A stretch of DNA of 64,000 nucleotides from Isurus oxyrinchus (taxonomy: Eukaryota): NCBI GenBank assembly GCA_026770705.1, contig JANJGN010000034.1, positions 7,130,001 to 7,194,000 on the forward strand, read 5' to 3'. The translations under genes and the position numbers were made by a program. Numbering within the stretch: position 1 is the stretch's first letter; the number at the start of each line of letters is the position of its first letter. Positions 1 to 64,000 of the stretch are shown one piece after another. A model generated the notes under the pieces. That model saw only the letters and a list, made by a program, of their open reading frames with translations. It ran no database searches and was not told the DNA's origin.

Positions 1-1038
1 CTGGCCAGTCAGACTGCAGAAAGCAACGTCAAATCACTGTCGTATTTTGCCAAGCATAATCATGGCCAAATCCAATGGAAATCCATGTCCACCAACACGC
101 TCTGAATACAAGCTACCTGGAAAAGTAGGAATGAAATAACGTATGGCCTAAGTTGCTCTGTTGGAGGGTAGGGTTAGGCATGTGACACTTGATTGGAAGG
201 ACAGATATTTTCCGCTAATTTATGTGGGTCGGACTACCCTCTTGGTACCGAATTCATTAGATTTAAATCTTTTTATTAAAGGAACTCACTACAAATTGGT
301 GTGGGAAAATGACAGAACGCCCTCTATAGTTGATCGGTGACGTGCCTAACCAGGGAGAAGCACTCTATATCTATGTAAAAAATGTAATTGAATAATCATT
401 AACAGGATGAACTTGGCAAAGTCCCGCAGAAAAGGAAAATCTGCAAAAGCATTTGATTTCATGGCTGTGCAGTTTAATTTGCTAACAGAAGCACGGTGCG
501 TGTTACTAATTGAGTCTTACAGCATCGTTAAAGATGGAATTATGCAATGTCTTATTTTTCAAGCATGTAAAATATACTAAAGCATGCCATGCAACTATTG
601 GAGGACCATCTCGGGGACATTCAATGTGATGTCTCTGTATGTTACTGCCCAGTCTGTACTCAAGTAAGGTGACCGATGCCAGCCTCGTGCTCATTGCTAT
701 TGCAACCCTAGCACTCTGCTCCTCGTTGAAATGGCGGCCCAAATTAGACCTCGTATTTTTATGAACATGATACAAGGATCAGCTGAGGTAAATATTCTGC
801 CATTATTTATGGGTAGGTTAATTCGGCACTTCAGGAGGAAATGAGCGGGATTACATATTGTAATATGAAATGCAGGATGTCAAAGTAAAGAGCGCGTGGA
901 AGGACATAATCCACTTTGTCGAATACCTTGACCAGTACTCTAAATTCTGTATTGTAATTCGGGAGGATGGGGGGAGGGAGATGGGGAAACGTGCTGAAAT
1001 TGAAATAATGATGAAACTCTCAAATCTTACTGTTCTAG

Positions 1039-1074
1039 AGATTCTAACGTGCCAAGAGTCTTTAAAGGATTCAG
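1039..1074 (+). CDS. 36-nt micro-exon EILTCQESLKDS
   Basis: tgttctag|AGATTCTAACG...GATTCAG|gtggga; 4 paralogous copies. Confidence 0.8.
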
Positions 1075-4000
1075 GTGGGAAATATATTTGTTATTTGTAA
1101 AGATATTCGCTGCACAAAATATTCCTGCAATTGCTACCGCACATGTAGAATACAGAAATGCTGATCAGTAATTTAATTGTACAGATGTAAACTTTGCCTG
1201 CATCATATAATTACCCAGTATAGAAAGAGGCCAACGCTTCACCTTACCTACTACTGCTATATGAAAGAGTTTTATTTCTCTCCATGTTTCTCTCTCTCTC
1301 TGATTAGCTACATTCCAGAAATCTTTTCACAAAACCTTCCAAACGCTTATTCTGCACAATAAGTTGTTGCTCCCTGCCCACCCCATCTGCCCCACCCTAT
1401 GATCTGTCTGTGAATAACCATGAATTTGTGTTTCTTTATTGCTGGTCGACCTGGATGCGAACCTTTTATTTGTTATTTAATTTCTTCAGAATGATGGTCC
1501 CATCATATTAGGCGACATTATCATAGAGTCCATTAACATTTTTGCGGTGATCAGAAAAATCTCAGCTCCCCTCCGCAGTTCTTATAACTGACGCCCCTCG
1601 TACTTTGGACTAAATCTTCCCTGAGCTCCCTGCACGATTTGCAAAGCTTTGCAAAGCGTGGTGCGTCGAATTTGAATATGATATCCTAAAGTGGCGCATA
1701 TTAAACAACAAACGTTGAGATGCTGCACTGTGTGTCGATGTACTGGTTAGATACATATCTTCAACAGTGAGTTCTCCATCAAATATAGATCCCGACTAAT
1801 GCGTGACACTGTTTGCTGAGCTGGTTGTCTGGCTGGGCGTGGAATGGACGCCGTTGTGATAGGGTCAGTTTCACGATACAGTCCAGGATCACTACTTACC
1901 TCAATATGTAGCATCATCTACATTATTGATTGTTGTGGACGTATGCATGCAGCAGCATGCATGACATAGCAGCATGTTAAAAATGTCAGTCCACTTGCAA
2001 TATTGTGCCTTTTCATATAAAACATCAATTCTTTCAATGATTGCATAATCTTCCTGTTAACGTCATGCCTTAACAGAAACAAAGCTGGAAGAAAAAGAAA
2101 AAGGTAGGCAGGTTAAGGATTCGCTGTTTTAAAAGACAGAAATCAACGTGTTAGGAACATACCTATGGGTCTTTTTTTCATGTTTAACTTCTCTGAAATA
2201 GCATTTAGAATTATTAACCGGAAGATCGGCTGAATTTGGTAATGGGCTACATGAGGAGAAAAAGTTTCAGCTTGAGGTGACAGCCAAAATTGAGAGCCAG
2301 TAAGTTAGGAGATAACATTAATCCAACCTCACACTCAGGAGGAAAGTATTGATCCAGGAAATGACAAGAATTTGGAATTCACTGTTGCATGATCCTTTGT
2401 TTTACGAAATTTCGTAGCATTTTTTAAGGTCGAGGACAGTTATCCACTGAGATCCCACGAATGTTTAATGTACCTTTTTATCACGGAGTAAATATCATGC
2501 CATCCGCAAAAAGATTTTACTTCAGCATTGTCAACTGCAGATTAATAGAACTCGTGCATTCTTAAGTACGTTTACCTCCTGCTTGCAGTCTGGTGTAAAG
2601 ACTGCTACTTCCACAAAAAAAAACGAAGCATTCCCTTGAGGACTTGTTCGGGCTTTGGGTTATGAATTGACCTCTAAATATCCAGACTGTGTTCCCTCAG
2701 GTGGTTTGCAGTCGTTGAAAGGGCCATCTGTGATGTGAATTGCATGCAAGCTTTAAGGAATGCTGTGTAGCAAACACTTTACAGTTCATGCACTAAATAA
2801 CAATTCAAACTAATTCTTAACCGAATACTAAAGCGGAGTCCGCCAAATCAGTATCTAGAACCTATTTAATTAACATCTACACGCACAAAGACATAGGGCC
2901 TAGTTAAACAAAGGCGCTACGAATTACACCGAAACATTTCCAGGTTAGCACGAAGTTTAAGTTCTCCAGCAAAGAAAATTCACGAATAAAACCAAGCCAA
3001 TGTCTATTGTAAAAAGTACGAGTTCGTCACCAATAAAATGCAGTTAGTAGAAGAATTTCAAATAATGCAACCCGCATTCCTGTATTCAACCTCTGTCTCT
3101 AACAGCATTGTAGGTTCCTGACATGATTGTTAAGAAGATTACCGGGCCAGTTTGATTGCTGTCGGGGAATGTAAGGATACTAAGTGGAGCTCTTCTGTAA
3201 TATGGACGAGGAAATGTAACTGATAGCCTTGACAATGTCATGATCCTTATAAACCAGTTGCTTTCTTTCTCTCTTAGAATTGAATGACATTCAACAGAAG
3301 TGCAGTGAGTATTCCATGAGCCAGCAGCCACCAAGACGTGGATTTCCCGATTTGTTATGAAGCCTGTACTGTGTAAAGAACTTATCCGTTGAGAAAACCT
3401 GTGCCTTGGGGGACAAAAATATATTCGAGTAATGGGATAAAAGCACATCACCTAGACCTGTGGAGAAAATGTCTGAAAGGAAATTCCGGTGTTACTTTCT
3501 TCCCTCAAGCTGTAGTGAATGGTTTGTCCTCGCTTCCAGCTTTTCAGCTGTGAGTCAGAAGACAGAACTTGTGGTCAGAAGGTTGTGAAATCAAGTCCAG
3601 AGTTAGAAGTTGAGCACAGGCGCAGATGCTGACAAGTCAGTGCAGCCCTCAGGCAGCAATGTATTGCAGGAAGTGCTGTGTAGCCGTTTAGTGCATAAAC
3701 CATGGCCAGGTCTGCACTCGAGCTTAGACGTAAATCACCCATTGCCATAGTTTAAAGAAACAAAGGGAAGTTTTCCACCGATGTGCTGGTGAATAATTAC
3801 CCCTTAATTAAATCTCACATAAGGTGGTTTTGGTCATCTTAAGATCCCTGCTGTGTTGGGCGGAACAAGTATCTGTGCCGAAACAGTTCATTCAGAGTGA
3901 TCATTAAATTACCAGCTTTAGGTTGGCAGATAGATCAGACGGACAATTGACAGATGACGTCTTATGCAGAAAATTGCGATCACATCATTTTTGTGGGAAG

Positions 4001-7000
4001 GATGAGTTGAGGCAATGCAAGGGAAAGTCTCAAAATCTAAATGGATTTCAGGGTGATTACCCCTAGATGTCAATTTGCACAAATTGCTCAGGGTAACAAG
4101 GCAGGTTAAATAGGCGGTTAAAAAAACTAAACCGGGCCCTAAACTTAATAAAGTGCGCCACACAGCACAAAGACATGCAGGTTGCAATAAGTGTATAGAA
4201 TACTGGGCGGGCCTCAATTTGAGAATTGTTTCCAATTCGGGACAACATTCTCGAGGAAAATGTGTACGCATTATAGAGTGCACACAAGTAATTTGTAAAA
4301 ATGATTCCAGGGATGAGAAGCTGCACTTACGTGCGTGGTTTGGACAAGTGTTCTTCACCTTGGTGAACAGAATATTAATAAACAATTTGATAGAAGTGAA
4401 CATAATCATTAGGATCCAGGAGAGAGCAAAAACAGGAGAGTTGTTCCGTTGGCAGGAATGGTCGAAAATCAGTGGAGACTGAGTTAAGGTAATTGACCTC
4501 ATAAACATTAGTGCCATGAGGGAGACATTTTCTTTGGCAGTGAGTTCTTAACATTTGGATTACACTGATATCGGTGCTGTGGAGGAATGTTCTATAGATG
4601 TTTTCAAAAGAGTATTAAATTATTATATCAAGAAGAGAGAAACTTCGGAGGAATGTTACTTAGAATTGTGGTGCAATGAGATGAAATGAAATTAATTGAG
4701 AGATCCATCACTGGCTCGAAATGTCGGATGGTTTCTCTCACTCTCTATCTGTCTGGCTCTCTCTCTCTCTCTCCCTCTCCCTCCCTTTCCCTCCCCCCCT
4801 CTCTCTCTCGCTCTCTCTCTCGCTCTCTTTTTCTCTCCCTCTCTATCTCACTCTCTATATGTTATACAGCTGTTTAGATAGATGNNNNNNNNNNNNNNNN
4901 NNNNNNNNNNNNNNNNNNNNNNNNNNNNNNNNNNNNNNNNNNNNNNNNNNNNNNNNNNNNNNNNNNNNNNNNNNNNNNNNNNNNNNNNNNNNNNNNNNNN
5001 NNNNNNNNNNNNNNNNNNNNNNNNNNNNNNNNNNNNNNNNNNNNNNNNNNNNNNNNNNNNNNNNNNNNNNNNNNNNNNNNNNNNNNNNNNNNNNNNNNNN
5101 NNNNNNNNNNNNGGTGCACGGACGGATGGATGGATGGATGGATAGATAGGTAGACAGACAGATAGTTAGATAGGTAGATAGCAATTGGACCTGACCGTAT
5201 AGGACAATTCCGTAGCATTTCTGAATGACACAAGGCATGGAGGTGCGGCAAACAAGCAGGTTGATAGCAAGCAACCGCATCAAGACATAAATAGTTGAGC
5301 AGCATAGGCATCAAGTGGTGGACCGAAATTAATGCACATAACTCTGATTTGATGCATTTTTACAAAACCGATAGAGGAGCACTAATACCCTTATCGAAAT
5401 GATTCTCATGTGCACAAATGAGTAGATAAGGAGCAAAATTTTTAAAATTTGTCTTTAAATACTACAAGGTTAACTAGCAAATTATTTGAATTCTTGGGCT
5501 TAAGAAGTGGAGGAATTTAGCACAAAAGTAGAATATTGTGCATAGCCTTTTGTATCTCTGGTTATGCCGCAGTTAATGTTGTTTAATGCGGCTATCAACA
5601 TATATTCGGAAGGAACGACTGATCATTAAGAGGTTGCTGAAGAGAATTGGCAGAATGGTTCCACATATAAGTGAATTTAATGATCATGGAAGATTGTTGG
5701 ACATACATTTATTTTCCTTAGAGAATAAAACGTGGAGAGGAGTTCTATAAGTTATTGCCAAGTTTGGGTAAGGGAGACAAAGAGATCCCGTTCAGATACG
5801 CTTAAGGTACCAGGCATGAGGAAGACACAATTTTCATATATATGCAAGGGTTGATTAGAAACTGTCAAAAGTCTCTAAAAGATTTAGGTAAGGAAAACTC
5901 TATTTATGTTTCTTTAGTCTTTCTTGCTAATCGTTTCTTTTTTAAAAAAAAATAATTCAATATATTTCAACGAGCTCCTAAACACTCCAGATTCTAAATC
6001 GGAATTATATAGTGATATGAGCGAGGAGCCTTTCCAGCGAAGTGTGACAATGTGAGGCAAATAGATTATATCCCACCGAATAATGTAGAAATCCGGCTGG
6101 ATGTTCTTGGCTAGTATATCAGGAATCGTGTTTTCATTTGAGGCATCTGTGCGAGGAAAAAATACATGTTTGGTTTTATTGAATTCAGTAGAATACATTA
6201 GCCTGGTAAATAATGGAAGAATGTTTAACGCTGTGACCGGGAACGAATTTCAACTGCTTCATGGAGCACAAAGTATGCACATCAACCTAAGGGTTATTTA
6301 ATACCATTTGGGAACAGCTTTACCAATCTCTTTTTTTAGGCATCATTTTAGGAACTGGTGCCTAGTATGCTATGACATGCTAATAAATTCCCAACAGCCC
6401 CAAAGGCCTCTAAGGATTTTTTTTAACTAATTACATACATTTAACAATTTACTTTCCATTTAACAGAAGAAACATATAAAGCAAAAGAGCAAGGTGAATA
6501 TTTGCTTACATCAAAGAGTGAATGCTCTGCATGTTGCATTTGTTTCTTTGCATCATTGAGCTAAGAGATTCGCAACGTAGTTGATACAAATTATTCGCAG
6601 CATCAGCCCGTGCCTCATAGTATGAAAGTATTCAATATGTTAGATATATAGGAGGCATTTGCACTGGTTGTAAATCAAAATCGAGAGTGTTATGTATTTG
6701 ACGATAGAATAGTCATAGATGAATACAATAGTTAATTCAGACATTAAGTCTGGACCTGGATATTGACAAAAACATGGACTTCTAGACGATATTGTAGATT
6801 TTATACAAAAACAGAATTACCTGGAAAAACTCAGCAGGTCTGGCAGCATCGGCGGAGAAGAAAAGAGTTGACATTTCAAGTCCTCATGACCCTTTGACAG
6901 AACTTGAGTGATTGTAGATTTTATGCTGCATAGCAAAGATGCATCTAAGAAGATGCTAAATATTTTAAGGAAGGTAGAAGGAACAGGAGATTTTCCTGAC

Positions 7001-10000
7001 GGTGGAAGTTGAAGCAGGGAGAGAGAATTTTTTTTTGAAACGTCACCAGTGATACCATCAGATTAGGTCCAATGATGTACTTCCAGTTTTGTTCACCTTA
7101 AGGCCTTGTTTACCATGAGAAATGCTGCATTGGATAGATTACATCTCCACAATGAATCCCAAAATTTGCTCATAATAGAAAGGAGAAAGAGGTGTAGTAT
7201 ATAATGGAAGGACAACTGAACGATGCTCATTTTAGATTGTTGCCTAAGGTAAATTTTAACTTCGTAATTTACACATTTTAAACATGTAGAATTCCTGCTA
7301 AATGACAGAAATTAGGATTTTTGCATAACATTTGCACATATTTCAGTGAGCACGGGGGCGTTTGAGGAACGGGACTTGCTGTGAATAAAGACAGGGCAGC
7401 AGGGTTTTGGACGGCTAAAATAACAAAGATCGTAGGGAGTCAGAAACAGACAGCTGTGCATTGCAGCAGTCAAATCTAGAGATAATGAAGGCATGGAGGA
7501 GGGTTTCAGCATCAGAGCCCCTGAGATGCAATTGAAGTCGAGGCTTGGACAGTCGCACCAAGGTCATGAAAAAACTGGATTAATCATGGACTGGGCCAGG
7601 GAAAGGGATGTGTTGGGTACTTAGGGAAGAGAGCTTGCAAGCGGCACCAAAATCAAGGGCTTCAGTCTTCCCAATATATATCATGGGGAAATTCAAATTT
7701 AGCTAGTACTGGATTCCAAATCAGCAGTCTGATAATTTAAACAGTGGAGAATTCGAGAGAGCTGGTGAAGAGGTAGATGTGTGTGTGTCATCAGCATGCA
7801 TGTGACAATTCATAGATTGCCTTCATATGTTGTTGTAAGGGGGGCAATTGTTGATTGTTGAGGGCAATAGTGGGCATCGTGTTGGAGCAGGAAAATATGC
7901 CATTTGCCACTAATCCTCAAGCTATAATTACATAGATAAAAACTGAATTTTGTTGGTTTGTTTCCATCCAGCAATAGGAGAGTAACACGTGTTGGAGTAG
8001 GGTGCTGGGTCAACTGTTTCAACGGTTTCAGACCGGAGGAGATGGGTGTGCATTGAATGTTTACTTTAGCCACAGACCCATGGTCTGCCTTTCAAATTAT
8101 GGTGAGTTAATAAAGTTTTGGGAGAGTGTGAAAACAGCCGATTTAAAGGAAAAAGGGAGCAAACATGAAGAGAGAAACCGTAAAAACATCGTCAAACTTG
8201 CTGCCAAGAGGTGTAGATGGTTGGCCTGCTGAGCATCGAGGGAAAAGGATATGGGTGCCATCGGTCAGGCAAGTTTGAAGAGAGCATGGACTGTCATTGG
8301 CATGAAAGTAGAGAAACGTGCGAATTTAAGGCTGGGGCAAGGAGGAGAATAGAAGGAAATTTACCGAGGTGGACAAGGAAAGAGAAATATGTAGCAGAAG
8401 CAGTTGGCCGGAGGTTTTCGATCTTAGTGACAAAGATATCAATCAGACCCTTAAAGTTTTTGTTGGAGATGAGGGTAGTAGGGACAGGAGGGAGGGATTT
8501 AAGTAGACATAGAGATCAGAATTACATTACACGATTATCCAGCAATTATGAGCGGTGGTGACTGCAATATCGAGAATGTCCAAGAGACCCCTAAAACTCC
8601 AGAGTAGGCTCATCCAAACCCACCTCATCTAACCTCATTTCACTAATTGAAAATCCGGAAGTTGATGTCACAATTTACAAGGATGTGAGTCGCTGTGGTA
8701 ATGCCTGAAAAATGAATTATTATGTGACATGTAATATGGAGGTTCTCCAATTTAGTGAACAATGTGAAATCATACCAGCTGGAAAATTATCAGTCATATC
8801 GACCTTCAGAGATCTGAACATGCAGAGGATATGAGTTTTCAGTGAAAATTAAGTGACCATTTCTTTTCTATTGACTTTATAGAGCTAAAGGATTGTCAAG
8901 ATATTCTGAACAATTTCGGTGAATAAAGCACTTTAATTGCATATGACATTATCAACTATTCACTTGTAAGAGTCCAACAATGCTTCAAAGAACAAGCAAA
9001 ATTTCCGAGTGAAATACAAATGCCTAAGTGCGCTTTTTTGAGAAAATGAATGTTTTATTAGCACAGCTTATGTGGAAATGTATGAGGCACCGTGGGGAAA
9101 CGGTTCAGTAGTTCCTTGCCACCACACTCCAGCACGTAATTAGTTCATGATTTGATAAACTTTCCACAGATATAAATCCTGCTCTGGCAGAAATGCCTCT
9201 TTGGTAAAAGCACAAGATGTAAATCAGCCAAAGGTACACTTTGTGACCGAAAAGGAAGCAGAATAAAGGTGCCAAATTCAGGCTAGTTAGCCCATAGTAT
9301 GTCATGGGAAAAATGCTGGAATCCATTATTACGTACCTAGTAGCAGCGTATTGAGAACACTAAAATCCATTCAACTGGAAGCACCATTTTTTTCTCTCAA
9401 AAGGATATAGTGTTTAACAAATCAATTAGTCTTCTTGCCGGATGTAACAAGCGGAGTTGGCAAAGGGAAACCGGAATAATCTTTGCCAAGAAAAAGCATA
9501 TCCAGTTAGGTGCCATATAAAAGTAAAAATAAATAATAATAGTTTATGGTGCTGTTGATAATGCAATACCATGCTCAGGAGATAGGTAACCTAACAGGAA
9601 ACAGAGAATATGGATAAACTTGTCATTTTCTGGTTGGAACATTGTAACTGATGGGATCAATAATAACTGTTCAACTGTTAAAAATATATCTACAACTTTC
9701 AAAAATACAGTCGATTGCATGGTTGCCAAAGTTGCTAGCGTTTGCAGAGGTGGGAAGGGAGCAAGCGGCGAGGAGAACACTTGTGGTCTGAAAATCAATG
9801 AAGATAGTTTAAGTGAATAATCAAAAAGAATAGCAGATGGAATGTGACATGGGAAAATGTGAGTTTGTAAGGAGGAACAGAGGAACAGGTTGTTAATGAT
9901 TGGAAAAAATATCAGAATACAGCATGGTGTCTCCTTGTACATGAGTCACAAATGAATATGCCATGAATGTAAAGCAAGAAGTTTGGCAGGAAAGCAGATT

Positions 10001-13000
10001 TTTGAGCTTTACAGTGCAGGTGATGGCGCTTAAAAGAAGGGAATTATTTTTCCGCATACCCAGGGTGGGACCTCATCTGGAGTATTGCAACGGCTACGAT
10101 TCCTTAATTGGACGGGCGAATGAGGTGGGTGTGGGGGGTAGGGTAAGGATTTGAGCAATATGCTTCCATTGGGGGCACTGAGTGAATGTGCAATCATTTT
10201 ACTTAGTGGATTTACTGTTACGAGTAAAGTTTGAGAACATTGCTCCTACATTCATTTCGGCTTAGCAAAATTAGTGGTGATCTTCCTGAAGCATACATGA
10301 TTCTCACAGGGCAGGTGCTAATATATTACAATCCTCTTGAAGGAGAATCAAAAGCTAGCAGACGCAGTTTCAACATAAGGCATCTTCAAGTTATGACAGA
10401 TTTTTTCCTTCACCGAGTCGTTAATATTCCAGTCACTACCGCAGAGGACAGAGTAGTCTGTGTTATCGAATATTTTATCAGACTGCATCTTAACCTACGA
10501 GGAAATTAATTCTTACGGGGATGATAATGTTATAAAAACAAAAAAGAACTGCTGAGGTTGGGAATCAGAATTGAAACAGAAAATGCTGCTGAAAATTAGC
10601 CGGTCTGGCAGCATCTGTGGAGAGCGAAAGGGGGATTAACTAATCGAGTCCATATGGCTCTTCTTCACAGCTGGTTATGGAGTTAAAACAGGGAAGTGGA
10701 TTTAAGGCACAACCAGATTAGATATATTCTTGTGGAATGGAGGGGAAGGTTAGAAGGGCCAAATGGCCTAACTATGCTACATTTTCTTATGTTTTTTAAG
10801 TTGTTAAGGGGCGACATCACTATTTGTCCTTTGTCAAAACTGCACATAGACAAAGTCTGTACCAGCTCCATTGGATTGAGAATTATAAATATCTGGTTGT
10901 AATCACAAGAATCTCAGAGTTTTACTCGTTCATCCAGACTGCTGAACACATTGTTTTCTTTTTGGGGGAAAAACCAAAGTAAATGAAGGGTAAAGACCTT
11001 AAAATTTGCTCTTGTTTGTACATCAATAACGCAAGCGACCAGTCAGTGATAGGCAGTAAAAGGAAGAGAGAGTTTTTAACTTTGCTACGGGATGTCTGAT
11101 ACCGAATTGCAGATCTTTGTTTTATGCTCAGTGAAAATCTACATCCTGTAACTTTTCTATTTCTTATATTTCCTTTACCGATTCACAGAAAATGTAAAGA
11201 AGGGTAAGTATAAGTATGTTACAGAAATTCAACTTGTAAAGCAAGATAAATAAGTTGCCCTAAAAATACATCTCTGGCGCAATTGCCCAATATCCCGTCT
11301 AGTGTCTTGCCTGATATCGAAGATAGAGTTATTTCCCTTTTTTCACGTCCCTCTGTGACAGCCCCCTCCCAATCTGTGTAACCTTCCACGGCACAGAAAT
11401 CCTTCTTAATCCACCCATTTTGCTTCCTTAATTTCCTATTTACTACTTTCCCAGTCCCCACCTCTACACGTTTAAGACATTCCCTAAAAACTGTGCCTCA
11501 GAGAGTTTAGCCTTGATACCTTTTATATCTCTCAACCTGTTCGTTGTGGTTCTGTTACCATTTGTTCCATATCGAAGTATGTTTCTGCCTTCTTCGTCGT
11601 TGTCTGTTTAGTAAAAGTATATTAATATCTTCAGCCAAATCGGAGGCAGGCTCATAACACATGAAGGTCCCCACGAGACTTTGGAGTCGAATGAACATTA
11701 GTCAGGATGTGACGTCTTTGAAAAATGTACCTTCTTAAGAGAACCTGGAAGGATGATTAAACACACACCTGATGGGCTTACATACTCATGCTGTTTCTTT
11801 CCGCCATCCAGAGCTAGGCAGCTGCCAAGATACCATAAAAGATTTAGGTGAGTAACCAGTTTTGATGCCTGCTGAATTTCCCGACCGTTTGCTTTACCCT
11901 TAAATCAAGCAAAGATCCAAGTGTTTCCAAAGCACAACGAAGAAAGAATGATCCTGGAGCATTAATGCAGATTTTTTTAATAGATGGTGAACTTTAAAGC
12001 AATGACAGATTTGTTCTGTATGGGGAGCTGAACTGTCAATCAAAGTGTTTTCTTGCAAATCTCGAACAGAAGCTTGGCAAGTCACTTTATGGATTGTTCA
12101 TTGTTCAGAACGATTCACTTAGATCATATCATGTATAAAACGTGGCCTGCGTTGGGGCACCAGTTGCTGGATTTCAATTGACAGACTGATGGAGGTTCAC
12201 GTGTGCATTCAGTTCCATGACTACAATGGAAGTGAATATTTGGGGTGGGTATATAATCTTCCCTCTCTACGACATCGAACATTTTGCCTGGCTCCCCAAA
12301 ATAGAAATTCATTATGTAGAGTTTGGTTTCAGTGATTGCTTTCACCCATATGGTACCGAATCAGCACTCACCATCACATATCGCCAATTTTAATTGTTGT
12401 TGGCTCCAAGGTTAAAAAAAAAGATCTGGACATTTTTCACAGAAAGTACGATAAAAAAGAATGGTGATATGACCTGAGGAATGTAGCTGCATTTATGTTA
12501 TCTCCATGCTCCATGGTGTGCATTTCCCTCTGATAGCGGCACGGCGAGGTAGAGAGGAAAACTTCACTATTTGTTCTTCTTTGAGCAATAAGATCGGTAG
12601 CAAGGTGCCAGCCCGCAGCGAATAAATGGCTGTTGTCAACTTTGCATGAGCTGTTCCATACAATTTTCACTGTGTTCCACGTTCTCAAGGAGAGTTGTGT
12701 TTGCCCTGCACTGTCGGCCACATGCAGAATATTTTCAATTTCAGTGATAACCTTTCCGAGGTAGGTCATGCAAACGTTCATTTTATTATTTATTCTTGAT
12801 TTATTTCACAGATAAATTAAAAAATGGTAAGTGAAAATATGCTCCAGCACGTGACCGTCTAAATGGATGAAAAGAAAGATGAGGAAAGATGGATTCGCAA
12901 TGATTACACATTTGAATTTAAAGTAACTTTTAAATTGCCATTAATATATCTAAATCCCTTTGTGGCCTCGCACTTCCAAAAATGCCATATGAATCCTCTG

Positions 13001-16000
13001 GCTTTACAACTGGCTGCAAGTTCTGTGTTCACACCAATCTGATTTTGTTCAGATCGCGCTATTCCTTCACCATACCAATGGCGTTTTATGCTTTTGCCAT
13101 CTGTCCGAAGTCTCCGAAGGATGTTTGCTAAACTTTGAGCCTCAAACTCTCCTTCCTCCTTTAATAATCAAATATTTCCTCGTCGGTATCCAAAGACCTC
13201 CCCTCGTTCTCACCCCGGAGTCTGGCCAATAATTAAAGTTTTGTTCAAAACATGGTGAAATGCAGTGAGGTTCCTTACGCCCTGTGGCGCTTTGGTTACC
13301 AAGAAGGCCTGCTAGGAAACTTAGAAATACTCAGCATATGATGCTCCAGCAAACATGTCCTCATAACAAGCAAGGGAATACAGGGCATCTTAAACAACTC
13401 AATGGCTCTTCTGCTGAACGAATGCTGCAGCAGAACCAAACCTCCAATCGTTTTAGTCTTTTGCCATTGCACCAAGGTGTCATTCTCTAAAGACATGCGT
13501 GGAAGTTGATGTGCAATGGTTTTTCCATCCTAAAATTTCGCTCCAACAGGCATCTTTCTTTCCGAGCCCATCTACCATGCCATCAGGTGACCAGCGAATG
13601 CTGGAGGGAGCATTGTTGTGTTGTATCCAAACTATCACTTGAAATATGCTTGCACTTTTGTTCATTTGAGAAAGCGAGCATTCAAGTGTCGCAACACCAA
13701 AACGGAGAGGAAGCTCATGATTTTATCTGTGCCTGATTCCCACCTTACTGTAAGGAGCTGCAATATCGAAAACGTAGAGGAGGCACCTGAGGGGCATTGG
13801 ATGTGAAATAAATTGCATATTAAATGGGAGGGCAGACTGGCGAACACTAGTGCCCCCTTACAAGCAGGCAACATCAGCTTTGGGTTAGTGCACATGTGCG
13901 ATCATCTTCGGTGAATTGGCACATAGTTCGACTGTCAGGTATCAGGCTCACAAAGCAGATATTGTTCTCCAGAATTAGCCAGGACAGACGCACCAGAGGA
14001 GGGCAGATGTAGCTCTTAAGGTATGTGCTGAAAAGCAACATCAAGTAAATGAATTATTCACATCGACATCTCAGTGGACAACGTTTATGGATGAAACCAA
14101 ATGGCACCAGGCAGTATAGGAAGGACCCGAGCACTTTGATTCCAAAAAAATACAAAATGATTAGGAAAAGCAAGAGGGGCCAAAGGAAAACAGGACGACC
14201 CGAATTAATGAGACACAGCCTGACATCCAACAAGGCAACAAATGCCTTGGGTGCATGAAGTCTGCATGTCCCGAATCTGCCTCTTCATCCATCTCAGACT
14301 CATGGAAGACAATCGTCCACGTTAGTGAGGCATAGCCAGTAATACCAGTATCTGCAAGCAATGTATCACCTGTTCCAATGTGGTCTCATGTTGCATCAGC
14401 TCCAGATTTGTTGAAACTGTTTCCATGGAAACAATTTTGGTGTTTTCCTAATAAAGTGACTATATACATGCAAATTGTCCTTTCCTGTCAACAAACTATT
14501 TTCAATCTCTACCAGCAAGTTTCTGCTGCCAATCTGAGGAAGCAGTTTCTCACAGGATGTCGACTTGGGGGTTCTTACAGTACTGTAAACCATGTGGGAG
14601 AAAACCATGTTTCCCAAAGAGAAACTAAACATTTGTAACATAAGCAAAGAACACAGCTTGTCATAGATCTGTTACAGAAAAGAAAGAGGCTATCCGGCTC
14701 TTGGTGTCGGAGACGTATGTCTGGGTCAGTATCTCGGCTGTTCTCAAGCACCAGACCTTCACCTGCAGTGCATGCTACTTGGTGCTATTCAAAGAATTGC
14801 CCAGCTCCATATTAAAAGTCACGATTGTCCCTTCGCCGAGCGCAATCTTAGGCATTGCATTTTGCAACCTAGTGATCTGCTGCATATTTATTGTTCCCCA
14901 TGTCCGCTTTGGTTTTCTGTCAGTTAACATTAAATTAATGTCTTCCGGTTCTCCACCATTCCAGATGGAACGGTTTATACCTCCCAAACATATCCAGGCC
15001 ACATCGTGAATTTGAAAAGCCCCATCAAATCTTCTTTCAATCATAAAGTATCTATGTACAACCGCTCTAAATTCTCAATTCCTTCCACCTGGAAGAAACA
15101 ATCATCGCTGGAAACAAACGCCTGAATACAAGCTCTACACTCTCTAACGCCTTTTCTTCTCCCTAAACTATGATGTCCAAAATATGATACAATTAACTAG
15201 TTGAAGTCGAACTAGTGGTTAAACTGTTTTTACCATAAATTCCTCTCTTTGCTGCCTATTCATCTGTTTATGAAGCTGAAGATTTCATCTGGCTTAGTGA
15301 CAGCGTTTTCAATCTGCCCTTTGTGCTCTTGCAACCATTGTGCTCTTCTACTCCCAAAGCCCGATCAGCAGTTACAATCCCTTTTGGAATGCTACCACAA
15401 GTTGTTCATTACCTCTTTCTACCAAAATGTATCACTTCATGCCTCTCTCCACTAATTTAAACTGCAATAGTTCTTCCAATTCCACCAGTCCATCTGTGTC
15501 CGTTTGACGTATTTCACCATCTTCTTTGCAAGTCATAGCCTTGTAAAATCTAAAGATTTGAAGTTTTCCTATGGACACTCAGGACTAGGTCCATGATGCA
15601 TACCATGTAGATAGATTGGAAGGGGGAAACTGCGCAATTTTGTTGACACTACAGTGTGGATTATCCATTTTATGAATCACAGAGCTGAGCGATTGTCAAC
15701 AAGCTGTAAAAGACCTAGGTGAGCAAAATATTCCTGGTATCGCTTTAGAATACATGCCTTATTTTTTGAACCATTAAGCAAATATATTTATTTTCGTTAA
15801 AAAGTGAAGTCATCAACTCAGGCACACGTTGTTTAGGGATAGACCCACATTCACTTCTGTTGATTTCAATAAAAGGAAATGCTGGGCAGAAAGCAAAAAA
15901 GGCCAACCATCCGATCGTGGGTAGGATGAATTTCCGATGCTTCATGCATCTTTATTATTGGCGCTTTTTGTCACGACCCTTTCTGCCGGAATGATGACTT

Positions 16001-19000
16001 ACATGCTAACGGAATGATGACATTTTTTAACTTTATCAATTTGGCAACCAATAACGAAACTCCTCACATTCGTGAAAAATGCTGTTTAATCCTATAATTT
16101 TTGGTTTGTTTATCATGTAATCCCGAACAGAGGAAAAACTGACTGCAAAAGAAAAAGGTACCTCATCTGACATAGTTCTCTTCAAAAAGCAAAAGATTGA
16201 CAATGGCTGTTTGCTTCTTTAATTGATTTGTTTTGTTTTCGTATGAATGCTTTATTTTTTTTTCAACTAAGCAGATTGCTAGAATGTACCCGAAGGGTTG
16301 GCAGCAGAAGAATCCTACACATGGGCTCCATAGTTTCAAGTTAGGAGGGCTTATTTTCCGATGCTGTGTCATAAAAAGTTGTAAGACAATAAATAACATG
16401 TAAACTAATGAACTGAATAAGGAATTCACTTAATGCTCCTTAAACAATGTAGTGGTAACAACGAAGCACCCGCTAGCACAGTGAAGTTAGGAATAAAATT
16501 CATGTGCTGGTTAAGAATGACAGGTTTGCTGATATAGCTTATGAAGGAGTTTTTGTGACGCCGTTGTGGAGTCACAGATTTCAGCCAGAAGCTCTGTGTT
16601 CAAGTCTCACTTCAGGACTTGAAGGCTGTTGAAACTGTTTTTGTAAGTTGGCTGGCTGTATTGGTTACCATCTTGTAAAGCGTTCCAATGTGCCTGGCGG
16701 CAGGTGCTAAGAACGGGAGTGATGCTGGCCAGTCAGACAGCAGAAAGCATGTCAAGTAACTGTCGTACTTTGCCAGGCATAATCGTGGCCAAAGCCAATG
16801 GCTATCCATGATCACCAACACCCTCTCAATGCAAGTAACCTGGAAAAGCATGAATGAAATAATGTATGTGCTAAGTTGCTCTGGTGGAGGATAGGCTTAG
16901 GCATGGAACACTTGATTGGAAGAGTAGATATTTTCCGCTAATTTATGTGGGTCGGACTACCCACTTGGTACCGAATTAATTAGGTTTAAATCTTTTTTTT
17001 TAAATGTAACGCATTCCAAATTGGTAAGGAAAAATGACAGAACGCGCTCTATATTTGATTGCTGACGTAGCTAGCCAGGGAGAAGCAAAGTGTATCGACT
17101 TTAATAAAGTAATTCAGCAATGCCTCACGGGAAGATATTGGCAAATTCCCGCAATGAAAGAAAATCTGCAAAAACACGTGGATTCTTGGTGGCGCATTTA
17201 AATTGCAAACAGAAGCTCGGTGCATGTTACTAATTCAGACTTACAGTGCCGTTAAAGATACAATTATGCAATCTCCTATTTTTTAAGCATGTATAATACG
17301 CAAATAAATTATACTAAAGCATGCCATGCAACTATTGGATGACCGTCTCGTGCAGATTCAATGTAATGTCTCTGTTTGTTACTGCCCAACCCGTACTCAA
17401 GTAAGGTTACCGATGCCAGCCTCGCGCTTATTGCTACTGCAAACCCAGCACTCTGCTTTCCATTAAAATGAAGTGTGAAATGGCGGCCCACATTAGACCT
17501 CGAATTTTCATGAATATGATACAAGATCAGCTGATTGAAGTATTCTGCCATTATTTATGGGTAGGATAAGTCGGAGCTTCAGGAGGAAGTCAGCGGGAGT
17601 ACATATGGTAATATGAGACGCAGTATGTCAACATATGAAGCGTGTAGAAGGACCTAATCTACTTTGTCAAATACCTTGACCAGTACTGTAATTTCTGTAT
17701 GGTAAGTCGGGAGGGTGGGGTGGGGGGGGGGGGGGGTGGTGCGGGGGGAGTGGTGGAGGGAGAGGGAGAAACGTGCTGAAATTGAACTAATGATGAAACT
17801 CTCACATCTCACTTTTCTAGAGATTCTAACGTGCCAAGAGTCTTTAAAGGATTCAGGTGGGAAATATATTTCTTATTTGATTAAAATACACGCTGCACAA
17901 AATATTCCTGCAATTCCTAGCCCACACGTAGAATACAGAAATGCCCATCAGTAATTTTAATGTACAAATGCACACTTTGCCTACATCATATTGTTACCAA
18001 GCATAGAAAGAGGCAAATCCTCCATCTTGCCTGTTACTGCTATATGAAAGAGTTTTAACTCTCTCCATCACTCTCTGTCTCTCACTATCTGCGTTGCAGA
18101 AATGTTTTCACACAAACTTGCAAATGCTTCTTCTGCACAATACCATGTTGCTCCCCGCCAACCCCCTCCGCCCCACCCTATGATGTGTCTATGAATAACC
18201 TTTAATCTGTGTTTCTTTGTTGCTGGTCGTCCTGGACGTGGGAACCTTTTATTGCAATTTAATTTCTTATGAATGATGGTCTCATTATAAAGGGTGTCAT
18301 TATCATAGGGTCCATTAACATTTTTGCCGTGATCAGAAAAATCTGAGCTCCCCTCTGCGGTCTGTACAACTGACGCCCCTGGTAGTGTCGATTAAATCTT
18401 CCCTGTGCTCCCAACACGATTTGTGAATCTTTGCAAAGCATGGTGCGTCGAATTTGAATACAATATCCTAAAGTGACGCATATTAAACAACAATCGTGGG
18501 GAAGCTGCATTAAGTGTCGACGTATTGGTTAGATAAGCATCTTCAGCAGTGAGTTCTCTGTCAATTATTGATCACGACTAATGTGTGGCACTGTTCGCTG
18601 AGCTGGCTGTCTGGCTGTGCATGGAATAGATGGCTGTTGCGATAGGGTCAGTTTCACGCTAGAGTCCAGAATCACTGTTTACCTCAATATGTAGCATGAT
18701 CTACATTTTTGCATTGTTGCGGAGGAATGCATGCAGCAGTATGCTTGACATAGCAACATGTTAAAAATGTAAATCTACCTGCAAACATTTGGCTTTTCAT
18801 ATATAAAATCAACAGTTTCAATGATTTCACAATCTTCCTGTTGACGTCATGCCTTGACAGAAACAAAGCTGCAAGGCAAAGAAAAAGGTAGGCCGTTTAA
18901 GGGTTCGCTGTTATAAAAAGACAGAAATTAACGTGTTAGGAACATACCTATGCGTCTTTTGTTTCATGATTAACTTCTCTGAAATAGCGTTTAGCAATAT

Positions 19001-22000
19001 TACGGGAAGATCGGCTGAATTTTGTAATGGGCTATATGTGGAGAAATGTTTCAGCTTGAGGCCACAGTCAATATTGAGAGCCAGTAAGGTCAGAGTTTAA
19101 CATTAATCCAACCTGACACTCAGGAAGAAAATATTGATCCATAAAATGACTAGAATTTGGAATTCGCTGCTGCATCATCCTTTGTTATACCGAATTTCAC
19201 AACATTCTTTTTAAGGCCTAGGGCAGTTATCCACCGAAATCCCACGAAAGTTCAAGTGCCCTGATTATAACGGAGTAAATGTCATGTCATCCCCACGAAA
19301 ATTTTACTTCAGCGTCGTCAACTACAGATTAATGACCCACGTGAATTTTTAAGCATGTTGACCTCGTGCTTGCAGTCTGGTTTAAAGACTTTACTACCAC
19401 AAAATAACGGTGCCTTTCCTAGTAGACATGTTCAGGCTTTGAGTCATGACTTCATAAGGATGCATGTTGATCTCTAAGTATCCAGACTATGTTACCGCAG
19501 GTGGTTTGCAGTCATTTCAGGGGCCATGTGTGATCGAAATGTGTTACGACCTCTAGTGCCCCCTTCCAAGCAGGCAACATAAGCTTTGGGTCTATGCTGA
19601 TGTGTGATCAGCTTCAGCGAGTTGGCACATAGTTTGGCTGCCAGATATCAGGCTCACAATGCAGGTATTGTTCTCCAAGATTAGGCGGGACAGAAGCACT
19701 GGACGAGGGTAGACAAAGCACTTAAGGGATGTGCTGAAAAGCAACAAGAATGAAATGAATTATTCACATCGACACCTCGGTGGACACCGTTTATGGATTA
19801 AGCCAAACCGCACCAGGGCCTCAAGGAAGGACCCCAGCAATTTGTGTCCGAACAACTACAAAATGATTAGGAAAAACAAGAGGAGCCAAAGGAAAACAGC
19901 ATGACCCAAATTAATGATACAAGACGTGACCTCAAACAAGGCAAAAAATGCCTTGGGTGCATGAAATTTGCAGGTCCCGATTCTGCCTCTTCATCCATCT
20001 CAGGCTCATGGAAGATAATCGTCTTAGCTAGAGAGGCAGAGACAGTAATAACAGTATCTGCAAGCAATCAATCACCTGCCCCGATGTGCCCTCATGTTGT
20101 ATCAGCTCCAGTTCTGTTGAAACTGTTTCTGTGGAAACAATTCTCGTGTTTTCCTAATAAATTCATTATATACATGCAAATTGTCCTTTCCAGTCAACAG
20201 TCTACTTTCAATCTCTACCAGCAAGTTTCTGCCGCCACATCTGAGGGAACAGTGTCTCGGAGGATGACGACTTGGGGGTTCTTACAGTACAGTTAACCAT
20301 GTGGGAGAAAATGATGATTCTGCAACAGAAACTAAACATTTGTAACATAAACAAAGAACACAGCTTGTCATTGAGCGGTTGCAGAAAAAAAAGAGGCCAT
20401 CCGGCTCTTGGTGTCGGAGAAGTATCTCTGGGTCAGTATCTCGGCTGCTACCATGCTCCAGACCTCCAAGTGCAGCGCATGCAACTTGGTGCTATTCGAA
20501 GAATTACCCAGAATGCTATTAAAAGCACACGATTGTACATTCGCAGAGCTCATTCTTAGGCATTGCATTTTGGAACCTAATGATGTGCTGCACATTTATT
20601 TTTCCCCATGTTCCCTTTGGTTTTCTGTCAGTTAACGTTAAATTAATGTCTTCCGGTTCTTGACCATTCCAGATGGAATGCTCTATACCTGCCTAACTTG
20701 TACAGGCCACGTCCTGAATTTGAAAAGCCCCATCATATCTTCTTTCAATCATACTGTATCTATGTACAACCGCTTTAAATTCTCAATTCTTTCCAACTGG
20801 AAGAAGCAATCATCTCTGGAAATATTCCCATGAATATAACTGTACCCTCTCTAACGCCTTCACTTCTCCCTAAACTAAGATGTCCAAAATATGATACAAT
20901 CCCCTAGTTGAAGTCGAAAACGCGGTTAAACCGTTTTACCATAACTTCCTTTCTTTGCTGCCTATTCATCTATTTATGAAGCCGAAGATTTCATCTGGTT
21001 AATTCACAGCGTTTCCAATCTGCCCTGCATCTTGCAACCATTTGTGCTCTTGTACTCCCAAAGCCCCATAAGCAGCTTCATCCCCTTTGGAATGCTTCCA
21101 CAAGTTGTTCATTACCTCTTTCTACCAACATGTATCATTTCATGCCTCTCTCCACTAATTTCAACTGCAATAGTTCCTCCCATTCCACCAGTCCATCTGC
21201 ATCCGTTTGATGTATTTCACCATCTTCCTTGCTTTTCATAGCCCTGTAAAATCTGAAAACTTTGAAGTTTTTCCCTCGACAGTCAGGTCTAGGTCCATGA
21301 TGCATACCATGTAGATAGATTGGAAGGGGGAAACTGCGCAATTTTGTTTGCACTTCAGTGTGGATTATCCATTTTATGAATTACAGAACTAAGTGATTGT
21401 CAACAAACTGTAAAAGACCTAGGTAAGCAAAATACTTCCGTTGTCACTTTAGATTGCATGCCTTATACTTTTGAACCATTAAGCAAATACTTTTATTTTC
21501 GTTAAAAAGTGAAGTCAAGAATTCAGGCATCCATTGTTTGGCGATAGGCCCACATTCTCTTCTGTGGATTTCAATAAAAGAAAATGCTGGGCAGAAAGCA
21601 AAACAGGCCGACATTCCGATAGTGGGCGGGATGAATTTGCCTAGCTCCATGCAGCATTATTATTTCCAGTTTTTGTCACAAATCTTACTGAATCCGGCGC
21701 ACCAACGGAATGATGATTTTTTTTTTACTTTATCAGTTTGGCATCAAGTTGGCATAGTGTTCTAACCAATAACGAAACTCCTCCCACTCGTGAAAAGTGT
21801 TCTTTGATCCGACAATTTTTGGTTTGTTTATCATGTAATCCCGAACAGAAGAAAAACTGACTGGAAAAGCAAAAGGTACCTCAACTGACATATTTTTCTT
21901 CAAAAAGCCAGAGATTGACAATGGCTGATTGCGTCTTTACATGATTTGTTTTGTTTTCGTAAGAATGTTTTATTGTTTTTTTTTCAACTAAGCAGATTGC

Positions 22001-25000
22001 CAGAATGTACCCGAAGGGTTGGCAGCAGAAGAATCCTATACGTGGGTTCCATATTTTCGAGTTAGGAGGGCATATTTTCCGATGTTGTGTCACACAAAGC
22101 TGTAGGACAATAAATAACATGTAAATTAATGAACTCAATAAGGAATTCGCTAATGCTCTTTAAACAATGTAGTGGTAACAACGAAGTACTCACTAGCACA
22201 GTGAAGTTAGAAATAAAACGTATGTGGTGGTTGCTGATAGAGTTTATGAAGGAGTTTTTGTGAAGCCGTTGTGAGTCACAACTTTTGATCAGAAGCTCCG
22301 TGTTCAAGTCTTACTTCAGGACTTGATGGCTATTGAAGCTGTTTTTGTAAGGTGGCCATCTGTATTGGTTACAACTTGTAAAAACTTCCAATGCGCCTGG
22401 CGGCAGGTGCTAAGAACAGGAGAGATGTTGGCCAGCCAGACAGCAGAAAACAAGGTCAAGTGACTGTCGTACTTTGCCAAGCATAATCATGGCCAAATCC
22501 AATGGACATCCCTGTTCACCAACACCCTCTGAATGCAAGTTACCTGGAAAAGCAGGAATTAAATAATGTATGTGGTATGTTGCTCTGGTGGAGGATAGGC
22601 GTAGGCATGGAACACTTGATTGGAAGGAGAGATATTTTCCGCTAATTTATAAGGATCTGTCCACACTCTCGGAACCGAACTCATTAGATTGAAATCTTTT
22701 TTTGAAATGTAACTCACTCCAAATTGTTGAAGGAAAATGACAGAACGCCCTTTATAGTTGATCGTTGACATTCCTAACCAGGGAGAACCACCGTGTATCT
22801 ACTTAATGTAAATAATGTAATTGAACAATCGTTAACAGGAAGAATTTGGCAAAGTCATGCAATAAAAGAAAATCTGCTAAAGAATTTGGTTCCACGGTTG
22901 TACAAGTTAATTTACGAAGACAAGCACAGTGCATGTTACTAATTCAGAATTCCAGCGCCGTTAAAGATGGAATTATGCGATGTCATATTTTTTAAGCATG
23001 TGTAATATGCAAGTAAAATATACTAAAGCATGCAACTATTGGATGACCATCTCGGGGAGATTCAATGTGATGTTTCTGTATGTTACTGCCCAACCTGTAC
23101 TCAAGTAAGGTGACCGATGCCAGTGTTGCGCTTATTGCTACTGCAACCCCAGCACTCTACTCTTTGTGAAAATGGCGTACGAAAAGGCGGCCCAAATTAG
23201 ACCTCGTAGTTTAATGAATATGTTACAAGGATCAGCTGAGGGAAATATTCCGTCCTTATTTATGAGTATGTTAAGTAGGCACTTCAGGAAGAAGTGTGTG
23301 GAAGTACATATGGTAATATGAGATGCAGTATGTCAAAGTATGGAGCACGTGGAAGGACATAATCCATTTTGTCAAATACCTTGACCAATACTGTAAATTC
23401 TGCTTAGTAACTCGGGAGAGTGGGTGGGAGGGAGAGGGGGAAACTTGCTGAAATTGAAATAATGGTGAAACTCTCACATCTCACTATTCTAGAGAATCTA
23501 ACATGCCAAGAGTCTTTAACGGATTCAGGTGGGAAATATATTTGTTATCTGTGTAAAATACCCGCTGCACAAAACATTCCAGCAATTCCTAACACACACA
23601 TAGAATACAGAAATGCCGATCAGTAATTTTAAATGTACAGATGTAAACATTTCCTGCATCATGTAGTTACCCAGTATAGAAAGAGGCTAACCCTCCACTT
23701 GCCTGTTATTGCTATATCCCGCTTTTTCTCTCTCTATGTCTCTGATTGTCTGCGTTCCAGAAATCTTTTCACACAACCTTGCAAATGCTTCTTCTGCACA
23801 ATGAGTTGTTGCTCCCCGCCAAACCCCTCCACCCCACCCTAAGTTTTGTCTATGAATAACCATAAATCTGTGTTTCTTTTTTGCTGGTCGTCCTGGACGT
23901 GGGAACCTTCTACTGTTATTTAATTTCTTAAGAATGATGGTCTCAACATGCTGGGCTTCTTTATCTTAGGGACCATTAACCATTTTGGCCTGATCAGAAA
24001 GATCTCAGCTCCTCTCCACTGTCCACATAACTGACGCATCTGGCAATGTCGATTAAATCTTCCCTTTGCTCCCAACACGATTTGTGAATCATTGCAAAGC
24101 GTGGTGCGTGCAATTTGAAAACAATATCCTAAAGTGGCTCATAAAAAACAACAAACGTTGAGATGCTGCACTGATTGTCGACATAGTGGTTAGATACACA
24201 TCTTCAGGCGTGAGTTCTCCATTAATTATTGATCTCGACTAATGTGTGGCACTGTTAGCTGAGCTGGGTTTCTGTCTGGGCGTGGAATGGATGGCCGTTG
24301 CGATAGGGTCAGTTTCACGTTACAGTCCAGGATCACTACTTACCACTATATGAAGCATGATCTACATTATTTTGTTGTTGCGGAGGTATGCACGCAGCAG
24401 TATGCTTGACATGGTAACACGTTAAAAATTTCAATCCACCTGCAAACTTGTGCCTTTTCATATAAAACATCAATTGTTTCAATGATTCCATAATCTTCCT
24501 GTTAACGTCATGTCTTGACAGAAACAAAGCTGGAAGACAAAGAAAAAGGTAGGCAGTTTAAGGGGTCGCTGTTTTAAAAGGACAGAAATCAACATGTTAG
24601 GAACATACCTATTCATATTTTGTTTCATGATTAACTTCTCTTAAATAGCATTTACCATTATTAACCGGAAGATCGGCTGAATTTGGTAATGGGCTATATA
24701 TGGAGAAAATCTTTCAGCTTGAGGTAACAGTCAAAATTGAGAGCACGTAAGCTAGGAGTTTAACATTAATCCAACCAGACACTCAGGAGGAAAGTCTTGA
24801 TCCAGGAAACGACAAGAATTTGGAATTCACTGCTGCATGATCCTTTGTTTTACAGAATTTTGTAGCATTTTTTATGGCCGCAGACAGTTATCCACCGACA
24901 TCCCACGAATGTTCAATTGACTTGATTATCAAGGAGTAAATATCGTGCTGTCCGCAAGAAAATTTTACTTCAGCATTGTCAACTCCAGATTAATGGCCCC

Positions 25001-28000
25001 CGTACATTGTTAAGCAAGTTTACCTCGTGCTTACAGTCTGGTGTAAAGACTGTTACTTCCACACAAAAAACGATGCCTTCCCTTGAGGACTTGTTCGTGC
25101 TTTGGGTTATGAATTTGGAAGAATGCATGTTGATCTCTAAATATCCAGATTGTGTTCCCTCAGGAGGTTTTCAGTCATTTGAAGGGCCATGTGTGATGTG
25201 AATTGCATGCGAGGTTTAAGGAATGCTGTGTAGCAAACGCTTTACAGTTCATGCACTAAATAACAAGTTAAACTGATCATTCTTAAACAAGTACTAAAGC
25301 GGAGTCTGTCAAATCAGCACATAGAACCTATTTAAATAACATCTACACGCACAAAGACATAGTCTCTAGTTAAACAAAGGCGCTACGAATTAAACCAAAA
25401 CATTTCTTGTTTAACACGAAGTTTAAATTCTCCAGCCAAGAAAATTCACGAATGAAACCATGCCAATGTCTCATGTAAAAAATAATAGTTCGTCCCCAAT
25501 AAAATGCAGTTAGTGGAACAGTTTCAAAAAATGCAAATCGCATTCCTGTATTCAACCTCTGTCTCTGACAGCAGTGTAGGTTCCAGAGACGATTGTTAAA
25601 TGGATTACTGGGCCAGTTTGATTGCTGTCAGTGAATGTCGGGATACTAAATGGAGATAAAAGCAAAAAACTGTTGATGCTGGAAATTCAAAACAAAAACA
25701 GAATTACCTGGAAAAACTCAGCAGGTCAGGGAGCATCGGCGGAGAAGAAAAGAGTTGATGCTTCGAGTCCTCATGAACCTTCAGCAGAACTAGGAACTAA
25801 ATGTAGCTCTTCTGTAATCTGGACGAGGAAATGTAACTGATATCCTTGCCAATGTCATGATCATTATAAACCAGTTGCTTTCTTTCTCTCTTAGAATTGA
25901 ATGATATTCAGCAGAAGTGCAGTGAGTATTCCATGAGCCAGCAGCCAACAATTTGTGGATTTCCCGATTCGTTATGAAGCCTGTACTGTGTGAAGAACTT
26001 ATCCGTAGAGAAAGCCTGTTCCTTGGGGCACAAAAATATATTCGAGTAAGGGTATTAAAGCACATCCCCAAGACCTGAGAGAAAATGCCTGAAAGGAAAT
26101 TTCCGTGTTACTTTCTTCCCTAAAGGTGCACCGAATGTTTTGTCCTCGCAGCTTCCAGCTTTTCAGCTGTGAGGCGGAAGACAGAACTTGTGGTCAGAAG
26201 GTTGCGAAATCAAGTCCAGAGTTAGAAGTTGAGCACAGGGGCAGATGCTAACACATCATTGCAGCCCTCAGGCAGCAATGTATTGCAGTAAGTTCTGTGT
26301 AGCTGTTTAGTGCATAAAACTTGGTGCCCTCGAACTTGGACTTAAATGACCCATTGCCATAGTTGAAAGAAACAAAGGGAAGTTTACCATAGATGTGCTG
26401 ATGAATAATTACCCCTTAGTTAAACCTTACATAATAAGGTGGTTTTGGTCGTCTTGGGGTCCCTCTTGTGTCGGGCGAAACAAGTATCTGCGCTGAAACA
26501 GTTCATTCAGAATGATCATTATATCACCAGCTTTAGGTTGGCAGATGGATTGGACGGACAATTGACAGATGAGGTCTTATGCAGAAAATTATGGTCAAAT
26601 CATTCTGGTGGGAAGGACGAGGCGAGGCAATGCAAGAGAAAGTGTCAAAATCTAAATGGACTTAGGGTGATTACCCCTGGATGTCAATTTGCACAAATTG
26701 CTCAGGGTAACAAGGCAGGTTGAATAGGCGGTTTAAAAAACTAAAACGGGTCCTAGACTTAATAAAGAGCATCACATAGCGCAAAGACATGTAGGTTACA
26801 ATAAATGTATGAAATACTGGGCGGGCCTCATTTTGAGAATTGTTTCCAATTTGGGACAACATTCTGCAGGAAAACGTGTCGGCTTTATAGAGCATGCACA
26901 AGTATTTTTTTAAAAATGATTCCAGGGATGAGGAGCTGCACTAACATGGGTGGTTTGGAGAAGTGTACTTCACCTTGGTAAACAGAATATTTAGAAACAA
27001 TTTGATGGAGGTGAACATAATCATTAGGATCCAGGAGAGAGTAAACACAAAAGACTTGTTCCGTTGGCAGGAACTGTCGAAAATCAGTGGAGACCGAGTT
27101 GAGGTAATTGACATCATAAACATTGGTGCCATGAGAGAGACACTTGCTTTTCCAGCGACTGCTTAACATTTGGTTTACACTGCTATCGTTGTCCTGGAGG
27201 AATGTTCTTTAGACGTTTTCAACAGAGTATTAACTATTTATATCAAGAAGAGCGTTACTTCGCAGGGGTGTTACTTAGAATTGTGATGCAATGAGTTGAA
27301 ATGAAATTAATTGGGAGATCCGGCACTGGCTCGATGTGTCGGATGGTCTCTCTCGCTCTCTATCTGTCTGGCTTTCTCTCTCTCCATCTCCCTCCCTCTC
27401 TCTTTCTCAATCTCACTCTTTCTCCCCCCTCTCTATCTCACTGTCTATATGTTATACAACTGAATAGATAGATGGTTAAACAGAGATAAAGCTTTATATA
27501 TAGAAGGATATATAGATAGATAGATGGATATATAGATTGATATAGAGATGGACGGACAGACGGACTGTGGGACGGACGGATGGAGGGACAGGCGGACGGA
27601 TGGATGTATAGATAGATAGGTAGACAGACAGATAGCCACATAGTCAGATAGCAATTGCACCTGATCATATAGGACAATTCCTTAACATTTCCAAATGACG
27701 CAAGGCATGGAGGTGCGCAAACAAACAGGTTGATAGCAAGTGACTGCACCAAGACATAAATAGTTCAGCAGCATAGGCATCAAGTGGTGGACCGAAATTA
27801 ATACACATAACTCTGATTTGATGCATTTTTGCAAAACCGATAGAGGAGGGCAAACACCCTTATTGAAACGATTCTTATGTTTACAAATAAGTAGATAAGG
27901 AGCAGAATTTTTAAAAGTTGTTTTTAAATATTACAAGGATAACTATCAAATTATTAGAATTCTTGGGTTTAATAAGTGGAGGAATTTAGCACAAAAGTAG

Positions 28001-31000
28001 AAAATTGTGCATAACCTTTTGTAACTCTGGTTATGCCGCAGTTAACATTGTTTCATCCGGTTAGCAACATATATTCGGCAGGAGCAACTGATCATTAAGA
28101 GGTTGCTGAAGAGAATTGGCAGAATGGTTCCATGGATAAGTGAATTTAACGATCATGGAAGATTGGTGGACATGCGTCTCTTTTCCTTAGAGCATAAAAG
28201 GCTGAGAGGACTTCTGTAAGTTAATGTCAAGTTTAGGTAAGGGAGATAAAGAGATCCCATTCAGATACGCTTAAGTTACAGGCATGAGGAAGACACAATT
28301 TTCCAATATGTGCAAGGGTTGATTAGAAACGGTCAAAAGGCTCTAAAATATTTAGGAGAGGAAAACTCTATTTATGCTTCTTTAGTCTTTCTCGCTAATA
28401 GTTAAAAAAATCTAAATGGAATATGTTTCAAGCAGCTTCTAAACACTCCAGATTCTAAATCGGAATTATATAGCAGTATGAGGGATTAGCCTTTCCAGCG
28501 AAGTGTGACAATGTGAGGCAAATAGAAATTAATATCATGTGTGTATGTATTTATATCTATATATATATATATACAGATATATATATATATATCCCACCGA
28601 ATAAGGTAGAAATTTGGCTTGATGTTGTTTGCTCATATCGCAGGAATCGTGCTTTCGTTTGAGGCATCTGTTCGACGAAAAAACCTATGTTTGGTTTTCT
28701 TGAATTCAGGAGAAGACATTAGCCTGGTAAATAATGGAAAAATGTTTAACGCTGTGACTGGGAACGAATTTCAACTGCTTCATGCAGCACAAAGTATGCA
28801 CGTCAACGCAATGGTTACATAATACCATTTGGTAACAGCTGTACCTATGTTATTTTTTTAGGCATCCTTTTAGAAACTGGTGGTTGGAATGGTATGCCAT
28901 GCTAATACATTCCCAGCGGCCCCAATGGCCTATAAATGTTTATTTTCAACTAATTACATATGTTTAACATTTTACTTTCCTCTTTAACAGAAGAAACATA
29001 TAAAGCAAAAGAGCAAGGTGAACATTTGCCTACATCAAAGACTCAATGCTCTGCATGTTGCATTTGTTTCTTTGCATCATTGTGCCAAGAGATTTGCAAC
29101 GTATTTTATACAAATTATTCGCAGTATCAGCCGCTGCCTCATAGTATGAAATTATTCAATATGGTCGATATAAGTGAGGCATTTTCACTAGTGGTAATTC
29201 AAAAACGAGAGCGCCATGTATTTGACGATAGAATAGTCAAAGATGAATACAATAGTCAATCCAGACATTAAGTCTGGACCTGGATATTGGCAACAAAATG
29301 GACTTCTAGACGACATTGTAGACTTTATGCTGGATAGCAAAGATGAATTTAAGAAGATGCTAAATATTTTAAAGAAGGGAGAGGGAACAGGAGATTTTCC
29401 TGATGGTGGAAGTTGAAGCAGGGAAAGAGAATTTTTTTGAAACGTCACCAGTGATAGCGTCAAATTAGGTCCAATGATGTACTTCCAATTCTGTTCACCT
29501 TAAGGCCTTGTTTACCATGAGAAGTGTCTCATTGGATATATTACATCTCCACAACCAATCCCAAAATTTGCTCATAATAGAAAGAAGAAAGATGTGTAGT
29601 ATATAATGGAAGGACATTTGAATGACGCTGATTTTAGATTGTTGACTAAGGTAAATTTTAACTTCGTTATTAGCACATTTAGGAAATCTATAATTCCAGC
29701 TGAAAGACAAAAATTAGGACTTCAGCATAGCAGTTGTCAGCGAGCACGGGGGCATTTGAGGAACGGGACTTGCTGCGAATAAAGACACGGTAGCAGGGTT
29801 TTGGATGGTTAAAATAACAAAGATCGTAGGGAGTCATAAACAGACAGCTGTGTATTGCAGCAGTCAAATCTAGAGATAATGCAGGCATGGAGGAGGGTTT
29901 CAGCCTCAGAGGCCCTGAGATGCAAGTGAAGTCGAGGCTTGGACAGTCACGCCAAGGTCATGAAAAAACTGGATAAATCATGGACTGCTGCCAGGTAAAG
30001 GGATGTGTTGGGTACTTAGGGAAGAGAGCTTGCAAGGGGCACCAAAGTCTAGCGCTTCAGTCTTCGTAATATATATCTAGTGGAAATTCCTATTTAGCCA
30101 GTACTGGATTCTGAATCAGCAGTCTGACAATTTAAAGTAGTGGAGGATTTGAGAGAGCTGGTGAAGAGTTAGATGTGTGTGCCATCAGCGTGCATGTGAA
30201 AATTCATTGCGTGCCTTCATATGAATTTGCAAGGGGGGCAATTATTGATTGTTGAGTGCAACATTGGGTCCCGTGTTGCAGCAGGAAAATATGCCATTTG
30301 CCACTGATCCTCAAGCTGTACTTACATAGATAAAAATTGAAATTTATGGGAGTGGTTCCATCCAGCAATAGGAGAGTGGTATGTGCTGGAGTAGGGTGCT
30401 GGGTCAACCATGTCAAAGGTTTCAGACCGGTGGAGATGGGTGTTCATTGATTGTTTATCTTAGCCACAGACGCATGGTCTGCCTTTTGAAATTATGGTTG
30501 ACGCTGATTGAATATAGTAACAACGCTGTAAACCTGATCGGAGGGATTTGAACTTTTTTCATTGAAAATTGGGAACTAACTTGAAGGCGACGTCTCTTAA
30601 CTGGTGTTTCTAAAGGAAAGAGCGTTTGAAGATGGCGGTGGGTGGTTTACAATCGGTGAGTTATTAAGGTTTTGGAGGACTGGTGAGGACAGTGGATTTA
30701 AAGGAAAAAGGGAGAAAATATGAAGAGAGAAACCGTAAAAACATCAGCAAGCTTGCTGCCAAGAAGTGTAGATAGTTGGCCTGCTGAGCATCGAGGGAAA
30801 GGGATATGGGTGCCGTTGATCAGGCAAGTTTGAAGAGTGAATGGACAGTTATTGGTGTGAAAGTAGAGAAACTTGCGAGTTCAAGGCTGGGGCAAGGAGG
30901 GGAATAGAAGGTAATTTAGCGAGGTGGACAAGAAAAGAGAAATATGTAGCAGAAGCAGCTGGCCATAGTGTTTCGATCTTAGTGACAAAGATATCCATCA

Positions 31001-34000
31001 GAGCCTTGCAGTTTTTGTTGGGGGGTGAGGGTCGAAGGGACAGGAGGGAGGGATTTAAGTAGACTTAAAGGTGAGAATTACATTACAGGATGATCCAGTA
31101 ATTCTGAGCGGTGGTGACTGCAATATCGAAGACGTCCAAGAGACCCCTAAAACTCCAGAGTAGGCTCACAGAAGCTCACCTCGTTTAACTTTATTACTAG
31201 AGGGATATAACTGAAAAACCGGAAGTTGATGTCACAATTTTCAAGGATGTGAGTCGCTGTGGTAATGCCTGAAAAATGAAATATTAAGTGACATGTAATA
31301 TGGAGGTTCTCCAATTTAGTGAACAATGTGAAGTCATACCAACGGGAAAAATATCGGACATATCGGCCTTCAGAGGTCTGAACATGCAAAGGGAAGAGTT
31401 AGATATTTTCCAGTGAAAATTAAGTGGCCATTTATTTTCTATTGACTTTGCAGAGCTAAAGGATTGTCAAGATATTCTTAAAGATTTCGGTGAATAAAGC
31501 ACTTTAATTGCATAATTACATTTTCATGTATCCACTTGTATTAGAGACAAACAATGCTTCAAAGAACATGCGAAATCTCCGAGTGAAATACAAGTCCCTA
31601 AGTGTGCTTTTTTGAGATATTGAATGTTTTGTTAGCACAACAAATGCGGAAATGTATGAGGCACCGTGGGGAAAGGGTTCAGTAGTTCCTTGTCACTACA
31701 GTCCAGCAAGTAATTAGCTCATGATTTGGTAAACGTTTCACTAATATAAATCCTGATCTGGCAGAAGTGCCACTTGGGCAAGAGCACAAAATGTAAATCA
31801 GCCAGAGGGACCCTCTTTGACTGAAAAGAAGGCAGAAAGAAGGAGCCAAATACAAGCTAGTTAGCCCATAGTATGTCATTGGGAAAATGCTGGAATCCAT
31901 TAATAAGTAGCTACTAGCATCGTATCGAGAACATTACAATCCATTCAAGTGGAAGCATCATTTTTATTTCTCTCAAAAGGAAATCATGTTTAACAAATTA
32001 ATTAGTGTTCTTGTCGGATATAACAATCGTGGTTCGCAAAGGAAATCCAGCATCATCCTTGCCAATAAATAACACATCCATTAAGGTACCATAGAAAATG
32101 TAACAATAAATAATAAGAGTTTATGCCGCTGTGGAAAATGAAAACCATGCTCATGAGATTGGTAACGTAATTGAAAACAAAGAATCTGGGTAAACGTGTC
32201 ATTTTCTGGTTGGAACATTTTATCAGGTGGGATCAATAATAGCCATTCAACAATTAATATATATACAACTTTGGAAAGAGGAGGTCGAATGCATGTTTGC
32301 CAAAGTTGCAAGCGCTTGCGAAGGTGGGAAGGGAAGCAAGTTCCGAGGAGGACACTTCTGGTCTGAAAATCAATGAAGATAGTTTAAATGAATAATCAAA
32401 AAGAATAGCAGATGGACTGTCATGTGGAAAAATGTGAATTCGTACAGGAGGAAAATACGAGCAGATTTTTAATGATTGGAAAAAATATCTGAATACAGCA
32501 TGCTGCAAGATTGGTGTATCCTTGTTCATGAATCAAAAATTAAGATAGCACGAATGTAAAGCACGAAGTTGGCAGGAAAGCAGACTTTGAGCTCGACTGT
32601 ACAGGAGATGGCGCTTAAAAGAAGGGAATTAGTTTTCCCAATACCCAGGGTGGGACGTCATCTGCAGTTTTGCAAACGGCTACCATTCCTTAATTTGATG
32701 GGTGAATGAGGTCGGTGTGAGGGGTAGGAGTGAGGAGTCGTTGAATATGCAGCCACTGAAGCACTTTGTGAATGTCCAATCGGTTGACTTAGTGGATTTA
32801 CTCTGACAAGTAAAGTTTGAGAAGATTGCTCCTACATTCATTTCGGCTTCGCAGAATTAGTGGCGATCTTACTGAACCATATATGATTCTCACAGGGCAG
32901 ATGCTAATATATTTCATCCTCTCGAAGGGGAATCAAAAGCTAGCAGACTCAGTTTCAAAATAAGGCATCTTCCAGTTAAGACAGAGTTTTTCCTTCATTG
33001 AGTCATTAATATTGCAAGTCACAACTGTAGTGGACAGTCTAGGCTGTGTCATCGAATATTTTATAAGAATGCATCTTAACCTACGAGGCAATTAATTCTC
33101 ATTGGGATGATAATCATGTGAAAACAAAAAAGAACTGCTGAGATTTGGGATCAGAAATGAAACAGAAAATGCTGGTAAAATGTAGCCGGTCTGGCAGCAT
33201 CTGTGGAGAGAGAAAGGGAGATTAACTTTCCGAGTCCATACAGCTCTTCTTCACAGCTGGTTCTGGGGTTAATGCAGGGAAGTGGGTTTAAGGCACTACC
33301 AGCTTAGTTATATTCTTGTGGAATGTTAGAGGGGCCAATTGGCCTAATTCTGCTATATTTTCTTATGTTTTGGCGTTGTTATGTGGCGACATAACTATGT
33401 GTCCTTTATCAAAACTGCACATAGCCAAAGTCTGTACCAGCTCCATTGGGTTGAGAATTATAAATATCTGGTGGTAATCACAAGTATCGCAGAGTTTTAC
33501 TCGTTTATCCAGACTGCTGAACACATTGTTTTCTTTTGGGAAAAAAGCACAATAAATTAAGGGTAAAGACCTTAAAGTTTACTCGTTTGTACATCAATAA
33601 CGGAAGTGACCAGTCAATGATCAACAGTAAAAAATGAGTGAGTTGTTGTCTTTGCGATGTGATGTCTGATACCGAATTGCAGATCGTTTTTTTTATGCTC
33701 AGTGACATTCTACATCCTGTAACTTTTCTATTGCTTATATTTCCTTTACCTATTCACAGAAAATGTAAAGAAGGGTAGGTATATGTATGTTACAGAGACT
33801 TAACTTGTAAAGCAAGATAAATAAGTTGCACTAAAAATTCATCCCTGGTGGAATCGGCCCAATACCCCGTCGAACAGCTTGCCTGATGTCCAAGATAGAG
33901 TTATTTCCCCTTTTTTCACCTCCCCATCTGTGTAACCTTCCACAGCTCAAAAAAACTTTTTAATCCACCTATTTTGCTTTGTTAATTCCCTATTTAGAAC

Positions 34001-37000
34001 TTTCCCAGTCCCCACCTCTACACGTTTAAGACATTCCCTAAAAAATGTGCCTCAAAGTGATCAGCCTTGATACCTTTTATAATATCTCTCAACCTGTTCG
34101 TTATGTTTCTGATATTATTTGTCCCATGTCGATGTATGCTTCCGCCTTCTTTGGCATTTTGTGTTTTGTAAAAGTATATTAAACTCTTCTGCCAAATCCG
34201 AGGAAGTCTCATATCGCCTGAAGGTCCCCAGAAGACTTTGGAGTCGAGTGAACATGCGCCTGGATGTGACCTGTTCGAAAAGCGTACCTTTTTAAGAGAA
34301 CCTGGAAGGCAGATTAAACATACACCTGTTGGACTTAAATACGCATGTTGTTTCTCTCCACCTTCCAGAGCTAGGCACCTGCCAAAATACGCTAAAAGAT
34401 TTAGGTGAGCCAATCACTTTTGATGCCTGCTGAATTTCCAGACCATTTGCTTTACTCCTAAATCAACCAAAGCTCCAAGTGTTTCTAAAGCACAACGGAG
34501 AAAGAAAGATCCTGGGGCATTAATGCGTTTTTATTAATAGATGGTGAACTTTAAAGTAATGACGGGTTTGTTATGTATGGAGAGCTGAACTGTCAGTCAA
34601 AGTGTTTTCGTGCAAAGCTCGATCAGAATCTTGGCAAGTGATTTATGGATTTTTTATTGTTCAGAATCATTCACGTAGATCATATTATGGATAAAACATG
34701 GCCTGCTTTGTAGCACCATTTGCTAGGATTCAATTGACAGACTGATGTAGGGTCACTTGTGCATTCAGTTCCACTGACTACAATGGAATTAAATACTTAG
34801 GGTGGGTATATAACCTTCGCTCTCTACGAAATTGCACATTTTGCCTGGCTACGCAAACTTGAAATTCATCATGTAGGGATTGATTAATGTGATTGAATTT
34901 ACCCATATGATACTCACCGTCACATATCACAAATTTTAAATGTTGTTGGCTTCAAGGTTAAAAAAAAGACCTGGACCTTTTTCACGGGAAGGACGATGAA
35001 AGAGATTATGTGACCTTCGGAATGTGGCTTTTTTTCCGTTATCTCCTTGCTCCATGGTGTTCATTTCCCCTCAATAGTGCCACTGTGAGGTAAAGAGCAA
35101 AGCTTCACTATTCATTCTTGTTTGCGCAATAAGATCGAAAGCAAGGTGCCAGCTAGCAGCGAATAAATGGCTGTTGTCAACTTTCCATGAGCCATTCCAA
35201 AAAATTTTCACTATGTTCCATGTACTCAAGGAGTTATTTTTGGCTTGCACTGTCGGCCGCATGCAGAATTCCTTGATTTTCAGTGATAACCTTTCCACGG
35301 TAGGTCATGCCCACGTTCATTTGATTATTTATACTTGATTTGTTTCATAGATAAATTAAAAAAAGGTAAGTGGAAATATACTCTAGCATCTGACCACTTA
35401 AATGGATAAAAAGAAAGTGGAAGAAAGATGGATTCTCAGTGATTAAACATTCCAATTTAATGTAACAATTAAATTGTCATTATTATATCTAAATCCTTCT
35501 GTGCCCTCCCCCTTCCATATTGCCTTGAGAATCCTCTGGCCTGAAAACTGGCTGCAAGTTCTGTGTTCACAACACGCTGTTCTCTTTCGGATCGCAGTGT
35601 TCCTTCACCTTACCAATGGCGTGTTCTGCCTTCTGCAATACTTCCCAAGGCCCCAAAGCATGTTTGCTAAACTTTGCGCCTAAAAATCTCCTTCCACCTT
35701 TAACATTCACATATTTCCTAGCCGGTTTCCAAAGTCCAGATCTCGTCCTCACCCCGGAGTCTGTCCAATAATTAAAGTTTTGTTCAAAACATGGTGAAAT
35801 GAAGTGAGGTTCCTTACGCCCTGTGGCACTTTGATTACCAAGATGGCCTGTTAGGAACCTTAGAAATACTCAGCAGACGATGCTCTGGCTTACATGTCCT
35901 CAGAACAAGCTAGGGAATACATGGCATCTTAAACAACCCAATGGCTGTTCTGGCGAACGAAGGCTGCAGCAGAACCAAACCTCCAATCATTTTAGTTTTC
36001 TGTCTTTGGGACCGAGGTGTCGTTCTCTGAAGACAGGCGTGGAAGTTGGTGTGCAACGGTTTGTCCATCCTATTTTTTTTTTCTTTCCAAGCACATCTAC
36101 CATGTCATCAGGTGTCCAGCGAATGCTGGAGGGAGCATTGTTGAAATATGCCGGACCACTTTTGGTCAATTGAGAAAGTGAGCATTCGAAGGTCGCAACA
36201 CCAAAACTGACAGGAAGCTCATGATTTGTTACTTGTCCCTAATTCCCACCTTACTCAATGGGGCTGCATTATTGAAAATGTACAGGTGGCACCTCAAGGG
36301 CTTTGGCTCATACAGTTAACACTGGCTGCGAAAGAAATTCCATATTGAGTGGGAGGGCGGACAGTCGAACACTAGTGTCCCCTTACAAGCAGGCAACATA
36401 AGCTTTGGGTCTATGCTCATGTGTGATCAGCTTCGGCGCGTTGGCACATAGTTCGGCTGTCAGGTATCAGGCTCACAATGCAGGTATTGTTCTCCAAGAT
36501 TAGCCAAGACAGACGCACCAGAGGAGGGCAGAGGAAGCTCTTAAGGGATGTGCTGAAAAGCAACAAGAACGAAATGAATTATTCAATTCAACACCTCGGT
36601 GGACACCGTTTATGGCTTAAGCCAAATGGCACCAGGACCTAGAGGAAAGATCCCAGCAATTTGAGTCCGAACAACTATGAAATGATTAGGAATAACAAGA
36701 ATGGCCAAAGGAAAGCAGCAAGAGCCGAATTAATGATACACGAACTGACATGCAAAAAGCTTTGAAATGCCTTGGGTGCATGAAGTCTGCAGGTCCCGAA
36801 TCTGCCTCTTCAGCTATTTCAGGCTCATGGAAGACAATCGTCCTCGCTAGCAATGCGTAGCCAGTAATAACAGTATCAGCAAGCAATCAAACACGTGTCC
36901 CGATGTGGCCTCATGTTGCTTCAGCTCCAGTTTTGTTGAAACTGTTTCCGTGGAAACAAATTTCGTGTTTTCCTAATAAAGTCACTATATGCATACAAAT

Positions 37001-40000
37001 TTTCCTTTCCAGTCAACAGTCTCCTTTCAATCTCTACCAGCAAGGTTCTGCTGCCAAATCTGAGGGAACAGTTGCTTGCGGGATTATGACTTGGGGGTTC
37101 TTACAGTACAGTTAACCATGTAGTAGAATACCATGATTCCCGAACAAAAAGAAAACATTTGTAACTTAATCAAAGAATATGGCTTGTCATAGATCAGTTA
37201 CAGCAAAGAAAGAGGCCATCCAGCTCTTCGCATTGGAGGCGGGTGTCTGGGTCAGTATCTCGGTGTTCCCATGCTCCCGACCTTCACCTGCAGCGCTGCC
37301 ACTTGCTTGTTAATCAAAGAATTACCAAGCTCCCTATTAAATACCACGATTTTTCACTTCGCCGAGCTCATTTTTAGGCATTGCTTTTCAGAACATTTTG
37401 ATGCGCTGCACATTTATTTTTCCCCATTTCCCCTTTTGTTTCATTTCAGTCGATGTTAAATCAATGTCTTCCGGTTCTTGACCATTCCAAATGGGAACAG
37501 TCGATACCTGTCTAATATGTCCAGGCCCCGTCGTGAATTTGAAATGCTCCATCACATCTCATTTCAAACATATTGTATCTATGTACAACCACTCTAACCT
37601 CTCCAATCTTTCCACCTAGAAGAAACAATCGTCTCTGGAAACATGACCATGAACACAACGTCTACCCTCTCTAACGCTTTCATTTCTCCCTAAACTATGG
37701 TGACCAAAATATTTCCAAGTTGAAATCGAACTAGCGGTTAAACAGGTTTACCATATCTTGCTTTCTTTCTTGCCTCATCATCTATTTATGGAGCCGAGGA
37801 TTTCATCTGGCTTAGTGACAGTGTTTTCAATCTGCCCTGCATCTTGAAACCATTTGTGCTCTTCTACTAGCAAACCCCATCAGCATTGTCAATCCCCTTT
37901 GGAGTGCTACCACAAGTTGTTCATTACCCCTTCCTACCAAGATGCATCACTTCATGACTCTCACTATTAATTTCAACTGCAATAGTTCCTCCCATCCCAC
38001 CATTCCATCTGCATCCGTTTGATATATTTCACCATCTTCCTGGTTATTCATACCCCTGTAAAATCTGAAAAATTTGATGTTTTGCCTTGGACGCTCAGGT
38101 CTAGGTCCCTGATGCATACTATGTAGAGAGATTGAAAGGGGGAAACTGCGTAATTTTGTAGACACTTCAGTGTGGATCATTCATTTTATGAATTACAGAG
38201 CTAAGCAATTGTCATCAAGCTGTAAAAGGCCTAGGTGAGCAAAATATTCCCAAAGTCGCTTTAGATTAACATGCCTTATTATTTTGAATCATTACGCAAA
38301 TAATTTTATGTTCGTTAAAAAGTGAAGTTATCAATTCATGCGCACGTTGTTTAGCGATAGGCCCACATTCGCTTCTGCTGATTTCAATAAAATATAATAC
38401 TGGGCAGAAAGCAAAACAGGCCAACCATCCGATAGTGGGCAGGATGAATTTCCAATGCTCCATGCGTCATGATTATTGGTGTTTTTTGTCTCAACTGTTA
38501 CAGAATCCTGCACACTTTGTTTTTAACTTTATCGATTTGGCACCAAGTTGGCAAAGTGTTCAAACCAATAAAGAAACTCCACGCACTTGTGAAAAATGTT
38601 TTTTAATCCTACAATTTTCGGTTTGTTTATGTAATACCGAACAGAAGAAACACTGACTGCAAAAGGAATAGGTACCTCATCTGACATTTTTTTCTTCAAA
38701 AACTCAGAGATTGACAATGGCTGACTGCGTCTTTATATGATTTGTTTTGTTTTCGTATGAATGTTTTATGTGTTTTTTTTCTTATTGAGCAGATTGCTGG
38801 AATGTACCATAAGGGGTGTCAGCAGAAGAATCCTATACGTTGTCTCCATAGTTTCGAGTTAGGAGGGCATATTTTTGAATGCTGTGTCACACAAAGTTGG
38901 AAGACAATAAATAGCATGTAAACTAATGAACTGAATAAGGAATTCACTTAATGCTCCTTTAAACAAGGTAGTGGTAACACCGAAGTACTCGCTAGCACAG
39001 TGAAGTTAGAAATAAAACGTCTGCGGTGGTCATGAATGACACGTTTGCTGATAGAGTTTATGAAGGAGTTCCTGTGACGCCTTTGTGGAGTCACAACTTT
39101 CAGCCAGAAGCTTCGCGTTCAAGTCTCACTTCAGGACTTGCTGGCTGTTGAAGCTGTTTTTGTAAGGTGGCCAGCTGTATTGGGAACCAACTTGTAAAAC
39201 CTTCCAATGTGCCTGGCAGCAGGTGCTAAGAACGGGGCAGATGCTGGCCAGTGAGACAGCAGAAAGCAACGTCAAATGACTGTGGTACTTTATCAAACAT
39301 AATCATCTCCAAATCCAATGGAAATCTATGATCACCAACACCCTCTGAGTACATTTACCTGGAAAAGCAGGAATGAAATAATTTATGTTGTAAGTTGCTC
39401 TGGTGGACTTTAGGCTTAGGCATGGGACACTTGATTGGAAGGACAGATATTTGCTCCAATTTATATGGATCGGACTACCCTCTCGGTACCGAATTCATTA
39501 GATTTAAATCTTTTTTTGAAATGTAAATCACTCCAAATTGGTAAGGCAAAGTGACGGAATGCCCTCTATAGTTGATCAGTGAGGTGCCTAACCAGGTTGA
39601 AGCACCATGTATCTACCTAAATAATATAATTGAACTATCGTTAACGGGAAAAACTTGGCAAATTCCCGCAGATAAAGAAAATCTGCAAAAGCATTTGGTT
39701 TCATGGTTGTGGAAGTTGAATTGCAAACACAAGCATGGTGCGTGTTACTAATTGAAAGTTAGCGCGTCAGAAAAAGTGGCATTATGCAATGTTTTTTTTT
39801 AACATGCATAATATGCAAGCAAAATACCCTAAAGCATGCCAGACAACTATTGGATAAATGTCTGTGGAGATTCAATGTGATGTCTCTGTATGTTACTGCC
39901 CAACCTGTACTCAAGTAATGTGACCGATGCCAGCCTCACGCCTACTGCTACTGCAACTCCAGCACTCTGCTGCTCGTTAAAATGCAGTACCAAATGGCGG

Positions 40001-43000
40001 TACAAATTAGACCAGGTATTTGTATGAATATGATGCAAGGATCAGCTGAGGTAAATATTCTGCCGGTATTTATGGGGAGTTTAAGTAGGCGCTTCAGAAG
40101 GAAGCGAGCGGAAGTACATATGGGTAATATGAGATGCAGTGTGTTGAAGCATGGATCACATGGATGGACATAATGGACTTTTTGAATACCTTGACCTGTA
40201 CTGTAAATTCTGTATAGTAAGTCGGGAGGGTGGGTGGGAGGGAGAGGGGGAAATGTGCTGAAATTGAAATAATGATGAAACTCTCAAATCTCACTATTCT
40301 AGAGATTCTATTGTGCCAAGAGGCTTTAGAGGATTCAGGTGGGAAATATATTTGATATTTGTGTAAAATACCCGCTGCACAAAATATTCCTGGAATTCCT
40401 AGCCCACACGTAGAACACAGAAATGTTGATCAGTATTATTACATATACAGATGTAAACTTTACCTGCATCATATACTTACCCAGCATAGAAAAAGGCCAA
40501 CCCTTCACCTTGCCTGTATTGCATCTCTCTCCCTTTCTCTCTCTCTCTTTCTGAATAGCTCCGTTCCAGAAATCTTTTCCAACAACCTTGCAAATGCGTG
40601 TTCTGCACAACAATACTTGTTCTTGGGTTACTCCCCGCCAACCCCTTCTGCTCCACCGTATGATTTGTCTATCAGTAACCATGAATCTGTATTTCTTTGT
40701 TGCTGGTCGACCAGGACGTGGGAGCCATTTACTGTTATTTAATTTCCTAAGAAAGATGGTCGCATCATATTGGGCAACATTATCATAGGGTCCATTAATC
40801 TTCTTGCCGTGATCAGAAAAGTCGCAGCTCCCCTTCGCTGTCAATATAACTGATGCCCCTGGTACTGTTGATTAAATCTTCCCTGTGCTCCCAACACGAT
40901 TTGTGAATCATTGCAAAGCGTGGTGTGTCAAATTTGAATACAATATCCTAAAGTGGCGCATATAATGCAACAAACATTGAGATGCTGCACTGAGTGTCGA
41001 CGTATTGGTTAGATACATACATTCAGCAGTGAGTTCTGCGTCAATTATTGATCCGGACTAATGAGTGGCACTGTTAGCTGAGCTGGGCATGGAAAGGTCG
41101 GTCATTGCGATAGGGTCAGTTTCACGCTGCAGTCCATGATCATTATTTGCCACTATATGTAACATGATCTACATTATTGTATTGTTGCAGAGTTATGTAC
41201 TCAGCAGTATGCTTGACATAGCAACACGTTAAAAATTTCAATCCACCTGCAAACTTGTGCCATATTATATAAAACGTCAACTGTTTCAATGATTCCACAG
41301 TCCTGCTATTAACGTCATGCCTTGACAGAAACAAAGCTGCAAGGCAAAGAAAAAGGTAGGCAGTTTAAGGGATCACTGTTTTAAAAAGACATATATTAAC
41401 GTTTTAGGAACATACCTATGCATCTTTAATTTCATGATTAACTTCACTGAAATAGCATTTAGCGTTGTTAACCGGAAGATCGGCTGAATTTGGTAATGGG
41501 GCATATGTGGAGAAAATCTTTCAGCTTGAGATCACAGTCAAAATAGAGAGGCAGTTATATTGATGTTTAACATTAATCCAAACTGACACTCAGGAAGAAA
41601 ATATTGATCCAGAGAACGACAACAATGTGGTATTCGTTGCTGCCTTATCCTTTGTTATATGGAATTTCATTGCAGTTTTTTATGGCAAAGGACAGTCATC
41701 CACTGACACCCCACGAATGTTCAATCGACCTGATTATCACAGAGTAAATGCCGTGTCGTCCCATAGAAAATTTTACTTCAGCATTGTCAACTCCAGATTA
41801 ATAGTCCCCGTGCATTGTTAAGTAAGTTTATCTCGTGCTTGCAGTCTGGTTTAAAGACTTTTAGTTCGACAAAGAAACGATGCCTTCCCTTGCAGACTCA
41901 TTCATGCTTTGGGTCATGACTTCGGAAGGATACACTAAACATCCAGACAGTGTTCTTTCAGGTGGTTTGCAGTTGTTTCATGGGTCATGGGTGATTGAAA
42001 TTGCTCGGTCCTCTTCCCTGCCAGTCAACGAGCTGAATTGCGTGCGAGGTTTAAGGAATGCTGTGTAGCAAACGCTGCACAGTTCATGCACTAAATAACA
42101 AATTAGGCTGATCATTCTTAACAGAATGCTAAAGCGGAGTCTGTCAAATCAGCATATAGAACCTATTTAAATAACATCTACACGCACAAAAACATAGTGC
42201 CTAGTTAACCAAAGGCACTATGAATTACACCGAAACATTTCTAGGTTAACGTGGAGTTTAAGTTCTCCAGCAAAGAAAATTCAGGAATGAAAGCATGCCA
42301 ATGTCCCTTGTGAAAAGCAAAAGTTCGTCACCAATAAAATGCAGTTAGTGGAGGAGAATCAAATAATTCCAGCTGCATTCACCTATTCTAGCGCAGTCTC
42401 TAACAACAGTGTCGGTTCCAGACACGATTGTTAAGAGGAGTACCGGGCCAGTTTGATTGCTCTCGGGGAATATTCAGATACTAAATGGAGCTCTGCTGTA
42501 ATCTGGACGAGCAAATGTAACTGATAACCTTGACAATGTCATGATCCTTATAAACCAGTTGCTTTCTTTCAATCTTAGAATTGAATGACTTTCAGCAGAA
42601 GTGCAGTGAGTATTCCATGAGCCAACAGTCACCAAGGTGTGGATTTCCCAATTCATTATAACGCCTATACTGCATAAAGAACATATCCGTAGAGAAAACT
42701 TGTGCCTTGGGGGATAAAAATATATTCGAGTAAGCGTATTAAAGCACATCCCCCAGGCATGAGGAGAAAATGTCTGAAAGGAAATTGCGGTGTCACTTTC
42801 TTCCCTAAAGCTGCAACAAATATTTTGTCCTTGCAGCTTCCAGCTTTTTAGTTGTGAGATAGTAGACAGAACTTCCGCTCTGTGCTCAGAAGATTGTTAA
42901 GTCAAGTCCAGAGTTAGAGATTGAGCACTGGCGCAGATGCTGATACGTTGGTACAGCCCTCAGGCGGCAATGTATTGCAGAAAGTGCTGCGTAGCCGTTT

Positions 43001-46000
43001 AGTGCATAAAACAAGGCCAGATCTGCCCTTGAACTTGGACGTAAATGACCCAATGCTATATTTGAAAGAAACAAAGCGAAGTTTTAACCCGATTTCCTGG
43101 TGAACAATAACCGCTTAATTAAACCTCACATAACAAGGGTGTTTCTGTGGTCTTGGGGTCACTGGTGAGTCAGGCAGAACAAGTATCTGTGCCGAAACAG
43201 TTCAATCAGAGTGGCTATTATTTCACTAGCTTTAGGTTGGCAGATGGATCGGACGGACAATTGACATAAGACGTCTTACGCAGAAAATTGTGATTACATC
43301 ATTTTTGTGGGAAGGACGAGGCGAGACAATGCAAGATAAAGTATCAAAGTCTAAATGGACTTCAGGGTGATTACCCCTAGATGTCAATTTGCACAAATTG
43401 CTCAGGGTAATAAGGCAGGTTGAATAGGTAGTAAAAAAATACAAAAACCGGCCGTAAACTTAATAAAGAGTGTCACATTGCACAAAGACATGTAGGTTGC
43501 AATAAATGTATAAAATACTGGGCGGGCCTCAATTTGACAATTGTTTCCAATTCTAGACAACATTCTTGAGGAAAATCTGTAGGCCTTATAGAGTGTGCAC
43601 AAGTAAATTTTTAAAATGATTCCAGGGATGAGGAGCTGAACTGACGTGAGTGGTTTGGACAGGTGTTCTTCACCTTGGTGAACAGAATATTAAGAAAAAC
43701 TTTGATAGAGGTGAATATAATCATTAGGATCCAGGAGAGAGTAAACACGAGAGAGATGTTCCATTGGCAGGAATGGTCGACAGTCAGTAGAAACCAAGTT
43801 AAGGCAATTGACATCATAAACATTGGTACCATGAGGGAGACATTTGTTTTTCCTGCGACTGCTTAGGATTTGGATTACGCTGCTAATGGTGTCGTGGAGG
43901 CATGGTCTATAGACGTTTTCAACAGAGTATTAAATAATTATATCAAGAAGAGAGTTACTTCGGAGGAGTGTTACTTAAAATTGCGGGCAGTGGGATGAAA
44001 TGAAATTAATAGAGAGATCCAGCACAGTCTCGATGTGTTGGATGGTCTCTCTCTCTACTTGTCTGGCTCTCTCTCTCTCCCTCTCCCTCTCTACCTCACT
44101 CCCTATATGTTATATAGCTGATTAGATACATGGTTAGACAGATATATAGATTCAGAGAGAGAAAAATAGATTGATAGAGAGAAAAATAGTTTGATAGAGA
44201 GAAAATAGATTGATAGAGAGAAAAATAGATTTATAGAGAGAAAAAATAGATTGATGGAGAGAAAAAATAGATTGATAAAGAGAAAAGTAGATTAATAGAG
44301 AGAAAAGTAGATTGATAGAGANNNNNNNNNNNNNNNNNNNNNNNNNNNNNNNNNNNNNNNNNNNNNNNNNNNNNNNNNNNNNNNNNNNNNNNNNNNNNNN
44401 NNNNNNNNNNNNNNNNNNNNNNNNNNNNNNNNNNNNNNNNNNNNNNNNNNNNNNNNNNNNNNNNNNNNNNNNNNNNNNNNNNNNNNNNNNNNNNNNNNNN
44501 NNNNNNNNNNNNNNNNNNNNNNNNNNNNNNNNNNNNNNNNNNNNNNNNNNNNNNNNNNNNNNNNNGGATAGATAGGTCGACTAACAGACAGAGAGCTCGA
44601 TAGATAGATAGCAATTGGCGCTGATAATATTGGACAATTATTTAACATTTCCGAATGACGCAAGGCATGGAGATGCAGCAAACAAACAGGTTGATAGCAA
44701 GTGACTGCACCAAGACATACATAGTCGAGCAGCATAGGCATCAAGTGGCGGATCGAAATTAATGCCCATAACTCTAAGTGAGGCATTTTGGCAAAAGCGA
44801 TAGAGGAGGGTAAATGCACTTATTGAAACGATTCCTAAGTGTGCAACTGAATAGGTAAAGAGGAGAGTTTTTATAAGTTGTCTTGAAATATTACAAGGGT
44901 AGCTAGCAATTTATTTGAATTCTTGGGCTTTATAAGTGGAGGCATTCAGCACAAAAGTAGAAAATTGTGCATAACCGTTTGTAAACCTGCTAAGACGCAG
45001 TTAACGCTGTTGCATCCGGTTATCAACGTATATTTGGAAGGAGTCACTGATCATTAAGAGGTTGCTGAAGAGATTTGGCAGAATGTTTCCATGCATAAGT
45101 GAATTTAACGATCATGGAAGATTGGTGGTCGAATTTTTGTTTTCCTTAGAGCATAGAAGGCTGAGAGGAGATCTATAAGTTAATGTCAAGTTTAGGTAAG
45201 GGAGACAAAGAGATCCAGTTCCGATTCACTTAAGGTACAGGGATGAGGAGGACACATTTTTCCGCTTTGTGCAAGCATTGATTAGAACATTTCAGATATG
45301 TTGGCTTTGCAAGCAATGCTTACATGCCAAGGACGAATGCAACTATATATTTAAAAAAAAACAGATGACGGGGAGGACTTTTGTTAGTTACAGCTGATTT
45401 TGTGTAACTCACCTTCTAGCAAGTTTTTGAAATATTACTCATTTAATAATTTCCAAATGATTTTAAATTGGCACTTGAGCTGCAAAAAATCGACAGGCAG
45501 AAGGTGATAGTGTGGGAAAACAGGAATGAGTGCTTGGCTATGGTGAATGCCGCATGAGTCCCATCAGACATAGGGCATCTGTCGCTCCAGACCTGTGACC
45601 CGATACCTACAATGTGCCTGTAACTTGCCATCCACAATGGTCACTCAGTTGTATAAAAAGTGCGACAGAAAATTGGATAAGGGCCACAACTGGAGAGACA
45701 TCTCAGGATCGAAATAGACACCGGGTAAAACAATGACAAATTCAGCCCTGCCCACCCTGCTAAGATATCTTTACTAACAACTGGAGGCTGGTGCCAACAG
45801 TGAGAGAGATATCCCACAGGCCAGTCAAACAACAGTCATATTTATTATCAGGGATTCACCGTACCTGTCAAAGGCATGACAGGCCCAGTAGTGGACAGGC
45901 CCAGCCTAGATGGCGGCGGTATACAGTGAGGAGGAAGCTGCATTAGGGTCCCTTAACACCAACTCTGAACCCCATGAAGTCACATGACATCACGCTAAAC

Positions 46001-49000
46001 ATGGGCAAGTAAACTTCCTGCTGATTACCTCGTACCAAATTCCACCCCCACCCTTGCAACTGATGAATCAGTACTCCGCCATGTTACACATCACTTGGAG
46101 AAGCATTGAGGGCGGCAATGGCGGACAATTAACTTCAATCACTAACACCAAAAAAGGCTTCGTAGCACCACTGTGTACCGAGCCAGATGAGTGTGAAAGG
46201 ATATAGGTGCTAGGCTGGGTCTATGGCAGCTTTTGAAGGAGCAAACATGAGGCGGAATCATACTTGGCCTCATCCTCAGGAACCTGCCTGCTGCTGGGGC
46301 GTCTGTCCTTTAAAGTATCGGTAGCAGTATACCATCTAACGTGTGGTGCCGCACTACCACCGTGCCAAAGAGGATAAATTAGGAACAGATCAAGCATGTC
46401 AAGGCGAGGTAGACAGACAGCAAAGCAGCACGTGATAGACAGAACCTAGCCATTCCACTACCAACGGAGCAGATCTAAGCTCTGCAGTGCTGTCACGTCC
46501 AGTCGTGAATGGTGGTGGGCAATTAAATAATACACCAGGAAAAAATCCACAAATATCTCCATGCTTATTGATGTGGGCCATCGGCAGTAGCAGAACTGTA
46601 CTCAATCACAATGTATAACCTCATGGCCCTGCATATCTGACACTGTGCAATTACCAGCCAGCCTGGGTATCCACCCTGTTCAATGAAGATTGCAAAGAGG
46701 AATTCCAGGAGCAGTACCAGGCATGCCTATAAATGAAGCGCCAACCGGGTGTAGCGACATAGCAGATTCACTTGCATGCCAGACAGCATAAGCAGCACAT
46801 GATACACAGAGCTAAGCCATTCCACTACAAACGGAGCAGATCTAACCTCTGCAGCGCTGTCACATCCAGTCCTGAATGCCACAGGGCAATTAAATAACGC
46901 ACCGGAAAAAGATCCATCAATGTCTCCATGCTTATTGATGATATAGTGCCAGACATCGGGGCAAAATATAAGGCTGAAACATTTGCAATAAGTGTGAGGG
47001 GGGGCATGTCGGCCCCCTCTAGAGATACCCATCATTGCAGATGCCAGCCTTCAGCTAATTCGATTCACCCCACTTGCGACAATGAAATGACTGAAGGCGC
47101 TGGATGCTGCAAAAGCTAGGGGCACTGACAATATTCCGGTAGGATTATTGAGGACATGATCAAGAACTTTTTGCACCCTTAGCCAGGCTGTTCTAGTACG
47201 GCTACAGAACTGACATCTACCTGGCAATGTAGTTATTTGCCAAGGTATGTCCTGTGCACACAAAGCAGGGCAAATCCAAACCAGCCAATTACCGTTCCAT
47301 CTGTATACTCTCGATCATCAGAGAAATTTGGAAAGGGTCGGGAACTGTTATCACACGGCACTTGCTCAGCAATTTGTTCATTGCTCAGTTTGGGTTCCGC
47401 CAGTGTCCCTCAGTTCCTGACCTCATTACAGACTTGTTTTAAACATGGACAAAAGAGCTGAAATCCAGTGGTGAGATGAGAGTGATTGCACTTGACATCA
47501 AGGTAGAATTTGTCCGATTCTTCCATCAAGGAATATTAGCAAAATTGAAGTCAGTGGCAATCAGGGAGAAAACCCTGCATTGGCTGAGGTCATACCAAGC
47601 AGGAAGAAAGATTGTTGTCATTGTTGGTGGTCAATAACCAACAGTTAAAGGGCATCACTACAGGAGTTCCTCAGGGTAGTGTTCTAGGCCCAATCTTTTT
47701 CAGCTGCTTTTTCAAGGAACTTCCTTCCATCATAAGTTCAGAAGTGGGGGTATTGGCTGATGATCACACAATCTACAACACCATTCATGACGCCTTAAGT
47801 ACTCAAACAGTCAATTTCCAAATGCAGCAAGACAAGTGCCAAGCAATGACCACCTTAATCAAGACATTATCAAACCATTGCCTTATGAAAATCAATGGCA
47901 AATGCTACAAGAGCAGATCAGATGCTGGGAACATGGCAAATTGTAATTCATCTCCTGAGTCCTGAAAGCCTGTCAACAATCTACAAGGCACAATTAATCT
48001 TTGTGATTGAATACTCCTCAGTTGCCTGACTGCATGTAGTTCCAACAACACTCAAGAACCTTGACAACACCCTTGGGAAAACAGCCCACTCGATTGGCAT
48101 TCCGTACACACACATTCACCCCATCCAGCCTCGATGGACAGTGGCATCACTGAATACTATCTGCAAAATGCACTGCAGGAACTCATCAAGTCTCCTTTGG
48201 CAGCACCTTCCAAACCAGCGTTCGCTGCCATCTAGAAGGAGAAAGGCAGCAGGTATATGGGAACAACACCAATTTAAAATTCCGCCAGAAACCACTCATC
48301 ATCCTGACTTGAAATATGTCGCGATTCCTTCACTGTCATAGGATCAAAATGATGGAACTCCCTCACTAACAACACCGTGGATAGACCTACTTCAGAATGA
48401 CAGTAGTGCTTCAAGAAAGCAGCTCACCGCCTCCTTCTCAAGGAAAGTTAGGGATGAGAAGTAAATGATGTTCTCACCAGCGAAGCCCAGGTCACATGAA
48501 TCAATTAAAAAAGGACAAAATAGAGGCTTTCCGGTCACTTTCAGGCTAATTTGTGAATGTTATAAGGAAAACAGATGTCATTTCTCATGCACAGCAACAG
48601 TAACCACGCTTCTAAATTCTACATTGCCTGTCTCGTACTACGGGAAATTCTGTGTTTGTAAAATGATCTATATATTTGTAGTTCCTTCTGCCCTTCGTAA
48701 GGGGACCTGGATATGCCAGTTAATACTGTCAAGCCAATAGTGCTCTGATTGATTTCGTCTGGAAATTTCCTTTTGTCAGGCTGCATTTAAGTTCCATGTC
48801 CATTTATAAATTCAAATTAGGAAAAAACTCAGATTGTGCAGTTACGTTTTGCTGCCCATATACCTCTGACAGACTTTACATGCAGTGCATGTAGACTGCT
48901 ACTATTCATGCACTTTGCTTAAACCAAACATCGATTACATAATTCGCTTCTCGTGTTGCGGAGTTTGGATCATATTTAGATTTCAATGTTATTTCCGGTT

Positions 49001-52000
49001 TCAAGATTATGCACACATATAGCAAAACAGAGGTACCAGCGAAGACATGGAAACCATGATATTAGAACTGAGTGGTCTATATTTTCTGAAAGATTGGCGT
49101 GGCTATCTAGAAAACTGAAGTCTGAACGGTGAGCTGACAGGAGTCGTTACAATTATACAAGTTTTTCAGAAGGAATCCAGAACATGGGCCTCTGAATAAA
49201 ATGAAGTCACTAAGAATTATTGGTAAATGCCAAGGATATATCCACTCACATGCTATTTATAATAGCAGAATCAGTACTGCAAGGTGCACTAATGTAAAAG
49301 CCAAATTTGCATGTAATGGCAAGTGGACGAGAGAGAATGATGTTGAATGACAGTCCTATGGGGTTCTTGGAAGCTAGTCGGAGGGGCTCTTGTGGAACAT
49401 AAGAACATCAGCAGCGATTGGATGGGATGAAGGCCTGATCCCATGCTATTAAATGGATCTAAATCTAAGAAACAATGAACAGGAGAATTCAAGAAAACGG
49501 GGCCAACAATATAGCATGGGGCAGGAGATTTTTTATGATCCTCTATCAGTAAGACATTTGCCAACATCCACCGCAACAATGATTGGACCTAGTGCACCAC
49601 AAGTCATGACTCTTAATTTGAATTTAATTGCTCAGTTTTAATGTAACAGGCCATCTAAAATGCATTGCAATAATGGCTTAAATTGACAAACTATCTATGT
49701 TCGAACATTCCTCCTCCCTACAGACTTGAGCAGAATGATTTAGTCTGAGACCCCAATGCAGTGGCGGAGGACTGGACTAATGGAATTTAAGCATTTTGAT
49801 GGAAAACATTTAACTGAGCACTGTCTCTCCTCTGGATTGGCGGGATTTTTTTCTTAATTTGATTCTATGGTTCTGTTGGAGGAGTACCGGAAGCTATCGA
49901 ATGTGCCCTGGCCAAAATTTAATCGTCCATCAATGTAAAAAAAAATGGTGATTCGGCTAGATCTTATTATTGCCTGTGGGAGCATATGGCGTGCGAACTG
50001 CTTGAACTTTGTTCTGCATTACAGCATTACTTCAGCAGAATGATATTGGCTGCAAAGGAGTTTTGGAAGCCTTAAAGTCATGATAGGCGCTGTCGAAACG
50101 AACGTCTTTTTTTTTCTCTTGCAGAAGCAGATCTTGGGGTCAAAGATTCAGGTAAGCAACATGATTTATTCTGCACTGCCCTTCTCTTACCAGCGTTGGC
50201 TCAGCCTGTAACACTCTCAATATGAGTTTGGATCTGATGGTTTCAAATGTAACTCCAATTCCTGATAACAAAGACTTGACTGACACTGTTGGCCGCCAAT
50301 AATATAAGAGTACTGCCTGCCAGGCGTGTCATCTCTAAGGCAAGATGTTAAAGGAAGACAATATTTCCCAACTCAGCAAGACATATTTCGATGCATATTT
50401 AAGGGTTGCCTCCAATGTATTGGTATGATTGACACTCAAATCAACAGTGATTCATGCAGAAATCATGTTTACTGTTGAATTTTTATTTGTGGGAATTGCT
50501 ACTTCATTTCCTACATCACAGCAACAACTACAATTCTCAAGAGTCCAATATTGGAGGAAAATTTCTTTGAGATTTTCTGAATTCATGGATGAAATTATAT
50601 AACTCAAGGCCCTTCTCCGGTCAGTTTCTGACGATATGCTAATGACTATCCTTGAGCTGGATCTGGAGCGGCAGCAATGATGCTGTAAGTGACAAAATTA
50701 TTGGAGAAAACCAAATGAAAGCGATTGATAAAATGTTTTCATGCTCATTTTCAGAAAAAAATGATCTCCAGACTAAACTTCAAAAATGCGGTGAGTAAAT
50801 ATTTAAAAGGTCAGAAAACCAGAGCCCTTAGTGAAATATTATTGGATTTTTATGTGGAAATGATAGAATTGAACTCACAGCAATGTATAGCCTCCGACTC
50901 CCCATGACCCTGAATTGCATGAAGTGGTTCTGGAAAAGTGAATGATTGAGTAAAGGCCAGCAGGATTTCAGCATGCAGATCTTAAACATCTACCTGAAAT
51001 GGTGGCCATACTTCAACGATGATCATTTGTAAGATAAGAGCTCAATCAGTGAGATTAGTAATAGTTAAGTTTCGGTACAGTTAATGTCGTGTGTTCTTGT
51101 GGTCAGCCACAACGATTAAGCGGTTGTGGAGAGTTTGGCTAGAGATACGTACGGATTTAGATACTGTCAGCTCTGTGCACGTGTTTCTACAGGTAAGGGC
51201 CACTCTGGGTGAGACCAGCTATGGATGGCGTCTGTTATGAGTGAGGTAGGCTTGAGGGGGCTGACTATAGCTGAGTCGGTGGAGGGAGAAGTCCGCTCTT
51301 TGTGTGGCTGGATCTGGCTGAATTGGGAACTAGACGAGTTTGGCCATGATTGAGCCTGCTTCTACGTGTGATCCACGATGATTCACAGCCTGTATTTTTT
51401 ATATGAATTATATGTGCTGGCCTTTATGCGTACAACCGTGTATTAGTGAGTTCGAATGCAGTTGAGCTTGAGGAAGCTTGACATCGGTCTTACACTATGG
51501 AATCATCTTAGAGGTCCAGTATGATCAGGCTGCATAGGTTTGAGTCAGCTATTCGCGATTTCGTGTATCTTTGAGGTGTAGTCATTAAGTGTGCAACATC
51601 TGTTGGTGCACAATAGCATAGGAAGCATAATTTTTGTGGGAGGTCTAATTTGAATGAGGTCAAGCATATGTGATATGGATAAGTATAAGCTGATATGAAT
51701 GAGATCAGATAGTGTTGAGTTGGTGAAGTGGCAAGTTAAGCTAGGGATAATGTAGGGTATGGATGCGATCGCACCAATGAGAATTAAGGTCATGTGGAAT
51801 CAACTTTTCCCGAGAGATTGTGCCGGTGAATTCTGTAATAGTCGAAGATCGGGACAAGTATGTTTGAGTACAGACACTATCACGTTTGTTTCAGGATGGA
51901 GAAAAGGAATTGGGCATGGGTAATATATTGTAAGCTTGATGTCGATAAACTCAGTTTTGCAATGGTGCGATCGCATATGGGATTGAGATCAGGTAAGAGT

Positions 52001-55000
52001 TACATCGTGTTTGGTTGGTGTTAGGCACGAGTGAGAGACAGACTTTTTTTGTGTATGATTGGACATCTGTGAGACCAATCCGTGCAGAGGTCGGAAATGA
52101 ATGTAGAAACCCCTGGAAATATTCAGCAGATCGCGAGAATATTCCAGGTGGGAGGAACAAACGTTGAAGTTTCAGGTCGAAGAGCCTTTCCAGCAAGCAG
52201 AAAGGGTCACATGGCACAATTTTTTAAAAGCACAGGAGTGTCGTAGCCAGTATTTATGGTTATCCAACAAAATAAAAGCAGCATTGCGTTTTTGTGGGTG
52301 GTGGTAATGGATGGGGTGTGGGTTGGCTGGTAGGGGGAGGTCGTGGCTAATTGGCTGCTGCATCACATACATTACCATTGTGGTTACAATTAAGATGTTT
52401 GTTATTGCGAAACACTTTGGAATGGCTGTGGTTGTGACGTCAATGACCAAGCTCAATGCTCTACTTAAATTAATACTTGCATCCAATGATAATGATAATG
52501 TTGACATGTTTGCAACATTGAAGCTATGAACCAGCTTAGCTACATCCAATGATAACTAAATACAAATTTCTAACATGTGAGGGGCTTCAATTATTTCAGA
52601 ATCAGTGATTTTAACTTTCACCTTTTGACAGAAGAGAACCTAAGAGCAGTAGAAAAAGGTAATGTGCTTAACAACTTCTTGTGTTAAAGAGATGCCAATT
52701 AGTTATGTATGTGATAATTGATTATTTCAGCCATTCTCCAAAGCGAATTATTATAAATTATTGCAAAAGCTATCAACTCAGCAATGCCGCATGAAGGAGT
52801 TTGGCAGAATATGTGTGGAGAAGATGATTTGTGGGAGATTCATAAACAAACACATATAACATAGTCTGATATGAATCCAATATGGAATTCACGAACTTTA
52901 TCTTTATACAGAGAATGTCCAACCTCTAGGTGTATAGCACGATGTAGGGAAGGGAAGCTTGATAAATGCAAGTGGGAAAAAGAAAGAAAAGATATTCTTA
53001 ATAGGGTGAAATGAAGTAGGGTAGCTGGAGTACCATGCGAAATATAAATGCCAATGGGTGGAATGTCTGCATAATGGCCTCTTTTTGCTCTGAAAATGTA
53101 GTATAATTTTTCCATTTTGTGCGATTTAAAATGTGTATACCCAAAATTACCCCTCAATAGGCACTGGGCTGATTTTTGCTTCCCCTAACTGTAACAGATT
53201 ACCAAATGGTGCAGGGTATTGAACAGGCAAAAGTTGCATATCACCCTTTTTACGTTAGCTTCCAAAGTTAGACTTCCTCCTGCTGTTAGCTTTTTAGGAA
53301 GTTTATATTTTTTTTCAACACAGAAGACTGCAGGATATTAACTTTCTACAGAATATTGGAATACGAACTCTGAATCCAACCCTCTAACTAACAAGAATGG
53401 CAAGAATAACTTGCTCCTATATGGCACGGTTAACATTACAGAACGTCGGCAAATGCATCAAAATATCGTAGTAAACAAACAATTGATGGAGCTCTCTATA
53501 AGGCTACATTTGAACTCTTGGTGAAAAGTTTGATCAAAGAGTTAGGCACTAAGAGGCATCTTAAAAGGGGAAAGACGGGTAGAGGGGCATCTATTCGGAA
53601 AGGTTTACTGATTCTGTGATGCAGCAGCTGAATTCAGTGTTGCAATATTGTAGCAATTAATATCGGGGTGCATTAAATGGCTAGAATTACATTTTGGTGA
53701 GCTCAGGTGCAGAAAGAGATTAAAAAGCTAGCGATGGCTGAGGCCATCGAGGGAATTGGAACAAAAAGAATAAATTAGCATTTTAATACCAAGGCATCTC
53801 TTTCCCTGGAACTTGCTATATAGCTGTCGCTGTTACTTGATTGACTGAAATGAATTTTCTGTCTGCATTCATTATTTTGAATTGCATGAAGTTTGCTGCA
53901 CAGCAACAGGCAATTTGGCCCAAAAGGTCCAAGCTGACATGCATTCTCTGCTCGGGGAGCATCGTCGGATTGCAAGTGGGTTAGAATTTACAAATAGTGG
54001 AAATAATTTTAATTGCACGAAGAAGCTTGGTTCAAAACAATAAAGAGTTAACAGGTCCATATCGAAGAAGAACATATGCACTGGCACTGCAGAAGCTCGA
54101 AAAAAATACAATGCTGAAATGGGAACTCTGAGATCGTAACCATTCGCAATGAATGAGCAGACTGTTTTCCATAGTTGCAGAAAGCAGACGATGATGTGCT
54201 GGTCCTGATAGGTCATCGGACCAATGAAGAAATTTGGTAGTGTAAACATAAAGAAAATTCTTTGATGTGCAAGGGAATTGAGAAAGCGTACTTCAATGTA
54301 AAATCACCACTAATGCACCCTATCGAGGTTTTAGAGAACGTTTCTTTACAGTGAATAATGATACAGTGGAATTCGCTACAACAATGAGAGGCTGAAGCAA
54401 TAGCACACGATCGTTTAAAATCACAGATGACAATGAAATAATTGTTGCAAAGAGGGACATTCAGCCCGTTGTGTCAGCAGTCTGTCAGCGCATCCCTTGC
54501 AAGCTCCACTCTCCTTTCCTTGTTGCCCAGTACTTTCAACTCTTTGGATGTTTAACTAATTCCAGTTTGAAAGCCATTATTGAATCTACCTCGACTAAAT
54601 TTCAGGCATTGCATTGCAGATCTTAACCATTATTGTATGCCAAATAAATGTACTTCTTGTCGCCGTTCTAAGCATCCTAATTTTACGTTCGCTTGTTCTT
54701 GACTCTTCTACCAACTACAAAAATGAACATACGAACACACTAACCAGGGGCAGGGTTATTCCGTTGCCCCTTCAAGCTTGCTCCGCCAATCAGCAAGACT
54801 ACGCGTGATTGAATTGTAACCTCTTGCGCACTCACGGTAACCTTTCACCCCCTTGTTATTCATGAATCTACCTAGCTCTGCCTTTACAATAACAAAAGAC
54901 CCTGCTTCCACTGCCGTTTGAGGAAAACAGTTCCAAAAACTCTCGGCCTTCTGAGAATAAAAATCTTCTCACCTCTCTTTATAATGAGCAACACCTTATT

Positions 55001-58000
55001 TTTAAATGGGAACCCCTAGTTCTGGATTCTCCCATAAGAGGAAATATCCTCTCCACATGCACCCTGTCCAGACCCCTCAGGATCTTAAATATTTTGATAG
55101 TCACCTCTTACCCTCCTAAACTCAGGTTGATACAAGTTTAACCTGTCCAACCTTTCATCATCAGACAACCCGACAATTCCTGGTAATGGCTTAGTAAACC
55201 TTCTCTTAACTGCTTTTAATGCATTTACACATTTCCTGAAATTAGCAGGCCAATAACGTGCATGGCACTCCAGATGTGCGTTCACCAGTGCCCTATACAA
55301 ATGAAGGATAACCTTCCTGCTTTTGAGTCAATTCCCATCACAGTGAACTGTAAAATTCTATAGCTTTCTTAATTGATTGCTGTTCATGCATACTAGCATT
55401 TTCTGATTCATGCACTAGGGCACCCAGTTCCTTCCGAATTTCAGAGTTCTGCTGCCTCTCACGATTTAGATCATATGTTTTTTTTTCATTATCCCTGCCA
55501 AAAAGGACAATTTAGACTTTTCCCACTCTATAGTCTATTTGCCTGGTCTTTGCACTGTCACTTTCCTGTCGATATCGCTTTATATCCTCCTTACCTTCTC
55601 CCCATAACTTAGCTTCCTATCTATTTTTCTGTGGTCAGCAAATTTACCAACCACAAACATCTCGATCTACTCTGTGTCGAATCTCATAGTTGTATTCCTC
55701 TATCAAATCTCCTCTCAACCGTCTCTTCTTATAATTAAAATACACAATGTACTGAAATCTACCTATTAAGTCCCTCTTCCCTTATTCTTGCAAACGTTTT
55801 CTAAAATCTCTTTGAAAACTTTGGACCATTCCAAATTATGGGTTGTTGTTTTGACCGTGCAGTTCGTGCAGCTGAGTTATTTAAAAACCCCAAGTGAAAA
55901 CTTATAACAACTGTCATAACCTGTAATTTTAAGTGATATGTTTGACATGTAACTTTATATTCAGGAATGAGACCCCTTGTTCTCGAGAGGTTTTATATTC
56001 AACTAAATCAAAGGTCTTATTAATTTGCACAGGTTCAATATATGCACATGGCTACAAATGACTGCGATCATAAATTTTTACAAATTCCCAAACTAATATC
56101 CGTTAAGGCAACACGAACTCAAAGAATTAGCCAGGCAAAGCATGTTACGAATTGAAAATCAGGCTATTTTCACGTTGGTTCCTGTGGAAACAATTGGAGG
56201 CTTTCACCTGCTTTTGATCTCACATTACCTCTGCTCTACACACAGAAAACTGCTCAAGTTATTCTTAGCATCACTCATTGAATTTAATTTCTTACTGAAT
56301 CACTAGCCTTTTTGAACTCCAATTTTTAACAATAAAACACCTTTCATAGTATCAATTTTAGTAGTAATATAAACATGTTGCTAGGTACCTGCTGGCTAGG
56401 TGATAGTTTTCACCCCACTTCTTGAATGCTCTATCAAAGGATGCAAATAAATGCTATTTATCTTACATATCAAAACTAGTACACATCAAAGCGCCCATAC
56501 TAGGTGACTTTAATCCAGTTATGAGACACCAACAGGCTAAAACTCTACTTTAAGAGAACATTATTTGCCAGTAATAATATATACATTAATTACTTCACGA
56601 CAGTCAAATTATTGGACAAAATGCTGCAGTTGAGGCAGAACCAATGTTTTATAATTATTCATTGCAACTTCCTTGATTTTGTTCTCTTTCTTAAACTCAG
56701 GACCAAATATACTTTCTTTAAAAATTCTTCTCAACATGTCTAGCCGTTTAAACGATATGTTCACATATATCCCTAGATCGCTACCTTGCTGTGACCTTTT
56801 GATTTGTTACACTTTCGATTTCGTTACCTTCCATTGCTCTGCAGAGCAAAATATGTCAGCTCATGCATTTATTTTCTGCAATATATTTCCCCTACAATGT
56901 GCCTCTCCCTTCCACGAGCTGGCCTCTGGTGAACAAGTGGAGCTCAAGAACACAAATCTAAAAACAGGCAAATGATAAAAATAATATGAACGGAACTCAT
57001 ATTAAAATGAGTTAAAGGGCATGCCCAGTAACGTGAAATGGTCCAAGGCAGCTTTAGGCTAATAATCGTGGAGCGGAATCAGGCACAGTCAGGATTACTG
57101 AGGCATGCCTACAGGGCAATCCGGGCCAGGAAATTAAAATTGTAGTGTCTGTATATCGAAAAGATAGAGTGGGACCAAATGCTATCTGTATTAGCTGTGC
57201 TTATTCGAGATTATATTCTATTTTTTTTTTTAAATGCTGCAATTGATAGCAGACATTTTGAATATTTGTACTTGGAAATAAAAGATAAGAAAGGATCACT
57301 CATACCACCATGTCCCGTCTAAAATGCACTTCGCAGTCGGTAGTTGCAGTGAGAAAAATGTTGACAAACTAAGCAACTGAGTTAAAGAAAATAAAATGAC
57401 AATATGACGAAGTTCAATTGCCTTGATAATAATTTAACAGAAGAGTCGCTAAAGGAAGTAGAAATTAGAAATCCTTCAAAGTCCAGGGGGCCCCTTTCTC
57501 GCCGACTATCTCAAAATATCAAGCGAGTAAGGATTTGCTATCGATCTTCTAATGAATAATTGAACCAGGGTTCAATATGGTCAGTAAAAAAAAGCAAGAA
57601 ACCAGCTCGGCATTAATTACCGTAATTATGCTTAAGATGATGACAGGGGAGGTCATAAGAATAACAAAAGCGACTTTTAAAGGCTGAAGATCAGATGATT
57701 TTCAGGAGGTCGTTTAGAACTTCTGAAAATAACAATCAACAAATTGGTGAAGAGCAACATGGAATGACAATGGGAACATTAAAGAAACAAATTCAACAGA
57801 GCGCAGGCAAGAAGGAGAGAAGAAATCAAACATTGGTGAGAGATGAATGTTGCACAAAGGCAAAAGAAAGCAACTGACAATTAGGAAAGAGCTATATGAT
57901 AAGTACGTAGAAAGCATATACATGCTTAAGAAAGAATACCAAGAAATTAGGAGGATAGTCGAAAAAGCAGTTAAGACATCAAAGAGAAGCTATAAAATCA

Positions 58001-61000
58001 AATTATTAATAAGCATAAAATCAAGTAAATATTTTACAGGCTCGTCAATAAAAAAAGGCTCTGATGGGGTAGTACGATTAAAAGAGAGAAAGCAAAATGT
58101 AACTTAAATCAAAGGAAATAGTCTATACGAACGTATGAGTTAGGAGGACAATTAGGCCATTCTGCCCCACGATCCCGCTCCCACTTCCAATAGGATGATG
58201 ATAAATATGGCTCTGTCCTCATGTCCACATTCTCGCCTATCCATGAAATCCATTCACCCGGTTGTTCGTCAATGATCTATCTACCTCTTTCTTGAAAAAG
58301 TCATAATCAACCGCCCTGCTTCCAGCATTCGCTGGGGGAGGAAAACCCAAATGGAAACAATTATCTAAAATACACGCACAAAATCTTCCCATGTTCGCCT
58401 CAAATTGCAGACACCTTATTCTTAATATTGGCATTCACACTGAATGGTGAGAGGAGAAATGGGATAGGTGCGTTTAAAATAAAAACAGGTAATTCAGTCG
58501 ACCAAAGAACAACAGAGAATATAACCCCTGCCCCCGATCGATGGCGTCTGCATACTGTAAAAGATTCTGTAGAAGAAAAATAACTGGAAATATTACGCAT
58601 ATTTCATAGCTTGTAAGAAAAAACTGGAACAGCGGAATTCTTGTTGAAAATTGATGTAATTTCCATATTCATGAAAGAGACAAAACTTCTTCTTGACAGT
58701 CTTCTTAAAATTGGGGCGGGATAATAATGGAATACCTATTCAATAAGGTAATAGAAGAACATCTGCCATGGTTAACAGGAGTCACACACGCAGACACACA
58801 CACAAACAGATAATGTATGCGGATATATATGGGTGTACACATGTTTGGAAATAATGCTGATGAAGTGCCAGGTTTTTCAAATGGCCTTTGAACGGCTTTT
58901 ACAGTGTGCATCAATGAATGAGGTGTGATAATGTGTAGTCAGGTGACAAGAAACGGGCTGGAATGCTTAACTGGCTTCAAGACAGAAAACAGAGACTGAG
59001 AGTAAAGGTGGGTTATTCAGAGTGGCAGAAGGTGAACGTGGTTTTCCAGAAGGATCTTTGCTTGCTCCAGTATTATTTACTATTCCTTTTAACGACTTTG
59101 ACTTTGGAGTCAGAAACTCCATTTCTAAATTTGTGGCGTTCAGCAAAATGGGGAGAAAGTCAAAAGAGAAGTGCATTGCAACAAATTGCATGAAGACATG
59201 GTTAAACTTGGAGAAAGGACAAACAATTGAAAATGAACTCGAATACAGATTTGTGTAAGACACTACGTTCTGGTAGGAAGCATACTTGCTTTTTTTGAAA
59301 CGTTGAAGTCTTGGCAGGATTAAGGAAAGTAGGGGTCCGGTCTACAAATGCAGCAATCGCTAAAAGTTTCATCACTGGTGAAGAAGATCACAAAACAAAA
59401 TAATCACGAAACTTAGTTTCTGCAGGGATGTAATTTCAGAATGTTATGCTGAACCAAGAAATACATCGGGAATCCCGCAAAAAATCGTCTTTACCTAAAT
59501 GAATAGCATAGATGCATTCAAGAGGAAGCTAGATAACTATATAAGTGAGAAGATGATATAGGCTTTGAATGATAAATTTAGATGAGGAAATAAAGAAGGA
59601 ATTTTAACTGAAGCCTTAGCGCTTGATGGGCTGAAATATCTCTCTTTGTGATGTACATCCTAAGCATAACTGTAGTAAATTAAATAACCTAATTCTTATT
59701 TAAACAAGGACGAATAATCTACTACTGTTTCTATTGCTAATGTATTTAACTGTGTAGAGTTAGTTAACTAAATTTATGACTGAAACAGCAGCCATGTAAA
59801 CAAAAAATTGTTTATCTTTGCAATAAGTTACAATGATTGGCAATTTGTTCCGTCATCTGAATACAAGCAAATAAACTGACATATTCCTGCTCATTCCAAC
59901 GGGACTGGTGGGAGAATTGTAAAATTCATCGCCCATCTAAGGTAACATTTCGGCGTAAATTTCTAGACCCTTTCTGCACTGAGCCCGATGTAATAATTTC
60001 ACTTTTATCCTGCTAAACATTGTGTTTCGTCGGAAAAAATCTCTTCATACCTTACTTTTCCTTAGAGCTCGATGAGGTACAGCAAAAGTGCAGTAAGTAT
60101 TCGTTACTGCGGTGATGTATTATTTATTTCTGCCGAGATATTTCGACTTCCTGAGCACGTGTTTTTGTGCTGGCGTCCTCTTGTAATTCAGGAATCGTCG
60201 TGTAAAATTCCCCCAAAAACTATCTCCGAAACAATGGTACAAAGTTTCACATTCGGAAGTTCTTGCATTGAGTTCAAGAAGTTACTCAGTTTGTAGTCCG
60301 ACAGAGGTCAATGCTTTGCCAAAAGTTGAAATCTTCTCCGATCAAAACCGCTGTTACTTCATCGGAACAGCTTCTGCAATTGAAACATTTACTGCACGAA
60401 GAGATGTTCTGAGAGATGTTAAACATGCTGTGCAATTGACGCCAGTCTTCCTTTAAATTGGAATGCTGATGTACAGTTGTTTTGCAGATACAGGGATTGA
60501 GTGGCAAGATGAGTTATTCCTCCCCGGCCTCCCATGATGCACTCGCTCAACTTGCAGATTATTTATACTCGACGTGATTGACCCTGTAGAGATGTTAGAC
60601 AACTACCCTGCCAAGAAACGCGTCCCATTTAAATGTCCTCTCTGTGTTGGTCCTCGCTGGACAAGCATAGAAAGGGATCTACAACTTGGCTGGGTAAATT
60701 TGGAGGTGGACATTTTAAATTTCCAGGGTTACATTTGCTTAGCCGTATAAGAAGGAAGGCAGATCGTAAAAAGTAGATTCTTGTTGGTGTCATATATCCC
60801 ACCTGACCATTTGCAAGGATGTCTTGAATGTACACTTCTGGTAACATAAATAGAGTAATAAAACCAATCGGAGAAAATGTGATAAGCATTAAATGTCCTA
60901 TCAGAACTGAGACGGTTTTGAAGTTCTTAAGATTCGGCACAGTGAAAATTATTGCACTCATGGCAGCGGGTGAGAAGGGGGCGTAAACAGTCAATTAATA

Positions 61001-62345
61001 TGATAGTCCATAACAGATCGAATATGGGCTACAAAAAATGCACCTTCACTTTTTGAGTGGCTCGAACATAAATTTTCTCACTGCAGGTAACAGTCACGCC
61101 TGATAACATACATACATGCAAAAGGAGAATGACGCATATAAACCGAATTATTCATAGGGTTAAATCGAGACTGGAAGAAAGAGGCCCATCTGATTCCTTA
61201 ACACTGATATCGTGGATTTGAGCTGACTGTCCTGTTTATTTTCTGTTACTAATTCTACGTAACTCTAGTACGCATATATTGAAGAAATGTTATCCCTTTT
61301 TGCAACTTTCTATCACTCCCACTCACCCCAACACCACCCTCCATCACCCCACCCCTCCCCACTTAACCCTAAAATGGTTCTGGACTCAAGTCTCTTGCAA
61401 GCCGGACAGGGGAGTACCAATTGCTCCTTGCGTGAAGGTCCTGGCCAAAAGTACGCATTACATGGACTGTTATAACTCGCCCTGCCGCAATTGAAATCAT
61501 GTTCTACTAATGGATATAACAATTCAGTCACAGTATCTGCTCCAGTAACGTCATGTGTCAATAACAGGCCGACGGTCGAACTATTCTTGTAACTCTTACA
61601 GAAGCTGATCACGACCAAAAAGCTGAGGGTAAAGTACAACATCAAATGTGCAGTATTTCGTTTCCATTGCATTGACTACTGGCCACATGTTAGGGAAATA
61701 GTTGAATTTAATGACAGCGGACACAGTGTCCATTGTCGTCTTGTTGCCAGGGAGGGTGTTGGAACCTCGTTCTGGATCAGAGGCCTCAGCATAAAACTTC
61801 AGCTACCACCCCGAGTAAACGTTTACGTGGCTATACTGCCCAGTCGAACGTTGAATCTTTCAGGTGAAGTATTAAACTGTAATCGTTCAACTGTGCTCTG
61901 GCATTGGCATAAGGACCGAACGGAAAATAAAAGAACATGAAAGGAATTGTCCTCGTGTTGTTGAGCACTGTATACCTATGAAGAATCATTGCAAGGTGAT
62001 TATTGGTATAATATCGCTTTCAGGTTTTTCGGAGCTCGCTCTGTGTAAAATAACTCTTGTGTTTTCTTTATTATTAGCGTGTGTGTTTTCTTTATTATTA
62101 GCGTGAATGCATTTCCAAATGTGGGCCAGGCGATGTCGCATGTCCTGAGAATGTGACGGGCACCACAACAATTCTCACACACACCTGAAATGAAACAAGA
62201 ATGGTTGATGTGCCAGCATGCCAACAGTAATGACAACATAATTGAGGCGACGTTTGAGGGGAAATGTTGGTATTTGATTGCTTAAATAACCTTTCAACTG
62301 TTTATTTTAAAATACAAGAATTCGGCAAGAAAATTGGAGAATTAG
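1039..62345 (+). CDS. Internal part of a multi-microexon gene encoding a Cys-containing coiled-coil rod (33 exons, 951 nt, 317 aa in window; no start or stop exon identified)
   Basis: All 33 exons have an AG acceptor and GT donor, length 15/27/36 nt and phase 1-1. They join without stops into an E/K/L/Q-rich heptad sequence. Exon length and splice dinucleotides are kept across duplicated copies whose introns carry many substitutions and indels. Confidence 0.88.
2077..2103 (+). CDS. 27-nt micro-exon ETKLEEKEK
   Basis: ccttaacag|AAACAAAG...GAAAAAG|gtaggc; 4 copies. Confidence 0.85.
3278..3304 (+). CDS. 27-nt micro-exon ELNDIQQKC
   Basis: ctttctttctctcttag|AATTGAATG...AAGTGCA|gtgagt; strong sites; 3 copies plus homolog at 60066. 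Confidence 0.9.
3550..3880 (+). mobile_element. Degenerate tRNA-derived SINE (SacSINE1/Deu-SINE-like); paralogs at ~26170-26500 and ~42850-43190
   Basis: gtcagaaggttgtg...tcaagtcc...ttgagcac...gctgac...gacgtaaa...ccattgcc resembles the shark SINE consensus as recalled; not aligned. Confidence 0.55.
4733..5180. repeat. (CT)n plus (GATG/GATA)n microsatellite containing an assembly gap (N 4885-5112)
   Basis: Directly visible; paralogous tracts at ~27345-27650 (closed) and ~44045-44610 (gapped). Confidence 0.95.
5480..5790 (+). mobile_element. CR1-type LINE 3' fragment; paralogs at ~27950-28260 and ~44910-45220
   Basis: Degenerate CR1 ORF2 C-terminus (ctctggttatgccgcagtt; ttttccttagag...gctgagaggaga). 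Confidence 0.55.
5849..5887 (+). pseudogene. Chimeric/truncated exon relic (xLIRNCQKSLKDL), 39 nt if the weak AAG acceptor is used
   Basis: The 3' part NCQKSLKDL|gtaagg matches the 36-nt exon family. The 5' part matches intronic sequence at ~45271-45287. It lies on the 16.8-kb duplication breakpoint. Confidence 0.6.
6467..6493 (+). CDS. 27-nt micro-exon KETYKAKEQ
   Basis: ttccatttaacag|AAGAAACA...GAGCAAG|gtgaat; identical copy at 28991. Confidence 0.85.
6805..6910. mobile_element. Short Penelope-type repeat insertion with 14-bp target-site duplication
   Basis: attgtagattttat at 6791-6804 and 6911-6924; empty site in the paralog (~29315-29330); family assignment from recalled similarity. Confidence 0.8.
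7340..8560 (-). mobile_element. Degenerate L2-type LINE fragments; paralog at ~29730-31120
   Basis: Minus strand near 7785-7805 reads HMHADDT (RT YADD-like motif); paralog reads FHMHADGTHI. Confidence 0.6.
8883..8918 (+). CDS. 36-nt micro-exon ELKDCQDILNNF
   Basis: ttgactttatag|AGCTAAAG...AATTTCG|gtgaat. Confidence 0.85.
9290..10500 (+). mobile_element. Degenerate CR1 LINE; paralog at ~31870-33090
   Basis: gggaaaaatgctggaatccattatt and RVGPHLEYC (CR1 LVRPHLEYC-like) motifs; many stops. Confidence 0.65.
10535..10672. mobile_element. Older copy of the Penelope-type short repeat; paralog at ~33120-33260
   Basis: aaacagaaaatgctg...ggtctggcagcatctgtggagag...cgagtccatatg, similar to the 6805 and 25656 insertions. 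Confidence 0.65.
11189..11203 (+). CDS. 15-nt micro-exon ENVKK
   Basis: long pyrimidine tract ...attcacag|AAAATGTAAAGAAGG|gtaagt; identical exon at 33760. Confidence 0.85.
11812..11847 (+). CDS. 36-nt micro-exon ELGSCQDTIKDL
   Basis: ccgccatccag|AGCTAGGC...GATTTAG|gtgagt. Confidence 0.88.
12812..12826 (+). CDS. 15-nt micro-exon DKLKN
   Basis: ttatttcacag|ATAAATTAAAAAATG|gtaagt. Confidence 0.85.
13640..14330 (+). mobile_element. RTE-type LINE 3' remnant; paralogs at ~19554-20030 (5'-truncated) and ~36160-36860
   Basis: Degenerate GHIVRL..IRLTKQILFS...RRTRGGQ...VLKSNIK, KWHQAV and a terminal C-x2-C...HLR zinc-knuckle-like end. Confidence 0.7.
15050..15610 (-). mobile_element. CR1 LINE fragment; paralogs at ~20750-21310 and ~37570-38120
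   Basis: Antisense CR1 3' motifs (actagtggttaaac...ccataa; ccaaaatgtatcacttca). Confidence 0.5.
15683..15718 (+). CDS. 36-nt micro-exon ELSDCQQAVKDL
   Basis: gaatcacag|AGCTGAGC...GACCTAG|gtgagc; 3 copies. Confidence 0.87.
16131..16157 (+). CDS. 27-nt micro-exon EEKLTAKEK
   Basis: cccgaacag|AGGAAAAAC...GAAAAAG|gtacct; weak donor, but kept in 3 copies. Confidence 0.78.
17821..17856 (+). CDS. 36-nt micro-exon EILTCQESLKDS
   Basis: acttttctag|AGATTC...GATTCAG|gtggga; identical to exon 1039. Confidence 0.8.
18861..18887 (+). CDS. 27-nt micro-exon ETKLQGKEK
   Basis: ccttgacag|AAACAAAG...GAAAAAG|gtaggc. Confidence 0.82.
21387..21422 (+). CDS. 36-nt micro-exon ELSDCQQTVKDL
   Basis: gaattacag|AACTAAGT...GACCTAG|gtaagc. 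Confidence 0.85.
21849..21875 (+). CDS. 27-nt micro-exon EEKLTGKAK
   Basis: cccgaacag|AAGAAAAAC...GCAAAAG|gtacct. Confidence 0.75.
23493..23528 (+). CDS. 36-nt micro-exon ENLTCQESLTDS
   Basis: actattctag|AGAATC...GATTCAG|gtggga. Confidence 0.77.
24522..24548 (+). CDS. 27-nt micro-exon ETKLEDKEK
   Basis: tcttgacag|AAACAAAG...GAAAAAG|gtaggc. Confidence 0.82.
25656..25795. mobile_element. Short Penelope-type repeat insertion with ~11-bp target-site duplication
   Basis: actaaatggag (25645-25655) and actaaatgtag (25796-25806); empty sites at ~3180 and ~42482. Confidence 0.8.
25895..25921 (+). CDS. 27-nt micro-exon ELNDIQQKC
   Basis: ctctcttag|AATTGA...AAGTGCA|gtgagt; only 2 synonymous differences from exon 3278. 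Confidence 0.88.
28317..28355 (+). pseudogene. Dead copy of the chimeric exon relic (xLIRNGQKALKYL)
   Basis: Donor reads tttag|gagagg (GT lost); Cys codon TGT->GGT. Confidence 0.7.
28530..28592. repeat. (TA)n-rich microsatellite expansion
   Basis: Absent from the paralogous site at ~6065. Confidence 0.9.
28991..29017 (+). CDS. 27-nt micro-exon KETYKAKEQ
   Basis: ctctttaacag|AAGAAACA...GAGCAAG|gtgaac. Confidence 0.82.
31454..31489 (+). CDS. 36-nt micro-exon ELKDCQDILKDF
   Basis: gactttgcag|AGCTAAAG...GATTTCG|gtgaat. Confidence 0.85.
33760..33774 (+). CDS. 15-nt micro-exon ENVKK
   Basis: tattcacag|AAAATGTAAAGAAGG|gtaggt. Confidence 0.82.
34369..34404 (+). CDS. 36-nt micro-exon ELGTCQNTLKDL
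   Basis: ctccaccttccag|AGCTAGGC...GATTTAG|gtgagc. Confidence 0.86.
35351..35365 (+). CDS. 15-nt micro-exon DKLKK
   Basis: tgtttcatag|ATAAATTAAAAAAAG|gtaagt. Confidence 0.83.
38199..38234 (+). CDS. 36-nt micro-exon ELSNCHQAVKGL
   Basis: gaattacag|AGCTAAGC...GGCCTAG|gtgagc. Confidence 0.8.
38645..38671 (+). CDS. 27-nt micro-exon EETLTAKGI
   Basis: accgaacag|AAGAAACAC...GGAATAG|gtacct. Confidence 0.68.
40303..40338 (+). CDS. 36-nt micro-exon EILLCQEALEDS
   Basis: actattctag|AGATTC...GATTCAG|gtggga. Confidence 0.77.
41329..41355 (+). CDS. 27-nt micro-exon ETKLQGKEK
   Basis: ccttgacag|AAACAAAG...GAAAAAG|gtaggc; identical to exon 18861. Confidence 0.82.
42579..42605 (+). CDS. 27-nt micro-exon ELNDFQQKC
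   Basis: ttcaatcttag|AATTGA...AAGTGCA|gtgagt. Confidence 0.85.
44155..44565. repeat. ~20-bp minisatellite (gagagaaaaatagattgata)n running into an assembly gap (N 44322-44565)
   Basis: About 8 imperfect units visible. Confidence 0.9.
45700..48460 (+). mobile_element. Long decayed CR1-group LINE (RT region)
   Basis: KPANYRSICILS, QFGFRQ, ALDIK and GVPQGSVLGP...ADD motifs in broken frames. Confidence 0.85.
50125..50151 (+). CDS. 27-nt micro-exon KADLGVKDS
   Basis: tttttttctcttgcag|AAGCAGAT...GATTCAG|gtaagc; consensus sites. Confidence 0.85.
50190..50520 (+). mobile_element. Degenerate SINE (same family as 3550)
   Basis: gttggctcagc...acactctc...ggtttcaaat tRNA-like head and similar body. Confidence 0.4.
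50755..50790 (+). CDS. 36-nt micro-exon EKNDLQTKLQKC
   Basis: ctcattttcag|AAAAAAATG...AAATGCG|gtgagt. Confidence 0.82.
51000..52200 (-). mobile_element. Possible decayed Penelope-like element
   Basis: Weak RT-like remnants on the minus strand; a terminal segment at ~52105-52195 resembles the short repeat. Confidence 0.3.
52632..52658 (+). CDS. 27-nt micro-exon EENLRAVEK
   Basis: caccttttgacag|AAGAGAAC...GAAAAAG|gtaatg; homologous to the EEKLTAKEK family. Confidence 0.85.
54480..55870 (-). mobile_element. Nested CR1 LINE 3' fragments
   Basis: ORF 55085-55300 YRALVNAHLECHARYW...RRFTK..PG..GLS..ERL.RL.LY..EFRRVRGD is the CR1 ORF2 C-terminus. Confidence 0.85.
57480..59620 (+). mobile_element. 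Fragmented CR1 LINE
   Basis: NWLQDRKQR.RV...SEW...GFPEGSLLAPVLF...ND.D.GV.NSISKF (RT core) at 58960-59140. Confidence 0.75.
60066..60092 (+). CDS. 27-nt micro-exon ELDEVQQKC
   Basis: cttacttttccttag|AGCTCGAT...AAGTGCA|gtaagt; homologous to ELNDIQQKC. Confidence 0.88.
61602..61628 (+). CDS. 27-nt micro-exon KADHDQKAE
   Basis: gtaactcttacag|AAGCTGAT...GCTGAGG|gtaaag; homologous to KADLGVKDS. Confidence 0.78.
62058..62105. repeat. Perfect 24-bp tandem duplication
   Basis: tgtgttttctttattattagcgtg x2. Confidence 0.95.
62319..62345 (+). CDS. 27-nt micro-exon EFGKKIGEL
   Basis: ttttaaaatacaag|AATTCGGC...GAATTAG|gtgagt; AAG acceptor, strong donor. Confidence 0.65.
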   Translation, partial: NSARKLEN

Positions 62346-64000
62346 GTGAGTAATGGACTAAAGAAAATGTGGAAACATTGCTCTCTTATGGGTTCATTCT
62401 GAAAAATTGTTTGCTTTCCTCATGGCAAATGGGATGTCTAGACAAAGGTTAACAGGAAATCTAATCTAACGTTAACTACTTTCATGTCACTATCAATGTC
62501 AGAGACCGGGCCAGCGGCGCCAATCATGGTGATGTCCGGTAGAAGTCAGATTAACCCAGTGTGTGATCAAATATTGACAACTCGTTTATGGCGAGAACAT
62601 GTATGAGTGCGACTCGGTTTGTGTGGGAGTTCGGTTTGAGGATGTGTGGAGAGGGCGGTGTTGTATATCTATAAGGTTCGATGTGTTTGATGGTGGATGT
62701 TACTGATCTAGGTCAGAAATAAATTAGATCTGGTGGAGATCGATCGGGCTTTGCTAAAACGAAATATGCCTTTCAACATGTGTGTGTGGTCAGCTCTTTC
62801 TGGGGTCAAGTTTCATTTTAATAGCTATCTCATGAGATGTGGGCATCGCAAGCAAGGCCCTCCTTTTTTTGCCTATTCTAATTGCCTTTGAAATGTCAGT
62901 CTTGCAATACCTAACCATAGCCAATTACAGCAGATATGTTTCCCTGAACTGAAAGGGCAGAATTGATTTTATGTCCCGTTACGGAGAGGAGCTTTCAATT
63001 CATTCATTCTACAAATTGCCATGGTGGCGCTTGAACCCATGTCTCAGAGCATTTCCCTGGGACTGTGGATTACCAGTCTCGTCACAGTGTCACCATGCCT
63101 ATATCTTTTCGTTTGTATGAGAGCGGTTGTGGATGAAATCCACATTGTCCGATTGCATATGCATAAGATGTATTCTGGTTCCGGTATGGAAAATTCCCTT
63201 TATGAATAAGAACAATTAAACGTAAGTCAGAATCGATGATAATGTATATGAGCCAGTCCTGTCTAGGTAATGTATCTTTTAGATGGTACCACGTTTAAAC
63301 GCAGACTGGTGATGTTGAACAAGGGCAAGGCTGAGAGTGTTTATGAGCAATAAGGCCAGGAAATACACCTCAGTGGTTGTACAACACTCGGATGTATGTA
63401 AAACGCGCTATAGATATATAAGCCCTCCTTTCTACCTAGTGCGGCAATCCATAATATTTGTTTGCATCGAAATTTACATTCTCTAACATGAGGAAGGGTG
63501 CATAATTGGCGGTCAATTTGATGAGTGCCGCTATCTTCCACAGCCGTGAAAATGTACATTTAAGAAGGTAGATTCAGCTTTTGTGGAACAAGGTAAGTTT
63601 TCAGCCCACCACCACCCACCATCCACACCACCGCACACCCCCCCCCCCCCACCCCCACACCGGCACCCCCTGCCCCGCCCGTTTTTATATCACGGATCTT
63701 CCATAGCCATTAATCTCACAGTTACAAAGGTATGTTCCTCGCTCAGACCTGCTTTGTGCAACTGCATCAAAGAAGTTCTACAGCTTCGGCACTGCATGTT
63801 TTAGACAACTTTCATGAATTCCATAAATTCGCCATCATTATTGTGCTTTTACTTTTACCATGGTGCAGTTATGTCCGCTATAGATAACATTGCCGTGGCA
63901 ATGCAAAAGCACATCACTATTTATTGATGATTGTTAATGTATTGGTTATTATTTATTCATAAATAGCTCCATTGAGTACAAAACCAGGCAATTTATGCTG

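Follow-up and report, generated by a model that had tools for sequence, protein, structure and literature searches.

The window analyzed here, a stretch of 64,000 nt from the Isurus oxyrinchus genome (4.98 Gb; contig JANJGN010000034.1, termed C34, positions 7,130,001-7,194,000), is probably the middle of a single protein-coding gene of about 1.04 Mb, in which micro-exons are spliced to a B30.2 exon and the resulting rod with its B30.2 domain acts as a length-tunable spacer. This gene, gene B, spans C34 ~6,459,146 to 7,496,962 (1,037,817 bases), and the part of the window that carries exons (1039..62345, plus strand) corresponds to its middle ~6%. In the mechanism that we propose, about 300 phase-1 micro-exons of 21, 27, 36 and 15 nt would be spliced to the terminal B30.2 exon, and the product would be a roughly 3,000-residue parallel coiled-coil dimer, ~0.4 µm long, with two B30.2 heads at its end. 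Since all exons are symmetric phase 1, duplication, loss or skipping of any one of them leaves the frame intact, which makes the rod length tunable. The length would change through intragenic duplication and deletion and probably also through alternative splicing, and the rod would serve as a long spacer for bivalent binding of a ligand or pathogen.

A splice-site scan combined with homology, by which the exon set was rebuilt independently, gave 33 AG..GT exons on the plus strand of the window with AG and GT present in 33/33: 17 exons of 27 nt, 12 of 36 nt and 4 of 15 nt. Together they comprise 951 nt or 1.49% of the window, which bears out the share of about 1.5% given in the sequence-only reading of this DNA. 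When spliced in phase 1, the exons yielded 316 whole codons that included 16 Cys but neither a stop nor a Pro, and the residues E, K, L and Q accounted for 57%; the alternative frames contained 39 and 15 stops. The single stop-free, proline-free and E/K/L/Q-rich frame described earlier was thus recovered, but the 317-aa rod protein deduced from it is only a slice, about a tenth of the product of roughly 3,000 aa.

The 36-nt Cys exons are located at 1039..1074 (type ILTCQ), 8883..8918 (LKDCQ), 11812..11847 (LGxCQ), 15683..15718 (LSDCQ), 17821..17856, 21387..21422, 23493..23528, 31454..31489, 34369..34404, 38199..38234 and 40303..40338; in the 36-nt exon at 50755..50790 the Cys is at the end. 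Exons of 27 nt are found at 2077..2103 (type TKLE), 6467..6493 (ETYK), 16131..16157 (EKLT), 18861..18887, 21849..21875, 24522..24548, 28991..29017, 38645..38671 (with weak sites), 41329..41355, 50125..50151, 52632..52658 and 61602..61628, and with a Cys at the end at 3278..3304 (type LND..QKC), 25895..25921, 42579..42605 and 60066..60092. The last exon of the window (62319..62345, 27 nt) has a weak acceptor (-6.9), and the CAAG that precedes it also precedes the 5/5 paralog copies listed on C34. The 15-nt exons are at 11189..11203, 12812..12826, 33760..33774 and 35351..35365.

The first 45 kb of the window (1..45287) consist of nested intragenic tandem duplications with offsets of ~5.7, 16.8 and 22.5 kb and 82-88% identity, which multiply the exon modules, as expected for the proposed length expansion by tandem duplication. 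An additional class of 39-nt Cys exons, beyond the 33 reported before, is a candidate at 5849..5887, where AG/GT is intact and the acceptor is very weak (score -6.8). The class is decaying: a second copy at about 28317..28355 is dead by a change of the donor from GT to GA, and a third, at the end of the duplicated block (approximately 45206..45320), is disrupted at ~45276. Units of 48 nt that resemble exons (43663-43710 and homologues) were rejected because they evolve neutrally; also rejected was 58411-58446, which is hydrophobic, present in a single copy and without a profile match. TC/GATA microsatellites and a 20-nt tandem repeat occupy positions 4734-4856, 5125-5181, 27347-27606 and 44046-44321, which are homologous intron positions of three duplicated copies. 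The two masked N stretches of the window are intronic and adjoin two of these microsatellite sites. A direct repeat of 160 bp (85% identical; 46414-46573 and 46780-46940) is located in the long intron beyond the duplicated region.

We counted all AG..GT units of 12-60 nt over 724 kb on both strands, untrained and with no protein filter. Units of 27 nt numbered 78 on the plus and 13 on the minus strand, and those of 36 nt 90 and 7. A mild plus-strand excess was seen at 15 nt (23/13) and 21 nt (11/2), and for all other lengths the plus-strand count never exceeded 18. In the window itself the plus/minus counts were 13/2 at 27 nt, 7/0 at 36 nt and 4/0 at 15 nt. A trained exon profile gave 222 matches on the plus strand and 1 on the minus strand; as this count is partly circular, we relied on the untrained length count. 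The excess in strand and length is more than chance.

The duplications also allowed a test for selection. Homologous loci were gathered by their flanks, so that intact copies were not favored, and this gave 24 exon families with 140 loci, of which 137 were intact. Two more small families had no aligned flanks and were omitted, and the totals do not include the 39- and 48-nt classes. Distinct changes were counted at the 122 loci with both flanks aligned and compared with the expectation from the adjacent-intron rate. Synonymous changes amounted to 38 (33.2 expected) and nonsynonymous changes to 90 (126.8 expected, P 4e-4). There were 0 stops for 11.4 expected (P 1e-5), 0 indels for 17.1 expected (P 4e-8), and 2 splice-dinucleotide changes, one of them GT>GC, for 26.4 expected (P 1e-9). 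A 27-nt exon with a GC donor at C34:7,386,090-7,386,116 is otherwise identical to its duplicate. We concluded that length, frame and splicing of the exons are under strong constraint and the residues under modest constraint. For the rod as a whole, dN/dS is about 0.6, and modest constraint on the residues is expected of a spacer. The youngest duplicate pair, 97% identical, has kept its exons. The statement that lengths and splice sites are kept in every copy holds for the 33 exons and fails for the 39-nt class, which is broken in 2/5 derived copies.

The exon types of the window continued through all DNA that we read upstream and downstream. The 706 kb read contiguously (C34:6.790-7.496 Mb) contained 244 curated exons, that is 216 profile matches (5 overlapping or doubtful 15-mers dropped) and 28 exons added by hand; 114 of them measure 27 nt and 107 measure 36 nt. 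They encode 2,439 aa with 1 Pro, 102 Cys and no stop or frameshift. Ten 5-kb samples, which cover 50 of the 265 kb in the gap at 6.525-6.790 Mb, held 9 exon-like units, and we estimate ~300 exons and ~3,000 residues for the whole of gene B. The array starts at C34:6,459,146 with eight clear 21-nt heptad exons, the first of which carries an in-frame ATG. It ends with exons of 24, 30, 21 and 27 nt, followed by an open terminal exon at C34:7,496,442-7,496,962, 302 kb downstream of the window, and the junction from the final 27-nt exon into this B30.2 exon is in frame. No second B30.2 was found between C34 6,396,336 and 7,496,441 among 150 scored of 370 candidates. Decayed LINE-like reverse-transcriptase fragments lie in an intron near the 3' end of gene B (C34:7,488,263-7,491,250), and the catshark RefSeq model XP_038668997 has taken up such sequence as a false N-terminus.

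The inclusion of all exons in one mRNA, which we infer from the genome sequence, would make the array a single gene. It is very unlikely that the array represents several genes, or chance splice-like words multiplied by segmental duplication, although a gene boundary is conceivable in the sampled gap at 6.525-6.790 Mb. Such an origin is at odds with the plus-strand and length excess, with the selection on the exons and with the many non-duplicated exons of the array that match the same exon profile, and also with the single terminal exon, the colinearity with a paralog and the RefSeq homologues described below. The hidden gene of symmetric phase-1 micro-exons that had been proposed is supported by the in-frame array of 244 exons and by selection on the 24 exon families. 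Fourteen sequencing runs were listed as sharing words of the B30.2 exon and 3' UTR, six of them with 0.42-0.43; none was recorded as RNA, and they have no bearing on expression. The same is true for two possible RNA runs, which covered only repeats in C34:6,455,001-6,465,000.

The terminal exon belongs to the B30.2/PRY-SPRY superfamily. Pfam SPRY (PF00622) matched with E 3.5e-12 and 46.9 bits (cut-off 26.3); Pfam PRY gave no match, yet alignments of sequence and fold cover the PRY part. Among solved sequences the B30.2 domain of BTN3A1 was nearest (E 3.7e-20), and the predicted model (pLDDT 76) reached TM values of 0.7-0.78 to TRIM7, TRIM15, TRIM21 and BTN3A1. Between gene B and paralog A, dN/dS of the B30.2 exon was 0.41. 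The advice to search the flanks for a B30.2 exon was correct.

The hydrophobic residues of the rod showed a periodicity peak at 3.5 residues with a power of 7.2 (10.7 for the part in the window, 0.9 after shuffling). The module of a 36-nt and a 27-nt exon encodes 21 aa or three heptads, and we compared 73 distinct modules. Positions 2, 9 and 16 are a positions with Leu, Ile or Val, while the d positions are 5 (Cys in 51/73), 12 (mostly Leu) and 19 (Lys in 61/73). The earlier description as a Cys-studded coiled coil agrees with this register. In modules of a 36-nt and a 15-nt exon the Cys spacing is 17 residues and the register is broken by three residues, which may represent a stammer. Work on model peptides indicates that parallel dimers can form interchain disulfides well when Cys is at d, and here the Cys of both chains would face each other and form an interchain disulfide ladder. 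The length of ~0.4 µm is based on the coiled-coil rise of 0.148 nm per residue. The rod contains 8 N-glycosylation sequons (7.6 expected), that is no enrichment, and the chimaera protein XP_042192744 is depleted with 2 for 9.3 expected.

Seven divergent B30.2 exons were found in this genome, five on C34 and two on C21. Those on C34 lie at 7.496 Mb (gene B), 6.396 (paralog A, 92%), 4.817 (C, 58%), and at 3.474 and 2.709 (minus strand, 45%); those on C21 lie at 89.72 and 91.35. A 27-nt exon pattern gave 20 reverse and 50 forward hits. They mark an exon array ahead of each of the five C34 domains and another at C21:89.8-91.3 Mb, and about 24 of all hits are scattered elsewhere. At C21:89.8-91.35 Mb the 27-nt exons run toward the B30.2 at 91,348,263. 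The B30.2 relatives on C21 sit in a large cluster of TRIM/butyrophilin type (C21 82-118 Mb).

We also searched 1.84 billion representatives with the B30.2 domain by HMMER. The best single-domain matches came from chondrichthyans and bear names taken from TRIM39, TRIM58, A33 or "nuclear-pore anchor". In a quick, unrooted IQ-TREE analysis of 7 rows from this genome and 61 hand-chosen from 150 matches, 16/68 rows formed a rod-plus-B30.2 clade on one side of a branch with SH-aLRT 99. Its relatives are XP_042192744, XP_038668997, XP_038672308, XP_055510696, XP_069775385, XP_042191567, XP_078422387 and XP_060706632; XP_038671249 (Scyliorhinus, 945 aa) was joined to the clade by motif only. For seven clade relatives Pfam reported SPRY only, with one weak PRY, and no RING, B-box or Ig. 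The 36-nt profile matched XP_042192744 (Callorhinchus, 1,697 aa, "nuclear-pore anchor-like") 6 times, compared to 0.26 in shuffled sequence, and had 0 matches in 9/9 control proteins. RefSeq isoforms of chimaera, catshark and Narcine differ by internal 9-aa blocks (10 pairs compared), and between two chimaera models 8/19 differences were exactly 9 or 12 residues, which lends indirect support to 27- and 36-nt exons in the relatives. Such RefSeq models rest partly on RNA.

These models resemble gene B in the B30.2 clade, in a rod N-terminal to the domain and in the 9- and 12-residue blocks, but they are short and probably incomplete, and their names refer to TRIMs, butyrophilins or myosin. Judged from the protein sequences, the rod-plus-B30.2 family is old among chondrichthyans, with RefSeq members in sharks and rays and back to chimaera. 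It had been stated that no family could be assigned; a chondrichthyan clade can now be named. The idea of a lineage-specific, length-expanded protein is correct as to the expansion and incorrect as to the family, which dates back to chimaera. In searches up to 2,000-2,970 aa we found no relative nearing ~300 exons or ~3,000 aa. A word search for longer proteins with B30.2 alone returned 0 of 893 candidates, a search so insensitive that known relatives were missed; with the B30.2 alignment it gave 36 matches and one new clade member, and with the chimaera rod only that rod's own two models. Profile searches are topped by proteins that carry multiple B30.2 domains in tandem, in up to 8 stretches, and of which those with names are from teleosts; as tested, they fall outside the rod family. 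The rod-plus-B30.2 family was described nowhere in a literature search that covered titles and the starts of abstracts, mostly outside subscription journals.

Paralog A covers about 4.83-6.40 Mb of C34 (~1.55 Mb) and may hold more exons than gene B; at 5.89-6.17 Mb it shows a tandem expansion with a repeated unit of ~28 kb. The array of gene B was colinear with paralog A. The 22 kb upstream of gene B match paralog A at 78%, and then the alignment jumps: gene B lacks a 240-kb block that is present in paralog A at C34:4,850,373-5,091,193. The deletion junction is precise (C34:6,455,835-6,455,840) and contains no N gap. Contigs of a relative (~93% identical) begin at the junction and then continue unlike gene B, so that the loss of the block is either recent or an assembly fault. 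In two other sequencing runs the first ~860 bases of C34:6,455,001-6,465,000 were almost uncovered, a hole that proves nothing. Samples of the extra block in paralog A held further rod exons. Ahead of these are two phase-1 exons of 30 and 111 nt, which when joined in frame encode a 13-residue hydrophobic stretch followed by Arg-Arg. These two exons are a candidate leader of paralog A. They have no second copy in the genome, and conservation could therefore not confirm them.

A start-codon exon was not established for paralog A or gene B in the DNA read, and tblastn with the N-termini of the relatives found no leader exon. One candidate first exon (C34:6,449,506-6,449,547; ATG, hydrophobic, phase-0 donor) was rejected, as it has no partner exon, a weak donor in A and no third copy. 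A strong donor conserved in A and B (C34:6,440,475 and 4,834,602) lies within a well-conserved stretch and possibly marks an untranslated first exon.

As gene B lacks the block with the candidate leader, it may be leaderless or recently disabled. If disabled, it would be a copy whose leader was taken by the 5' deletion and whose exons were conserved by past selection, and paralog A would do the work. The precise junction with no N gap, the relative (~93% identical) that does not continue across it and the decay of the 39-nt class are consistent with such a loss. We consider it unlikely, however, since 244 exons and the B30.2 exon are free of stops and frameshifts, the 97%-identical pair keeps its exons, and the upstream region is retained; with a phase-1 first exon upstream, the deletion would keep the frame.

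Exons for other domains were searched for in several ways. No TM-like symmetric phase-1 exon turned up along gene B or in the 5' region of either paralog, a result with which a short N-terminal anchor may be compatible. Ig PF22705 had no match on C34 between 2.5 and 7.5 Mb among 37 matches of 110 scored. With a home-made Ig HMM only a downstream nectin-like V exon was matched in the DNA read, which covers gene B apart from 215 kb, and samples of the extra block of A; since this HMM missed a broken nectin-like copy, its sensitivity is limited. For B-box PF00643, 150 of 2,300 candidates were scored and none of these lies on C34, which is a lower bound, and an HMM for RING/B-box built from 53 TRIMs had no match in the DNA read.

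The nectin/PVR-like IgV exon (C34:7,513,514-7,513,960, plus strand, V-set E 1.2e-10) is located 17 kb beyond the B30.2 exon. At C34:6,424,340-6,424,612 a copy of it, 77% identical and interrupted by a TGA, marks the end of the A/B duplication unit, and further relatives are present at C34:13.07-13.73 Mb. We rejected this IgV as the ectodomain of the gene: in the pattern searches the intact copy is not followed by rod exons, and none lies before gene A. Neither an Ig nor a TM exon was found, which leaves the suggested stalk or tail of a receptor unsupported in that form.

Since neither the DNA read nor the limited genome searches revealed exons for RING, B-box, Ig or TM, gene B is neither a TRIM nor a butyrophilin. 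TRIM proteins (TRIM39, TRIM21, finTRIM) share with it a coiled coil and a C-terminal B30.2 of the same fold, whereas gene B has no RING/B-box match and a rod that is ~20 times longer and made of micro-exons. Butyrophilins (BTN1A/2A/3A, ERMAP type) have, like gene B, short coiled-coil exons that lead into a 27-nt exon and then into one terminal B30.2 exon, but IgV (plus IgC) and a TM exon precede their heptads, neither of which was found for gene B. The analogy to butyrophilin and BG drawn earlier is correct, and gene B is comparable to their intracellular module; as in butyrophilins, its heptad micro-exons are followed in frame by a 27-nt exon and one B30.2 exon. BST2/tetherin and PLVAP have a type II TM anchor and a disulfide-linked ectodomain with no B30.2, and gene B has a B30.2 and no TM exon that we could find; the likeness of the rod to them is an analogy only. 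The nearest architecture may be that of the enterophilins, guinea-pig cytosolic proteins with a long leucine zipper and B30.2 and no known Ig or RING. Their zipper comprises tens of heptads and is not known to carry a Cys ladder. Enterophilin-1 is a partner of SNX1 (PMC13749957).

Chicken BG and zipper protein also have a long coiled coil from many split-codon micro-exons, and BG tails carry 27-38 repeats on 21-nt exons with variable copy number (PMC5938342). Gene B starts with 21-nt heptad exons as in BG tails. BG differs by IgV and TM, is described as lacking a 30.2 domain, and nearly all its tail exons measure 21 nt; they are about ten times fewer than the exons of gene B, with one conserved Cys instead of one per 17-21 residues.

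Where the protein may reside was judged from N-termini of the family and from the rod. By hydropathy, a short hydrophobic N-terminal start is present in XP_055510696, XP_042192744 and XP_060706632 and as a candidate in paralog A, and none was established for gene B; most other RefSeq clade members have no leader, and these models are possibly incomplete. The hydrophobic stretches of the relatives cover ~11-15 residues, with a best 19-mer hydropathy of 1.59 (XP_042192744) and 1.48 and 0.93 in the others. We give the view that the family is secreted via a short N-terminal leader and carries a disulfide ladder close to an even chance, and regard it as somewhat more likely than a cytosolic location. 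The missing sequon enrichment and the intracellular B30.2 domains of TRIMs and butyrophilins speak against secretion.

An N-terminal signal-anchor with rod and B30.2 in the cytosol, comparable to a butyrophilin tail lacking Ig or to a golgin-like tether, appears rather doubtful to us. In this case no disulfide ladder would form, and the Cys would function as small residues of the core or as sites of redox or acylation. A strongly basic run comes directly after the hydrophobic start of XP_042192744, which is the pattern of a signal-anchor whose C-terminus is cytosolic; Arg-Arg also follows the candidate leader of paralog A, and the sequon counts of the rod would fit. Butyrophilin tails likewise consist of a few cytoplasmic heptads and B30.2 (PMC5938342, PMC12841164), and BG tails carry a conserved Cys (PMC5938342). 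The hydrophobic stretches are short for an anchor, however, no TM-like exon was found, and the Cys occupy one core position in 51/73 modules.

A soluble cytosolic rod, at least for gene B, is improbable. It would be a leaderless cytoskeletal or trafficking scaffold similar to enterophilins or zipper protein. The lack of A's candidate leader exons in gene B, the in-frame ATG in the exon at C34:6,459,146 and the starts of XP_038671249, XP_069775384 and XP_038672306, which have no leader, are in line with it, and a soluble BG tail regulates actin-myosin (PMC5938342). The hydrophobic starts in three relatives and paralog A argue against it, and the leaderless RefSeq models may be 5'-incomplete.

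A role in immune recognition may be suggested by B30.2 precedent, the tandem expansion and the C21 members among domains of TRIM/BTN type. We propose only tentatively that this is an undescribed chondrichthyan family of extracellular B30.2 recognition proteins on secreted, disulfide-laddered rods of up to about half a micrometre, encoded by genes of 0.3-1.6 Mb with 300-400 micro-exons; the reach of these proteins would depend on which exons are duplicated, deleted or skipped in frame. Titin, for comparison, has 363 exons. If the family is secreted, its B30.2 domain would serve recognition outside the cell, at the end of a disulfide-linked rod, which would be a surprise for shark immunologists. 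A class of very large genes has been hidden, as annotation leaves misnamed fragments of it: most of C34:2.7-7.5 Mb is taken up by a tandem series of at least five members, and two more B30.2 relatives are on C21. The butyrophilin/BG design of heptad micro-exons and B30.2 would have had a third outcome in cartilaginous fishes, Ig-less and RING-less. The family also offers a natural test of how symmetric micro-exons change the length of a protein ruler, and of the splicing of ~300 exons of 15-36 nt. In the ESM Atlas, chordate clusters of 1,277-1,802 aa with coiled coil and PRY/SPRY scored 0.90-0.93 (features) to two family members; they may belong to the family itself or represent similar proteins of other fish, and are a lead only for a design wider than chondrichthyans.
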